DNA from: Alphaproteobacteria bacterium | Lineage (GTDB): Bacteria; Pseudomonadota; Alphaproteobacteria; Bin95 | Length of the DNA: 64,000 nt | Reading direction: 5' to 3' | NCBI GenBank assembly: GCA_964291285.2 | Contig: OZ219789.1 | Coordinates: 288,001 to 352,000 of the forward strand | Position numbers and translations under genes: made by a program | Part shown: in pieces, positions 1 to 64,000 of the stretch | Position numbering within the stretch: the first letter of the stretch is position 1 | How the letters are laid out: each line of letters starts with the position of its first letter | Notes under the pieces: generated by a model | The model's input: the letters and a program-made list of their open reading frames with translations, nothing else | What the model was told of the DNA's origin: nothing | The model's database searches: none

Positions 1-1
1 G

Positions 2-298
2 ATGCCGGAAAGCGGACAGGCCCATAGCCCGGATCGACAGGCTCCGGCCGGCGCCGGACCGTCCCGCCCGGCTTCGCCCCGGCCCGTCCCCGACGGCGAG
101 GAAGCCCCGGTGACAGGCAGGTTCCTGGTCAAGTCCCGGATGTTCACGCTCGGCATCGGCGCCGCCATGGACAGCCGTTTCGACAGCCGCGAGGAGGCGG
201 AAGCCTATATCGACCGGGCGATGAAGCACTTCCCGGGCAGCCGCTACGACATCCGCGAAGACGCCGCCGAACCCGGCCGGCAGCCGAAGGCGGAGTAA
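2..298 (+). CDS. Small hypothetical protein (start uncertain, possibly GTG near 109)
   Basis: C-terminal part (FDSREEAEAYIDRAMKHFPGSRYDI) looks protein-like; co-oriented with the downstream block. Confidence 0.4.
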   Translation: MPESGQAHSPDRQAPAGAGPSRPASPRPVPDGEEAPVTGRFLVKSRMFTLGIGAAMDSRFDSREEAEAYIDRAMKHFPGSRYDIREDAAEPGRQPKAE

Positions 299-623
299 GC
301 CCGGGCCCCGCGCGGTAGGGACCGCCCTTTACGGGATCGGCGAGGTGTCCGGCGAGGCGGAGGAGAAGGTGCGCGCCCTCGGTATGCCTGCCTTCGCCGC
401 CGACGGTCGACGCTTCGGCTGACACTGCCCGTCCGGGGCCCGCCTTGCGGCATTCGTCCCCGGGCCGGGTTTCCGACGGTTCCTTCCATCCCGCGTCTCC
501 GCGCCCTGCACCCGGAAGAGGCCGGTCGGCGGGGCGGGGGCAGTCCGGCGGGCCGGCGCGGGAGGACCCGTTCCGCGCCGCGTTTCCGCCGGTCTTCCGC
601 CCCTGCCGCACGGAGACCGCCCC

Positions 624-3600
624 ATGCTCGACGCCCGCCCGGCGCCGGACGCCCTCGCGCGTCCCCCTCTTCCCCAAACCGCCATCGATCCGCCCGCCAA
701 ACAGGCCCGCCCGGTGGCCGGCGACGCCCTGTTCGCCGCAGCCCGAGCCCTGCTGCCGGTGCTGGAGGCGGGCAAGTCTCTCGATGCCGCGACCCTCCGG
801 GAGACCATGACGGATGCCTTCGGCGGATCGGACGCTGCGGGCGCCTGGGTCTGGAAGGACGCCTACGAAGCTGCCGAGGCCGCCGTCGTCCTGTTCATGC
901 AGCGCTATGGCAATCCCATGCACGGCAATGCCGGCGCCGGGCCGGACGGGACCCGCCGCATGCTGGCGATGCTGGAGGCGGTCGCGGCGCTGGAGCCGTC
1001 GCACACCAGGCGCTCCGAGGAGCAGGTCCGGCTCCAGCAGTTCTCGACGCCGCTGCCGCTCGCCTGGGCGGTCCTCCAGGCGGCGGGAGTCCGTCCCGGC
1101 GATACCGTGCTGGAGCCCTCGGCCGGCACCGGCATGCTGGCGGCGATGGCGCAGTGCGCGCTCGGCGACCGGGTGCCGGGCGCGCTCTACCTTAACGAAT
1201 ACGCCCACACGCGGGCGCGCCTCCTCACCAGGCTCTTCCCCGAGGCCGTCGTCACCGCGTTCGATGCAGAGGCGATCGCGGACCGGCTGCGCGACGTCCG
1301 GCCGACGGTCGTGCTGATGAACCCGCCGTTCTCCGTCACGCCGGGGGTCGACCGCATCCGGCGCGACGCCGACCTGCGCCATGTCCGCTCGGCCGCCTCG
1401 ATGCTGCCGCCGGGCGGCCGGCTGGTGACGATCACCTCGGCCCATTGCGCGCCCGGCGACACCGTCGGCCCTCTCTACCCCCCGGCCCGCTGCATCTTCA
1501 CCATGGCGATCGACGGCCGCGCCTATGCAAGGCGCGGCACCGGCTTCGACACCCGCCTCACCGTGCTGGAACGCGGCGCCGGGCCCGGCGTAGATGGCCT
1601 GCCCCGGACGGGTTCCGGGGTGGACGGAACGGCACGTGCCGCCGACGCCCGCGAACTGCTCGATGCCGTCATCGCGCAAGTGCCGCCACGCCAGCCGGTC
1701 GCGCCCGTCCCGGCCGGCCCCGCGCGCGACCTGTTCGGCAAGGCGGTCGCGCCGAAGCCCGCGACGCGCCGCGGTCCCAGGCCTGCCTCGACGCCCGAGA
1801 CGCGGGCTGTCCATGACTGGGGGCCGGTCTCCGAACTCGTTGTCGAGACCGGGCCGGTCGAACCCTCCGATACCAACACCGGCTCTACCGCCGGCACCGG
1901 TCCCTACGCCCCCTGGCGGCCGGGCGCGGTGCGCGTGCCGGGGGCGGTCGAGCATCCGACGCCGCTGGTGCAGTCCGCCGCCATGGCCGCCGTGCCCCAT
2001 CCGGCGCCGGCCTGGCGACCCATTCTGCCCGAGCGCGTCGTGACGGACGGCCTGCTGTCGGACGCCCAGCTGGAGAGCGTCGTGCTCGCGGGCGAAGCCC
2101 ATTCCCGGCACCTGGAGGCCGAGTACCGCATCGGCTCCCAGTGGGAGACCGTCCACCGTTGCCCGGAAGACGGGGATGGTGACGGCGAAGAGATCGACAC
2201 TTCGTTCGTGACGGCAGACGGCGAAACCCTGTCGGAGCCGGCGCGCTTCCGCCGGGGATGGATGCTGGGCGACGGCACCGGCTGCGGCAAGGGCCGGCAG
2301 GTCGCCGCCATCATCCTCGACAACCGGCTGCGCGGACGGAAGAAGGCGCTGTGGCTGTCGCAGTCCGACAAGCTGCTGGAGGACGCGCGCCGCGACTGGA
2401 CCGCATTGGGCGGACTGGAGAGCGACGTCATCCCGCTCGGCAACTTCCGCCAGGGAATGGAGATACCACTCGACGGGGGCATCCTGTTCTCGACCTACGC
2501 CACGCTGCGCTCGCCGTCCCGGCAGGGGAAGCCGTCGCGTCTGGAGCAGATCGTGGAGTGGCTGGCCGGCTCGCTCGACGAGGAGGACCGCCACGCCTTC
2601 GACGGCGTTATCGTGTTCGACGAGGCCCACGCCATGGCGAATGCGGCCGGCTCGAAGTCCGAGCGCGGCGAGACCAAGCCGTCCCAGCAGGGGCGTGCCG
2701 GCTTGCGCTTGCAGAACGCGCTGCCCGACGCGCGCATCGCCTATGTGTCGGCGACCGGCGCCACCACCGTCCCCGGCCTCGCCTATGCCGGCAGGCTCGG
2801 ATTGTGGGCCGCCGGCGAGACGCCGTTCGAGAAACGCACGGACTTCGTCGCCGCCATGGAAGCCGGCGGCGTCGCCGCGATGGAGGTCGTGGCGCGGGAC
2901 CTGAAGGCCCTCGGCCTCTACCAGGCCCGCGCACTCGCCTATGACGGCGTCGAGGTCGACATCCTGGAGCACCCGCTGACGCCCGAACAGCGGCGCATCT
3001 ACGACGCCTATGCCGGCGCCTTCAAGGTGATCCATGCCAACATCGAGGAGGCCCTGAAGGCCACCGGCATCGTCCAGGGCGAGGAGACGCTGAACAGGAA
3101 CGCCAAGTCGGCGGCCTACAGCGCCTTCGAGGGCATGAAGCAGCGCTTCTTCGGCCATCTGCTGACCGGCATGAAGTGCCCCTCCCTGATCCGCGCCGTC
3201 GAGGCCGACCTCGATGCCGGCCGGTCGGCCGTCGTCCAGCTGGTCTCGACCGGCGAGGCGCTGATGGAGCGCAGGATCGCCGAGATCCCGGCCTCCGAGT
3301 GGGACGACCTCAATATCGACCTCACGCCCCGGGACGGCATCCTGTCGTTCCTGATGCACGCCTTCCCGGTGCAGTTGCAGGAGCCCTTCACCGACGACGG
3401 CGGCAACCTGATGAGCCGGCCCGCAACCGACGAGGACGGCAACCCGGTGATCTGCCGGGAAGCCGAGGAACGGCGCGATGCCCTGATCGAGAAGCTCGCC
3501 GCATTGCCGCCGGTGCCGACGGCACTCGACCAGGTCGTGCAGCATTTCGGGCACGAAGCCGTTGCCGAGGTCACGGGACGGTCGCGGCGGATCCTGCGCA

Positions 3601-5141
3601 TTGCGGACGGGAAGGGCGAACGGCTCTCGCTGCGCTCGCGGCCCGCGTCCGCCAACCTTGCCGAGACCGCCGCGTTCATGGACGGCGAGAAGCGCATCCT
3701 GGCGTTCTCCATGGCGGGAGGCACCGGGCGCAGCTACCACGCCGACCTGTCCTGCGCCAACATCGAGCGGCGCATCCACTATCTGCTGGAGCCCGGCTGG
3801 AGGGCCGACCAGGCGATCCAGGGGCTGGGCCGCACCCACCGCACCCACCAGGCCTCGGCGCCGCTGTTCCGGCCCGTCACCACCGACGTCAAGGGCGAGC
3901 GCCGGTTCATCGCCACCATCGCCAGAAGGCTGGACAGCCTGGGCGCCATCACCCGGGGCCAGCGCGACAGCCAGACCGCCATGGGCGGCAGCGACGCCGC
4001 GCTCTTCCGCGAGAGCGACAATCTCGAATCCGACTATGCCAAGGCTGCGCTCAGGCAGTTCTACAGCGCGCTCTGGCGCGGGCGTATCGAGGGCTGGAAC
4101 GCGGAACGGTTCCAGGAGTCGACCGGCCTCAAGATCGTTCATGAGGGCGGGCTCAAGGACGACCTGCCGCCGATGCCGAAGTTCCTCAACCGGCTGCTGG
4201 CGCTCCCCATCGCCGAGCAGAACCAGCTCTTCGCCGAGCTGGAGGCGCGCATCGCCAGCAATATCGAGCAGGCGATGGAGGCCGGCAGCTATGAGGTCGG
4301 CGTCGAGACCGTGGTTGCCGACTCCCTCCTTGTCGGCGGGCGGGAGACGCTCTACGAACATCCCGGCACCGGTGTGGCAACCGAGCTGGTCGAGATCGTC
4401 CGCCGCGACCGGCTCGTGCCGCTTTCCGCCGACGCTGCTCTCACCATGGGCGCCCGCGATCCGGCTCCGGATGGCAAGCCGCGGCTTGTCTTCAATAGCC
4501 GGTCCAGGCGCGCCGCTGTCCTGCTGCCGGCGCCGTTGCGCATGCTGGACAATGGCGGGGTGCAGGAACGGGTGCAGCTGATCCGCCCCGCCACCCGGGA
4601 CCGCATGGCCCAGGCCGAGTTCACCGCATCCAACTGGGGCCGTGCCGACGAACGCCAGTGGCGCCGCGTCTGGGACGACGAGGTCGCCGGCCTGCCGAGC
4701 CACCGGGAGTCCCGCTTCTGGCTCGCCTCCGGCCTGCTGCTGCCGGTCTGGGACCGCCTGCCGGCCGAGAACATGCGGGTCAGGCGGCTCACCAGCGATG
4801 ACGGTATCGCGCTCATCGGGCGTGTGCTCGACGCCGAGCAGGTTCGCTCGGTACGCGCCGGGTTCGGGCTCGACGGCGGCCCCGCCATGTCCGGCGCGGA
4901 AGCCTTCGCGGCGGTCATGGACCGGGGCAACGCGCTTTCCCTCGCCAACGGCTGGCGTCTCGCGCGCCGACGGCTGATGGGCAGCAACCGCGTCGAGATC
5001 GAGGGGCCGGCCGACACCGACCTGCCCGCGCTGCGGCGCATGGGATGCACGGTCGAGATCGTCTCGTTCCGCGCCCGGATATTCGCGCCCAATGCCGGCG
5101 CGGTGGAGCGCATCCTGGACCGCTGGCCGCTCGCCGCGTGA
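624..5141 (+). CDS. Strawberry-notch family protein (N-terminal methyltransferase-like domain + SF2 helicase)
   Basis: QFSTP, LEPSAGTG and NPPF MTase-like motifs; GDGTGCGKGR Walker A, FDEAH, SATG, QGLGRTHR; GGAG RBS upstream. Confidence 0.92.
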   Translation: MLDARPAPDALARPPLPQTAIDPPAKQARPVAGDALFAAARALLPVLEAGKSLDAATLRETMTDAFGGSDAAGAWVWKDAYEAAEAAVVLFMQRYGNPMHGNAGAGPDGTRRMLAMLEAVAALEPSHTRRSEEQVRLQQFSTPLPLAWAVLQAAGVRPGDTVLEPSAGTGMLAAMAQCALGDRVPGALYLNEYAHTRARLLTRLFPEAVVTAFDAEAIADRLRDVRPTVVLMNPPFSVTPGVDRIRRDADLRHVRSAASMLPPGGRLVTITSAHCAPGDTVGPLYPPARCIFTMAIDGRAYARRGTGFDTRLTVLERGAGPGVDGLPRTGSGVDGTARAADARELLDAVIAQVPPRQPVAPVPAGPARDLFGKAVAPKPATRRGPRPASTPETRAVHDWGPVSELVVETGPVEPSDTNTGSTAGTGPYAPWRPGAVRVPGAVEHPTPLVQSAAMAAVPHPAPAWRPILPERVVTDGLLSDAQLESVVLAGEAHSRHLEAEYRIGSQWETVHRCPEDGDGDGEEIDTSFVTADGETLSEPARFRRGWMLGDGTGCGKGRQVAAIILDNRLRGRKKALWLSQSDKLLEDARRDWTALGGLESDVIPLGNFRQGMEIPLDGGILFSTYATLRSPSRQGKPSRLEQIVEWLAGSLDEEDRHAFDGVIVFDEAHAMANAAGSKSERGETKPSQQGRAGLRLQNALPDARIAYVSATGATTVPGLAYAGRLGLWAAGETPFEKRTDFVAAMEAGGVAAMEVVARDLKALGLYQARALAYDGVEVDILEHPLTPEQRRIYDAYAGAFKVIHANIEEALKATGIVQGEETLNRNAKSAAYSAFEGMKQRFFGHLLTGMKCPSLIRAVEADLDAGRSAVVQLVSTGEALMERRIAEIPASEWDDLNIDLTPRDGILSFLMHAFPVQLQEPFTDDGGNLMSRPATDEDGNPVICREAEERRDALIEKLAALPPVPTALDQVVQHFGHEAVAEVTGRSRRILRIADGKGERLSLRSRPASANLAETAAFMDGEKRILAFSMAGGTGRSYHADLSCANIERRIHYLLEPGWRADQAIQGLGRTHRTHQASAPLFRPVTTDVKGERRFIATIARRLDSLGAITRGQRDSQTAMGGSDAALFRESDNLESDYAKAALRQFYSALWRGRIEGWNAERFQESTGLKIVHEGGLKDDLPPMPKFLNRLLALPIAEQNQLFAELEARIASNIEQAMEAGSYEVGVETVVADSLLVGGRETLYEHPGTGVATELVEIVRRDRLVPLSADAALTMGARDPAPDGKPRLVFNSRSRRAAVLLPAPLRMLDNGGVQERVQLIRPATRDRMAQAEFTASNWGRADERQWRRVWDDEVAGLPSHRESRFWLASGLLLPVWDRLPAENMRVRRLTSDDGIALIGRVLDAEQVRSVRAGFGLDGGPAMSGAEAFAAVMDRGNALSLANGWRLARRRLMGSNRVEIEGPADTDLPALRRMGCTVEIVSFRARIFAPNAGAVERILDRWPLAA

Positions 5142-5234
5142 CACCCGGAGAATTCACCCGTTCAATGCCCGGCCGGGATACGTATCGCCGGCCGGGCGGC
5201 GGCCGCTGCCGCCGCAACCCAAGGAGAGGCCCCC

Positions 5235-5504
5235 ATGACCGCGCAGACCCTGCCGGACGAACCCAATTTCTGTTTCGCGCCGGCCTACGATGTCGAGACC
5301 GAGGTGCAGCAGATCCACATCGTCATCGAAGGCCTCGCCGGCCATGTCCCGACCGCGCTGGTCACGCTCGACCTCGACCAGGCGCTCGACATCTGCGACA
5401 AGCTGAACCGCCGGCTCGGCCTGGACCGGGAGGCGTGGACCGCCATGGTGGCCGAATCCATGCGCGCCGAGGACGGCGACCCGGAGAACGGCACGCGGCA
5501 TTGA
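5235..5504 (+). CDS. Hypothetical protein, 89 aa
   Basis: AAGGAG RBS; typical coding composition. Confidence 0.7.
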   Translation: MTAQTLPDEPNFCFAPAYDVETEVQQIHIVIEGLAGHVPTALVTLDLDQALDICDKLNRRLGLDREAWTAMVAESMRAEDGDPENGTRH

Positions 5505-5590
5505 GCCCGCCGCCTTGCTGCCTTTCTACACCATTGCTATATCCTGAACTTGGCGAGCGCGCTGGCGCAGCCGGAAGGAAGGAGACCCGC

Positions 5591-5848
5591 ATGCCCCAGG
5601 TGAATTTCCGCGCGTCCAGCGAACGCCTGGCCGTCATCGACCGCGCCGCGGCCATCCGGGGCGTCAGCCGGACCGAGTTCGTGCTCCGGTCGAGCGAAGC
5701 GGCGGCGATCGAGGTCCTCAACGAGCGTCCCGTGATCGCCCTCGACGACGAGGCATGGGACGACTTCCTTGCCGCGCTCGACGCGCCGGTGGAGATCGAC
5801 CCCGCCGTGAAGGCGCGTTACGCGCGCCGGCCCCAGTGGGACCGCTAG
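5591..5848 (+). CDS. DUF1778 (TacA-like) RHH antitoxin
   Basis: VNFRASSERLAVIDRAAAIRGVSRTEFVL...IALDDEAWDDFLAALDAP; AAGGAG RBS; directly upstream of a GNAT gene. Confidence 0.9.
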   Translation: MPQVNFRASSERLAVIDRAAAIRGVSRTEFVLRSSEAAAIEVLNERPVIALDDEAWDDFLAALDAPVEIDPAVKARYARRPQWDR

Positions 5849-6339
5849 GCCCGCCGGAGCCGCTCGCCTCCCGCCACGACATCTCGCAGTTCTCCTCGGG
5901 CGTCCCCACTCTCGACGCCTGGCTCCGGGGCAAGGCAAGGCTGAACGAGGCCAGGGGCGGCGCGCGCACCTATGTCGCCTGCGACGGCGACCGCGTGGCC
6001 GGGTTCTACAGCCTCGCCGCCAGCTCCGTCGAACGGAGCCGGGTGTCGTCCCGGGTCGGCCGGAACATGCCCGACCCGGTCCCGGTCATCCTGCTGGGAC
6101 AGCTCGCGGTGGACGAGGCCTACCGGGGCCGGCGCCTCGGTTCCGACCTCCTGGTGGACGCGGCCGGGCGCTCGCTCGCCGCCGCCGGCACGGTCGGCGC
6201 CCGCGCCGTCATCGTGCAGGCCATAGACGAACGCGCAACGGCGTTCTACGAACGGTTCGGCTTCCGTCCGTTCTCGGAGCGCGAGCCGCTGATGCTGGCC
6301 CTGCGGATGTCGGAGATCGCCGGCCTTCTGGACGCGTAA
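5836..6339 (+). CDS. GNAT acetyltransferase toxin (TacT/AtaT-like)
   Basis: HDISQFSSG..LDAWL, PVPVILLGQLAVD, YRGRRLGSDLL acetyl-CoA motif, AFYERFGF; GTG start overlaps the antitoxin end. Confidence 0.9.
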   Translation: MGPLGPPEPLASRHDISQFSSGVPTLDAWLRGKARLNEARGGARTYVACDGDRVAGFYSLAASSVERSRVSSRVGRNMPDPVPVILLGQLAVDEAYRGRRLGSDLLVDAAGRSLAAAGTVGARAVIVQAIDERATAFYERFGFRPFSEREPLMLALRMSEIAGLLDA

Positions 6340-6485
6340 GCTGCGCAGCCGGCCCGCCGTCCGCCGCTCGCGACCCAATGCGCCTGCCGCCGCAAGTGCC
6401 TCCATGCGGCGGTGCGGCCCGGACTATCCGATGCCGGAATAGCCGCTGCGGAAAGATCGGGACAAGTACCGGCGCCGATCGACGG

Positions 6486-7145
6486 TCAGACGGCTGCTTC
6501 CACGGTGATCACCAAGCGTTTCCCGAAGCGGGCCAGGGCCTCCTCCAGCCGGCCGATCTTGGTGGCGTGGCGAGGGTCGAGCATGCGGCGAACCTCGCTT
6601 TCCTGGACGCCCAGGGCCACCGCGAAGGCGCTGTTGGACAGCCGCTGCTCGCGCCGGGCCTCGTAGAGAGCTGCCTTGGCGGCCAGGACCGCGCCGGGAA
6701 CCACCGTCGGCCGGCCCTTCGCAGGGCTCGGCGCGGGAATGTCCTCGCGCCGCGCCATGCGGCCCGCCAGCGCCTCCTCCAGGCAGTCGGCGGCTTCGGC
6801 GACCGCCTCGGCAACCGTATCGCCGTCCGTGAACGCCTCGTCGAAGTCCGGGAAGGTCGCCGAATATCCGCCCTCGCGTTCCTCGTGGAGGTCGATGGGG
6901 TAGCTGTATCGGGTTGCCATGGTCGGAACTCCCTGAAGGTCGTTCGGGTCGATGCCGAGCTGCTTGCACATGCCGCGCAGCGTGCTGGCTTTGAGCGGCT
7001 TCCTGCGGTTCTTCACCACTGTGAGGCGGTCGCCGTGGTACAGGGTCCCGTGACTGCCCTTGCCTCTTGTCCTGTCGAACCTGACCGCGATCCCGTTCCT
7101 GCGCGCCAGCCGTCTCGCTTTCGCCATGAATTCGCGCCCGTTCAC
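6486..7145 (-). CDS. HicA toxin fused in frame to HicB antitoxin (HicB retains own RBS/ATG at 6920)
   Basis: HicA GKGSH motif and STLRGMCKQLGI; HicB YSATFPDFDEAFTDGDTVAEAV plus C-terminal HTH; no stop codon between them. Confidence 0.85.
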   Translation of the reverse strand: MNGREFMAKARRLARRNGIAVRFDRTRGKGSHGTLYHGDRLTVVKNRRKPLKASTLRGMCKQLGIDPNDLQGVPTMATRYSYPIDLHEEREGGYSATFPDFDEAFTDGDTVAEAVAEAADCLEEALAGRMARREDIPAPSPAKGRPTVVPGAVLAAKAALYEARREQRLSNSAFAVALGVQESEVRRMLDPRHATKIGRLEEALARFGKRLVITVEAAV

Positions 7146-7326
7146 CGGCGGCACGTTCGCACAAAAATGCGCGAATGGCCAATGGCTGCCTCACGGACAT
7201 TCCTGCGCGAGCCGGTGAAGGCAGGGGCCGGACCGCATATCGCCGTGGAGGTGGAGAAGAGCGGTCCGGGAGCGAAGCCGCTGACGGAGAGGGAGCGGCG
7301 GCAATCGTAACCGGGGAGATCGGGGC

Positions 7327-7863
7327 ATGGCGACATTGCGATATGCGGGGATCGGGGCGCGGGCAACGCCGGTATCCGTGTTGGCCGACATGACCGTGAT
7401 GGCGGGATGGCTGGCGCGGACCGGCTGGCATCTGTCTTCCGGCGGAGCGGACGGGGCCGATGCTGCGTTTGCGGCGGAAGCGCCGGCGGAGCAGCGGACG
7501 GTGTGGCTGCCGTGGCGGGGCTATAACGGGCATCGGGGTCCGGACTGCCGGGTGCTGTCGGCGGCGGCGATGACGGCGTGCCTGGAGATCGCGGCGCCCC
7601 TGCATCCGGCCTGGGAGCGGTGTTCGCCGGCCGTCCGCAAGCTGCATGCCCGGAACGCGGCGGTGCTGTTGGGCGAGGCGTTGGACCGGCCGGTGGATGC
7701 GGTCGTGTGCTGGAGCGAACGCGGCGCGGTAACCGGCGGCACGGGGATGGCCATCCGCATCGCCCAGGCCCGCGGCATCCCGGTGCTCAATCTCGGATCG
7801 ATGACGCCGCGTGCCGTCTGCGAGCGCCTGGCCGCGATCCGCCGCGCCGTCCATCCGTCGTAG
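7327..7863 (+). CDS. SLOG-superfamily (DprA-like) protein
   Basis: YAGIGARATP, SGGADGAD, LHARN, GGTGMAIRIA...GIPVLN motifs. Confidence 0.75.
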   Translation: MATLRYAGIGARATPVSVLADMTVMAGWLARTGWHLSSGGADGADAAFAAEAPAEQRTVWLPWRGYNGHRGPDCRVLSAAAMTACLEIAAPLHPAWERCSPAVRKLHARNAAVLLGEALDRPVDAVVCWSERGAVTGGTGMAIRIAQARGIPVLNLGSMTPRAVCERLAAIRRAVHPS

Positions 7864-7965
7864 AGGAGGAGGCGAGCGCCTGTCGGGCGAGTGTCCGGCA
7901 GGGCCGGCGGGAGTGGGTCCCCCGCGCCGATGCCGGACCGGGCAACGGCAGAGGAGGTCCCGCCC

Positions 7966-8193
7966 ATGTTCCACCCCGATACATCCCTCGACCGGCTGGC
8001 CGAACTGGGCATCGACCCGGCGGCGGTCCGCGAGGTCGTCGAGGACGAGCGCGCGATCCGCTGTCCCGACCGGAGCGCGGTCTATCCCGCATACGGCTTC
8101 GCGAGCCTCACCCCGGAACCGGCGCTGGAACCGGGCCTGGCGGAGCCGCCGGAGCCCTGGGACCCGGCGTCGTCGCTCCCTCCGGCCGGGTAG
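7966..8193 (+). CDS. Small hypothetical protein
   Basis: GGAGG RBS; homolog at 42537-42743 (MFHPDTSLD...ERAIRCPDR). Confidence 0.6.
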   Translation: MFHPDTSLDRLAELGIDPAAVREVVEDERAIRCPDRSAVYPAYGFASLTPEPALEPGLAEPPEPWDPASSLPPAG

Positions 8194-8302
8194 AGGTGGA
8201 GGAGGGCTTGAAGAGATTGAACGGTCGGGGGTTCGGGGGAGTGATCCCGGTCCCGGCCGTTCGCAACCCATCGTCAGCATCCAGACCCATGAGGAGATCG
8301 TC

Positions 8303-8767
8303 ATGGCATTCGGAAAGAACTACGCGGAAGTGGTCGGCCGCCTCGGCGCGGACGTCACCGTCAACCACCTCGCCTCGGGCGGGCGCGTCGCCAATCTGAG
8401 CATCGCGACCGACGAGTCGTACATCGATCGCAACTCCGGCCAGAAGATGGACCGGACCGAATGGCATCGGGCGGTCACGTTCCAGGACGGCCTCATCGAC
8501 ATGCTCCAGAAGCACGCGACCAAGGGCCGGCTCATCAGCGTCGAGGGCAAGATGCAGACCCGGCGCTGGCGCAAGGAGGGCGAGGACTCCGACCGCTTCT
8601 CGACCGAGATCATCGTCGTGCCGGGCCACCGGGTGCAGTTCTACGACAAGCCGAACGGCGCGGCGACACAGGCCGATCCCGCCATGACCGGCCACAATGG
8701 CGGCCCGCCCCTCGACGACACCCCGGCTTCGCTGCCCGCCGGCCTGGACGACGACATCCCGTTCTGA
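8303..8767 (+). CDS. ssb: Single-stranded DNA-binding protein
   Basis: GRLGAD, NLSIATDE, TEWHR, EGKMQTRRW and acidic DDDIPF tail. Confidence 0.95.
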   Translation: MAFGKNYAEVVGRLGADVTVNHLASGGRVANLSIATDESYIDRNSGQKMDRTEWHRAVTFQDGLIDMLQKHATKGRLISVEGKMQTRRWRKEGEDSDRFSTEIIVVPGHRVQFYDKPNGAATQADPAMTGHNGGPPLDDTPASLPAGLDDDIPF

Positions 8768-8796
8768 GTCCGTCCTCTCTCCTCCCTCCCGCCTCG

Positions 8797-8829
8797 GGGG
8801 CCGGCGCTTCGCGTCGGTCCCCATTTTTT
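8797..8829 (+). terminator. Rho-independent terminator after ssb
   Basis: GGGGCCGGCGC-TTC-GCGTCGGTCCCC stem followed by T6; similar hairpin after the second ssb. Confidence 0.65.
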
Positions 8830-8962
8830 GTGCAGCCGATCCGGAGGCGTCCCGTCCGGGCCGCGCCCTCGCGCTTCGCGCGGCGCACTCGCCCTCCGGC
8901 GCCGGCCGGAGGCGGAGGCCGGCCGGTACCGGGCGTCCCGCATGGCTTGAAGGAGGTCCCGC

Positions 8963-10054
8963 ATGCAGCACGAACCGTCTCCCGCCGCCGCCGTCGCCGC
9001 CGCGCTTGCCGCGCGCGCCGAGGACGTCTGCCGGCAATATCTGCCGCATGGCCGCCGGCAGGGCCGCTACTGGATCTGCGGCGACCTCGACGGCGCTCGT
9101 GGGCGCTCGCTCTTCGTCCGCCTCTCCGGCTCGGGCAAGCCGGGCGGCTGGACGGATGCGGCAACGGGGCAGCACGGCGACCTGCTCGACCTCATCCGCT
9201 ACCGCTCGCGCGCGCCGACGCTGCGCGCGGCGCTCGACGAGGCGCGGCGGTTCCTCGCCTTGCCGCCCGCCCCGGACTTCGTTCCGGGCCCCCCGGACGC
9301 GCCTTACGACGCGACCGAGGCCGCGCGGCGCCTGTGGCGGCGCTGTCGCCCCATCGCCGGCAGCCATGCGGAGCGCTATCTGCACGCGCGCGGGCTCGCG
9401 CGCTGCCGCTTCGCGGCGCTGCGCTATCATCCCTCGCTTCGCTACCTCGAAGGCTCGGCGGTGCGCCGCTTCCCGGCGCTGGTCGCCGCCGTCACCGGCG
9501 ACGACGGCCGCCTGCACGGCCTGCATCGCACCTGGCTCGATCCGCGCCGACCCGCCAAGGCGGGCGTCGCGCTGCCGCGCAAGGCGCTCGGGCGCATTCG
9601 CGGCCTCGCCGTGCGCTTCGGCGCGCCTGCCGGCGGCCTCGCGCCGCTCGTCGTCGGCGAGGGCATCGAGACGGTGCTCTCGCTGGTGACTGCCGTGCCG
9701 GAGATCCGGGCGGCCGCGGCGCTGTCGGCCGGCAGCCTCGGCGCGTTCGCGCCGCCGCCCGGCACGGCCCGCCTCGTCATCGCCCGCGACAATGACGAGG
9801 ACGGCGCGCTCGCCGCCGAGCGCCTCGCCCGGCGCTGCGCGCAAGCGGGCGTCGCCGCCACCGTCATCGTGCCCGTCGGCAACGACTTCAACGACGACCT
9901 CGTCGATCTGGGCGCCGCCGCGCTCCGCGCCCGCTTCGCGCCGCTGTTCCGCGCCGGAGCCCGCCCGGCGGTTGCCGGAGGAAAAGAAAAGCCGGGGGCC
10001 GGGCGAGCCGACCCGGAGAGAGGAGGGAGCCGATGGATGCCGTCATCAACCTGA
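8963..10054 (+). CDS. Toprim-domain primase-like protein of conjugative elements
   Basis: N-terminal CRQYLPHG..W..GD..G domain, LHRTWL, VGEGIET and IARDND toprim motifs. Confidence 0.88.
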   Translation: MQHEPSPAAAVAAALAARAEDVCRQYLPHGRRQGRYWICGDLDGARGRSLFVRLSGSGKPGGWTDAATGQHGDLLDLIRYRSRAPTLRAALDEARRFLALPPAPDFVPGPPDAPYDATEAARRLWRRCRPIAGSHAERYLHARGLARCRFAALRYHPSLRYLEGSAVRRFPALVAAVTGDDGRLHGLHRTWLDPRRPAKAGVALPRKALGRIRGLAVRFGAPAGGLAPLVVGEGIETVLSLVTAVPEIRAAAALSAGSLGAFAPPPGTARLVIARDNDEDGALAAERLARRCAQAGVAATVIVPVGNDFNDDLVDLGAAALRARFAPLFRAGARPAVAGGKEKPGAGRADPERGGSRWMPSST

Positions 10055-10365
10055 AGCGCGAACCCCGACTGCGCGAGGCGTTCGAACATGCGCTTGTGGT
10101 CAACAACACCGTGCTGGTCGACCGCCGCACGAAATGGGGGAACCGCTTCGAAGACGAGCCCGGCCTGTCGCCCGCGCAGGCAGTCGCCTGCTACCGCGCG
10201 GACCTCTGGCATCGCATCCGCGCGGGCGAGGTCTCGGTGGAGGAACTGGCCGCACTGGACGGCTGCTGGCTCGCCTGCTGGTCCGACCCTCCCTGCCACG
10301 GCGACGTGCTGGCGCGCGCAGCGCATTGGGCGGCCGGGCAGCTGGCGGAGCGGGCCGATGCGTGA
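10033..10365 (+). CDS. DUF4326-like protein
   Basis: VDRRTKWGNRF and LACWSDPPCHGDVL motifs. Confidence 0.8.
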   Translation: MDAVINLKREPRLREAFEHALVVNNTVLVDRRTKWGNRFEDEPGLSPAQAVACYRADLWHRIRAGEVSVEELAALDGCWLACWSDPPCHGDVLARAAHWAAGQLAERADA

Positions 10366-10439
10366 CGCGACGCCGTGCTTCCCCTCGAACGCCGCACCAG
10401 GCCGAACCGCCCATGGGGTCCGTGCGGGTGGAGAGAATA

Positions 10440-10750
10440 CGCCTGCTGATGTGCTGTCCCATTGTGCCACACGTGCTCGGGCCAGCAACCCTGAAGGGTC
10501 CTCCGGTCGCAAGCTCCCTGCGGCCTGGCCAAGAAGCTCTAGAGGGGCGGAGTGGTGCGGAAAGTAGCCGACCGTGAAGATCGCGTGGCAGAGGCCGTGC
10601 CCGGCGCGCAACGCGGTGCGAACGCGATCTTCCGCACCAAGATTCGGCGACTTTCCGCACCACTCCGCCCCAAGAGCTTCTAGGGCCAGGTGCTTGCCCT
10701 GTGCGCGCGTGACCCAACAGGACATCACATCGGGGATCGGCCCCGAACGT
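10440..10750 (+). promoter_or_regulatory. Long imperfect stem-loop leader upstream of the DUF2493 gene
   Basis: Perfect 22-bp IR 10544-10565/10650-10671 plus nested 9-11 bp stems; homolog at 43790-44050. Confidence 0.6.
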
Positions 10751-10776
10751 GCAACCCGATCGCAAGGAGATCGACA

Positions 10777-11856
10777 ATGACCTTCGATATCGACACCACC
10801 CGGACCGGCGAACAGTCCGCCACCGCCGCCGCCTGCGAAGCCGCTGCGTTGTTCGGCGCCACCCCCGGCCCGGACGAGTTCGACAACCGGCCGCTGTGGG
10901 AGGCCCCGGACCGCATCAGGACCGTCCCCCACGGCGAGCTCACCTTTGCCGAGCAGCGCACCCGGCGGCGGGAGTACACGGTGCGGCGCGACCAGGACCC
11001 GAACCTCCACCCCGGCGATCCGCTCGACGTGCCCGACCTCCGCGCCGCGTTCGAGGACTCGCACCTGCCCGCCATCGTGCACGAGATCATCGACCTTGCC
11101 GCCGAGCGTCTGTGCGCCGATGGAACCAAGCTCGCCGACGAGCGCGAGAGCCTCATCTGGGGCCTGGTGAACTGCTTCCACGCCCAGACACAGAGGATCG
11201 ACCGCGCGCTCGACCGCATGATCCCGGAACTGCGCGACCTCGAACGCGCCCAGGACGGCACCGAGATCCCGGCGCGCGAGCTGGAGTTGATGACCGACAG
11301 GGCGCACAACATGGGCGACCGTCGCGACGCGCTGGAGATCTTCCGTGATTGCGCCGCCGAGGCCTACCGCGCCCGCACCGGCGAGGTCTGGAGGCCCCGC
11401 ACCGGCAGCCATGCGAGCCGCACCGGCAATCTGACCTCCGCCGCCATCGACGCCCGGGACTTCCGGCGCGCGAGGAAGGACCGCGAGACGAACGCGCATC
11501 TGCCGGCGGGAACCCTGATCGCCATCGCCGGCGGCAAGGACGTCACCGACCCGGCCGCCGTCATCGCCCGCCTCGACAGGGCCCGCGCCAAGTATGCCGA
11601 CATGGTGCTCGTGCATGGCGGCGGGCCCGGCGTCGAGAAGATCGCGGCGCGCTGGGCCGAGCGCAACGGCGTCCACCAGGTCGTCTGCAAGCCGGACTGG
11701 GACCGCCACGGCCGCGCCGCCCCGTTCAGGCGCAACGACGAACTGCTCAACCTCCTGCCGAAGGGCGTGATCGCGTTCCCCGGCTCCGGCATCACCGAGA
11801 ACCTCGTCGACAAGGCGCGCACCCTCGGCATCCCGGTGATGAAGGTCGCAGCCTGA
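10777..11856 (+). CDS. DUF2493 (YspA-like SLOG) domain protein
   Basis: IAIAGGKD, LVHGGGPG, KPDWDRHGRAAPFRRND, AFPGSGIT; AAGGAG RBS. Confidence 0.85.
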   Translation: MTFDIDTTRTGEQSATAAACEAAALFGATPGPDEFDNRPLWEAPDRIRTVPHGELTFAEQRTRRREYTVRRDQDPNLHPGDPLDVPDLRAAFEDSHLPAIVHEIIDLAAERLCADGTKLADERESLIWGLVNCFHAQTQRIDRALDRMIPELRDLERAQDGTEIPARELELMTDRAHNMGDRRDALEIFRDCAAEAYRARTGEVWRPRTGSHASRTGNLTSAAIDARDFRRARKDRETNAHLPAGTLIAIAGGKDVTDPAAVIARLDRARAKYADMVLVHGGGPGVEKIAARWAERNGVHQVVCKPDWDRHGRAAPFRRNDELLNLLPKGVIAFPGSGITENLVDKARTLGIPVMKVAA

Positions 11857-12920
11857 CCGGAACCGTCCCGCGGGCCGCGTCGTCGCTCCGGCGGCGGCGC
11901 GGCCCGTTTCCTGTTTCGCACACCGATGACGCGGCAACGCCAACCTCGCGCGCGCTTCGCGCCGCGCTCGCCGCCTCGCTGCGCTCGGCGTCCCCGGCTG
12001 CCGCGAACGTATCGTGGCGGGCACCGGAGCGGAATGCGGCGGTCGAGAGGTGGAGCCGAGGAGGTGGACCGGGCCGGGCCGAAACATGCGCACCCTCCGG
12101 GCCGCTTCGCGGCGGCTTGCGCCGTGCGGATGTTTCTCTGAAGACCCGGCCCTCCGTCCTTGTTCATTCCGCACCGTCAACCGGCAACCTTCGCCCTCCG
12201 CTGCTGTCCTCGTTCCTGCGGGCAGCGTCTCCGGGCGCGAGCTTGCCTCTTCCGTGGCGAGACCGTGGCAGGTGCGCGCCGGGAGACCGCGCGCAGCGCC
12301 CGGAGGCTGCACGACACGGCTCCCCTTCGGGATGCGCCGCGCCGCGCAGCCTCCGGGCGCATGACGGCACTTGCCCCGGACCGCTGTCCGGGCATGCCGC
12401 TCGCGATGCTCGCGCGGGCGCTCCCGCCCCGTCGCGCGCTTCGCCGCGCTCGCCGCTGCGCCATGCTCCGCATGGATGCATCGGCTACTGCGCCGATCCC
12501 GGCGCACCGCCCGCCGCACTGCCGCCGGCGTAAGTGCCGACGGCTCCGCCGCCCCGCTCGGCACGGTGCTTCGCACCAGTGTCCTCGCTCGCGTCGGCGA
12601 GGCCGTCCGCTCAAACGCCGCGGCGGCTTCCCTCCGCCGGGTTCCCCGGCGTCGATTTCCCGACCTCCCGTACAGCGCAAATCAGGCTCTGACCGGCCAT
12701 TGCCGGCCTCGGTTTGGCACACCCCACGCATCCTTGATGCAAAGAGCGAGGCCCGGCCGGCCTGCATCGGTCGGCAGTTTTCCGTTGCGTGACAGACGGT
12801 TGGGCCTGACCCGGCCTCTGACCGCGGTTTCGCGCGCGGGTCGCGTTGTCCGTTCAAGAGCGCCGTTCCGTTCCCCCGGGACGGACGGCGCCCGAGGGAA
12901 CAGACAACGGAGACACGCCC

Positions 12921-14057
12921 ATGCGCATCCATGCCCCCGTCAACGAGCGGACGGTCCGCCGCACCTTCAGGGAGAAGAAACCCGGACGATACGGCCTGAC
13001 CGTCATCGACAGGGACCTGCCCGCCTTCGGCTTCACCGTCGCCGGGAACGGGACGAAGACCTTCTTCGTCCGGACCTCACGCCAGTTCGGCGCGCCCAAG
13101 GCGATCCTCGGCACGACCGACGACATGACCGCCGCCGAGGCGAGGGAGAAGGCCATTGCCGCCATCGCCGAAGCCAAAGCCGACCGCGAGACCGGGCCGC
13201 TGTTCGCCGACTTCGCGGCCGACTTCATGCGCCGCCAGGGGCGGCGCTGGAAACCCTCCACGAGGAAGGCCAACGCCCATCTGGTCGAGCGCGGCCTCGT
13301 GCCCTTCTTCGGCGCGATGCCCGTCGCGAAGATCGACCGCGCCGATGTGCGGCGCTGGTTCGATTCCCTCAGCGGCGCCCCCGGCAGCGCCAACCGGACC
13401 CTGCCGGTGCTCTCGGTGATGATGCGGCAGGCGGAGCTATGGGACCTTCGCCCGCAGGGCTCCAACCCCTGCCGCAACATGCGGCGCTACAGGACGGCGC
13501 CGCGCGAGCGGTTCCTGTCCCTGGACGAGTTGAAGCGCCTCGGCTTCGTCCTCGACCATGCCGAGGACCGGCAGGCCGCCGCCGCCATCCGCCTGCTGCT
13601 GTTCACCGGCGCCCGGTCGTCCGAGATCGCCAGCCTGCAATGGGACTGGATACGGGACACCCGCGCGGTGTTGCCGGACTCCAAGACCGGACCGAAGGCG
13701 CTCCAGCTTCCCCCGCCCGCGCGGGCCGTCCTGAATGGCCTGCCGCGCGAGGGACGCTTCGTCTTCCCGAACGGGAAGGGCGACGGCCCGATGACCGACC
13801 TCGGCCTGCGCTGGCAGAAGCTGCGCGGTCTCGCCGGGCTGGACGATGTGCGCATCCACGACTGCCGGCATACCTTCGCCTCCCATGCCGTGATGAGCGG
13901 CCTCGACCTCTACACCGTCGGCCGCCTGCTCGGCCATGCCGATACCGCCTCCACCGAACGCTACGCCCATCTCGCCGACGAGCATGTCCGCGAGGCGGCC
14001 GGGCGCATCTCCGGCATCGTCCACGGCGCCATGACCGGGAAGGAAAGCGGGCGATGA
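12921..14057 (+). CDS. Tyrosine recombinase with N-terminal arm-binding domain (pair A, first)
   Basis: TGARSSE, DSKTG, HDCRH, LLGH, RYAH catalytic motifs intact. Confidence 0.92.
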   Translation: MRIHAPVNERTVRRTFREKKPGRYGLTVIDRDLPAFGFTVAGNGTKTFFVRTSRQFGAPKAILGTTDDMTAAEAREKAIAAIAEAKADRETGPLFADFAADFMRRQGRRWKPSTRKANAHLVERGLVPFFGAMPVAKIDRADVRRWFDSLSGAPGSANRTLPVLSVMMRQAELWDLRPQGSNPCRNMRRYRTAPRERFLSLDELKRLGFVLDHAEDRQAAAAIRLLLFTGARSSEIASLQWDWIRDTRAVLPDSKTGPKALQLPPPARAVLNGLPREGRFVFPNGKGDGPMTDLGLRWQKLRGLAGLDDVRIHDCRHTFASHAVMSGLDLYTVGRLLGHADTASTERYAHLADEHVREAAGRISGIVHGAMTGKESGR

Positions 14058-15403
14058 GCGGCGGCAGGCATCGTGTCCGGCTCACCGTGAAGGCCGTCGC
14101 CGCCGCCAAGCCGGCGGAACGGGAATACACCCTGTGGGACAATCTGCTGGCGCATTTCGGGGTCAGGGTGCAGCCCTCCGGCGTCCGGTCCTGGATCGTC
14201 CAGACCCGCGTCCGGGGACGCATGCGCAAGATCACCCTCGGGCGCTTCCCCGAACTGCCTCTCGACGCGGCGCGCCGGGAAGGCGCAGCCGTGCTCGCCC
14301 GCCTGTGGGGCGGCGAGGACGTGACGCCGCCGCGCAAGGAGAAGGCGCCGCTGTTCCGGGACTTCGCCGCCCGTTACCGCTCGCGGCGGAAACACCGCTG
14401 GAAGCCGTCCTCGCTCAAGACCTTCGATAGCTACATGAAGAACCGCCTGATGCCGCATTTCGGCAGGCTCCGGCTCGACGCCATCGACCATGCGCGGGTC
14501 TCGGCATGGTTCGACGCCGCCAGCGCGGACAGGCCCGGCGCCGCCAACCGCGCCTTCGAGATACTCCGCGCCATGCTCGGGACGGCCCGGCAGTGGGGCG
14601 ACATCGGCGAGCATGTCCCCGATGCCTGCGCCAACATCGTGAAGAACCCCCGCAAGCCTGTCGCGCGTTACCTCAGCCGCGAAGAGCTGGAGCGTCTCGG
14701 CGCGGTGCTCGACCGCCACCGGAAGGAACACCCCTGGCCGGTGGCGGCCATCCGGCTGCTGACGCTCACCGGGGCGCGGCTCTCCGAAGTCATCAACCTC
14801 AGGTGGGACGAGATCGGAGAGTTGACCGGAGACGGCGCGAGCGCGCGCATCGAAGACTCCAAGACCGGGCCGCGCACCATCTGGCTCGGACCCGAAGCGG
14901 CAAGGCTGGTCGAGGCGCTGCCGCGACCGGATGGCCGGGAGCGGGTGTTCCCCGAGACCCTCACACCGGCAAGGCTCTACACCTTCTGGTGCGGTATCCG
15001 CGACGAGGCGGGGCTTCCGGGCCTTCGCATCCACGACTGCCGCCACACCTGGGCCTCGCAGGGCGTCATGAACGGCGTCGGGCTCACCACCGTCGGACGG
15101 CTGCTCGGACACCGCAAGCGGGAGACCACCGCGATCTACGCCCATCTCGACGATGGCGCGCTGCGGGTCGCCGCCGCCCAGGCCGCCGCCGTCATCGCGC
15201 GAGCGATGGGGTACAGGGCGGAGGCGCCTCCGCTGCCGGACGAGGCGGCGCACGGCGATGCATCGGCCGACATACCTGTGCCGTCCAGGCCCGGTGCGTC
15301 GGCATCACCGGAGGGAGGGCGATCCTCCCTCCGGGTCAGGACCGGGGATCCGGAGCGATCGGATGCAAGCATCCGCCGTAGACCGCAGGGTATCGGGATC
15401 TGA
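14054..15403 (+). CDS. Tyrosine recombinase with arm-binding domain (pair A, second)
   Basis: ATGA overlap with the first gene; EYTLWD..FGVRV arm domain; TGARLSE, HDCRH, LLGH, IYAH. Confidence 0.92.
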   Translation: MSGGRHRVRLTVKAVAAAKPAEREYTLWDNLLAHFGVRVQPSGVRSWIVQTRVRGRMRKITLGRFPELPLDAARREGAAVLARLWGGEDVTPPRKEKAPLFRDFAARYRSRRKHRWKPSSLKTFDSYMKNRLMPHFGRLRLDAIDHARVSAWFDAASADRPGAANRAFEILRAMLGTARQWGDIGEHVPDACANIVKNPRKPVARYLSREELERLGAVLDRHRKEHPWPVAAIRLLTLTGARLSEVINLRWDEIGELTGDGASARIEDSKTGPRTIWLGPEAARLVEALPRPDGRERVFPETLTPARLYTFWCGIRDEAGLPGLRIHDCRHTWASQGVMNGVGLTTVGRLLGHRKRETTAIYAHLDDGALRVAAAQAAAVIARAMGYRAEAPPLPDEAAHGDASADIPVPSRPGASASPEGGRSSLRVRTGDPERSDASIRRRPQGIGI

Positions 15404-15448
15404 GTTTGCGGCGGGCATGGAGCCGATCGGGGACCCTCAGGCGGGGTC

Positions 15449-15560
15449 TTTGCCGTGAAAATGGTTGGGGATCGGGCACACAAAAACCCCTCCCCGCCAA
15501 AGCACTGCTTCCGAGGCGTCCGATACTCGCCATCTGCGGCGCCCGTCTTGCGGATCGTGA
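15449..15560 (+). repeat. 112-bp direct repeat, copy 1
   Basis: Matches 28266-28377 with 3 mismatches. Confidence 0.9.
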
Positions 15561-18003
15561 ATCGAAGCCGCTGGACCGCATCGGCGAGGCCGCCATCCGG
15601 CGCTGGTTCGAGCGATACAGCCGCACCGCGCCGGGCAACGCCAATCCCTGCCTTGCCCGTCTGCGGCAGATACTCAACTTCGCCCTCGCCTGCGGCCACA
15701 TCGAGGTCAACCTAAATCCGGCAGTTGACGAGCTTGATCGCTGTCTCGGGGTAGTGTGAACGGTCGGATTTGGGCGTGGATTTCAGCACGTGGTCGCGGC
15801 CCTGGGTGGCGGCAGCCAGGGTTGACGCCCCGGTTCGCGGCCATGGAGGTATTTCCTGAGCGCCTCGGCGAGGATGCGGCGCCAGCGATCCCCGGCGCTC
15901 AACTGCTCCGCAGTTTGCGTCAGCGACCGGAAGAAGCCGGCGATCCGGCGCAGCGCCGCCATCACCGTCTTGCGACGCCCGTGATGGGAGGTCACCGTCA
16001 GCCGGGTCTGGCCGGCGTGGTGGGTCTGGCGGGCAACCCCGTGCAGGAGCAGCGGCCGGCTGGTGATCGCCTCGCGGTGATGGTCGGGGTCGGCGAGGCG
16101 CACGAACAGGCTCCACCAGTTGTAGATGAGCGCGATCAGCCGGGCCATGTGCCGGCAGCGCGTCAGGTCGCGCGTGGTGAAGCCGCCCCAACCCCACTGG
16201 TTCTTCAACTCGTCGAAGCCGTTCTCCGCGTCCGCCCGGTCGCGGTAGAGCTGGGCCAGCGAGCGTATCTCCAGGTCCAGCGAGGTCGCCAGCACCGCGA
16301 ACTCCCACACCCCGGTGCCGGGCTGCGCCTCGGTCCAGAACAGCTCGCCCTGGGCCTTGTCGCCACGCGTCAGCGCCAGCGTCGCAGGAAGCCGCCGACG
16401 CAGCACCACAACCCGGCGCGTCCGGCTCCAGCCCTGCAGACGCAGATCGGCCCCGATCCCCGACCAGCCCTGGCCTGCATCCTCCCAGCCGTCCCGCACC
16501 ATCAGCCGCTCGGCAAGCCGGCGCGCCCCCTTCGTCAGGCGCAGCTTGAACAAATAGTCCAGACCCGCAGCCTCGCACGACGCCATGTTGGCCTCGCTGC
16601 CCCAGTCCTTATCGCCCCGCACCAGACGCGGCCAGCGATCCCGACCGAGACGGTCGAGCAACGCCCACAAGGACGGCGCCGCGCGCCTCGAATGGTGATG
16701 GTTGCCCGGCGCCACCTCGACATCCAGAACAAGCCGCGTGCCCGCCATCAGGAACGCATGGCAGGCATGCGAGGGGCGGCCCGGCTTCTTCGGGTTGTAG
16801 CTCACAACCGCCCCCTCCTGACGACCGTAAAGCGCCTTGATCGTCGTGTCGCAGTCCAGAACCCACGGCTCCCTCAGCAGCGGACGGACCACCTCGTCCA
16901 GATGGCCCTGAAGCCACGATGTGCCGACATCCGCACCGATCCGCTCCAGACCGCGCCGCACCGAATCCTCGCTCGCAACCTTGTCCATACCCAGCAGCGC
17001 AGGGTTCACCCCGTCGCCGCGCAGCGACGTGATGTGCGCATAGCGAGACTGCCCCGCCAGAACCGACAGAAGAACCGTCCCCAGGACATCCCGCTTCGAC
17101 GGCGCGTTCGGGCTCGTGTAGTGCAGCGGGCAGTCCGCAACCAAAGCGTCAAAGCGACCGCTTACCTTCAGGTATTCCGAGAAAAACGCCAGATGCCCCA
17201 GCGGCGTCACCGCCGCATCAGGGTCCCATTCCACATGAACCGCGCCGCCGAAGGTGTCCACCTTCACCGACGCTCGGGCGACATCCCGCACAGCGCCAGG
17301 ATAATCACCCAAAGGGTGAGCCTCTTCGGCCCCTGAAAAGCCGCTCATACCCGCAGACTACAAGGGATTCGGCAAGGCCAAGCCATCCTCAACTGCCGGA
17401 TTTAGGGTCAATCCCGTCGGGCGCATCGCCCCGAACCGCCGCACGGCGCTCACGCGGTTCCTGTCCCGGGAGGAACTCGCACGCCTCCATGCCGCCTTGG
17501 ACGCGCAGACCCGGAAGAGCGCGCGGCAGCAGGCCGACATCGTCCGCCTCCTGCTGCTGACCGGCTGCCGCAGAAGCGAGATCACGGGCCTGCGCTGGTC
17601 CGAAGTCCGCGAGGACGGGCTGGCGCTCACCGATGCCAAGACCGGACCGAGGACGGTCCCGCTCGGCAGCGGGGCCCGGGCCATTCTCGACCGGCAGCCG
17701 CGCACGGGCAGCCCGTTCGTGTTTCCTTCGCCGTGCGACCCCGCCCGCCCGCGCAGCCCCGACCTGCCGCTCTGGTACCGCGTCAGACGCGAAGCCGGCA
17801 TCGGGGATGTCCGCCTTCATGACCTGCGCCATACCATGGCCAGCCATGCGGTGATGAACGGCGTGCCGGTCCCGGTGGTCTCCCGCCTGCTCGGGCATTC
17901 CAGTGTGCGCATGACGCTGCGCTACGCCCATCTCGCCGACCGCGACATCGAGGCCGCCGCGGAACGCGTCGGGCAGGCCATGAGCGCCGTGCTGGAGACA
18001 TGA
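15561..18003 (+). pseudogene. 5'-truncated tyrosine recombinase interrupted by an IS1380-like element
   Basis: KPLDRI...GHIEVN (15561-15710) continues as PVGRIAPNRR...HDLRH...RYAH after 17411; paralog of 56664-57875. Confidence 0.88.
15711..17406 (-). mobile_element. IS1380-like element copy 1 (1696 bp); transposase 15783-17348 (-), intact
   Basis: TIR CCTAAATCCGGCA; 5-bp TSD GTCAA; DDE motifs LDCDTT, VRGD, R..AENGFDELK. Confidence 0.9.
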
Positions 18004-18103
18004 CCGGGGCGGCCGCGGCAGACCCGCTCCTTCATGAGCGAATGGCGCCGGTCTTCTGCCTGCGCCGCACCCGGCCCGATGCTGCCGCTATCGGCGTGTC
18101 CGG

Positions 18104-19354
18104 TCAGAACTGTCGCACGAAGGAGAGTTCGGCGCGGTTTCGTTTGTAGTCGAGGGTCTGGGCGTTGGTATCGCGCTCCTCGCGGATGAGCGAGAGGCGG
18201 GGGCTGAAGCCGAGCACGGTGACGGCGCGGTTGTGCACGGAGAGCGAGAGGCTGCGCGTCTCGTCCCGGCGCGGCCTGCGGTCGATGGTGTTGTGGGCGA
18301 AGCCCTGTCCCTGGTATGCGGCGCGCTGCAGGGAGGCGCGCAGGCCGAGGGTGAAGCCGGCCGGCAGCGCGAGCGTCGCGCCGAGGCCGGCCCGGGGTCC
18401 GCGGTTGCGCCAGTGTCCGGCATTGGCGCGGGTCCAGTTGTATCCGGCATGGCCGCCGAGGCGCAGGACGGGCAGGGCGGCCCAGCTTGCGCCGAGCATC
18501 GCATCGCCCGCCGGGCCGTCGAGATGGTTGCAGCCGCGGCAGTTGCGCCGGGTGGCGCTGGCGTGGGCGAACATGAAGAGGCGCGGCGTCAGGCGGTGCG
18601 CGCCTTCCAGCCGGACGCCGAAGCGGTCGGTCTCGGGCCGCCCGGCGGTCCATTGCCGGTCCACCACCGCCAGCAGGCTCGCCTCCGTGCTCCCGTCGAT
18701 CAGCCGGCGCGGGCCGATATGGGCCGAGAGCGAATGGCGGTCGAACGCCCCGCCCTTGTATTCCCGCGCGCTGGCGTCCGCCCCGGCGCGCAGCCGCAGG
18801 GCCGACGACAACGGAACCTGGTATTCGCCGCCGCCCCACAGCGAGACGCCGATGCCCGACTTGCGCGACACGTCGCCGTCGAGGGTGAAGGGCAGGCGCC
18901 CGAACGGCGTGTCGAGAAAGACCGTGCGCTCCCCCGACGCGGCGTTGAGGTTGCTGTCGGGCGCCACCGCCAGGCCGAAATGCGCCTCCCAGCGCCGCCG
19001 CGCGCGCATGATGTCGAGGAAGCGCCAGATGTTGGCGGCCACCGCCGGCGGCGGCGTCCCCGCCAGCACCTGTTCGAAATGCCGCCGCGCCAGGCTGTCC
19101 TCCTCCTTCAGGAAGAAGGCGTGCGCGAGTTCGAGGCGCACCCGCACCAGGTCCGGGCGGTCCACCAGGATGGCCCGGAACGCCGCAATCGCCTCGTCGA
19201 GCTTCCCGTCGCGGGCGTCCCGGTCCGGAGCGGCCTGCGCGGCGGCAAGCGCCTCCATGCCCGCCCGGAACCGCTCGCCGGTCGCGTCCTGGCCGTGGGC
19301 GGCGGCGGCGAACAGGCACAGCCCGGCGGCAATGACGAGAGCGGGTATGCGCAT
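18104..19354 (-). CDS. Slam-family (type XI secretion) outer-membrane protein, copy 1
   Basis: Signal peptide, TPR-like RVRLELA..F, APDSNLN motif, beta-barrel ending SFVRQF; adjacent to a lipoprotein gene. Confidence 0.85.
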   Translation of the reverse strand: MRIPALVIAAGLCLFAAAAHGQDATGERFRAGMEALAAAQAAPDRDARDGKLDEAIAAFRAILVDRPDLVRVRLELAHAFFLKEEDSLARRHFEQVLAGTPPPAVAANIWRFLDIMRARRRWEAHFGLAVAPDSNLNAASGERTVFLDTPFGRLPFTLDGDVSRKSGIGVSLWGGGEYQVPLSSALRLRAGADASAREYKGGAFDRHSLSAHIGPRRLIDGSTEASLLAVVDRQWTAGRPETDRFGVRLEGAHRLTPRLFMFAHASATRRNCRGCNHLDGPAGDAMLGASWAALPVLRLGGHAGYNWTRANAGHWRNRGPRAGLGATLALPAGFTLGLRASLQRAAYQGQGFAHNTIDRRPRRDETRSLSLSVHNRAVTVLGFSPRLSLIREERDTNAQTLDYKRNRAELSFVRQF

Positions 19355-19469
19355 GAAAACCATTGTCCGTGCAAGGGGAACCTCCGGCAACCCGGAGGGC
19401 GCCGGAGGAAAGAAGGCCCCGGCCGCCTGAAGCAGCCGGGGCCCGAAAAGGTGATGCTCCGGGAGCCGG

Positions 19470-21215
19470 CTACTCTGCCGGCGCTTGTATCCTCGTCGAG
19501 AATCCGCCGGTGGCGCTCCCGTCCACGAAGTGGGTGATGAAGGTGCCTATCATGCCGGCCGGGCGCCCCGGGCCGCCCTGGTGGAAGGCTCCAGCCTGCC
19601 AACTGCCGGGCTTGTCGAAGGCGGTGCCGCCGCTGGAACCCGTGGCCAGACCTTCGACATCGAAGTTGTTGTTCGCGCCCTCCGCGAGCTTGACGCTCCA
19701 GTTCTCGTTGACGGCATTCCCCTTGAAGTTGTCGATCTTGCCTCCCATTTTACGGGCGCCTTCCTTCCCGAACTTGGCGTTGAGCGTCACATCCGCCGTG
19801 AACCGTGCGGACTTCTGCCCCGTGTGCTCGCCGGCGGTGTAGAGCTTCAGCGCCGACAGGCCAAAGGCTTCGCCCTTGTAGGTGGCGGTGGCGGGCAGAT
19901 CGGAGTTCACGCCTAACTCCCCGCGCTCGGGGGCAGGGCTGTCTGCGATGGCATGGACCTTGCTCCTTTCATCGCCATCTCCAGACAGCCAGTACCCGTA
20001 GCGGGCATATTCATTCCACTGCGTGTAGTGGGAGTTCCTCGGCGTTATCCAGTAGTAGCGATAGTGGCCCGCGTAGTTATCGTCGAATTCGTCGGCCGCC
20101 TTGAAGAACAGGTTGCCGGTCAGCTTGCCGCCAGGGGCAGAGCAGGTGCCCTGGCAATACAGCGTCCCCTTGACCCCCTTGTAATACTGGTCCCCGGAGA
20201 TGTCGGAGGGATACGCCGTCAGGACCGTTCCATCCGAGCCGGTGAGTGAGGACAGGGGCATCCCGGCAAGGGGCAGGACATCGACATCCATGTTGTCGGT
20301 GCCGAAAGCCTTCTTCACGAGCATCCCATCCTTGGCGGCAATCTGCTCCCAGGTCATGACGCCGGCCGGAAGTTCGCCGTCGTCATACTTGTGATAGAAC
20401 AGGGATCTCCGATCGGCGTTAGTCCCGGTGGCGATGACCTTCGTCGGCGGAGTACTGTTCCCACCGTCTTTGTAGAGATTTGACGGCCTGTGAAGCCACA
20501 TACTCGTGGATACGCCATCGTAACCGCCGGCGCGGGTGCCGGTACGAGCTGTTTCCGCAGGCGACAAGACAGCAAGCATCCGCCTCGCGGGCCTTGACGA
20601 ATTAAGGTTGTCGAAGCCAGCTGTAGCGAGGGTTTCGCCGGCGCGGTCCTTGATTTCCGCCTCGGTATCGACCCTCGAGAAATAGTCTCCGATCGTGCCG
20701 GCCCCGGTCAGGGTCTTCTCGATGGCCTTGATCTCCGCTTTCACTGTTTCGATCTGACCCGTGACCACCTTCTTCTGCGCCGCAAGGCCGGTCGTGCCGG
20801 CCGACAGGGCGTTCAGGTCCGTCTGCGCCTTCTCGGCCGCCTTCAGCGCCGCCTTGGCGTCCGCCAGCGCCTTGTCGGCCGCCGCCTTCGCGTCTTTCAC
20901 GAGCGCGGCGTTGGTCCGGACCACCGAACTGTCGCCTCCGGTGATGTACATTTGCCGAGAGAATTGGGGCGGCTCGACCGCCTTCTTGACCGCGGCCAGC
21001 TGAGCTTCCGCTTCCTTCCTGGCCGCCATCGCCGCCGTCTCGGCTGCCGCGGCGGCGTCGTAGGCCGCCTGCGCCTTCTGGACGTCCGTCATCTCCATCT
21101 GCTGGTCGCCGTCCATCGGCGCGGCCGCCTTCTTCCCGCCACCGCCTCCGCAGCCCGCGAGCGCCAGGCCCGCAGCGGCCATCGCCGCCAGAGCCACATG
21201 TCTCATGGTTCCCAT
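19470..21215 (-). CDS. TbpB-like surface lipoprotein, copy 1
   Basis: Lipobox LAGC + Gly linker, Ala/Lys coiled coil, C-terminal barrel TATYKGEA, FTADVTLNAKF, GKIDNF, GTFITHF..G.ATGGF. Confidence 0.85.
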   Translation of the reverse strand: MGTMRHVALAAMAAAGLALAGCGGGGGKKAAAPMDGDQQMEMTDVQKAQAAYDAAAAAETAAMAARKEAEAQLAAVKKAVEPPQFSRQMYITGGDSSVVRTNAALVKDAKAAADKALADAKAALKAAEKAQTDLNALSAGTTGLAAQKKVVTGQIETVKAEIKAIEKTLTGAGTIGDYFSRVDTEAEIKDRAGETLATAGFDNLNSSRPARRMLAVLSPAETARTGTRAGGYDGVSTSMWLHRPSNLYKDGGNSTPPTKVIATGTNADRRSLFYHKYDDGELPAGVMTWEQIAAKDGMLVKKAFGTDNMDVDVLPLAGMPLSSLTGSDGTVLTAYPSDISGDQYYKGVKGTLYCQGTCSAPGGKLTGNLFFKAADEFDDNYAGHYRYYWITPRNSHYTQWNEYARYGYWLSGDGDERSKVHAIADSPAPERGELGVNSDLPATATYKGEAFGLSALKLYTAGEHTGQKSARFTADVTLNAKFGKEGARKMGGKIDNFKGNAVNENWSVKLAEGANNNFDVEGLATGSSGGTAFDKPGSWQAGAFHQGGPGRPAGMIGTFITHFVDGSATGGFSTRIQAPAE

Positions 21216-21297
21216 CGAACCCTTCTCCTTCCTTCTCTCAAGCCCGGACAAACCGGGCAAACCGTTTGAACCGTTCCTTCGCCGCGCGAAACGCAGG

Positions 21298-22482
21298 TCA
21301 GAAGCTCAGCGTGATGCCGGTCACGAACCCGGCGCCCTCGACGTTGCTGCCGGCGGCATTTTTGCCGGTGCTGGGCGCAGGCTTGCCTCTTTCCGCCGCC
21401 GGCACGCCGAAATCGTGCTTGCCGGGCATCGTGCCGCGGTCCCTCTCGGCCATGAACAGCGAGCTTCTCCAGGCAATGCCCGGCGCCAGCATGTAGCTCG
21501 CCGAAAACAGGCCGCCCGACTGCTCCGTGCCGTCGTCGGCCTCGGTCATCGTGCCGCTCAGGCTCACCGCCAGCGCGCCCTCCGAATACATCACCCCGGC
21601 GGCCACGACCTCGACATCATCCGAGGAGTCCGTCTTCATCCCGTCGTCCGCCGTGGCATAGGCGACATCGAAGCTGAACGCCCCCATGCCCACCCGCAGG
21701 CCGGCATTCGAGAAGGTGTAGTCGTCGTCGTCCATCTGGCTCTTCTGGTAGTGGCCCGCAGAGAACGCCAGGTTCATGTTGCCGAAATCGCCCTTGTAGT
21801 TGCCGGCGACCGACCAGGCGTCCATGTCGTTGTTCTTCACATTGCCGCCACGGCCTTCCTGCCCGGTGTTCGGGATGTAGCTCACGGCCATCTGCGCGCC
21901 GTTCACCCGCGGCGTGAAGTAGCTCACCAGGTTCTTGTCGCCGAGGCCGTGGCCCGCGGTCCCCAGGCCGGAGGGCCCGCACTCGTTGATGCCGTTGATC
22001 CATCTGCCCATGTCGCCGCAGAGCATGCCGAAACCGGCATCCCGCACGCCCATGTGGGTGAGAACCACCGCGCTGTCCTCGGCTCCCAGCGTGATCTGAC
22101 CGAACTCGCCGCCAACCGTCACCTGCGACTCGTCGATCATCGAACCCGACTGACTGTTGCCCTCGAGCTCCACCTTCATCGAGAAGGTCATGCCGTTGTC
22201 GGCGTCCAGCTTGCCCTTGAAGAAGATCTCGCTGTCCGACTGCTGGGCAACGCCGCCCTCTTTCATCGCGTCCGCCTCGTCGTCCACATCGACCATCCCG
22301 AACCACTGCTGCATGTAGCCGCCGACGCCCACGCTCAGCATCTCCGCCGCAGACGCAGGACCCGCCGCAAGCGCAAGACCCGAGGCCGCAAGAAGAACCT
22401 TGCCCGTGAAGCTCCGCGCACGGCATCCGCCATGCTGCCTGCCGTCCCCCGGCCATGCCGGGCCATGTCTTGTTGTCGTCAT
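21298..22482 (-). CDS. Alphaproteobacterial-type porin, copy 1
   Basis: Signal peptide ending PASA; SVGVGGYM, DSEIFFKG, IDES, SYFTPR; terminal Phe. Confidence 0.9.
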   Translation of the reverse strand: MTTTRHGPAWPGDGRQHGGCRARSFTGKVLLAASGLALAAGPASAAEMLSVGVGGYMQQWFGMVDVDDEADAMKEGGVAQQSDSEIFFKGKLDADNGMTFSMKVELEGNSQSGSMIDESQVTVGGEFGQITLGAEDSAVVLTHMGVRDAGFGMLCGDMGRWINGINECGPSGLGTAGHGLGDKNLVSYFTPRVNGAQMAVSYIPNTGQEGRGGNVKNNDMDAWSVAGNYKGDFGNMNLAFSAGHYQKSQMDDDDYTFSNAGLRVGMGAFSFDVAYATADDGMKTDSSDDVEVVAAGVMYSEGALAVSLSGTMTEADDGTEQSGGLFSASYMLAPGIAWRSSLFMAERDRGTMPGKHDFGVPAAERGKPAPSTGKNAAGSNVEGAGFVTGITLSF

Positions 22483-22928
22483 CGTCTCGTCTCCTTCAGG
22501 TGAAAGCCCGTCCGCAGCGCCCGTCGACCGCCGCACGCCGGAGAAGGCGCACGACGGGGCGGCAGGTCACCGGGGACGGGAGGTGAAGCCGCGGCCCCGG
22601 AAAGGCCGCGGCAGAAAGCGTGACGGGGAAAGCCGGGCCGCCCGCAAGGCGGTCATGCCGCAAGCGCGGCGGGCGCGCTCCCGCGCGCTGCCCGGCAACC
22701 TGTCCATCTGCACGCGCCCGGCGCTCCTCCGCAGAGGACGCACAGGCGGGAAAGACAACAATCAGGCGGGAGAAGCTCTCCCGATGGCGAACCGGCTGAC
22801 CGGCGCCAAAAGCCCGCATGTGAAAGACATGAAGAGGCGCGAGGCGTATTCTACACCGTGTTCTACACCGTGTTCGAGCCGCTGAAGTCACGTCCGGGTA
22901 TACTCGCCGCTGAGATTGCCCAAAACCT

Positions 22929-25569
22929 CAGACTTCCTGACCTCTGCTAATTTTGTTTGGCACCGGTGCGCGCGGATTTTGGGGTTATGCCGACCTCGTA
23001 GACCATGCGCATACGGTTGCCGGGGAAGTGCGTTTCGGTGGCGTTGAGTTCGGCCAGAAGAGGCTTGATCTGGCGGTCGCAGGCGTCATTTGCGAGGCCG
23101 AGAATGCGGACCCGCAGGACGCCGTTGGCAGGGTCCGGCAGGATGTCGGCATCGGCGGTGAAGAGTGCCTGAAGCAGTTTCCGTGGGTGGGGCTTGTGGC
23201 CCTGCGCCTGCATGACGGGAAGCATCAAGCGGGTTTCAGCGCGGTAGGCGATCATGCGGATGATGTCGAGTAGGAGGCGCTCGCGTGAGGGCAAGGCATT
23301 GAGCTGTCCGGCTTCGTCGAGGTCGCCGGCCCGGCAGTGCGTGGGCACCTCCCTGCGGCTGGATCTGATACCAACGGTCGTTGATTGGAACCGATAGCAG
23401 ATCCTCCCTCCGCAGCTCGCCCCCTGAGCCGAGGCCTCCTACTGCAAGAGGTAATCTCCGCCGAGAGAGGCTAATCGGTTCTTATCTGTGGCCGGTGGTA
23501 TGACAATCTCACGGCCGCCCTCGAGGTCCCTGAGTTCCCTCTTGAGTTCGCCCGTCGGCTGCTTCCTGTGGGCGGCGTCGGCGATGCGGTTGCGCAGGCG
23601 GCCAAGCTGGTGGTCGAGGCGGCGGATTGCCTTGTCGTAGGCCCGCCGCAGCGGGCTGACGACCATGGTATCGGCAGCGAGAGGCTCGATCTCGTGGGTC
23701 GGCAGGGCGTCGAGATTGAACTCGTCGCGCATGTATTTGAAGAAGTTTTCCTGCGACCAGCGCGAGAACAAGGCGCCTGCGGCCTCCGCCACCGGCTTGT
23801 GCGGATCGGTGGTGACCAGCGGAACCTGACGGCCGTTGTCGAGCAGGCGGCGGATCTGGCGCACCCTGAAGCCGTTCTTCAACGTCACCGGCTTCTCGGC
23901 CAGCAGCATGGTGGCGCTGGCGTTCGCCGCGGGTCCGTGAATGGGAACGATCATCGCACTGAAGTCCTCGGCCGGCCAGTCCCCGCCCCTGAAGTTCTTG
24001 TGCCAGGTCAGGCAGGCAATGCCGCGCCTGGCCAGCCGGCGAAACAGCTCCGGGCTCCAGCCCTCGCGGTCGAAGACCAGTGTGAGCACGGGCTGGCCGG
24101 GCTGCCCGGCGGTCAGGTCCGCTGCCCCGGCGTCGACGATCCCGAGCGCCTGCAACGCCGGCACCACGTCGGATTCGATCGCGGCGACCATCTTCGGGTC
24201 CAGCGGCTTGTGCAGGCACAGCAGGGGCTTGCCGCCCAAGGCGTTGATCCAGTAGCTGGTGCTCGCCGGCAGGCACAGCTTCTCGCGCGAGACGAAGTGT
24301 TTGGGCAGGCGCCCCTTGCGGCCGGCGTAGACCTTGACGTGCCCGTCAACGGCCAGCGTCGCCCAGAGCTCGGGCTCCTCCTCCTGCCAGCGTCTCGCAA
24401 GAGCGAGCTGCCACGCCTGCACGCTGGCTTCGTCGTTGGCCATGAGCCCGATCTTGCGCCGTAGCGTCTTGACCTCGGGGCAGCGGTCGAGACCGAGAAC
24501 CGCACCCCATTCGCCCGGTGCCTGGTAGCGCAGGCTCTCGGGGTTGCGCACCCGCGCCAGGGTCATGAAGGCCAGGAAGAGCAGGATCGTGGGCAGGCCG
24601 TAGTAGCCCTTCGACAGCAACGGCAGGAGGCCGGTCTCGCAGAGCAGGCCTTCCTTCAGCAGGGCCGGCAGGGCGGCGAGAACGCCGCCAAAGCGCACGC
24701 CGCGGGCGGCGGCGGTGAACTGCGGTTCGACCGGTCCCGCCTGCCCGCAGCTGGCCAACACCCGAGCCCGGACATCGCAAGTCGCGCGCCCCATCGGCGC
24801 CTGCCGGTCCCGCCGGTCGCGCGCGCTGCGATCCGTCTGCGCCTCCAGCCCCGCTGCCGTCGCCGGCCCGGCGGCACCGGCACTCTCGTCATCGACACTG
24901 CCCTCGGGCGCCCCACCCGCGTCAGGCGGCACCGCCACTGCCGCGCTGCCGCGCTCCCGACACGCCTCCGCGTTGCCGATCACCCCCTGCCGCCGCCACT
25001 TGTTGACCGACGGCGCTGACACGCCGAGAACTCGGGCCACCGCAGAGCCGCTCAGGCCCCCTTCCAGCAACGCCGTCGCTTTCTCCGCCAGCTCCGGCGT
25101 GAACACCGAAGGTCCCCGACCGCGCCGGGGCTTCAGAAACTCCGCTTCGCCCTCGGCCAGGTAGCGCCGTCGTGCGCGCTGGACCGTTGCACGCGAGACA
25201 CCGAAAGCGTCGGCCAGATCCTGCCGCGAGACCGCGCTGATCGCAGCCAGGCGGCCGATCCGCAACAGCATGGCCGCGCGGTCATCGGCGGCGTGGCTGT
25301 CAAAGGGAACGAGGTTGGAGAAGTAGGTGAAGCTGTCGTCCGAAATCAGAATGGCGAAACAACTGCTGCCGATCGGAACCGCCTCCGGAGGGCTCAGGGG
25401 AAGGGTAATCGACATGGTTGAAATCTCGTATCCAGTGTCAAATTAAAATACCCGAACCTGGACACGGCAGCCAGCGAAAATCAGCCGAAACAGACGAAAA
25501 ATGAACCGAACTCAAAAAGTTCCCAGAACGCCGCCCGCAACAAACATCGTCACGAGGTCAGGAAGTCTG
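22929..25569 (-). mobile_element. Large DDE insertion sequence; transposase 22947-25415 (-) disrupted by a MITE
   Basis: Perfect 16-bp TIR CAGACTTCCTGACCTC; 5-bp TSD AACCT; empty site seen in the paralogous region near 28800; N-terminal HTHs, VDGH, VFDREG, RWSQENFFK. Confidence 0.88.
23369..23500. mobile_element. 132-bp MITE-like insertion
   Basis: Imperfect ~28-bp TIR (TACCA.CGG...GAACCGAT), 3-bp TSD TGA; removal rejoins two same-frame transposase ORFs. Confidence 0.8.
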
Positions 25570-25949
25570 AACCTAACCCGGCGCACGACACCGCACAAGC
25601 TCCCGGACCAACCCCCACGCCGATTTCACCGACATGTTGCATCCATGCCACAGTCAGCCGCCGACGGGCCCCCGCAAACCGGGCCCGCGGCGCCCATCGA
25701 CGACCGGCAGGCGCGGCTTTCTCCACCGGCGTGCAATGGAACGCAATGGAGCGTCCGCTGCCGCGTCTTCCCCACTCCAGGCCCGCCGCCGCCGCCAGCG
25801 GCGCATCGACAAATGCGCGCCCATTTCCCGCCGGCGGCGCCATCACCGCGCGCTGGCACCGCCCTTCTTCTCCGCCGCTCATGGACGCCGGACGCCCCCA
25901 AACGTCCATTGCCGGGCGGGTCGGCCACTCCGTATCATGAAAACAGGTG
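25570..25949 (-). repeat. Far upstream region of porin cassette 1; inverted repeat of ~28425-28804
   Basis: Near-identical reverse complement, giving identical translated spurious ORFs. Confidence 0.9.
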
Positions 25950-25951
25950 AA

Positions 25952-27647
25952 CCTAAATCCGGCATTTGAGGATGGCGTGGCCTTGCCGAATCCCTTGTAG
26001 TCTGCGGATATGAGCGGCTTTTCAGGGGCCGAAGAGGCTCACCCTGTGGGTGATTATCCTGGCGCTGTGCGGGATGTCGCCCGAGCGTTCGTGAAGGTGG
26101 ACACCTTCGGCGGCGCGGTTCATGTGGAATGGGACCCTGATGCGGCGGTGACGCCGCTGGGCCATCTGGCGTTTTTCGCGGAATAGCTGAAGGTGAGCGG
26201 TCGCTTTGACGCTTTGGTTGCGGACTGCCCGCTGCGGTACACGAGCCCGAACGCGCCGTCGAAGCGGGATGTCCTGGGGACGGTTCTTCTGTCGGTTCTG
26301 GCGGGGCAGTCCCGCTATGCGCACATCACGTCGCTGCGCGGCGACGGGGTGAACCCTGCGCTGCTGGGTATGGACAAGGTTGCGAGCGAGGATTCGGTGC
26401 GGCGCGGTCTGGAGCGGCTCGGTGCGGATGAAGGCACATCGTGGCTTCAGGGCCATCTGGACGAGGTGGTCCGTCCGCTGCTGAGGGAGCCGTGGGTTCT
26501 GGACTGCGACACGACGATCAAGGCGCTTTACGGTCGTCAGGAGGGAGCGGTTGTGAGCTACAACCCGAAGAAGCCGGGCCGCCCCTCGCATGCCTGCCAT
26601 GCGTTCCTGATGGCGGGCACGCGGCTTGTTCTTGATGTCGAGGTGGCGCCGGGCAACCATCACCATTCGAGGCGCGCGGCGCCGTCCTTGTGGGCGTTGC
26701 TCGACCGTCTTGGGCGGGATCGCTGGCCGCGTCTGGTGCGGGGCGACAAGGACTGGGGCAGCGAGGCCAACATGGCGTCGTGCGAGGCTGCGGGTCCGGA
26801 CTATCTGTTCAAGCTGCGCCTGACGAAGGGGGCGCGCCGGCTTGCCGAGCGGCTGATGGCGCGGGACGGCTGGGAGGATGCGGGCCAGGGCTGGTCGGGG
26901 ATCGGGGCCGATCTGCGTCTGCAGGGCTGGAGCCGGACGCGCCGGGTTGTGGTGCTGCGCCGGCGGCTTCCTGCGACGCTGGCGTTGACGCGTGGCGACA
27001 AGGCCCGGGGCGAGCTGTTCCGGACCGGGGCGCAGCCCGGCACCGGGGTATGGGAGTTCGCGGTGCTGGCGACCTCGCTGGACCTGGAGATACGCTCGCT
27101 GGCCCGGCTCTACCGCGACCGGGCGGACGCGGAGAACGGCTTCGACGAGTTGAAGAACCAGTGGGGTTGGGGCGGCTTCACCACGCGCGACCTGACGCGC
27201 TGCCGGCACATGGCCCGGCTGGTCGCGCTCATCTACAACTGGTGGAGCCTGTTCGTGCGCCTCGCCGACCCCGACCATCACCGCGAGGCGATCACCAGCC
27301 GGCCGCTGCTCCTGCACGGCGTCGCCCGCCAGACCCACCACGCCGGCCAGACCCGGCTGACGGTGACCTCCCATCACGGGCGTCGCAAGACGGTGATGGC
27401 GGCGCTGCGCCGGATCGCCGGCTTCTTCCGGTCGCTGACGCAAACTGCGGAGCAGTTGAGCGCCGGGGATCGCTGGCGCCGCATCCTCGCCGAGGCGCTC
27501 AGGAAATACCTCCATGGCCGCGAACCGGGGCGTCAACCCTGGCTGCCGCCACCCAGGGCCGCGACCGCGTGCTGAAATCCACGCCCAAATCCGGCCGTTC
27601 ACACTACCCCGAGACAGCGATCAAGCCCGTCAAATGCCGGATTTAGG
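25952..27647 (+). mobile_element. IS1380-like element copy 2; transposase has a premature TAG at 26184
   Basis: Same TIRs; TSD GTGAA; ATG 26010 and stop at codon 59. Confidence 0.9.
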
Positions 27648-27655
27648 GTGAAGGA

Positions 27656-28090
27656 TCATCCTGCAATGAGTAGTTGATATGGGATGGGTTGTGTTCTGAC
27701 GGCGCTGTGAATGAAGCGTGGGATCATGGAGTTGAGTTGGTATCGTCGGTTGTATCGCCAGGCAAAGCTGGCGAGGTAGCGTTCGGCATGGTCGGGACCG
27801 AGCTTTCGGTAGGTTCCGGCGATGGCGCTCTTGATGTTGCCGAGGGTCGTGTTGACCCATTTGAAGGGGGCCATGCGGGCGGCCCGGCGGCCTGAGCCGG
27901 TGCGGATGGCGCTGTGGCTTGCGGCGATGCCGTCGAGGGCGTTCCAGCAGTGCAGGGCATCGGTGACGACCTCCGTCCCCGGGGCCAGCCAGCGTTTGGC
28001 GCCGCGCGCGATCTCGCGCTTGCGGAAGCCCTTGACCGGGGCGAGCTTGACCTTGCGCGGAGCCCCTTCGGCGCTGGTCGAGACCGCGCC
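27656..28090 (-). pseudogene. IS1595-family (ISXO2-like) transposase, C-terminal fragment
   Basis: VVTDA, WVNTTLGNIK..I.GTY, RYLASF.WRYNRR. Confidence 0.8.
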
Positions 28091-28094
28091 TCCC

Positions 28095-28259
28095 TCCCCG
28101 CCGCTCGCGCCGCTCACCATGCTTGCGGACGCCAATGCTTCGGGCAAGAACAACCTGGTGAAGGCGCTACGATTGTTGTCGTGGATCGCCCAAGGGCACA
28201 GACTCACCGCGATCCGCCACGCTCTGCAGGATGCCAATTATCCCATTCGCGGAATGTGA
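28095..28259 (+). pseudogene. N-terminal fragment of an ABC/AAA-type ATPase
   Basis: LAPLTML-ADANASGKNNLVKALRLL resembles a degenerate G-x-N-x-S-G-K-S-N Walker A region. Confidence 0.5.
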
Positions 28260-28265
28260 CCGTCG

Positions 28266-28377
28266 TTTGCCGTGAAAATGGTTGGGGATCGGGCGCACAA
28301 AGACCCCTCCCCGCCAAAGCACTGCTCCCGAGGCGTCCGATACTCGCCATCTGCGGCGCCCGTCTTGCGGATCGTGA
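28266..28377 (+). repeat. 112-bp direct repeat, copy 2
   Basis: Matches 15449-15560. Confidence 0.9.
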
Positions 28378-29233
28378 CCGGTAGGCAGCCCCGTACAACC
28401 CCGAAGTCCCGCCCGCGCGGCCGGCACCTGTTTTCATGATACGGAGTGGCCGACCCGCCCGGCAATGGACGTTTGGGGGCGTCCGGCGTCCATGAGCGGC
28501 GGAGAAGAAGGGCGGTGCCAGCGCGCGGTGATGGCGCCGCCGGCGGGAAATGGGCGCGCATTTGTCGATGCGCCGCTGGCGGCGGCGGCGGGCCTGGAGT
28601 GGGGAAGACGCGGCAGCGGACGCTCCATTGCGTTCCATTGCACGCCGGTGGAGAAAGCCGCGCCTGCCGGTCGTCGATGGGCGCCGCGGGCCCGGTTTGC
28701 GGGGGCCCGTCGGCGGCTGACTGTGGCATGGATGCAACATGTCGGTGAAATCGGCGTGGGGGTTGGTCCGGGAGCTTGTGCGGTGTCGTGCGCCGGGTTA
28801 GGTTTTGGGCAATCTCAGCGGCGAGTATACCCGGACGTGACTTCAGCGGCTCGAACACAGTGTAGAATACGCCTCGCGCCTCTTCATGTCTTTCATATGC
28901 GGGCTTTTGGCGCCGGTCAGCCGGTTCGCCATCGGGAGAGCGGCTCCCGCCTGATTGTTGTCTTTCCCGCCCGTGCGTCCTCTGCGGAGGAGCGCCGGGC
29001 GCGTGCAGATGGACAGGTTGCCGGGCAGCGCGCGGGAGCGCGCCCGCCGCGCTTGCGGCATGACCGCCTTGCGGGCGGCCCGGCTTTCCCCGTCACGCTT
29101 CCTGCCGCGGCCTTTCCGGGGCCGCGGCTTCACCTCCCGTCCCCGGTGACCTGCCGCCCCGTCGTGCGCCTTCTCCGGCGTGCGGCGGTCGACGGGCGCT
29201 GCGGACGGGCTTTCACCTGAAGGAGACGAGACG

Positions 29234-30415
29234 ATGACGACAAGACATGGCCCGGCATGGCCGGGGGACGGCAGGCTGCATGGCGGATGCCGAGCGCGGG
29301 GTTTCACGGGCAAGGTTCTTCTTGCGGCCTCGGGTCTTGCGCTTGCGGCGGGTCCTGCGTCTGCGGCGGAGATGCTGAGCGTGGGCGTCGGCGGCTACAT
29401 GCAGCAGTGGTTCGGGATGGTCGATGTGGACGACGAGGCGGACGCGATGAAAGAGGGCGGCGTTGCCCAGCAGTCGGACAGCGAGATCTTCTTCAAGGGC
29501 AAGCTGGACGCCGACAACGGCATGACCTTCTCGGTGAAGGTGGAGCTCGAGGGCAACAGTCAGTCGGGTTCGATGATCGACGAGTCGCAGGTGACGGTTG
29601 GCGGCGAGTTCGGTCAGATCACGCTGGGAGCCGAGGACAGCGCGGTGGTTCTCACCCACATGGGCGTGCGGGATGCCGGTTTCGGCATGCTCTGCGGCGA
29701 CATGGGCAGATGGATCAACGGCATCAACGAGTGCGGGCCCTCCGGCCTGGGGACCGCGGGCCACGGCCTCGGCGACAGGAACCTGGTGAGCTACTTCACG
29801 CCGCGGGTGAACGGCGCGCAGATGGCCGTGAGCTACATCCCGAACACCGGGCAGGAAGGCCGTGGCGGCAATGTGAAGAACAACGACATGGACGCCTGGT
29901 CGGTCGCCGGCAACTACAAGGGCGATTTCGGCAACATGAACCTGGCGTTCTCTGCGGGCCACTACCAGAAGAGCCAGATGGACGACGACGACTACACCTT
30001 CACGAATGCCGGCCTGCGGGTGGGCATGGGGGCGTTCAGCTTCGATGTCGCCTATGCCACGGCGGACGACGGGATGAAGACGGACTCCTCGGATGATGTC
30101 GAGGTCGTGGCCGCCGGTGTGATGTATTCGGAAGGCGCGCTGGCGGTGAGCCTGAGCGGCACGATGACCGAGGCCGACGACGGCACGGAGCAGTCGGGCG
30201 GCCTGTTTTCGGCGAGCTACATGCTGGCGCCGGGCATTGCCTGGAGAAGCTCGCTGTTCATGGCCGAGAGGGACCGTGGCACGATGCCCGGCAAGCACGA
30301 TTTCGGCGTGCCGTCGGCGGAAAGAGGCAAGCCTGCGCCCAGCACCGGCAGCAATGCCGCCGGCAGCAATGTCGAGGGCGCCGGTTTCGTGACCGGCATC
30401 ACGCTGAGCTTCTGA
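29234..30415 (+). CDS. Porin, copy 2
   Basis: About 8 aa differences from copy 1; AAGGAG RBS. Confidence 0.9.
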   Translation: MTTRHGPAWPGDGRLHGGCRARGFTGKVLLAASGLALAAGPASAAEMLSVGVGGYMQQWFGMVDVDDEADAMKEGGVAQQSDSEIFFKGKLDADNGMTFSVKVELEGNSQSGSMIDESQVTVGGEFGQITLGAEDSAVVLTHMGVRDAGFGMLCGDMGRWINGINECGPSGLGTAGHGLGDRNLVSYFTPRVNGAQMAVSYIPNTGQEGRGGNVKNNDMDAWSVAGNYKGDFGNMNLAFSAGHYQKSQMDDDDYTFTNAGLRVGMGAFSFDVAYATADDGMKTDSSDDVEVVAAGVMYSEGALAVSLSGTMTEADDGTEQSGGLFSASYMLAPGIAWRSSLFMAERDRGTMPGKHDFGVPSAERGKPAPSTGSNAAGSNVEGAGFVTGITLSF

Positions 30416-30497
30416 CCTGCGGTTCGCGCGACGAAGGAACGGTTCAAACGGTTTGCCCGGTCTGTCCGGGCTTGAAAGAAAAAAGGAGAAGGGTTCG

Positions 30498-32210
30498 ATG
30501 AGAACCATGAAACATGTGGCTCTGGCGGCGATGGCCGCTGCGGGCCTGGCGCTCGCAGCCTGCGGAGGCGGCGGGTCCAAAAAGCCGGCTGTGATGGGCG
30601 ACCAGCAAATGGAGATGACGCCGGTCGAAAAGGCGCAGTCTTACGTCGCCGCCGCCACGGCGGCCAAGAAGGCGGCGGAGGATGCCGTGAAAACGGCCAA
30701 GATGCAGCTTGACGCGGCCAAGTTGGCGAACGCATATGACATCTACACCACCGGAGGCGAAAGCTCGGTGGTCCGGACCAACGCCGCGGCCGTGATGGCC
30801 GCGAAGGCGGCGGCCGACAAGGCGCTGGCGGACGCCAAGGCGGCGCTGACGGCGGCCAGGAAGGCGCAGACGGACCTGAACGCCGTGCCGGCCGGCACGC
30901 CCGGCCTCGCGTCGCAGAAGGAGGTGGTCGGTCAGCGGATCAAGGACGTGGAAGCGCAGATCAAGCTCATCGAGGGGTACCAGACAACGGTCAACGGCTA
31001 TGCCGCGAAGGTCGATACCGAGGCGAAGATCAAGGGCCTCGCCGGCGAAACCCCCGCTAGTGCCGCCATGAGCGGCAACAACGCGCGGCGGGTTCTCTAC
31101 ATGCTGCAGCCCTATGGAGGAGATGGCGGCAACGAAGGCCATGCCAAGGTCGAGACTCGGCTCCTGCGGAGGCCGCTCCTGGATGCGATACTACTGACGG
31201 AGCCCGTCGCCCCTGACCCATCGGACGACACCACCGCCACCGATACCGGCCGCTCCAAGGCCTACGTCGAGTATGACCTGCGCGGACTCCCGGGAGACGC
31301 CATGACCTGGGAGCAGATCGCCGGAGCGGGGAACCTGGTCAAGAAGGCCTTCGGCAACAACATCATGGATGTCGATGTCCTGCCCCTTGCCGGGATGCCC
31401 CTTTCCGTACTCACCGGCTCGGATGGAACGGCCCTGACGACGTTTCCTCCAATCCCCGCCACCGGCATACTCGCCGACCAGTATTACAAGGGGATCAAGG
31501 GGACGTTGTATTGCCAGGGCAGCTGTAAGGTTGACGGCGGCAATCTGATGGGTTCGCTGTATTTCCAGAAGGCCGGGGAAAATATCGCCGGCAGCACGCG
31601 CTACTACCAGATGAAGGCGGGCAACACCTACTACACGCCGTATGGCGTCTATGCCCGCTACGGGTACGGGCTGTATGAGACCGGCAGCACCACCGGGATC
31701 ACTCTCTTCGCCCACAGCCCCGCCGGCTCTGACGGGGATGTCAGCGAGACCGCCGGGCTTGCCAAGACCGCCACCTACGAGGGCAAGGCTCTGGGCCTGT
31801 CGGTGCTGAAGACCTACACCGGTCCCACTGTCACGGGGCTAAAGTCGGGACAGTTCACGGCGGATGTGACGCTCAACGCCAAGTTCGGGGCGGCGGGAAC
31901 ACCAGCACTGGGAGGAAAGATCGACAACTTCATGGGGAATGCCGTCGACGAGGACTGGAGCGTTACGCTCACGGAGAAGAAGAATGACAACCTCGAGATT
32001 GTCGGCAGCCCGGGCAGCAGGGGCGTTGCCCAGGGTTCCGACTCTGTCGGCGGCGAAGTGCCTCAGGCCGGCGAGTGGCAGGCTAAGCCCTATGGCGATA
32101 GCGACACGAAGCGTCCGGTCGGCGTGATCGGCGACTTCAACGCCCACTTCTCGAACGGGCACGCTGCCGGCGCCTTCGCAACGAGGATGAAGACGGAGAC
32201 GGCGGAGTAG
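30498..32210 (+). CDS. TbpB-like surface lipoprotein, copy 2
   Basis: Lipobox LAAC; same architecture as 19470-21215 with diverged segments. Confidence 0.85.
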   Translation: MRTMKHVALAAMAAAGLALAACGGGGSKKPAVMGDQQMEMTPVEKAQSYVAAATAAKKAAEDAVKTAKMQLDAAKLANAYDIYTTGGESSVVRTNAAAVMAAKAAADKALADAKAALTAARKAQTDLNAVPAGTPGLASQKEVVGQRIKDVEAQIKLIEGYQTTVNGYAAKVDTEAKIKGLAGETPASAAMSGNNARRVLYMLQPYGGDGGNEGHAKVETRLLRRPLLDAILLTEPVAPDPSDDTTATDTGRSKAYVEYDLRGLPGDAMTWEQIAGAGNLVKKAFGNNIMDVDVLPLAGMPLSVLTGSDGTALTTFPPIPATGILADQYYKGIKGTLYCQGSCKVDGGNLMGSLYFQKAGENIAGSTRYYQMKAGNTYYTPYGVYARYGYGLYETGSTTGITLFAHSPAGSDGDVSETAGLAKTATYEGKALGLSVLKTYTGPTVTGLKSGQFTADVTLNAKFGAAGTPALGGKIDNFMGNAVDEDWSVTLTEKKNDNLEIVGSPGSRGVAQGSDSVGGEVPQAGEWQAKPYGDSDTKRPVGVIGDFNAHFSNGHAAGAFATRMKTETAE

Positions 32211-33573
32211 CCTGCTCCCGGAACATCCGCGTTCCCGGGCCCCGGCCGCTTCGCGCGGCCGGGGCCTTCTTTCCTCCGGCGCCCTCCGGGCGGCCGGAGG
32301 TTCCCTTTGCACGGACAGGGGTTTTCATGCGCATACCCGCTCTCGTCATTGCGGCCGGGCTGTATCTGTTCGCCGCCGCGGCCCACGGCCAGGACGCGAC
32401 CGGCGAGCGGTTCCGGGCGGGCATGGAGGCGCTTGCCGCCGCGCAGGCCGCCGCGGACCGGGACGCCCGCGACGGGAAGCTCGACGAGGCGATTGCGGCG
32501 TTCCGGGCCATCCTGGTGGACCGCCCGGACCTGGTGCGGGTGCGCCTCGAACTCGCGCACGCCTTCTTCCTGAAGGAGGAGGACAGCCTGGCGCGGCGGC
32601 ATTTCGAACAGGTGCTGGCGGGGACGCCGCCGCCGGCGGTGGCCGCCAACATCCGGCGCTTTCTCGACATCATGCGCGCGCGGCGGCGCTGGGAGGCGCA
32701 TTTCGGCCTGGCGGTGGCGCCCGACAGCAACCTCAACGCCGCATCGGGAGAGCGCACGATCTTTCTCGACACGCCGTTAGGGCGCCTGCCCTTCACCCTC
32801 GACGGCGACGTGTCGCGCAAGTCGGGCATCGGCGTCTCGCTGTGGGGCGGCGGCGAATACCAGGTTCCGCTTTCGCCGGCCCTGCGGCTGCGCGCCGGGG
32901 CGGACGCCAGCGCGCGGGAATACAAGGGCGGGGCGTTCGACCGCCATTCGCTCTCGGCCCATATCGGCCCGCGCCGGCTGATCGACGGGAGCACGGAGGC
33001 GAGCCTGCTGGCGGTGGTGGACCGGCAGTGGACCGCCGGGCGGCCCGAGACCGACCGCTTCGGCGTCCGGCTGGAAGGCGCGCACCGCCTGACGCCGCGC
33101 CTCGCCCTGTTCGCCCACGCCAGCGCCACCCGGCGCAACTGCCGCGGCTGCAACCATCTCGACGGCCCGGTAGGCGATGCGATGCTCGGCGCAAGCTGGG
33201 CCGCCCTGCCGATCCTGCGCCTCGGCGGCCATGCCGGATACAACTGGACCCGCGCCAATGCCGGACACTGGCGCAACCGCGGACCCCGGGCCGGCCTCGG
33301 CGCGACGCTCGCGCTGCCGGCCGGCTTCACCCTCGGCCTGCGCGCCTCCCTGCAGCGCGCCGCATACCGGGGACAGGGCTTCGCCCACAATACCATCGAC
33401 CGCAGGCCGCGCCGGGACGAGACGCGCAGCCTCTCGCTCTCCGTGCACAACCGCGCCGTCACCGTGCTCGGCTTCAGCCCCCGCCTCTGTATCCGTTCGG
33501 GTTCCGGGGGATCGTATGCCTCCACGGATTTTCTGACTGGTAACTACTTCGCGCATGCGCTACGGTCTCGCGC

Positions 33574-35739
33574 ATGGCGGTTTTCGACGCGGATTTCTGC
33601 ACCGACCTGACGCTGGCCGAGGGGGGCGACACCTTGTGGTCGCCTCCCATGGTGATGCCGGCGTGCGAGCCGCTCGACTGGGCGTCTGTGCTTGAAGAGG
33701 CAGAGGCGCGGATCGAGGAGGAACGGGGTCGCGCACGCGTGGCGGAGTTGCGCCGCGAGGAACTGCGCTGGTCGGAGAGGGACGCCTGTACGCGCGTGCG
33801 TTCTCTGGAGAGGCAGCTTGAGACTTGCCGGTTCAAGCTCAAGTTGGCCGTAACCAGGACCGCGTCGCGGGCCATGAAGGCGTTGGAGCGCAGGGTCGAG
33901 TATCAGGACGACGAGATCGCCGGTCTTTACCTCTCGTTGCGCCGGTCTCACGAGCACCGGGAGCGGGTCGAGGCGCGCCACCGGGACGAGATCAACTGGT
34001 TGAAGCAGGACATCGACCGGGAGCGCTCGCGGCTCGCGAAGGTACACCGCGAGGGCGAGCGCGTGGCCGAATCTCTGCGCAGGCGGTTCGACCGGCATCT
34101 CGCCGCGGCCAGGCGGCTGGTGAAGGCCGGGGAGGGCACGATCGCGTGGCTGCGCGCGCGCAACGACCGGCTGCGGGCGGCGGTCGTGCGGGCCACGGAG
34201 CTGATCGGGTCGCTGCGGGAGAAGAATGCCGGGCTGCGCGCCGAGGTGCGGGATCTGAAGGGCGAGAATGCCGCGCTGGCCGCGCGGGTCGAGAAGCTGG
34301 AAGGCGACCTCGACAAGCTGCGCTCGACCCGCAGCGTCCTGTCGAAGGCGCTCTACGGCAGCAGGAGCGAGCGGCAGAAGAAGCCGGGCACCGGGCGCGA
34401 GCGCGGCCAGCAGCGCGGCACCGCCGGGCACGGCCGCACCCGGCGCCCCGGGCTCAGGAAGAAGAAGGAGACGCGCGACCCGCCGGAAGATGCGCGGATC
34501 TGCCCGCGTTGCGGCAAGCCCTATGTCGCCAACGGCGAGCGGCGCACCACCCTCTTCGAGATCGATGTCGAGGCCTGCGAGCGCACCATCGTCCGGTCGC
34601 GCTGGCGCCGGGCTTGCGACTGCGCCTCCGCGCCGCGGGAGGTGACCGCGCCGCCGGCGGTGCGACTGTTCGAGACCACGCCTTACGGGATCAGCGTCTG
34701 GACGTGCATGCTCTACGAACGGTTCGTCTGCTGCCGGCCGCTGCATCGGGTCGCGGCCTGGCTGGCCGACATGGGGCTGACGATCTCGCCGGGCACCCTG
34801 GCCGACAGCATCAAGCGCTTCGTGCCGCTGTTCGAGCCGCTGGCCGAGGCGATCCTTGCGCACCAGAACACCGCGGCCCTGCGCCATGCCGACGAAACAT
34901 CCTGGCGCGTTCAGGCCTGGCGCGAGAAAGGCCGGTCGAGCCGCGCCTGGCTGTGGACCTCGGTGAGCCCGGACGCGGTCTATTACCACATCGATCCCTC
35001 GCGCAGCGCCGAGGTCGCGATGAAGCTGTTCGGTTCGACACAGGGCATCGTGGTTCTGGTCTGCGACCGGTTCAGCGCCTACAGAAAGCTGGCCCGCGAA
35101 CTCGCCGGCAAGGTGATCCTGCAATGGTGCTGGGCGCACCAAAGGCGCTCGTTCATCGACGGCGCGGCCGGGCGGGTGCGGCTCAGGCGCTGGTGCCAGA
35201 GATGGATCGAGCGGATCGCGGAGATCTACCGGCTCAACGAGGCGCGGCTGGAGCATTACGACCCCGCTCACCCTCTCGAACGCCAGACGCCGGCGTTCGA
35301 CGTCGCGCACGCCAGGCTGAAGAAGGCGGTCGACGAGCTGTTCGCGGCCGCCGAAGCGGAACTGGCCGGGCTGACGGACAGGGCGCGCAGGGCCAGGCCG
35401 CTGCGCTCGCTCCTCAAGCACCGCGAGGGGCTGTGCGTCTTCGTCGACAAGCCGTTCGTGCCCATGGACAACAACCGCGGCGAACTCTCCCTGCGCTTCG
35501 CGGTCATCGGGCGACGGCTCTCGTTCGGCTCCGACAGCGAGAAAGGCGCCGGGTTCACGGCAACGATGTACTCGGTGGCCGGCACGCTGGCGATCAACGG
35601 CATCGACGTCCGGCGCTGGCTCGGTGAATGGCTGACCGCGTGCGCGGAGAACGGCGGCGAGCCGCCGGAAGACCTCTCGCCCTGGCTGCCGTGGTCGATG
35701 AGCGAGGCGCGCCGGCGCGAACTCGCGGCGGCGGGATGA
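33574..35739 (+). CDS. IS66-family transposase with long N-terminal coiled coil
   Basis: CPRCG zinc finger, HADET.W, LVCDRFSAY, CWAH.RR, DNN. Confidence 0.9.
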   Translation: MAVFDADFCTDLTLAEGGDTLWSPPMVMPACEPLDWASVLEEAEARIEEERGRARVAELRREELRWSERDACTRVRSLERQLETCRFKLKLAVTRTASRAMKALERRVEYQDDEIAGLYLSLRRSHEHRERVEARHRDEINWLKQDIDRERSRLAKVHREGERVAESLRRRFDRHLAAARRLVKAGEGTIAWLRARNDRLRAAVVRATELIGSLREKNAGLRAEVRDLKGENAALAARVEKLEGDLDKLRSTRSVLSKALYGSRSERQKKPGTGRERGQQRGTAGHGRTRRPGLRKKKETRDPPEDARICPRCGKPYVANGERRTTLFEIDVEACERTIVRSRWRRACDCASAPREVTAPPAVRLFETTPYGISVWTCMLYERFVCCRPLHRVAAWLADMGLTISPGTLADSIKRFVPLFEPLAEAILAHQNTAALRHADETSWRVQAWREKGRSSRAWLWTSVSPDAVYYHIDPSRSAEVAMKLFGSTQGIVVLVCDRFSAYRKLARELAGKVILQWCWAHQRRSFIDGAAGRVRLRRWCQRWIERIAEIYRLNEARLEHYDPAHPLERQTPAFDVAHARLKKAVDELFAAAEAELAGLTDRARRARPLRSLLKHREGLCVFVDKPFVPMDNNRGELSLRFAVIGRRLSFGSDSEKGAGFTATMYSVAGTLAINGIDVRRWLGEWLTACAENGGEPPEDLSPWLPWSMSEARRRELAAAG

Positions 35740-36617
35740 CCGGCGCGGTCGAGTGTCGCTATTACGGGCGCGACTTCACCGAAGATGAAATGGCGCTGCT
35801 GCGTGCCCTGATCGCCGATCCCGCCCCGCTCTCCCGCCGCGCCCTGTCGATCGAGTTCTGCCGGCGCATCGGCTGGCTCAAGCCCGACGGCGGACTGAAG
35901 GACATGATGGCCCGTGTCGCCATGCTCGCCATGCACAAGGACGGGCTCATCGAGCTGCCGCCGCCGAGGGGGCGGCAGCACCGGCCCAGGCCGGTCCAGT
36001 TCGGACCCGACACCGAACCGCCGCTGTTCCCGGCGCCCACGACCCTCGACGAGGTCCGCCCGCTCGACTTCCGCACCGTCGTGCACAGCACCCGCGAAGG
36101 CAGGCTCTGGAACGAGTTCATCGCCCGCTACCACTATCTCGGACACAAGACACTGGTCGGCGCCCAGATGCGCTATGCCGTCCACGACCGCAACGGCTGG
36201 CCCGTCGCCATGCTCGGCTTCTCCACCGCCGCATGGAAGCTCGCCCCGCGCGACCGCTTCATCGGATGGACGCCCGAACTGCGCGAAAAGAACCTTCCTC
36301 TCGTCGTCGACAACCCGCGCTTCCTGATCCTGCCCTGGATCGAGATCCCCAACCTCGGCTCGCACATCCTCGCCATCGTGCGCCGCCGCCTGCCCATCGA
36401 CTGGACCGGGCGCTACAACATCACGCCGGTGCTCATCGAGACCTTCGTCGAAACGCCCCGCTACACCGGTGCCGTATACCGCGCATCGGGCTGGACCCGC
36501 GTCGGGACCACCCAGGGCCGGGGACGCTACGACAGGCACAACAAACGAGACCAGCCGAAAAAGGACATCTGGCTCCGCACACTGCGAAAAGACTGGCAAC
36601 GCACCCTCAATCGGTAG
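35736..36617 (+). CDS. DUF4338 (DruA-like) domain protein inside the IS
   Basis: WNEFIARYHYLG, RFLILPW..PNL.SHIL, ETFVE, G..YRASGW..VG.T.GRG; ATGA overlap. Confidence 0.85.
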   Translation: MTGAVECRYYGRDFTEDEMALLRALIADPAPLSRRALSIEFCRRIGWLKPDGGLKDMMARVAMLAMHKDGLIELPPPRGRQHRPRPVQFGPDTEPPLFPAPTTLDEVRPLDFRTVVHSTREGRLWNEFIARYHYLGHKTLVGAQMRYAVHDRNGWPVAMLGFSTAAWKLAPRDRFIGWTPELREKNLPLVVDNPRFLILPWIEIPNLGSHILAIVRRRLPIDWTGRYNITPVLIETFVETPRYTGAVYRASGWTRVGTTQGRGRYDRHNKRDQPKKDIWLRTLRKDWQRTLNR

Positions 36618-36834
36618 AAGCACAACCGTCGCCCCGGTGTGAAAATGCCGACAAGCGGATAACCCAATCCTCATCCCCCGGAACCCGAACGGATACCCGC
36701 CTCTCGCTCATCCGCGAGGAGCGCGATACCAACGCCCAGGCCCTCGACTACGACCGCAACCGCGCCGAACTCTCCTTCGTGCGACAGTTCTGACCGGACA
36801 CGCCGATAGCGGCAGCATCGGGCCGGGTCGTGCA

Positions 36835-37978
36835 TCAAGCCTCCAGCACGGCGCTCATGGCCTGCCCGACGCGTTCCGCGGCGGCTTCGATGTCGCGGTC
36901 GGCGAGATGGGCGTAGCGCAGCGTCATCCTCGCACTGGAATGCCCGAGCAGGCGGGAGACCACCGGGACAGGCACGCCGTTCATCACCGCATGGCTGGCC
37001 ATGGTATGCCGGAGATCATGAAGGCGGACATCCCCGATGCCGGCTTCGCGTCTGACGCGGTACCAGAGCGGCAGGTCGGGGCTGCGCGGGCGGGCGGGGT
37101 CGCGGCGAGGGGAACACGAACGCGCTGCCCGTGCGCGGCTGCCGGTCGAGAATGGCCCGCGCGCCGCTGCCGAGCGGAATGGTCCTCGGTCCGGTCTTGG
37201 CATCGGTGAGCGCCAGCCCGTCCTCGCGGACTTCCGACCAGCCGAGGCCCGTGATCTCGCTTCTGCGGCAGCCGGTCAGCAGCAGGAGGCGGATAATGTC
37301 GGCCTGCTGCCGCGCGCTCTTCCGGGTCTGCGCGTCCAGGGCGGCATGGAGGCGTGCGAGTTCCTCCCGGGACAGGAACCGCGTGAGCGCCGGGCGGCGG
37401 TTCCTTCTTGTGTCCCTGGCCGGATTGACCTCGACATGACCGCAGGCGAGGGCGAAGTTCATGATCTGGTGAAGGAGGGCGAAAGCGCGGTTGGCGCCGC
37501 CCGGCGCGGTCCGGCTGTAACGGTCGAACCATTGCCGGACATGGCCCGGCGCAATGCGGTCGAGCGGCTTCGGGCCGAATGCGGGAAGCAATTGTCGCCG
37601 GAGTATCCCGGACGCGGTTTGCTGGCCCGACGGCTTGTAGCGGTCGAAGTGGGCCTCCTTCCATGGACCGGCGACGAAATCCCGGAACAGCGGGACCGGC
37701 CGCGCCCGCGCGGTTTCCACCTCGGGCTCGGGGTTCGCCTTGCGGGCATGGCATTCCCTGTGAACCTCTTCCAGGCTTTTCACCCCGACCGGACCGAGCG
37801 AGACGCGCTTCGTGCGCCCGCCGCTGTCGAGCAGCAGCACCCAGCTGCGCCCGCCGGTGGGCCGCACCCGGACGCCGAGACCGGCGATGCGCGTGTCCCG
37901 GACCGTATATTCCCACTCGCGGGGGCGGAAACGGGCGACGGCGGCGTCGGTGAGTTTCATCCGTTCCCGGCCCGCCAT
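36835..37978 (-). pseudogene. Tyrosine recombinase (pair B, second), frameshifted near 37100
   Basis: Near-identical to 56664-57875; 2-bp loss in a CGCGCG run shifts HDLRH/RYAH into another frame. Confidence 0.88.
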
Positions 37979-37981
37979 CGC

Positions 37982-38685
37982 TCAATCCCCCACCAGCGCC
38001 GCGCCGACGGTCTCGGCGGCGTCCTGCACCATGGCGTCGGCGACATGGGTATATTTCAGCGTGGTTTCCGGCCTGCGGTGGCCCAGCAGCCGGCCGATGG
38101 CGAGCACCGTCTCGCCCTGCCTGAGGGCAAGGCTCGCATGCGTATGGCGCAGGTCGTGAAGGCGGGCGTCCTCCAGGTCCGCCTCGGCGCGGACCCGGTT
38201 CCAGAAGTGGAACAGCCAGCTTCCGCTCCGGGGCCGGTCGCCCCTCGATGCCGGGAATATCCACCGCCCCTTCCGCTCGAGACGATCAAGCACCGTCCGG
38301 GCCGGCTCCGACAGCCAGACTGTCCGGGGTTCCGTCTTGGAATCGCGCAGGAACAGGCGGCCTTCGCGGTAGTCGGACCATTGCAGGGTGAGGATCTCGC
38401 CCTTGCGGCAGCCGGTCAGCAGCAGCAGGCGGATGACGGCGACATGCTGCGGCCAGCGGGCCTCATGCGCCTTGAGCCTCCCGGACAGGCGGTGGATTTC
38501 CTCGTCCGGGAGGAACCGCTCACGGCCCTTGCGGCGGTAGCGCCTGATCCCCCGGCAGGGGTTGGACCCTTCCGGGCGCAGGCCCATGGCCTCCGCCTCC
38601 CTCATGATGACGGACAGCACCGGCATGGAGCGGTCCGCCGCCACCGGCAGCGCGCAGGCTGGCGAACCAGTTCCTTACCTCCCGC
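37982..38685 (-). pseudogene. Tyrosine recombinase (pair B, first), 5'-truncated
   Basis: Near-identical to the 3' part of 55540-56664, from EVRNWF onward. Confidence 0.88.
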
Positions 38686-38981
38686 GCGATCGCCGCCGGC
38701 CTGAGGCCGGCCTCGAAGGCGGCGAGGATCGGCTTTTCCTGCCCCTGCGTCACCGGCGCGGGCCTGGCGTGCACCCTTCCTCCAGCCGTCTTGCCGGCCT
38801 GCCGCCCGCGCCTGCGGGCCTCGGCTGTCGCCGCTTCGACCGGCCGGTCGAGGTCCGCGTCGTCGAGATGGCGGAGCGAGCGGTCGAGGTCGGCGGGCAG
38901 GGCGAATGCGCCCGACCGGCTCCCGCCGCGCTTTCCCGTCTCGCCACCCGGGCGCGCCGTCCTTCCTGCGCGTTGCCCCAC
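38686..38981 (-). pseudogene. Small hypothetical gene, 3' end lost at the junction with the integrase remnant
   Basis: LPADLDRSLRHLDDADL...ILAAFEAGLRPAAIARE (HTH-like start) runs into integrase sequence. Confidence 0.5.
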
Positions 38982-39246
38982 CTCCGCGGTTTTTCCTGTC
39001 GCCAGTGAGCGCGTCGCGTGTGCGCTGGTCGATTGCAGCCCGAACGTGCCGGTGTGGCCATGGCCGGGGCGCTTTCCAGCTACCCGTCACCCGTGCCGCC
39101 GGCCTGCCGCCCGACGCCGGGAACACCGCCTCCCCCGCTCCGCGCCGGCAGGAGGGAAGGTCTGGCCGTGAGCGGGGCGGCGGTCGGCGCTTCGGAGGGC
39201 GGGGCGCTGCCGCCGGGTTTCACCACGGCACGATGGAGACGGCAGC

Positions 39247-39579
39247 ATGACGGCAGCAAGGATGGCGATGCCCGGCAATACGGCGAGCACGTTTCTGGTC
39301 CACTATTTCGGCGGCGGCCTCGACGGCGACGACCGCTTCGTGGTCGAGCGGTTCCGCGCCCTGGCCTGCGGCGACATTCGTCCGGTCCGGGACGGCGAGG
39401 AGAACGCGAAGGGGCGGCGCAAGGTCGGGCGCACCGTGGTCTCGCGCAAGGAAGCCGAGGCGATGCGCCCGGAGCGCACCGAGATCATCATCTGCACCGG
39501 CCTTCGCACCCGTGGCGGGAAACAGGCCTGGGGTTCGGTTGCGGCGGGCCTCCTGTGCGACCGCAAGCAGCGCGGCTGA
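39247..39579 (+). CDS. Hypothetical protein
   Basis: GGAG RBS; plausible composition; co-oriented with the next gene. Confidence 0.45.
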   Translation: MTAARMAMPGNTASTFLVHYFGGGLDGDDRFVVERFRALACGDIRPVRDGEENAKGRRKVGRTVVSRKEAEAMRPERTEIIICTGLRTRGGKQAWGSVAAGLLCDRKQRG

Positions 39580-39666
39580 GCGCTTTCCCGAAGGACGTCC
39601 CGCCGGCCCGGCCGGGTCGGCCGGGCGTCCCTCTTCCGTTTTCCCCACGGCAAGGAGAACGCTCCC

Positions 39667-40644
39667 ATGTGCGAGCAGCAGGACATCGGGGCCCGGCGCG
39701 CGCGCGACAAGTGTATCGGGTGCGGCAAGCGCGAACCCGCGCCCGCACGGACCCTGTGCGCGTCCTGCGGCAAGAAGCGGAACCGGGCGAGCCGGGCCAG
39801 GGACGCAAGGCTGCGCACCGCCGGCCTCCCCCGGAGAGACCCCGACAAGGCCCGCGCCCAAGAGCGCGACCGGTCCCGCCGCGAGGCTGAAATGCGCCGC
39901 GACGCCGGGCTCTGCATCCGGTGCGGCAATGCGCCGGCCGTGGAGGGCCGCGCGTCGTGCGAGCCGTGCCTGGAGAAACGCCGCGCCGACGACCGCGCCC
40001 GCTACGCCGCCTGCAAGGCTGCCGGGCTGCCCTATGGCGGCGCCAATGCGGAGGCAAAACGCAAGGCCGCCCGCCTCAAGAGCAGGCGCCGCCAGAAGGC
40101 AAGGGCCGAGGCCGGCCTCTGCATCCGCTGCGGCAGGCAGCCCCCCGTCAAGGGTGGAACCACCTGCCAGCCCTGCCGGGACAAGAGGCAGGCGGCGGAA
40201 CGGCGGCAATATGACGAACGCAGGACCGGGGGCCGTTGCACACGCTGCGGGCAGCCGGCCTTCGACGGCCTCTCGCGCTGTGGCCCCTGCGCCGCCATCG
40301 AAAAGGCCAGCCGGAAACCGGAGCGCAAGAACGCACGCTCCCGGCAGTTGTACGCCCGACGCCGGGCCGCCGGCCTGTGCACGGCCTGCGGGGCGCCGTC
40401 ACAGGGGGCGGCGCGCTGTGCGAACTGTGCCGAGAGGTCGTATCAAGGGTCGGCGCATTTCAGGGGCATCCCGGTCCACGAGCCGGTCTGGACCGTGATC
40501 GAACTGGAGACCGGCCGCGAGCACGGCCCGTTCGACGATCCGGCCGATGTCGCCCTCTGCCTCGCCTTCGGGAAGCTCGACCGCAACCGCGTCGAGATCG
40601 TCGCCGACGCCCCCGTCACCGCCTCCTTCACCGCCTGGACCTGA
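39667..40644 (+). CDS. Protein with five tandem C4 zinc-finger-like repeats
   Basis: Five CxxC-x9-11-CxxC units separated by Arg/Lys-rich segments; AAGGAG RBS. Confidence 0.8.
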   Translation: MCEQQDIGARRARDKCIGCGKREPAPARTLCASCGKKRNRASRARDARLRTAGLPRRDPDKARAQERDRSRREAEMRRDAGLCIRCGNAPAVEGRASCEPCLEKRRADDRARYAACKAAGLPYGGANAEAKRKAARLKSRRRQKARAEAGLCIRCGRQPPVKGGTTCQPCRDKRQAAERRQYDERRTGGRCTRCGQPAFDGLSRCGPCAAIEKASRKPERKNARSRQLYARRRAAGLCTACGAPSQGAARCANCAERSYQGSAHFRGIPVHEPVWTVIELETGREHGPFDDPADVALCLAFGKLDRNRVEIVADAPVTASFTAWT

Positions 40645-40724
40645 CATGCTGTCCCGGGCGGCGATGGCGGCGCTCGCCTGGCCGCGATCCGCCGCGCCGT
40701 CCCTGTGTCGTGGAGAGGAGTGAA

Positions 40725-42420
40725 CCTAAATCCGGCATTTGAGGATGGCGTGGCCTTGCCGAATCCCTTGTAGTCTGCGGATATGAGCGGCTTTTCAGGG
40801 GCCGAAGAGGCTCACCCTGTGGGTGATTATCCTGGCGCTGTGCGGGATGTCGCCCGAGCGTCGGTGAAGGTGGACACCTTCGGCGGCGCGGTTCATGTGG
40901 AATGGGACCCTGATGCGGCGGTAACGCCGCTGGGCCATCTGGCGTTTTTCGCGGAATAGCTGAAGGTGAGCGGTCGCTTTGACGCTTTGGTTGCGGACTG
41001 CCCGCTGCGGTACACGAGCCCGAACGCGCCGTCGAAGCGGGATGTCCTGGGGACGGTTCTTCTGTCGGTTCTGGCGGGGCAATCGCGGTATGCGCACATC
41101 ACGTCGCTGCGCGGCGACGGGGTGAACCCTGCGCTGCTGGGTATGGACAAGGTTGCGAGCGAGGATTCGGTGCGGCGCGGTCTGGAGCGGATCGGTGCGG
41201 AGGCCGGCACATCGTGGCTTCAGGGCCATCTGGACGAGGTGGTCCGTCCGCTGCTGAGGGAGCCGTGGGTTCTGGACTGCGACACGACGATCAAGGCGCT
41301 TTACGGTCGTCAGGAGGGAGCGGTTGTGAGCTACAACCCGAAGAAGCCGGGCCGCCCCTCGCATGCCTGCCATGCGTTCCTGATGGCGGGCACGCGGCTT
41401 GTTCTTGATGTCGAGGTGGCGCCGGGCAACCATCACCATTCGAGGCGCGCGGCGCCGTCCTTGTGGGCGTTGCTCGACCGTCTTGGGCGGGATCGCTGGC
41501 CGCGTCTGGTGCGGGGCGACAAGGACTGGGGCAGCGAGGCCAACATGGCGTCGTGCGAGGCTGCGGGTCCGGACTATCTGTTCAAGCTGCGCCTGACGAA
41601 GGGGGCGCGCCGGCTTGCCGGGCGGCTGATGGCGCGGGACGGCTGGGAGGATGCGGGCCAGGGCTGGTCGGGGATCGGGGCCGATCTGCGTCTGCAGGGC
41701 TGGAGCCGGACGCGCCGGGTTGTGGTGCTGCGCCGGCGGCTTCCTGCGACGCTGGCGCTGACGCGTGGCGACAAGGCCCGGGGCGAGCTGTTCCGGACCG
41801 GGGCGCAGCCCGGCACCGGGGTGTGGGAGTTCGCGGTGCTGGCGACCTCGCTGGACCTGGAGATACGCTCGCTGGCCCGGCTCTACCGCGACCGGGCGGA
41901 CGCGGAGAACGGCTTCGACGAGTTGAAGAACCAGTGGGGCTGGGGCGGCTTCACCACGCGCGACCTGACGCGCTGCCGGCACATGGCCCGGCTGGTCGCG
42001 CTCATCTGCAACTGGTGGAGCCTGTTCGTGCGCCTCGCCGACCCCGACCATCACCGCGAGGCGATCACCAGCCGGCCGCTGCTCCTGCACGGGGTTGCCC
42101 GCCAGACCCACCACGCCGGCCAGACCCGGCTGACGGTGACCTCCCATCACGGGCGTCGCAAGACGGTGATGGCGGCGCTGCGCCGGATCGCCGGCTTCTT
42201 CCGGTCGCTGACGCAAACTGCGGAGCAGTTGAGCGCCGGGGATCGCTGGCGCCGCATCCTCGCCGAGGCGCTCAGGAAATACCTCCATGGCCGCGAACCG
42301 GGGCGTCAACCCTGGCTGCCGCCACCCAGGGCCGCGACCGCGTGCTGAAATCCACGCCCAAATCCGGCCGTTCACACTACCCCGAGACAGCGATCAAGCC
42401 CGTCAAATGCCGGATTTAGG
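40725..42420 (+). mobile_element. IS1380-like element copy 3; premature TAG at 40957
   Basis: Same TIRs; TSD GTGAA; same nonsense codon as copy 2. Confidence 0.9.
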
Positions 42421-42536
42421 GTGAAGCGCCTGCCGGGCGAGTGTCCGGCAGGGCGGAGGAGAGGACTCCCCGCCGATGCCGGATCGATGTCCGGCACAGG
42501 TCGCCGGGCAGGGCAACGGCAAAGGAGACCCCGCCC

Positions 42537-42743
42537 ATGTTTCATCCCGATACATCCCTCGACCTTCCGCTCGGCTGCGACTTGCTCGCCGAACTCGGCG
42601 TCGACCGTCGCACCGTCCGCGAGATCGCCGGGGACGAGCGCGCCATCCGCTGCCCCGACAGGGGCGCGGCCTGTCCGGAACACGGCTTCGCGAGCCTCTT
42701 CCCGGAACCGGCGTCGTCGTTCTCTCCGGGCGGTCAGGGGTAG
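42537..42743 (+). CDS. Small hypothetical protein (homolog of 7966-8193)
   Basis: AAGGAG RBS; shared motifs and same position before ssb. Confidence 0.6.
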   Translation: MFHPDTSLDLPLGCDLLAELGVDRRTVREIAGDERAIRCPDRGAACPEHGFASLFPEPASSFSPGGQG

Positions 42744-42847
42744 AGGAGGGCCTGAAGAGATTGAACGGGCGGGGGTTCGGGGGAGTGACCCCGGTCCCGG
42801 TCGTTCGCAACCCATCGTCATGAACACGAACCTGAAGGAGTATCGCA

Positions 42848-43294
42848 ATGAGCTTCGGACTGAACAAGGCGCAGATCATCGGCCGCCTCGGCGCGGACGT
42901 CACCATCAACCACCTGCAAAACGGCGGCCGCGTGGCCAATCTGAGCGTTGCCACCGACGAGAGCTACATCGAACGGAACGGCAGCGGCGAGCGGATCGAC
43001 AGGACCGAGTGGCACCGGGTCGTGACCTTCCAGGACGGGCTGATCGACATGCTCGCCAGGCACGCCACAAAGGGCCGGCTGGTCTACGTCGACGGCAAGC
43101 TCCAGACCCGGCGCTGGTCGAAGCCGGGCGAGGACGGCGACCGCTTCTCGACCGAGATCCTGCTGGTCCCCGGCGGGCGCGTCCAGTTCCTCGACAAGGC
43201 GAACGGCAACGCCGCGCAGCCCGGCCCGGACGCGGCGGGCGGCGCCGCGCCGGCCGGCGGCGACCCGATGGACGGGGACCATATCCCGTTCTAG
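42848..43294 (+). CDS. ssb: Single-stranded DNA-binding protein, second copy
   Basis: LNKAQIIGRLGAD, TEWHRV, GKLQTRRW, IPF tail. Confidence 0.95.
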   Translation: MSFGLNKAQIIGRLGADVTINHLQNGGRVANLSVATDESYIERNGSGERIDRTEWHRVVTFQDGLIDMLARHATKGRLVYVDGKLQTRRWSKPGEDGDRFSTEILLVPGGRVQFLDKANGNAAQPGPDAAGGAAPAGGDPMDGDHIPF

Positions 43295-43475
43295 AGCTTC
43301 CCGTTCTTCCCTCCCCACAGGGCCGGCGCCTCGCGCGTCGGCCCTTTCTTCATGCAGGCAGGTTCGAGTCTCGCCGCGGCGCATACGGAGTGGGAGCGAG
43401 GCTGGAAAGCGGGTGAACCGCGCGAGGAGGAGAGGGAGCCCGCTCGCGCACCCGTCACGCTACCCGGAGAACCCG

Positions 43476-43703
43476 ATGAGCAACATCTCCTTCCGCCGCA
43501 TCGCCCCCGACGAATCCCGCATCTACCGGGACGGCGACCATGTCGGCGACGTCCACGCCTTCGACGACAGCATCCGGCCGGGGCGCAGGGTGTTCGCCAT
43601 ACATCTCGACGAGGACCCGCGCGGGCCGGTGTATCTCCACGACCGCACCCGCATCCGCGAGGTCGCCGGGCGCCTGGTCCTCTCCCATCCCCTGTGGAGT
43701 TGA
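43476..43703 (+). CDS. Hypothetical protein, 75 aa
   Basis: GGAG RBS; coding-like composition. Confidence 0.65.
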   Translation: MSNISFRRIAPDESRIYRDGDHVGDVHAFDDSIRPGRRVFAIHLDEDPRGPVYLHDRTRIREVAGRLVLSHPLWS

Positions 43704-43789
43704 CGCAAGGGCGGGCAACGGCGCCCCCCGCTCCGGCGCCGTGCCGGCCGAACCGCCGATGGGGTCCGTGCAGGGCGAGAGAAATACGC

Positions 43790-44050
43790 CACCCCGCTGT
43801 GATCTCCAATCGTGTCACACGGGCTCGCGACAGCAACCCCTGCGGGGTCCTCCGGTCGCTCCGCTCCTTGCGGCCCGGGCAAGAAGCTCTACGGGCGGAC
43901 CGTGAAAGTCGACGACCGTGAAGATCGCAGGGCGATCTTCCGCACCATCGCCGACTTTCCGCACCACTCCGCCCAAGAGCTTCTACGCCCGGGTGCTTCT
44001 GCTGCGCGCGCGTGCCCCGACAGGACATCACAACGGGGATCGGCCCCGAA
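43790..44050 (+). promoter_or_regulatory. Stem-loop leader, second copy
   Basis: AGAAGCTCT/AGAGCTTCT, GAAGATCGC/GCGATCTTC and CCCGGGC/GCCCGGG stems. Confidence 0.6.
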
Positions 44051-44074
44051 CGTGAAAACCGAAAGGAAAACGAC

Positions 44075-44992
44075 ATGATCTTCGATATCGAGACCGCAGC
44101 GCAGTCCGCAACCGCGATCGTCTGCGACAACGCCGCTCTTTTCGGCGCAACCCCCGAGCGCGACGAGTTCGATACCCGCGAGATCTGGGACCAGGACGAG
44201 GCCATCACCGCCGTCACCGAAGCCTTCCGCATCCTCAGCCGGGGCGTCGCGCCGGACGGATACCAGATGGCAGACGAACGCGAACACCTCCTCTGGGGCT
44301 TCGTCAACATGCTCCACGCCCAGACACAGCGCCTCGACCGCGCCGCCGACAGGCTCACCCCCGAACTCCAGGACCTCCAGCGCACACAGGACGGCTCCGA
44401 GATCAGGTCCCTCGAACTGGAACTCGTGACCGACCGCGCACAGTGCCTCACCGCACGCCGCGACGCCTTCGAGACCTTGCGCGACGAAGCCGCCGAAGCC
44501 TACCGCACCGTCACCGGCGACACATGGCGGCCCCGGCGCGGCAGCCACGCCAGCCAGACCGGCACGCTCACCAGCGCCGCCATCGACGCCCGCGACTTCG
44601 TCCGTGCCCGCAAGGACCGCGCGACCATGGCGCACCTGCCGCAGGGCACCCTCGTCGCCATCGCCGGCGGCAAGGACGTCGCCGACCCGGCCGCGGTGAT
44701 CGCCAGGCTCGACCAGGCCCGCGCCAGGTATGCCGACCTCGTCCTCGTCCACGGCGGCGGTCCCGGCGTCGAGAAGATCGCGGCGCGCTGGGCAGAGCGC
44801 AACGGCGTCCACCAGGTCGTCTGCAAGCCCGACTGGGACAGGCACGGTCGCGCCGCACCCTTCCGCCGCAACGACGAACTGCTCAACCTCCTGCCCAGGG
44901 GCGTCATCGCCTTCCCCGGCTCCGGCATCACCGACAACCTCGTCGACAAGGCCCGCAGCCTCGGCATCCCGGTCATGCGCTGCCCCGCCTGA
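44075..44992 (+). CDS. DUF2493 (SLOG) domain protein, second copy
   Basis: C-terminal domain nearly identical to 10777-11856. Confidence 0.85.
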   Translation: MIFDIETAAQSATAIVCDNAALFGATPERDEFDTREIWDQDEAITAVTEAFRILSRGVAPDGYQMADEREHLLWGFVNMLHAQTQRLDRAADRLTPELQDLQRTQDGSEIRSLELELVTDRAQCLTARRDAFETLRDEAAEAYRTVTGDTWRPRRGSHASQTGTLTSAAIDARDFVRARKDRATMAHLPQGTLVAIAGGKDVADPAAVIARLDQARARYADLVLVHGGGPGVEKIAARWAERNGVHQVVCKPDWDRHGRAAPFRRNDELLNLLPRGVIAFPGSGITDNLVDKARSLGIPVMRCPA

Positions 44993-46121
44993 CACGCAGC
45001 ACCCACGGGCCGCGTCGTCTCCGCTCCGGCGGCGGCGCGGTCCGTCTCCGTATGCGCACACCCGTCGCGCTGCGCCGCCGACACCTCGCGCGCGCTTCGC
45101 GCCGCGTTCGTGCGGAGCCTGCCCCGGACTGCGGTCCGGGGCTGCCGCGTCACGCGCCGCTGCACCATGCTTCGCATGGTGCATCGCGGGCTGCGCCGAG
45201 CCCGGCGCAGGGCCGCCGGCACTGCTGACCCGCCCACTGCCGGCGCTGCTGCCGGACCGGCACGACACTGTGCTTCGCACCGATGCCCGCAGTCGTGCAG
45301 GCGCCGCCGTCGGCGCCTCCGATCGCAACGGCTATCGTAACCGTCACCGCACCCGCGCGGCTGACGCCGCGGTAACGGGTGCGCCATCCCCGTCTGCGTC
45401 TGCGGTAATGTGTGAGCAGCACGCGATCACCCTGAACAGCCCCGCTTTCGTCGAGCACGCTTGCATCGCGGTAACATGTGCGCGGCGTCCTTCGGCTCCG
45501 CGGAACATGTGCGGCGGCGCCCGTGCCGCCGAGGTAACGCCGCCGGCTCCGGTGCGCCATGTGTGAAGACTGCCCTCCGCCGTTTGCACGCCGCGCCGCG
45601 TTCTGTTACCTCTGCGACCGGACGACAACGCGGAACGCGCCCGAAGATCGCGGATTGGTCGTCTCGCTCAATCGCCGCGACGGCTCCATTCCCTTGTGAC
45701 GCTGGCGTTTCAGGCGATGGTGGTGTGCAGGGCAACCTCGCCCGATCTCGACTCCGTTCGGAGTTTTACCGTCACACCCGACGCGCCAGGGGCGCAGTCG
45801 GCGCATGCGTGGCCTGGAGAACCCTCCCGGTGCCGCAAGGCGCCAGACGGGGCCTGCGGTATGATGGGAACCTGTAGTGCGCTTTGTGTTACGGACAAGC
45901 CTCTGGAATCATTGTATGTGTTTCTACCGTGTTCGCCATGTATGCTCATAGAATACCGTCCACATTGCGTGCGCATTGTGGCCAGGGACGGAGGAAACAC
46001 GGAATTGCCGCCCACGGGCAGGTAGGCCAATGAACCGGGAAACAGCTCCGTAGCCGTCCGAAACCGCCCGACAACGGAGTGCGCGGCGACGCAGGTTCGG
46101 GCTCGAACATGGGAGGTGACG

Positions 46122-46475
46122 ATGGCAAACAGGAGCTTCCAGCGCTCGATCCGGTTCACGAAAAACGAGTGGGATGCCGTGGTCGAGGCCGCCGAGAAGG
46201 CCGGAATCACTCCTGGCTCGTTCGTGCGCAGGGCCGCCGCGCGCGCCGCGGCCGACGATCTCCATCTCCATGGCGGCGGCCTGACGCCGGAATTGGTCGA
46301 GCTGATCGAGAGAACCTTCCGCGGCGTCCACCTGCTGGCGTACCTGAAGCAGGAGGAACTCGCCGGATCGGACAGGGAAACGCTCTTCGACAGGGCCGCC
46401 AAAGACGCCCGCGCCGCCCAGATCAAGGCGCTCGGGACGGACGATGAGTCGGCGGAGAGATGGGGACTTGGGTAG
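46122..46475 (+). CDS. Ribbon-helix-helix mobilisation accessory-like protein
   Basis: RSIRFTKNEWDAVVEAAEKAGITPGSFVRRAA RHH pattern; GGAGG RBS. Confidence 0.7.
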   Translation: MANRSFQRSIRFTKNEWDAVVEAAEKAGITPGSFVRRAAARAAADDLHLHGGGLTPELVELIERTFRGVHLLAYLKQEELAGSDRETLFDRAAKDARAAQIKALGTDDESAERWGLG

Positions 46476-46494
46476 CAAAATCCGCAGAAAGTGC

Positions 46495-46523
46495 TTGACG
46501 CCTGTTCCGAAAGGGAATATATA
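46495..46523 (+). promoter_or_regulatory. Putative sigma70 promoter of the IS1595 transposase
   Basis: TTGACG-17 nt-TATATA. Confidence 0.45.
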
Positions 46524-46600
46524 AATCCGCATAGAGCGGAGAGACGCCGCCGAAAGCCAAGGGAACAGCCGAGACGATAAGCATTCCGCAGCTTCTGCGG

Positions 46601-47500
46601 ATGTTCCCGGATCAGGAAACCTGCATCGCGTGGCTTGAGCGCGTGCGCAGGAACGGCGAGCCGGTTTGCGCCCATTGCGGAGCCTGCGACAAGATCAGGG
46701 AGCCGCGCGCCAGCAAGCCTCCCAGCAAGCCTCATACCTACTGGTGCGGGGAGTGCCGGAAGCACTTCCGGGTTACGACCGGGACAATCATGCACGCGAC
46801 CAAGACGCCATTGCAGAACTGGATCATCGCCATTTACAGCGTCATGACGGCCCGCAAGGGTATTTCCGCCATGCAGCTCTCGAAGGAGCTTGGCGTCCAG
46901 TATCGGACCGCTTGGTATATGCTTCACCGCATCCGGGAGGCTTGCGCCTCCGGTGACTTCATGCTGGATGGCGTCGTGGAAATGGACGAGGTCTATATTG
47001 GCGGTAAGCGGGCGAATATGTCCAACGCCAAGCGGAAGGCATTGGCGGACACCGGGCGCGGGACGGTCGGGAAAGCGGCCGTCATGGGCGCACGGGCGCG
47101 GGGCGGCAAGACCGTCGTCAAGCCGGTAGAGAACGCGGACGGGAAGACGGCAACCGAGTTTGCGACCGAGACGGTGCAGCCGGGCGCGGCGGTCTATACG
47201 GACGAGTCGGCCATCTACAACCGGCTGACCTTCAAGCATGAAGCGGTCAATCACAGTGCGAAGGAATGGGTTCGCGGGGCGGTCCATACCAACGGCATCG
47301 AGAGCGTATGGGCGCTGCTCAAGCGGTCGATAACCGGCACTTGGCATCATGTCTCGTTCAAGCACCTTCCCCGCTATGTCAACGAGGCTTCCATGCGCCT
47401 CAACGAAGGCAACTGCGGAGTGGACACCATTGACCGCATGGACGCGCTTGTGCGCGGCATCGGTGGTCGCCGCATCCGCTACCGGGATTTAGTCGCATGA
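46601..47500 (+). CDS. IS1595-family transposase (true start may lie slightly upstream)
   Basis: CAHC...CGEC zinc ribbon, GISAMQL, TAWYMLHRIR, EMDEVYIGG, YTDE, HTNGIESVW. Confidence 0.92.
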   Translation: MFPDQETCIAWLERVRRNGEPVCAHCGACDKIREPRASKPPSKPHTYWCGECRKHFRVTTGTIMHATKTPLQNWIIAIYSVMTARKGISAMQLSKELGVQYRTAWYMLHRIREACASGDFMLDGVVEMDEVYIGGKRANMSNAKRKALADTGRGTVGKAAVMGARARGGKTVVKPVENADGKTATEFATETVQPGAAVYTDESAIYNRLTFKHEAVNHSAKEWVRGAVHTNGIESVWALLKRSITGTWHHVSFKHLPRYVNEASMRLNEGNCGVDTIDRMDALVRGIGGRRIRYRDLVA

Positions 47501-47545
47501 CGGAACAAGAGCGCCAGAAGGCTATCGGCGATCTGCTGTTCGGCG

Positions 47546-48886
47546 ATGACTGACCCGAATTTCGCGTCCGGCACTGTCTGGACGAGCGACAACCTGTCGG
47601 TGCTTCGCGGCATGAATTCGGAATGCGTCGACCTCATCTATCTGGACCCGCCGTTCAACTCGAACCGGACCTATGAAGCGCCGATAGGCAGTCAGGCGGC
47701 AGGCGCGGCGTTCAGGGACGCTTGGACGCTTGACCTCATAGATGTCCATGAGCATGGCGAACTGGCGGACCGCAGCCCGGCCGCCTATGCCGTCATAGAG
47801 GCGGCACGGCAAGCGCACGGCAAGTCCATGCAGGCGTATCTCATCATGATGGCCGTGCGCCTCATCGAAATGCGCCGCCTGCTCAAGCCCACGGGGAGCA
47901 TCTATCTGCACTGCGACCCCACGGCGAGCCACTACCTCAAGCTGCTCATGGACGGCATCTTCGGGCGAGCGGCTTTCCGCAACGAGATTGTCTGGAAACG
48001 GTTCAACTTTCATGCCGACGCAAAGCGGTTTGGCGCGATCACAGACCGCATTCTCTTCTACTCAAGCGGCGAGACATTCAATCCTGTTCGCCTGCCCTAT
48101 TCGGCTGAATATATCAGGACGAAATTCACGCACCGCGACCCGGACGGGCGGCGGTATCGTCTCGAAAATCTGAATCCGCCGGGCGGGCGTGGACCAGTCT
48201 ATGAATTCCACGGCGTGACCAAAGCATGGCGCATGACGCAGAAGAAAATCGAGCAGCTTGACGCAGAAGGGCGCATCTACACGGACAGTCCGATTCCGCA
48301 ACTCAAGCGGTATCTCGACGAAATGCCGGGACAGGCCGCGCCCGATCTTTGGGCCGACATTCCGCCCATCAATCCGCGTGCGAAAGAGCGGACGGGTTAT
48401 CCGACGCAGAAGCCGCTGGCGCTGCTTGACCGTATCTTGAAGGCTTCCACCAAACCCGGCGACCTGGTGCTTGACCCGTTCTGCGGTTGTGCAACGGCCC
48501 TGGTCGCGGCGGACCGCCTGTCGCGCCAGTGGGCCGGCATAGACCTGTCACCGCTCGCCGTGAAGCTGGTGAATGAACGAATCGAGGCGGACCGGCCCGG
48601 CGGGCTGTTCGGCGGCGCAATCACGCCGGACGGCCCGCCAGCGCGCACGGACTTGGGGGAGCTTCCGAACTACCGGACGCACCGCCATCGGCTCTACGGC
48701 GAGCAAGAGGGCGTATGCGTCGGGTGCGGGACGCATTTCCCGTTCCGCGTCATGGAGGTGGACCACATTCTGCCCCGGTCGCAGGGCGGGACGGACCATG
48801 CCGACAACCTTCAACTGCTTTGCTCCGGTTGCAATCGCAGCAAGGGCGGGCGCACGATGGCCGAATGGCGGGCGGCGCAACACTGA
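47546..48886 (+). CDS. N6/N4 DNA methyltransferase fused to a C-terminal HNH endonuclease
   Basis: IYLDPPF, YPTQKP, VLDPFCGCAT (beta-class order); CVGC..EVDHILPRSQGG...NLQLLCSGCNRSK. Confidence 0.9.
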   Translation: MTDPNFASGTVWTSDNLSVLRGMNSECVDLIYLDPPFNSNRTYEAPIGSQAAGAAFRDAWTLDLIDVHEHGELADRSPAAYAVIEAARQAHGKSMQAYLIMMAVRLIEMRRLLKPTGSIYLHCDPTASHYLKLLMDGIFGRAAFRNEIVWKRFNFHADAKRFGAITDRILFYSSGETFNPVRLPYSAEYIRTKFTHRDPDGRRYRLENLNPPGGRGPVYEFHGVTKAWRMTQKKIEQLDAEGRIYTDSPIPQLKRYLDEMPGQAAPDLWADIPPINPRAKERTGYPTQKPLALLDRILKASTKPGDLVLDPFCGCATALVAADRLSRQWAGIDLSPLAVKLVNERIEADRPGGLFGGAITPDGPPARTDLGELPNYRTHRHRLYGEQEGVCVGCGTHFPFRVMEVDHILPRSQGGTDHADNLQLLCSGCNRSKGGRTMAEWRAAQH

Positions 48887-48887
48887 A

Positions 48888-50583
48888 CCTAAATCCGGCA
48901 TTTGAGGATGGCGTGGCCTTGCCCAATCCCTTGTAGTCTTCGGGTATGAGCGGCTTTTCAGGGGCCGAAGAGGCTCACCCTGTGGGTGACTGTCCTGGCG
49001 CTGTGCGGGATGTCGCCCGAGCGTCGGTGAAGGTGGACACCTTCGGCGGCGCGGTTCATGTGGAATGGGACCCTGATGCGGCGGTGACGCCGCTGGGCCA
49101 TCTGGCGTTTTTCGCGGAGTATCTGAAGGTGAGCGGTCGCTTTGACGCTTTGGTTGCGGACTGCCCGCTGCGGTACACGAGCCCGAACGCGCCGTCGAAG
49201 CAGGATGTCCCGGGGACGGTTCTTCTGTCGGTTCTGGCGGGGCAGTCTCGCTATGCGCACATCACGTCGCTGCGCGGCGACGGAGTGAACCCTGCGCTGT
49301 TGGGAATGGACAAGGTTGCGAGCGAGGATTCGGTGCGGCGCGGTCTGGAGCGGATCGGTGCGGATGTCGGCACATCGTGGCTTCAGGGCCATCTGGACGA
49401 GGTGGTCCGTCCGCTGCTGAGGGAGCCGTGGGTTCTGGACTGCGACACGACGATCAAGGCGCTTTACGGTCGTCAGGAGGGGGCGGTTGTGAGCTACAAC
49501 CCGAAGAAGCCGGGCCGCCCCTCGCATGCCTGCCATGCGTTCCTGATGGCGGGCACGCGGCTTGTTCTTGATGTCGAGGTGGCGCCGGGCAACCATCACC
49601 ATTCGAGGCGCGCGGCCCCGTCCTTGTGGGCCCTGCTCGACCGTCTTGGGCGGGATCGCTGGCCGCGTCTGGTGCGGGGCGACAAGGACCGGGGCAGCGA
49701 GGCCAACATGGCGTCGTGCGAGGCTGCGGGTCCGGACTATCTGTTCAAGCTGCGCCTGACGAAGGGGGCGCGCCGGCTTGCCGGGCGGCTGATGGCGCGG
49801 GACGGCTGGGAGGATGCGGGCCAGGGCTGGTCGGGGATCGGGGCCGATCTGCGTCTGCACGGCTGGAGCCGGACGCGCCGGGTTGTGGTGCTGCGCCGGC
49901 GGCTTCCTGCGACGCTGGCGCTGACGCGTGGCGACAAGGCCCGGGGCGAGCTGTTCTGGACCGAGGCGCAGCCCGGCACCGGGGTGTGGGAGTTCGCGGT
50001 GCTGGCGACCTCGCTGGACCTGGAGATACGCTCGCTGGCCCAGCTCTACCGCGACCGGGCGGACGCGGAGAACGGCTTCGACGAGTTGAAGAACCAGTGG
50101 GGTTGGGGCGGCTTCACCACGCGCGACCTGACGCGCTGCCGGCACATGGCCCGGCTGATCGCGCTCATCTACAACTGGTGGAGCCTGTTCGTGCGCCTCG
50201 CCGACCCCGACCATCACCGCGAGGCGATCACCAGCCGGCCGCTGCTCCTGCACGGGGTTGCCCGCCAGACCCACCACGCCGGCCAGACCCGGCTGACGGT
50301 GACCTCCCATCACGGGCGTCGCAAGACGGTGATGGCGGCGCTGCGCCGGATCGCCGGCTTCTTCCGGTCGCTGATGCAAACTGCGGAGCAGTTGAGCGCC
50401 GGGGATCGCTGGCGCCGGATCCTCGCCGAGGCGCTCAGGAAATACCTCCATGGCCGCGAACCGGGGCGTCAACCATGGCTGCCGCCACCCAGGACCGCGC
50501 CGACAGGCTGAAATCCACGCCCAAATCCGACTGTTCACACCGCCCCGAGACAGCGATCAAGCCCGTCAACTGCCGGATTTAGG
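48888..50583 (+). mobile_element. IS1380-like element copy 4; transposase 48946-50511 intact; no TSD
   Basis: Same TIRs; flanks CTGAA and ATTAG differ. Confidence 0.9.
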
Positions 50584-50646
50584 ATTAGAGATCGTGAAAA
50601 GCAGCAGGAAAGGCCACTAGGCGCCGACCTTACCCTAGATTGCCGA

Positions 50647-53142
50647 TCATGGTGCGCCTGTCGGAATGGCGATAGCTTCAATGTCGGCTCTCGTCTCAAT
50701 CATGGCTGAGATAGGCGTGTAGAGATCAACCTCGCTGTCCGCGCACCGCAAGGAGAGCACAAGCGAATAGCGCGCTTTCTGTCCTCGGACATCGGCCTTC
50801 GCGCGGTCCTTCCACCAGCCTCCGACCGGTTTGACGCAGATGATGTTCCGCGAGAGCAAATTGACTGCGGGCCCCGTCCATTGATCGCTGTGCAGCGACC
50901 CCGCCGACATCGATTGCGCGCCGAACAGCCACCGGTCACCGTCGGGATCTGTAGAAGGTCGATCATCCGAGTGCTCCCATGCCTGCTTGTTCAGCCGCTT
51001 TGCGAAATCGTTGGGCGCCTCTGATCGGCGCTTCAGGTCGAAGCGTAGCCCAAAGGACTGATAGCGATAGGGATCGAATGAGGCGGACGAACCCGGGTTA
51101 GGCTCGACAAAATACGACAGCGTGATTTTCAACGTGATGTCCTGCTCACCCAGACTTTCCAAGGCCTCCCGAGGCCAAGGCAACGAATAGAAGTGGCATT
51201 CGTTCATGCCCTTTCCGCTTCGACGGTATGGCTGAATTTCTGCTTGGGAAATCAATGCCAGGTGATTTCTCGCTGACGCTGCAGCACGCTCGAACGTCGG
51301 AACTCCGTGGCCGTATCGCCTCAGCAAGAGATAGGCAGCGCTCTTGCTACCGGCCGCCTGCAAGGCATCCGTCATCAAGGGGGTCCATTCCGCGCCGTGG
51401 ATCATCAAAGCTCGTACGGTCTCCGGCCAATAATGCGGAAATTCGGCCATCAGCCGTGCAGCCAGACGCGCTGCCTGCGCTGTCGCTGCGCTCGTCGCCC
51501 AAAACGAGACCAGCGGATTCTGATCGGTGTTCGGACCGGTTGAAAGAAGTGCCAGCGAATCGGCGTCATACACATCTCTTCCCGCGGGCGATATCACACG
51601 ATTGCCTGCTTCCATAACGATATCCGGCTTGAACGGCGTCTTGCCCTGAAGCCATTGGGTTGATGTTCGCGTATAGGGGCTGATGTCGCCTGCCTTGGCG
51701 TAGGGCGAGTAACCCTCGAATACCGGTTCCTGGATATTGACCCGATCAGTATATCCGCCAACCGTTATGGCGTTCCAAGCTTGGGCCGGGTCCTCGATTG
51801 GGAGCTCGTCTGCATCCCTTATCCGATGACTTTCGATCTCCTCCGGCGCATTACCCGCCGCGACGACAAACAGTCTCGGAGGCACTTGGTCACCAGTCTC
51901 GGTCACGCCGGCCGCTTCCTGGTCGATCGCTGCACTCCAAGTCGTTGGTCGCTCGCCCGTTCGGTCCTCATTAGTCACCGCCATACAAAACACCCTGCGA
52001 CGGTCCGGTTGCTCGGTTTCCGGTAATGCCACAGCCTGTTTTGTAATCGCGCCGTAGAATCGCTCTTCGGTCGGCTCGAACCCATTCGGCGGAAGTATCT
52101 TGACCGACTCAAGACGGTGGGTCAGGGATGGGATGTCGGCACCTGCCAGATGTGGGGTCAAATCTCCGAACAGCGCAAGCCCCGCCATCCCGGTGCCGTG
52201 GCCATGCGGGGAGTCGGCAACCCCCCATTCGGCTTTCACCGCGGCCAAATCCGCTTCCGCGAGTGCAGGCTCGATCAAGATGTGGGCACGATTCACCCCT
52301 GTATCGAGAAGACAGACCGCCGGAACATCCATGCCCGGCCATTCGGTTCGTTCTGACAATTCCTCGCAGACGTCCCGTTGTTCATCACGGTCGATATCGT
52401 CCAAAAAGAAGACTGGGCTATCGCTTGCACTCCGCAGCTCGACAATCGAAAGGCGCGCGAACAGCATCAGTTCGATAGTTGCCCTGTCGGTCAGAACCGG
52501 CAGCACAACATGTTCGGGAAAATACAGGCGTTGCTCGCGATCAGCCGCACGCGCTCCGAGCCTGGCGATTAACTGCTCAAGCTCGTCTTCCAACGCACGA
52601 ACGCACCAGACTTCCCACCACATTTCCTGGCCCGGCTGCGGAAGTTTCGACGGATCGTCAGTCCAAAATGTCTCAAGACGAGCCGCACGGATGGACTCAA
52701 TGGGATCGACGAAATCCTTTCGCCGGGGTTTTCTTCCCTTGGGGGTAAGCTCGCCTTCCTGATATTCGCGAAGGATGTCCTCGAACGCCTTGCGCGACTC
52801 ATCGGGAACATATAAACCGACGATCCTGTTCTCGTTCGTATCGAGCTTGGCGGCTCCCGGCTTGATACGATCGGCCTTTCGTTCGACTGCATCGACACGG
52901 GACCCCCGCTTCAACTCGACTTCAAGAAAAGCGCCCTGCGGTGGGTCCAGTCTCGGGTCCTCGCGCCTTGCGGCATCGAATGCCCGATAGGAAACGGCAA
53001 GTTCCCCACGGAGCTTCGCGCCATGCTCCTCACGGCTGCGCGGCGTGCCGGCGCCAATCGGATTTGAGGCAGCCGACGTAAACGGCGCGACTTGGAGCCG
53101 CCGCGACAAATCAATGTGCGGGAGGTCGTAAGGAGGTGCCAC
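50647..53142 (-). CDS. S8 subtilisin-like peptidase (IetS-like)
   Basis: LLDTGV, HGTGMAG, AAGN, ATSAA triad regions; follows an AAA ATPase. Confidence 0.88.
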   Translation of the reverse strand: MAPPYDLPHIDLSRRLQVAPFTSAASNPIGAGTPRSREEHGAKLRGELAVSYRAFDAARREDPRLDPPQGAFLEVELKRGSRVDAVERKADRIKPGAAKLDTNENRIVGLYVPDESRKAFEDILREYQEGELTPKGRKPRRKDFVDPIESIRAARLETFWTDDPSKLPQPGQEMWWEVWCVRALEDELEQLIARLGARAADREQRLYFPEHVVLPVLTDRATIELMLFARLSIVELRSASDSPVFFLDDIDRDEQRDVCEELSERTEWPGMDVPAVCLLDTGVNRAHILIEPALAEADLAAVKAEWGVADSPHGHGTGMAGLALFGDLTPHLAGADIPSLTHRLESVKILPPNGFEPTEERFYGAITKQAVALPETEQPDRRRVFCMAVTNEDRTGERPTTWSAAIDQEAAGVTETGDQVPPRLFVVAAGNAPEEIESHRIRDADELPIEDPAQAWNAITVGGYTDRVNIQEPVFEGYSPYAKAGDISPYTRTSTQWLQGKTPFKPDIVMEAGNRVISPAGRDVYDADSLALLSTGPNTDQNPLVSFWATSAATAQAARLAARLMAEFPHYWPETVRALMIHGAEWTPLMTDALQAAGSKSAAYLLLRRYGHGVPTFERAAASARNHLALISQAEIQPYRRSGKGMNECHFYSLPWPREALESLGEQDITLKITLSYFVEPNPGSSASFDPYRYQSFGLRFDLKRRSEAPNDFAKRLNKQAWEHSDDRPSTDPDGDRWLFGAQSMSAGSLHSDQWTGPAVNLLSRNIICVKPVGGWWKDRAKADVRGQKARYSLVLSLRCADSEVDLYTPISAMIETRADIEAIAIPTGAP

Positions 53143-53288
53143 GACTCAGAGACCGTTTGAGAATGCCTTCAACGGATAACTCCAGTCCGCTCGAGAAGCC
53201 CAAAGTGCCGGAAATCGTGGCTTTGGAGATGCTGCAGCGAGAAAAATGGGCACCGCGCCGAACCTCGATTCTATTCTCAAACGGACTG

Positions 53289-54296
53289 TCAGGTCGAACC
53301 CGGCGCGCCAGTGAAAGCCTCGCGCATCTCCCGACGTTCATCAAGGGCACCTACAACGTCGCGTGTTGTAAGTCGGCCCCGTTCATCCAGTATCGCGGTC
53401 TTCACCGCTTTCTCCGCTGCGCAGGCAAGTTCGGACTGGCTCAGGCCGCGCCCCGCATCGAGGATCCGTTTCCAAGCAAGATTTGGATACTTCATGGGCC
53501 TGAGATAAGCCTTGATGACCCCGCGTATCTCATCGTCGGTCGGCATCTCGAACGGCAGAACCATATCAAACCGTCGAAGCAATGCCCGATCAAGAAGGTC
53601 GGGATGATTGGTCGCACCGACGATGAGGCTGTCCGTCGCGTTCGGCTCTTCCATGAATTGCAGGAACGAGTTGAGGACCCTGCGCATCTCGGCGACATCG
53701 TTGGATGCGCTGCGATGCCCGCCAACGGCATCGAATTCGTCGAAGAGATAGACGCCGCGGCGTTTCGCCGTTTCATCGAATACGAGACGCAGTTTCGCGG
53801 CCGTCTCTCCCATGAAGCGCGTAATGAGCGCCTCCAGGCAGATGACGAACAACGGCAGTTTCAAGGCGCTGGCTAGTGCCTCTGCAGTCATGGTTTTTCC
53901 GGATCCCGGCGGCCCGACGAACAGAAGTCGTCGGCTGGGCGTTTTCCCGTGCTCACGAAGCCAGTCCCTGCGCACCTGTTCTCGAATCAGACCATCGAGT
54001 TGGCCCCGGAGCGAAGTGTTGAGCACGACGTCGTCAAGACGATACGAGGATCTGCGTACTTCTATGAGGCCGGCGAGTTCGCCGCGTGGCGTAGCGAACG
54101 GAACAGCGATCGTTTGCCCCTGACCGGAAAAACGGGTACGGGCAGTCTCTACGGCCTCCCGAAGCTCTTGCGCCAGACTGCGACGCCCTTGGCGAGCCTC
54201 GGACGCGGCGGCTTGGAGTGCGACGGTGAAAAACCGATCCTCATCGCCTGCAGCCTGACTGCGTAACATCTCAAGTATGTGCTTCGCACTGGACAT
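53289..54296 (-). CDS. AAA+ ATPase (IetA-like)
   Basis: GPPGSGKT, LFDEFD, ATNHPDLLDRALLRRFD. Confidence 0.9.
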   Translation of the reverse strand: MSSAKHILEMLRSQAAGDEDRFFTVALQAAASEARQGRRSLAQELREAVETARTRFSGQGQTIAVPFATPRGELAGLIEVRRSSYRLDDVVLNTSLRGQLDGLIREQVRRDWLREHGKTPSRRLLFVGPPGSGKTMTAEALASALKLPLFVICLEALITRFMGETAAKLRLVFDETAKRRGVYLFDEFDAVGGHRSASNDVAEMRRVLNSFLQFMEEPNATDSLIVGATNHPDLLDRALLRRFDMVLPFEMPTDDEIRGVIKAYLRPMKYPNLAWKRILDAGRGLSQSELACAAEKAVKTAILDERGRLTTRDVVGALDERREMREAFTGAPGST

Positions 54297-54556
54297 CTTC
54301 GGGAATGGTAGCATCTTCGTCTGAAAGTACAGCCAGCAATTCTCATGGAGAAATTTGCGCTGTGGGGTTTTTCCGGTCGGATGGGACGTTGGGTCCGGGT
54401 GGTGATGTTGTTTGTTCCGGCGTTCGAGGCGGTCGCTGCGGTTGATTTTCGAGCTTGAGCGGCCCAGCCCGGTAGCATCGCCGGCCCTCGGTCGCGGGTG
54501 TCCGTATGCCGGGGTCCGGCGGGTTGGGTCAGCGTTGTCGGCAGCCGGCTGAGGGG

Positions 54557-55420
54557 TCAGCCGGTATCGAGGTATGGCACCGGGCCGACCAGGGAGCGCA
54601 TGCGTGCGACGCGTCCGGCGCGGGCCTGTGCAAGCGCCATGGCCATCATGACCGCGAGCGCCATGCCGAGGCGTGTCTTCATCTTCGCGCGTCCGCGGAT
54701 GTAGTGGGTCTCGAAGTTGAAGCTGCGGTCGAGGCGGGCGTTGATCCGCTCCATGGCGGTGCGCCGGTTGTATCCGCGCCGCCACGACGGGCTGCCCCAG
54801 GGCGTGGGCGTGAAGATACGCCGGTCATGGCTGTCGAGGTCGACGCGCAGGATGCGGCCGTATTCGCCGGACTTCACCCCACCCGCCCGATGGCAGGCCC
54901 GGCGTCCCTTGCACTCGAAGCCGAAGGCGGCTGCGGGGCAGCGGTATTTGAGCGTGCCGCAGACGCCGCGCCCGGCCTCGAACCCCTGGAAGGCCATGGC
55001 GCGGACCTCGCCGGTCTGCGGGCACACGCAGGACACCCGGCCGCGTTCGTCATGAACGATGACGTCGGCGCGCCCGGGGAACAGCGGTCGCGTGATCGGC
55101 CGGGCCGGGTCATGGCCCGGCTCCTTCTTCTCGACCCGCCACATCAGGCGCGTGTCGATCAGCGGGCGGATATGCCACCTGTCCCACAACCGCGCCTTCA
55201 GGCGGGCGTTGTCGAGACCGCGGTCGGCGCTGAAGGTGGCGCAGCGCCCGGCCATCTCCGGCGCCCCGGCGAACAACTCCTCCACCATCCCGGACAGCGC
55301 CCCGGGCTCGGACGCCGACGCCCGCGTCACCTCGAAGGCCACAGGAACCTCGTAGTCCGTGTCGGCGATCAGGTGAAGCCCGTAGCCGAACCACGACTTC
55401 ACCTTCTTCCACACCGCGCC
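54557..55420 (-). pseudogene. 5'-truncated DDE transposase (IS5/IS4 superfamily)
   Basis: WFGYGLHL, ADRGLD, Y.RR...ERINARL; candidate terminal sequence CAGCAATTCTCATGGAGAAA at ~54334. Confidence 0.75.
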
Positions 55421-55539
55421 CGCACCGGTGGGTGCTAACTATCTGACGCAGCGTCGTTTTTTCTCCCGAAATGCAGCGGTCGGGCAAGCGGGTCGCAAGG
55501 GCCCGTTCCCCGGCTGCAACCGGAGCCGGGAGAAACGCA

Positions 55540-56664
55540 ATGGCGAAGACTACCCTTACCGAGGCGCGCGTGAAGGCGCTCAAGCCCCGCAGGTCCGTCC
55601 GCGAGGTCCGCGACGGCAGGCTGAGGGGGTTCGGCGTCCGTGTGTCGCCCTCGGGCCGCAAGCAGTTCTTCATCCACTGCCAGCATCGCGGCGTGCGCAT
55701 CTGGAAGATCGTCGGCGACGCCGGGTCGATGAGCGTCACGGACGCGCGGTCTGCGGCTGCGGACATGCTTGCCGCCATCAGGCGCGGCGGGGAGGCGCCG
55801 CCTGCGCCGGACGAGACGCTCTTCGAGGCCGTCGCCGAAACCGTGTTCGAGCGCCATGCGCGCCTCTGGAAGGCCGGAACGCTCGCTGTCAACCGCAGCT
55901 ATCTTCGCTGCCAGATCCTGCCGCATTTCGCGGGACGGCAAGTCGCGGACATCGACCGGCTGGAGGTAAGGAACTGGTTCGCCCGCCTGCGCGCGACGCC
56001 GGTGGCGGCGGACCGGTCGATGCCGGTGCTGTCCGTCATCATGAGGGAGGCGGAGGCCATGGGCCTGCGCCCGGAGGGTTCCAACCCCTGCCGGGGCATC
56101 AGGCGCTACCGCCGCAAGGGCCGCGAGCGGTTCCTCCCGGACGAGGAAATCCGCCGCCTGTCCGCACGGCTCAAGGCGCATGAGGCCCGCTGGCCGCAGC
56201 ATGTTGCCGTCATCCGCCTGCTGCTGCTGACCGGCTGCCGCAAGGGCGAGATCCTCACCCTGCAATGGTCCGATTACCGCGAAGGCCGCCTGTTTCTCCG
56301 CGATTCCAAGACGGGGCCGAGAACCGTCTGGCTGTCGGAGCCGGCCCGGACGGTGCTTGATCGTCTCGAGCGGAAGGGGCGATGGATATTCCCCGCATCT
56401 CGGGGCGACCGGCCCCGGAGCGGAAGCTGGCTGGACCACTTCTGGCGCAGGGTCCGCGCCGAGGCGGCGCTCGAAGACGCCCGCCTTCACGATTTGCGCC
56501 ATACGCATGCGAGCCTTGCCCTCAGGCAGGGCGTGACGGTGCTCGCCATCGGCCGGCTGCTGGGCCACCGCAGGCCGGAAACCACGCTGAAATATACCCA
56601 TGTCGCCGACGCCATGGTGCAGGACGCAGCCGAGACGGTCGGCGCCGTGCTGGAGGCAGACTGA
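55540..56664 (+). CDS. Tyrosine recombinase with arm-binding domain (pair C, first)
   Basis: GFGVRVSPSGRK arm domain; TGCRKGE, DSKTG, HDLRH, LLGH, KYTH. Confidence 0.92.
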   Translation: MAKTTLTEARVKALKPRRSVREVRDGRLRGFGVRVSPSGRKQFFIHCQHRGVRIWKIVGDAGSMSVTDARSAAADMLAAIRRGGEAPPAPDETLFEAVAETVFERHARLWKAGTLAVNRSYLRCQILPHFAGRQVADIDRLEVRNWFARLRATPVAADRSMPVLSVIMREAEAMGLRPEGSNPCRGIRRYRRKGRERFLPDEEIRRLSARLKAHEARWPQHVAVIRLLLLTGCRKGEILTLQWSDYREGRLFLRDSKTGPRTVWLSEPARTVLDRLERKGRWIFPASRGDRPRSGSWLDHFWRRVRAEAALEDARLHDLRHTHASLALRQGVTVLAIGRLLGHRRPETTLKYTHVADAMVQDAAETVGAVLEAD

Positions 56665-57875
56665 TGGCGGGCCGGGAACGGATGAAACTCACCGACGCCG
56701 CCGTCGCCCGTCTCCGCCCCCGCGAGCGGGAATATACGGTCTGGGACACGCGCATCGCCGGTCTCGGCGTCCGGGTGCGGCCCACCGGCGGGCGCAGCTG
56801 GGTGCTGCTGCTCGACAGCGGCGGGCGCACCAGGCGCGTCTCGCTCGGCCCGGTTGGCGTGAAGAGCGCCGCCGAAGCCCGCCGGGAGGCTCTCGAGCGC
56901 CAGGCGGCCCCGCAGCCGGAGGAGACAGCCGCGCCGCCCGGCGCGGCCCCGCTGTTCCGGAATTTCGTCGCGGGTTCGTGGAAGCAGGCACACTTCGACC
57001 GCTACAAGCCGTCGGGCCAGCAAACCGCGTCCGGAATACTCCGGCGACAATTGCTTCCCGCATTCGGCCCGAAGCCGCTCGACCGCATTGCGCCGGGCCA
57101 TGTCCGGCAGTGGTTCGACCGCTACAGCCGGACCGCACCCGGCGGCGCCAACCGCGCTTTCACCCTCCTTCACCAGATCATGAACTTCGCCCTCGCCTGC
57201 GGTCATGTCGAGGTCAATCCGGCCAGGGACACAAGAAGGAACCGCCGCCCGGCACTCACACGGTTCCTGTCCCGGGAGGAACTCGTCCGCCTCCATGCCG
57301 CCCTGGACGCGCAGACCCGGCAGGGTGCGCGGCGGCAGGCCGACATTATCCGCCTCCTGCTGCTGACCGGCTGCCGCAGAAGCGAGATCACGGGCCTCGG
57401 CTGGTCGGAAGTCCGCGAGGACGGGCTGGCGCTCACCGATGCCAAGACCGGACCGAGGACGGTCCCGCTCGGCAGCCGGGCCCGGGCCATTCTCGACCGG
57501 CAGCCGCGCACGGGCAGCGCGTTCGTGTTTCCCTCGCCGCGCGACCCCGCCCGCCCGCGCAGCCCCGACCTGCCGCTCTGGTACCGCGTCAGACACGAAG
57601 CCGGCATCGGGGATGTCCGCCTTCACGACCTGCGCCATACCATGGCCAGCCATGCGGTGATGAACGGCGTGCCCGTCCCGGTGGTCTCCCGCCTGCTCGG
57701 CCATTCCGATGTGCGCATGACGCTGCGCTACGCCCATATCGCCGACCGCGACATCGAGGCCGCCGCGGAACGCGTCGGGCAGGCGATGGCGCGGGCCATG
57801 GGGACGGACCGGCAAGGCCCCGGCGAGGGCTGGCCGGTCCCTGGCCTCCCGTGGCCCGCCCGGCCTTCGTCATGA
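56664..57875 (+). CDS. Tyrosine recombinase with arm-binding domain (pair C, second)
   Basis: TGATG overlap; TGCRRSE, DAKTG, HDLRH, LLGH, RYAH. Confidence 0.92.
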   Translation: MAGRERMKLTDAAVARLRPREREYTVWDTRIAGLGVRVRPTGGRSWVLLLDSGGRTRRVSLGPVGVKSAAEARREALERQAAPQPEETAAPPGAAPLFRNFVAGSWKQAHFDRYKPSGQQTASGILRRQLLPAFGPKPLDRIAPGHVRQWFDRYSRTAPGGANRAFTLLHQIMNFALACGHVEVNPARDTRRNRRPALTRFLSREELVRLHAALDAQTRQGARRQADIIRLLLLTGCRRSEITGLGWSEVREDGLALTDAKTGPRTVPLGSRARAILDRQPRTGSAFVFPSPRDPARPRSPDLPLWYRVRHEAGIGDVRLHDLRHTMASHAVMNGVPVPVVSRLLGHSDVRMTLRYAHIADRDIEAAAERVGQAMARAMGTDRQGPGEGWPVPGLPWPARPSS

Positions 57876-57993
57876 CCCGTGGGCCCGCCTTCTGGACGCC
57901 GCCGCCTGCCAGCGCGCCTGAGGGTGACCCCGGCCTCGTGCGCCGCCCTGCCTGCCCCGTTGCCGTTCGCGGCCTCGCCGCCGGCAGGAACTG

Positions 57994-58866
57994 TCACGGC
58001 GCCGGCTCCATGTTCGACCGTGCGGGGTCCGCTTCCAGGCGGGCGGCGAGCCTGTCGGCGCGCGGCTCGCCCAGGTCGCGCAGGACGGCGACCACGACCG
58101 GCGCGACATCCGGATGGCGCAAGGCGCAGCGTCCGAGCGCCACGATCGCCTCGTCATCGCCGATCGCGCCCAGCGCCTCGACGATCCCGTCCGAGGGCGC
58201 GGCGGCGAGTTCGGCAGTCAGCATGTCCCGGCCCGAAGCATCGCCCCGGCGCGCCAGCGCCATCGCCGCTCCCCGGCGGATCGACGGTTCCCGGTCGGAC
58301 AGCCCCTCCCGCAGCCGGGACACCGGCACGCCCGCCCCGGACGCGAGGTCGAAGGCCGCCGTGCGCACTCCCGGATCGTCATGGTCGAGGAACCCGGCAA
58401 CGAATGCGGCCGGCAGGACCAGCCCCGCCCCGACGGCGGATTGCAACGCAACCGGCAGCAATGAAGCCGGCAGGCCCGGCGAAAGGACGATCCGCTTCAA
58501 CGCGGCGCGCGCCCCGCTATCCTCCAGCCGCGCCAGGGTTTCCAGCACGGCGCACTGTTCCCGCAGCGGCCGATTGATGCCGAAGCCGCGGAGCCGGCAC
58601 CACAGCCCCTCCAGCGCCGGAACCGCCGCCGGCAACGACCGCGCGACGACCTCCGCACAGAGCGCGTCAATATCCGCCGGCCCCGCATCTGCAAGCCGCC
58701 CGGTCAGCTCGCCGTCGCAGAGCGACGCCAGCGCAGGGGCCGCAGGCCGGCCCAAATGCCCCGACCGGCCGCGGACATCAGTCCGCCTGCATCCGTCGAA
58801 CAGGTCCGGTTGACGGTCCGCCTCGGGCCGCTCCGGAGGGAAAGGGCTTGGTGTCCGGGCAGACAT
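57994..58866 (-). CDS. HEAT-repeat protein
   Basis: LDHDDPGVRTAA, LSDREPSIRRGAAMALARRG, VEALGAIGDDEAIVAL. Confidence 0.75.
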   Translation of the reverse strand: MSARTPSPFPPERPEADRQPDLFDGCRRTDVRGRSGHLGRPAAPALASLCDGELTGRLADAGPADIDALCAEVVARSLPAAVPALEGLWCRLRGFGINRPLREQCAVLETLARLEDSGARAALKRIVLSPGLPASLLPVALQSAVGAGLVLPAAFVAGFLDHDDPGVRTAAFDLASGAGVPVSRLREGLSDREPSIRRGAAMALARRGDASGRDMLTAELAAAPSDGIVEALGAIGDDEAIVALGRCALRHPDVAPVVVAVLRDLGEPRADRLAARLEADPARSNMEPAP

Positions 58867-58909
58867 CGGCGCAGCATATCCGACGATCGGCCACCACCGC
58901 CACGGCAAA

Positions 58910-59349
58910 CCACCGGCTGGACCTTTGCGCTCTTCATCATGATCAACCGCTTCGGGCTCTCCTTCGTCATCCCCTCGCTCAACACCGGCTCGCTGAGGGC
59001 GCTGCGCGCGGACCAGGTGCAGCAGGGCTCGGGGCTGGTGAACTTCACCCGGATGCTCGGCGGCGCCTGCGGCATCAACCTGCTGGTGGTCCTGCTGGAA
59101 ATGCGCACCGGCGTCTTCGCCGAGGCCTTCACCGCAACGCAGACCGCCGCCAACGCCGCCAGCATGGCGATGCTGGAGGGCGTCGGCCGGCTGGCGGCGG
59201 CCGGCGGGCTCGGGCCCGAGGAGGCGAGCGCGGCGGCGGCGCGCTATCTCGGCGAAGTCATGCTCGCGCAGGCGGAGGCGCAGGCCTTCGTCATGGCGCG
59301 CGCCGGCTTGCAGGAACCGCCGGCATCGGCGAGGCTGCAATCGGCATGA
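58910..59349 (+). pseudogene. C-terminal fragment of a DHA2/EmrB-type MFS transporter
   Basis: RFGLSFVIPSLN...GSGLVNFTRMLGGACGI; no N-terminus. Confidence 0.7.
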
Positions 59350-59904
59350 CCAACCGCCTCGTCATCGGCATCAGCGGCGCCTCGGGCGTCGTTTACGGCG
59401 TCCGCCTGCTGGAGCTTCTGGCGGAAAGCGCCGTCGAAACCCATCTGGTCATGACGCCGTCCGCAGAGGTCACGCTCGCGCATGAGACCGACCGCAAGGC
59501 GGCGGATGTCAAGGCGCTCGCCGACCGTGTTTACAACCCGCGCGACATCGCCGGCGCCATAGCCTCCGGCTCCTTCCGCACGCACGGCATGGTGGTCGCG
59601 CCCTGCTCGGTCCGGTCGCTCTCGGAGATCGCCTGGGGCACGACGACGAACCTGCTCACTGACGCTGAAGGAACGCCGCCGGCTGGTGCTGCTGGTGCGC
59701 GAAACGCCGCTGCATACGGGCCATCTGCGCGCCATGGCGGCGGCAAGCGAGAACGGCGCCGTGGTGATGCCGCCGGTCCCGGCCTTCTACGCCCGCCCGC
59801 AGAGCCTGGAAGAGATGATCGACCACACGCTCGGCCGCGCCCTCGACCTGTTCGAGATCGACCTCGGCACCGTCCGCCGCTGGCGCGAGCCGGAAAAAGG
59901 CTGA
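59346..59904 (+). pseudogene. ubiX: UbiX flavin prenyltransferase, frameshifted
   Basis: GISGASG, ASGSF, VAPCS; RAADV missing near 59660; LKERR..RETP..PAFY continues in another frame. Confidence 0.85.
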
Positions 59905-60162
59905 GCGGCGCGCCCGCCGTCAGTCGCCCCGACTCCGCCGGTTCAGCCAGCGGAAAAACACCAACGCGCCGACGACTGCGACCAGCATCCCCCGGCCGCC
60001 GAAGACCGCAAGCAGTAACGCCACAACACCGGCAGCGACAATAACTGCAACAATCTCATCCGGTGAAGCGCCCAGCGACAACGGAAGGGTAAACAAGGCG
60101 ACAACGAATCCGGTACCCCCTGCTGCTACAACAAAATACTCCTTCCAAAATCCTTTTCTTCC

Positions 60163-60456
60163 TTAATGTTTCCTCATCGCCTCACACAATTCATCGGCAC
60201 TGGATATGACCTTCCGGTTATCGAATAGGCTTTCATGCATTTCCGCCTCCGAATAACCCGTTGGCTTGCCGTTCTTTTTCCTCACAACCCAAGACGCACA
60301 TGGTCTCCTCTCCCCAAGATATTTCCCTACCGAACGAGGATGTGTATTCAACAAAGGTGCTACGGATCCGTATGTCGCCCGGATCTTCTTCTTGTTAAGA
60401 TAATCGAGGATTCGCTTTAAGGTTTCTTCCCTTGATCTATCCTTTCCGACCAACAT
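60163..60456 (-). CDS. Small basic protein with an MGMT/ATL-like HTH pattern
   Basis: ATYGSVA..L..HPRSVGKYL; low-GC segment. Confidence 0.55.
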   Translation of the reverse strand: MLVGKDRSREETLKRILDYLNKKKIRATYGSVAPLLNTHPRSVGKYLGERRPCASWVVRKKNGKPTGYSEAEMHESLFDNRKVISSADELCEAMRKH

Positions 60457-60471
60457 GGTTTCAGTCCGCTC

Positions 60472-61347
60472 CTAGATTGTTCCCTTTACGACCTCCGGCT
60501 TTAGCATCCGCGCACCACGTTCAGAAAATGATAGCGCGCCGGCTAATTTCCCTGCAAAGCCTTCGAGGCAGACCTTCAGCTCCAATGCCTTGTGGCAAGA
60601 TTTCTTCAAGAATGGCGAAGCCAACACGACATCAGCATAATACTTGCTTTCACCTGCTATTCTACTACCGTGAATTGGCGGACATGTCATAATCCACGCA
60701 TCGGGAAGATGCTCTTCCAGAATTTGGTCGAATTCTCGTCCGACATGATTGAAAGGGTTCAAATTGAGTACAAATAGCAAAACAGTAGAAGTTTTCGTCA
60801 TTTCTGCTACTCTCGGAATAATCTCCTTCGCCTTGTTGTTTCCTGATTTGCCGGGTTTAAGGAAATCCGCGAACGGATCAATCATTATAAGGTCCTCAGG
60901 TTCGGTCCGGCCCAAAATTCTCCCGAATGCTTCATAGGCATCGTATCCGCATTCTAACCCGCAGCCAGGAAACGCCTCTTCCAACATCGATAGCCCGGCA
61001 GCCCGCAGCCGTTGCCTACGGATCTCGTCACGATCGGAAACGAAGACGGAAACTCGATCATCGACAAGTTCCCCCAGTATTCTGACCAGTTGGCCACTGC
61101 CATAATAAAGCCGGTCTCTAATTCCTGTTTGCGCCTCTTGCAAAGCGCTTCCGGACAAGGCGCGGAGGCGGTGGATAATTTCTTCGGGTGTGTCGGAGCT
61201 TTGCGGTTCTCCTCCGAACAGGTCCAAGAAGCGAATCCGCCGTCTTCGGTCCGCGGCCAACCGCCAGCGGACAAACTCGGTCAGGACGCCGTGCTTGAGC
61301 AAGTCGCCTGCGTTGCCCATGTCGTAGGGGAGTTTTTCTTCTGTCAT
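60472..61347 (-). CDS. RlmJ-like SAM-dependent methyltransferase
   Basis: GNAGDLLKH, FLDLFGG, YYGS, IMIDPF in RlmJ motif order. Confidence 0.6.
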   Translation of the reverse strand: MTEEKLPYDMGNAGDLLKHGVLTEFVRWRLAADRRRRIRFLDLFGGEPQSSDTPEEIIHRLRALSGSALQEAQTGIRDRLYYGSGQLVRILGELVDDRVSVFVSDRDEIRRQRLRAAGLSMLEEAFPGCGLECGYDAYEAFGRILGRTEPEDLIMIDPFADFLKPGKSGNNKAKEIIPRVAEMTKTSTVLLFVLNLNPFNHVGREFDQILEEHLPDAWIMTCPPIHGSRIAGESKYYADVVLASPFLKKSCHKALELKVCLEGFAGKLAGALSFSERGARMLKPEVVKGTI

Positions 61348-61443
61348 CTACACAACACTCTGTAGTAATCTGCAACTTTACTTCGTCCAGACCGGCCACC
61401 GCTCTCCATCAATGCATGGCTGAAGGCTCGTCTCACCATCGCC

Positions 61444-63309
61444 TTACAAGCTCAGCACCATGCCTTCCCGCGCGGCCTGCGGGCCGGGCCGGTATTCGGC
61501 CGCTTCCGCAACAAGCCGGTCCATCGCCTCGTCGTCGCGGCGCGGGTCGTGGTGGATCCTGTCGTTGCCGTCGCCGCCGTGGAGCCTGTCGCTGCCGGCG
61601 CCGCCATACAGCATGTCGTCGCCGCCTTCGCCATACAGCCGGTCGTTGCCGTCCCCGCCGTTCAGCGTGTCGCCGCCGGCGCCGCCGTGGAGGATGTCGT
61701 TGTTGCCATCCCCGAACAGCGAGTCGCTGCCGCTGCCGCCATACAGCGTGTCCTTGCCATTGCCGCCGAAGAGCCTGTCGTCGCCGCCGCGCCCGTAGAG
61801 CACGTCAAACGCGTCCAGACCCTCGATGATGTCGTTGCCGCTGTCGCCGACGAGCAGGTCCTTCCTGTTCGTGCCAGTGAGCGTCTTCCCGGCCTGCGGG
61901 TCCGGATACTCCTTGTTCGGGTCGAAGTCCCAGATGAACTCGACCTTGTTCTTGAGCTCCTGCAGCTGCCGGGCAGTGAGATTCTCGAAGCCCTGGAACC
62001 GGGCCAGCACCTTCTGCGAGTCGCCCGTGCCAGTGACAAGGTGCGTGGTCACATCGTTCGGGTCCGTGATGCTCCGGACAAACCGGACATCGTCCCACGA
62101 GATGCTGAACGGCAACCGGATGTAGTCCTCCCTGACATTGAAGTCCCCGATGATGTCAGCAGCCCCGTCGCTGCTCCGGCCCTCGCTGATCACGAAGATG
62201 TCCCGGCCGGCATTGCCATAGAGCACATCCCGGCCATCGCCGCCGTCGAGCCGGTCGTGGCCATCCCCGCCGTAAAGCCCGTCGTCGCCGCCGCCGCCGT
62301 AGAGCAGGTCGTTGCCGCCGTCGCCGTCCAGCGAGTCCATGCCCGCACCGCCCCAAAGCGTGTCGTTGCCGCGGCCACCAATCAGCCTGTCGTCACCGTC
62401 CTCGCCGCGAAGGACATCGTTGCCTTGGCCGCCGACGAGAGCGTCGTCTCCCGCGCCGCCCGTGAGCGTGTCTTCGCCGCCGTGGCCGTAGATATGGTCG
62501 GAATGCGCGGTGCCCCGAATGGTGTTGTCATTATGGTCGCCGTTGATCCAGTCCCCGCTCGCGGTCTCCAGGAACTCGTCAATCTTCCCTTTCGCCACCA
62601 TCACGGCTTCGGCGTCATCGGGATTGACTTCCTCCTCGAACTTGAGCTCGGCGAGTACCTTGTTGCCGAGCATGATCCGGAAGTGGGCCTTCCCGTAGTG
62701 GCCGTCGGGGTGGTGGACAATGGTGAGCTCCGCCCCGTCCCGGATCCCGGTCACGTAGATGTAGTCGTGCCAATGCCGGAAATCCTCGATATAGACATAG
62801 CTGTCGGGGTTGAGGATGAAATGGTCGCCCCCATGGCCGCCATGGAGGAGGCTTCCCTGCGGATCACCGGCCTGGTAGGAGATCGGCCCCCGGCCAAGCG
62901 TCGCGTCGGTCAGCGCGCCGGTGCCGTCGTCCTGCCGGTTGCTCGCCTTGAGCTTGCCCGCAATCAGGAAGTCGTTGTGGGAGCCGCCGTAGAGGCGGTC
63001 AGCGATCTGGTCCTTCTGGTTCCCGACCAGGATGTCGTCGCCCCAGCCGCCGCGCAGGGTGTTCGGTCCGTTGCCGCCTTCGAGATAGTCGCGCCCGCCA
63101 CCGCCGTGTGCATCGCTGCCGCCGCCGGAATCCTTGAACCAGTCATTGCCCTTCTGTCCGATGAAGGTGTCCTGGCCTGCCCCTCCGACGACGTTCATCG
63201 GGCCTTCGTAGGGACTTCCGCCGTCCCCGCGCCTGGCCTCGTATCGGTTAGCCCCGGTATCCCGGGATCGATCCACCGTCTCTTCGCTGCCGATGAAATG
63301 GGTCGTCAT
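61444..63309 (-). CDS. RTX-type calcium-binding repeat protein
   Basis: Many GGxGxDxLx nonapeptides in three clusters; GAGGAGG RBS. Confidence 0.92.
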   Translation of the reverse strand: MTTHFIGSEETVDRSRDTGANRYEARRGDGGSPYEGPMNVVGGAGQDTFIGQKGNDWFKDSGGGSDAHGGGGRDYLEGGNGPNTLRGGWGDDILVGNQKDQIADRLYGGSHNDFLIAGKLKASNRQDDGTGALTDATLGRGPISYQAGDPQGSLLHGGHGGDHFILNPDSYVYIEDFRHWHDYIYVTGIRDGAELTIVHHPDGHYGKAHFRIMLGNKVLAELKFEEEVNPDDAEAVMVAKGKIDEFLETASGDWINGDHNDNTIRGTAHSDHIYGHGGEDTLTGGAGDDALVGGQGNDVLRGEDGDDRLIGGRGNDTLWGGAGMDSLDGDGGNDLLYGGGGDDGLYGGDGHDRLDGGDGRDVLYGNAGRDIFVISEGRSSDGAADIIGDFNVREDYIRLPFSISWDDVRFVRSITDPNDVTTHLVTGTGDSQKVLARFQGFENLTARQLQELKNKVEFIWDFDPNKEYPDPQAGKTLTGTNRKDLLVGDSGNDIIEGLDAFDVLYGRGGDDRLFGGNGKDTLYGGSGSDSLFGDGNNDILHGGAGGDTLNGGDGNDRLYGEGGDDMLYGGAGSDRLHGGDGNDRIHHDPRRDDEAMDRLVAEAAEYRPGPQAAREGMVLSL

Positions 63310-63347
63310 GGAGATCCCTCCTCAAGGTCAGGTGAGCAATGTCCTTG

Positions 63348-63375
63348 CCAATACCGGGGGGGGGGGTGAAGTCAA
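63348..63375 (-). promoter_or_regulatory. Putative promoter with a C11 tract in the spacer
   Basis: Minus strand TTGACT-TCA-C11-GG-TATTGG, about 40 nt upstream of the RTX start. Confidence 0.6.
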
Positions 63376-63503
63376 CACATGGAATACGGCCCCGGCGCGG
63401 CCTCCTGCGGACTGTCATGGCCGGGGCGGCGGCCCCTGTCCTGCGCCGGGGCCGGCCGCCATCGGCAGGATCGGGACACGCGGCGCCATTACCGGGCATT
63501 CTC

Positions 63504-64000
63504 CTACCAGCGGAGCGCGCCGCGCAGCATGAGGCTGTCTTCGGGAGCCGGGCCCGGCCGGTGCGCGCCCTCGAGGCCGAGGGAGAGCCCCGCGCCCATG
63601 CGGTAGCGCGCGCCGAGGCGCAGCGTGCGCCCGCCCGTCTCCGCGAGGCTGAGGCCCGCCCAGGGCGTGAGCACCGCCAGCGGCCCCGGACCGGCAAGGC
63701 CGAACCCGTGGCCCACCTCCGCCTCCAGACGGCTCTCCGCCTCTTCCGAAGCCGCGCCTGATGCGGCCGCGGGCAGGCCGTGGTCGAACAGCCGGTCCAG
63801 GCCGCTCTCCGTGCGCCCGTGCGCGGGACCGAAGGCGAGGAACGTCCCGCGCCCGTCGGCTCCGGGGTCGAGGCGCACCAGCGCGCTCACGCCCCATTCG
63901 TCGCGGTCCGCCTCATGCGCTGCCAGGAGCCGCGCGCGCAACTCCGCCGTCAGGCCCGCCGCCGGGTCATGCCAGGTCACGCCCGCCCCGGCCTCGAGGC
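63504..64000 (-). CDS. C-terminal beta-barrel of an autotransporter-like protein (partial)
   Basis: Amphipathic strands, RLEAEVGHG, TPWAG, RLGARY, terminal LRW; runs off the window. Confidence 0.7.
   Translation of the reverse strand, partial: LEAGAGVTWHDPAAGLTAELRARLLAAHEADRDEWGVSALVRLDPGADGRGTFLAFGPAHGRTESGLDRLFDHGLPAAASGAASEEAESRLEAEVGHGFGLAGPGPLAVLTPWAGLSLAETGGRTLRLGARYRMGAGLSLGLEGAHRPGPAPEDSLMLRGALRW

Follow-up and report, generated by a model that had tools for sequence, protein, structure and literature searches.

Two pairs of arm-type tyrosine integrase genes in the 64-kb stretch of DNA analysed here (the window) very probably constitute the integration and excision module of integrative islands, mobilizable in their larger copies, and the products of the first gene (int1) and the second gene (int2) would act jointly. 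The paired genes are not chance neighbours. The earlier note read the pairs as a two-integrase unit that moves varied cargo, and this is supported by the constancy of the pairing, the co-divergence of the two genes, the ends of the B-type elements, empty sites, and cargo that differs among copies. A more specific proposal, that these islands form an old, undescribed, transposon-like class whose movement requires two arm-type integrases acting as an obligate heteromer at a core site of about five fixed bases (ACACC), with mismatches tolerated in the crossover, is tentative, and we give it slightly less than even confidence.

Integrase pairs and cargo in the window

In the window, pairs A (12921-15403) and B (55540-57875) are intact and translationally coupled; a decayed pair lies on the minus strand (36835-38685), and a remnant of a B-type second gene spans 15563-18003, all as the earlier note had described them. 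The features are as follows.

12718-12920, plus strand: left end and leader of type A, from an alignment of 11 copies with several unrelated groups of upstream flanks
12921-14057, plus strand: type A int1, arm-type tyrosine integrase, 378 aa; 11 genomic copies with 97-100% amino acid identity
14054-15403, plus strand: type A int2, 449 aa, with an ATGA overlap with int1
15404-15560, plus strand: stretch after type A int2, common to other A copies, stopping at 15560 where the B-type remnant starts
15563-15710 plus 17433-18003, plus strand: B-type int2 remnant, from about codon 137 to the end
15707-17410, minus strand: IS of 1.7 kb inside the int2 remnant (DDE_Tnp_1_4)
18104-22928, minus strand: first Slam cassette, cargo of the remnant element, without a right end; homology with other copies stops at 22928
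18104-19390, minus strand: Slam gene of the first cassette, facing the int2 remnant
19470-21260, minus strand: lipoprotein gene of the first cassette, with a LAGC lipobox
21298-22536, minus strand: porin gene of the first cassette
28800-33610, plus strand: second Slam cassette, cargo of the decayed pair, in the opposite orientation to the first cassette
29180-30415, 30453-32210 and 32327-33610, plus strand: porin, lipoprotein and Slam genes, respectively, of the second cassette
36835-38685, minus strand: decayed B-type pair; int2 (36835-37978) is frameshifted, int1 (37982-38685) is the 3' part only, and the left end is lost
54348-55420, plus strand: left part of the IS split by the B element (1073-bp repeat)
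55421-55539, plus strand: left end and leader of type B, from alignments, sequence and fold
55540-56664, plus strand: type B int1, 374 aa
56664-57875, plus strand: type B int2, 403 aa; its start shares one base with the int1 stop (TGATG)
57876-64000, no single strand: cargo of the B element (HEAT gene, RTX gene and others), continuing past the window edge
57994-59340, minus strand: HEAT gene, facing pair B
61444-63309: RTX gene in the cargo of the B element

Both genes of each intact pair had been credited with an arm domain, and in a domain search all four proteins match Arm-DNA-bind_3 (A-int1 at 24.2 bits, under the Pfam cut-off of 27) as well as Phage_integrase and Phage_int_M/SAM_3; the catalytic residues R-K-H-R-H-Y can likewise be read in all four translations and were also mapped by alignment. 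Pair A is a distant relative of pair B (41% identity for int1 and 40% for int2). The decayed pair is 92% identical in DNA to 55959-57792 of pair B, and the two open reading frames of its int2 (37016-37978 and 36835-37203) sit in different frames. Bases 15449-15560 are found again at 28266-28377. None of the four copies in the window is complete, and no right end lies within it; none was found for the window's B element on its contig, and homology of the B cargo with sister copies extends about 5.9 kb past the window end. The 64-kb window contains no tRNA gene.

Cargo converges on the second gene, as had been noticed earlier: one Slam gene faces the remnant, the other faces the decayed pair across a 3.2-kb IS66/DruA insertion that separates it (32327-33610, plus strand) from that pair, and the HEAT gene faces pair B. 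Among the copies, the cargo may be a Slam cassette, a HEAT gene with RTX genes, or a TrwC relaxase module, and the C-terminal tail of int2 differs according to the cargo. A copy of 8.2 kb, an intact Slam element at about 1616829-1625030 of contig C3, consists of int1, int2 and three cargo genes, without any other recombination gene and without a relaxase; no separate excisionase gene was seen in it, nor any convincing small open reading frame in its last 1.4 kb, near the right end. A copy of 36 kb encodes a TrwC relaxase and two NikA-like proteins, and none of its 15 scanned proteins belongs to a secretion system.

The hairpins reported before the first ATG of both intact pairs are present, at 12860-12891 (z -2.7) and at 55488-55506 plus 55507-55533 (z -1.8), and in the fold the last of these pairs with the GGGAG ribosome-binding site. 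RNAalifold predicted no consensus structure for 32 leaders, in which the commonest 5-mer is GCAAC (50 occurrences, with peaks at -24, -45 and -65). By eye, the stem before the ribosome-binding site changes register between subfamilies.

Ends, targets and empty sites

Conserved ends, for which the earlier note had called, are evident in type B, where the boundaries are sharp, short direct repeats flank the element and empty sites exist; in type A the left boundary is sharp and no right end was found. The left boundary of type B lies about 115 bp before int1 and the right boundary follows the variable cargo. Reading from the left, a copy shows first the target ACAC(C)-N4-6, after which come CGCACC-N3-4-GGTGC, TAAC and a T-run. 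The word TGCAAC then occurs one to three times at a spacing of about 21 bp, and a hairpin covers the ribosome-binding site, ahead of the int1-int2 operon. Beyond the operon lie the variable cargo and a conserved right end of about 450 bp with final bases GAGATTTACAC (right-end word GTCAGATAG), after which the target is repeated. In the window's B copy, the palindrome CGCACC-GGTG-GGTGC (55422-55435) is followed by TAACTATCTGAC, the T-run and TGCAAC at 55515-55520. Flanks are unrelated at 23 genuine left ends and at 14 genuine right ends, and of the 40 loci listed from other genomes most show the left-end architecture before int1; among arm-less relatives, no left-end motif was seen immediately upstream at two loci.

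The direct repeats that flank type B are 10-13 bp long and begin with ACACC. Matched repeats were found at the two ends of copies of 36 kb (ACACCCCTGAAC), 38.7 kb (ACACCTTCCA), 11 kb (ACACCGCGCC), 21.6 kb (ACACCACGGCCGC) and 8.2 kb (ACACCAG[C/A]GAG); in one putative end pair (C3, 1579048 and 1587241) the repeats disagree at three of 11 positions. At position 8 of the 11-bp core, the differences between attL and attR suggest that mismatches may be tolerated. The target's GAG half was seen at four of the 14 right junctions and is not a general feature, and the sequence is asymmetric across the two sides of the crossover. Of 16 congeneric genomes, 11 have a precise empty site for the 8.2-kb copy, the flanks abutting with an overlap of 9-11 bp; in one of these genomes attB is ACACCAGCGAG, the same as attL. 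The window's own B copy occupies the target ACACCGCGCC (55411-55420) inside an IS, of which 24 of 28 copies are uninterrupted at that position and the other four are interrupted there by a B-type left end. Two 8.2-kb copies that are 99.8% identical have different flanks, indicating recent movement. The sites used contain ACACC and lie within an IS or other DNA, not at the 3' end of a tRNA or tmRNA gene.

In type A, homology begins sharply at CACACC (12718-12723), which is followed by the palindrome GCATC-CTT-GATGC (12728-12740). Comparison of 45 kb downstream of the 11 copies revealed no common sequence other than IS elements, and a search with the interior of the left end, directed at inverted copies, returned only other left ends. 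Type A often lies downstream of a diverged Toprim/YspA-like module; because it so often follows this module, the argument for type A as an independent element is confined to its sharp left boundary.

Circular intermediates had been suggested as a further check, and searches with a junction pattern (right-end word, gap, left-end words) revealed neither a circular form nor a restored site: the pattern occurs in none of 17 genomes of the genus, and its two matches in metagenome contigs do not show a circle. We read one of these matches as a left end of the usual kind, adjoining a chromosomal gene that by chance terminates in GATTTACAC; the other, with no integrase leader downstream, is uninformative. 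Words of the 8.2-kb locus occur in three sequencing runs, which contain 52-75% of them, and in 18 metagenome runs with shares of 0.05-0.07; shares as small as the latter are no evidence of habitat.

Pairing, co-divergence and joint action

The genome encodes 38 intact pairs and one in which int2 is split by an insertion, 39 copies in all, and the gene order is int1 to int2 in every pair. By tblastn, 11 pairs are of type A, more than 25 of type B and four of a third type. A pairing script joined 33 pairs and left six full-length genes over; the tblastn list contains the partner of each of the six, one of these partners being split by a 4-kb insertion. The pairing holds elsewhere: of 77 loci from other genomes, 75 have a second integrase gene, or part of one, next to the first and in the same orientation; at one of the other two int1 is truncated, and at the other the contig ends. 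Loci that give at least three integrase matches appear to be stacked or broken copies, and the Shewanella oneidensis MR-1 megaplasmid has a member with the same 4-base gene overlap.

The co-diverging clades expected by the earlier note are found, as mirror images, both within the genome (quick tree, SH-aLRT 84-100) and across genomes, where one clade with support of 0.99 holds 59 of 63 first genes. In 61 pairs from elsewhere both alignments are stop-free and at least 250 aa long. The pairwise distances of int1 and int2 are correlated with r = 0.95 (1953 comparisons). Among 63 genes of each kind, R-K-H-R-H-Y is retained in 62-63 of the first and 59-63 of the second; the exceptions are gaps in the alignment and a single Ser at the Tyr position. 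Median dN/dS of 0.19-0.38 places all four genes under purifying selection.

We propose that the element excises as a circle, recombines with short sites that contain ACACC and leaves direct repeats of 10-13 bp. Int1 and Int2 would carry out these reactions jointly, most likely as a heterotetramer resembling that of XerC and XerD, in which each protein would read one half of the asymmetric core and cut one strand pair; the leader, whose repeats the arm domains would bind, may also be where the pair regulates its own expression, and any assignment of one protein to one DNA word is provisional. With so short and loosely specified a target, the element may be regarded as transposon-like and as having multiplied within the genome. 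If the core site does consist of about five bases read by two proteins, this would explain the presence of about forty copies per genome, insertion into IS elements and coding genes, and occurrence in several phyla.

The heterodimer, whose prediction the earlier note had recommended, received an ipSAE of 0.46 (runs of 0.43, 0.46 and 0.55) compared with 0.00 for the best control, with at least 52% of contacts agreeing between runs and partner pLDDT of at least 75. The mark used is reached by 116 of 157 solved complexes and two of 215 mismatches, and values of 0.60 or under include only 18 of the 157 solved complexes and both of the mismatches. Solved tyrosine-recombinase assemblies exist, and the pass may therefore reflect likeness rather than binding. 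Together with the inference from the genes themselves, this single prediction weakly suggests a heteromeric, XerCD-like mode of action.

Alternatively, the labour might be divided without a mixed complex, one protein being the integrase proper while the other serves excision or directionality, acts as a regulator, or resolves tandem or dimeric forms. Something must set direction in the 8.2-kb copy, in which no separate excisionase gene was seen, and both the variation of the int2 tail with cargo and the weakness of the complex prediction would suit such a division. We nevertheless consider it unlikely, because both proteins have arm, core-binding and catalytic domains and keep the six catalytic residues in nearly all of the 61 pairs, because translational coupling suggests that they are made in about equal amounts, and because the asymmetry of the crossover fits two different binders.

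The mobile two-gene module is also preferred over two explanations that dispense with a two-gene unit or with its mobility. Integrative elements commonly stack at one site, and the position of type A, often after the end of another module, recalls such stacking; that each pair consists of two single-integrase elements contributing one gene apiece is hardly credible, however, when int1 and int2 share 1-4 bases and no att site separates them, empty sites show both arriving as one piece, and co-divergence (r = 0.95) and adjacency (75 of 77 loci) are so consistent. Large segmental duplications have clearly spread some copies (the region of the decayed pair recurs on contig C2, and that of pair A plus the remnant on contig C1), many copies are broken by IS elements, and left ends outnumber right ends, 23 to 14. 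Yet a decaying island copied by homologous recombination and segmental duplication, without current site-specific mobility, is a very improbable source of unrelated flanks, boundaries sharp to the base, a common ACACC word and matching short repeats, of precise empty sites in 11 relatives and 24 IS copies, or of 99.8% identical copies in different flanks with both genes under purifying selection.

Comparison with known systems

Islands borne by integrases are usually viewed as elements with one enzyme and one site, of which a genome has one or two copies. The family described here combines two co-evolving integrases, a very short target and copy numbers like those of IS elements with a spectrum of cargo that includes surface-protein cassettes and relaxase modules, among others. 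Current family libraries annotate such islands merely as two generic 'integrase' genes; annotators may recognize them by the left-end signature ACACC, 5-7 bases, CGCACC, 3-4 bases, GGTGC, followed by two overlapping integrase genes. If the mixed complex exists, it would be the counterpart of XerC and XerD in mobile elements and a possible source of recombinases with split, perhaps reprogrammable, site recognition.

P4-like (DUF4102, Arm-DNA-bind_3) integrases have the same build of arm, core-binding and catalytic domains, and P4-like islands, ICEs and IMEs share the location of the integrase beside one island end and the short direct repeats; like IMEs, the larger copies here have a relaxase. 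An IME combines an integrase and att repeats with a relaxase or oriT but no mating apparatus; the 36-kb copy has such relaxase genes and the 8.2-kb copy none. Known P4-like islands have one integrase and usually target a tRNA-type gene, whereas the present elements have two co-diverging integrases in one operon, ACACC targets and about forty copies per genome; in place of the one integrase per element of the classical tRNA-site island, two adjacent genes stand in all 39 genomic copies. XerC and XerD are likewise two paralogous, catalytically complete tyrosine recombinases, and a core with unlike halves is our working model. Unlike the present proteins, however, Xer proteins are without an arm domain and are encoded by chromosomal housekeeping genes outside any mobile unit, and scores of 41-75 bits against NCBIfam XerC/XerD cut-offs near 330 indicate that the present proteins are not members.

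In the literature, with subscription-only papers outside the scope, no description was found of paired arm-type integrases as one module; what was found is work on Xer, Tn554, RIT, GInt and SE, and phage genome notes that mention two integrases. Tn554, according to the parts of the accounts cited, has two adjacent tyrosine recombinases, both required, with a target preference and a short core, together with a third gene, tnpC; one recombinase is of ordinary size and one large, and those parts describe no arm-type N-terminal domain (PMC3414803, PMC10214605). Here, in contrast, the two genes are of similar size and encode arm domains, and no third conserved gene like tnpC was found in the 8.2-kb copy. 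Movement of SE, GInt and RIT depends on several tyrosine recombinases at the left end, as far as the cited sections relate (PMC10214605). Four core genes (intA-tfp-intB-srap or ginA-D) are required by SE and GInt, among them one for a non-catalytic protein resembling a recombinase and one for a small fourth protein, and RIT has three recombinases. In the present elements, int1 and int2 abut with nothing between them, each unit has two recombinase genes rather than three in a row, and the match to GmtZ, the gamma-mobile-trio integrase, is 24.6 bits against a cut-off of 600; the mismatch with the RIT and Tn554 layouts asserted in the earlier note is borne out by these gene counts. BIM of Cupriavidus is a conserved two-gene module with a tyrosine recombinase, whose second gene encodes a protein of unknown function, given in the passages cited as an SMC-domain protein (PMC3414803); identity with BIM was rejected because that second gene, on this description, is not a recombinase. 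No mobile element family found in the literature matches the paired-integrase islands.

Integrase pairs and their setting

The window lies on a 449-kb contig of a 6.1-Mb genome (68% G+C, five contigs) and is a patchwork of mobile DNA. The description in the earlier note is correct in all essentials: two intact pairs of arm-type tyrosine integrase genes, A and B, each consist of a first gene (int1) overlapping a second (int2), and the decayed pair and second-gene remnant reported with them both prove to be B-type by self-comparison of the window. Pfam places arm, core-binding and catalytic domains in all four intact proteins, the arm-domain match of A int1 scoring under the cut-off. The A unit is truncated at 15560 and fused there to the remnant, a junction found again on contig C1 of the same genome without the insertion sequence (IS) that splits the remnant here.

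Features of the window
624-5141, helicase of strawberry-notch type (Pfam map, as for the next two lines)
8963-10054, Toprim/DUF7146 gene
10690-11856 and 44012-44992, two YspA-like genes
12921-14057, pair A int1, intact, ATGA overlap with int2
14054-15403, pair A int2, intact, ATGA overlap with int1
15707-17410 (minus strand), 25948-27651, 40717-42424 and 48884-50583, four 1.7-kb IS copies (97-99% identical) encoding a DDE_Tnp_1_4 transposase, the first interrupting the remnant, a B-type int2 from codon ~137
18104-22536 and 29180-33610, Slam cassette genes: Slam (SlipAM + TPR_Slam), 596-aa lipoprotein, Porin_4
33574-35739, IS66-family transposase
35628-36617, overlapping DruA-domain gene
36835-38685 (minus strand), decayed pair, 92% identical to B; int1 without its first ~140 codons, int2 frameshifted
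55540-56664, pair B int1, intact, TGATG overlap with int2
56664-57875, pair B int2, intact, TGATG overlap with int1

The Pfam map also records an SSB gene, a NikA-like gene, and IS66-like, IS1595-like and Transposase_29 genes. As described previously, the Slam cassette occurs twice on the int2 side: its copies (18193-22928 and 33488-28800) are mutually inverted, each 3' of a B-type int2. The cassette lipoprotein carries an LAGC lipobox and has no Pfam match. A 3.2-kb IS66/DruA block (33489-36695), an insertion found again on contig C2, separates the second cassette from int2 of the decayed pair. Genome-wide, at least nine cassette copies lie 3' of B-type pairs, in three cases as inverted duplicates that converge.

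Two neighbouring stretches are of separate interest. An 831-aa subtilase (Peptidase_S8) adjoins a 498-aa AAA ATPase at 50647-54785 (minus strand), in low-G+C DNA (58-62%) immediately left of the IS split by the B element, and may be cargo of a different element. An N6_N4_Mtase DNA methylase with a fused C-terminal HNH nuclease domain (47546-48886) adjoins an IS1595-family transposase.

Ends, insertion sites and cargo

Across 21 B-type loci, homology begins at nearly the same point, to within a few bases, ~115-130 bp 5' of int1, and the homology common to all ends near the final int2 codons, 3' of which cargo groups partition the copies. The left boundary is sharp to the base: flank, ACAC(C), 5-7 variable bases, CGCACC, 3-4 bases, GGTGC, TAACTATCTGAC and a T-run; 23 genuine left ends occur genome-wide, every one with an unrelated flank. 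Copies with the same cargo share a sharp right boundary (...GTCAGATAGTGCCCTAAC...GAGATTTACAC, then unrelated flank), of which the genome holds 14 genuine examples, none within the window. Left and right ends located on one contig and one strand bear short repeats that match; one such pair of ends matches badly, differing at 3 of 11 positions.

Short repeats at matched B-type ends
36 kb element, ACACCCCTGAAC
38.7 kb element, ACACCTTCCA
11 kb element, ACACCGCGCC
21.6 kb element, ACACCACGGCCGC
8.2 and 10 kb elements, ACACCAG[C/A]GAG and ACACCCG[A/G]GAG

The decisive result comes from the 8.2-kb element, a complete Slam-carrying B-type copy on contig C3: in 11 of 16 other genomes of the genus its flanks abut with a 9-11 base overlap. 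The empty site in one relative, ACACCAGCGAG, is the same as the left junction (attL) of the element, and the right junction (attR) is off by one base. Within the genome, the left flank of the window B copy is an IS with 28 copies, 24 of them uninterrupted where ...CCACACCGCGCC meets GGTCTTCG... and four interrupted by a B-type left end at exactly this point; the other half of this IS is found on three right ends. The window copy is inserted at 55411-55420, its cargo extends beyond the window, and its contig yielded no right end. The abutting flanks in relatives and the whole IS copies therefore establish the B-type unit as a discrete insertion, which enters ACACC-containing sites as a single unit with short repeats. 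For type B, the flank alignment proposed earlier as a check does define conserved ends and att sites. On a metagenome contig (L090, 1100-1296), a related element has its left end directly beside the stop-codon region of a chromosomal gene, and the final nine target bases, GATTTACAC, are identical to the element's own right-end terminus, a hint that this terminus and the left half of the target are alike.

Type A also has a sharp left boundary (CACACC, 4-5 bases, GCATC-CTT-GATGC), ~205 bp 5' of int1, kept in 11 copies whose upstream flanks form three unrelated groups. The common stretch is only ~2.6-2.8 kb, comprising the left end, both genes and 50-140 bp further; neither downstream comparison of the copies nor a search for inverted copies of the left-end interior located a right end. 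Upstream of seven of the 11 copies lies a diverged Toprim/YspA-like module (73-82% identity, versus 95-98% for the pair) whose terminus, ...TTT..CACAC, is close to the B-type right end; from this, the end of another island may be a frequent insertion site of type A. The window holds two diverged copies of an SSB-or-Toprim plus YspA-like (YAcAr) module (7875-12610 and 42425-45314, 72-80% identity), the first stopping at the start of the type A unit with a terminal sequence (..GGTTTGGCACAC) resembling the B-type right end.

The cargo moved is indeed varied. Besides the two integrase genes, the 8.2-kb copy holds Slam, lipoprotein (LAGC lipobox) and porin genes, its remaining 1.4 kb containing no convincing ORF. 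The cargo of the 36-kb copy includes two RTX-repeat genes, a 1970-aa fibronectin-III protein, a TrwC relaxase-helicase, an ADP-ribosylglycohydrolase, IS21 and two NikA-like genes adjoining the right end; given this content, the larger copies look like integrative mobilizable elements, and the small ones look like stripped derivatives. Two Slam elements (C3, 1616829-1625030; C5, 390363-400404) are 99.8% identical with different flanks. Position 8 of attR on the C3 element is A, the attL base of the C5 element, a single base that hints very weakly at an element having moved from the site on C5 to that on C3 together with its crossover bases.

Constancy and age of the pair

Whole-genome tblastn with the four window proteins finds 11 type A pairs (92-100% amino acid identity), more than 25 type B pairs (52-100%), four pairs of a third type (37-39%) and several broken copies, always in the order int1, int2 on the same strand with 0-56 bases between. 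Automated pairing joined 33 pairs; the six full-length genes that remained all have partners in the tblastn table, one of these partners interrupted by a 4-kb insertion. The sole unpaired related integrase, a 28%-identical gene in nine copies, belongs to something else.

A scan of relatives (one genome per species, nearly all metagenome-assembled) returned 77 loci, chosen independently of gene adjacency, from Alphaproteobacteria (including Defluviicoccus, Paracoccaceae/Rhodobacteraceae and Sphingomonadales), Gammaproteobacteria, Acidobacteria, Gemmatimonadota orders, Binatia and one Spirochaetia record. In 75 of the 77, a co-oriented second integrase gene or fragment directly adjoins the first, so the genes do not occur mostly singly elsewhere; a 39%-identical gene stands alone on the Ruegeria sp. 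TM1040 megaplasmid. The catalytic residues R-K-H-R-H-Y, reported for the window pairs, are kept by both genes in the 61 pairs with long stop-free alignments, apart from alignment gaps and one Ser for Tyr. The co-diverging clades that had been predicted are found: within the genome, a quick tree separates type A and type B int1 and int2 into clades with the same internal order; in a joint tree, one clade holds 59 of 63 first genes; and the pairwise distances among first genes track those among second genes (r = 0.95). These comparisons indicate that the pair is old and co-inherited; median dN/dS is 0.19-0.38.

Ten loci from Acidobacteria, Gemmatimonadota orders and the Spirochaetia record (L044, L047-L050, L053, L055, L058, L061, L064) align in both genes only from residue 88-95 on, and in L044 both ORFs begin exactly at the core-binding domain; the arm domain appears absent from both members of these pairs, which are 57-64% identical to type B. 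The Shewanella oneidensis MR-1 megaplasmid (L092, record 32496-34993) carries two integrase genes that overlap by 4 bases, with 37% and 31% identity to type A, and has CCACACCCCACGC ~170 bp 5' of int1; this contains twelve bases, CACACCCCACGC, shared with the window type A boundary. As MR-1 is a laboratory strain, the pair is a possible test bed.

Proposed mechanism and known systems

In two elements attL and attR disagree at position 8 of the 11-bp repeat, which suggests a crossover region that includes this position and tolerates mismatches, as in Tn916- and CTnDOT-type elements. The DNA flanking the crossover is unlike on its two sides (right end ...GAGATTTACAC, left end CGCACC-N4-GGTGC). 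int1 and int2, distinct recombinases that are each catalytically complete and are produced in step from overlapping genes, would fit a XerC/XerD-like mixed tetramer. Structure prediction lends the complex weak support (0.46, against 0.00 for controls), and the score may reflect likeness to solved recombinase assemblies. The leaders offer candidate arm-domain sites and self-regulation elements: one to three TGCAAC words each (positions -24, -45 and -65 relative to the start codon), with GCAAC the most frequent 5-mer among 32 leaders, and a predicted hairpin over the ribosome-binding site. The word ~24 bases 5' of int1 is almost invariant (55515-55520 in the window), and its repeats at -45 and -65 in several loci are spaced by about two helical turns.

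The earlier observation is thus confirmed and its interpretation supported: sharp ends, short repeats and empty sites bear out a two-integrase mobile unit with varied cargo, its possible heteromeric action being weakly favoured by the model score. These elements are integrase-borne islands whose two-integrase module looks obligate and which behave like transposons. No NCBIfam model is passed by the pair proteins, and the full-text literature searched, mostly outside subscription journals, gave no account of paired arm-type integrases as one module. Going by the published accounts (PMC3414803, PMC10214605, PMC8138268), the gene layout differs from those of RIT and Tn554, as the earlier note held, and of other known systems: Tn554 includes a third gene, SE and GInt are built on four core genes, RIT elements on three recombinases, and BIM joins one recombinase to an unrelated protein, unlike the two integrases found here.
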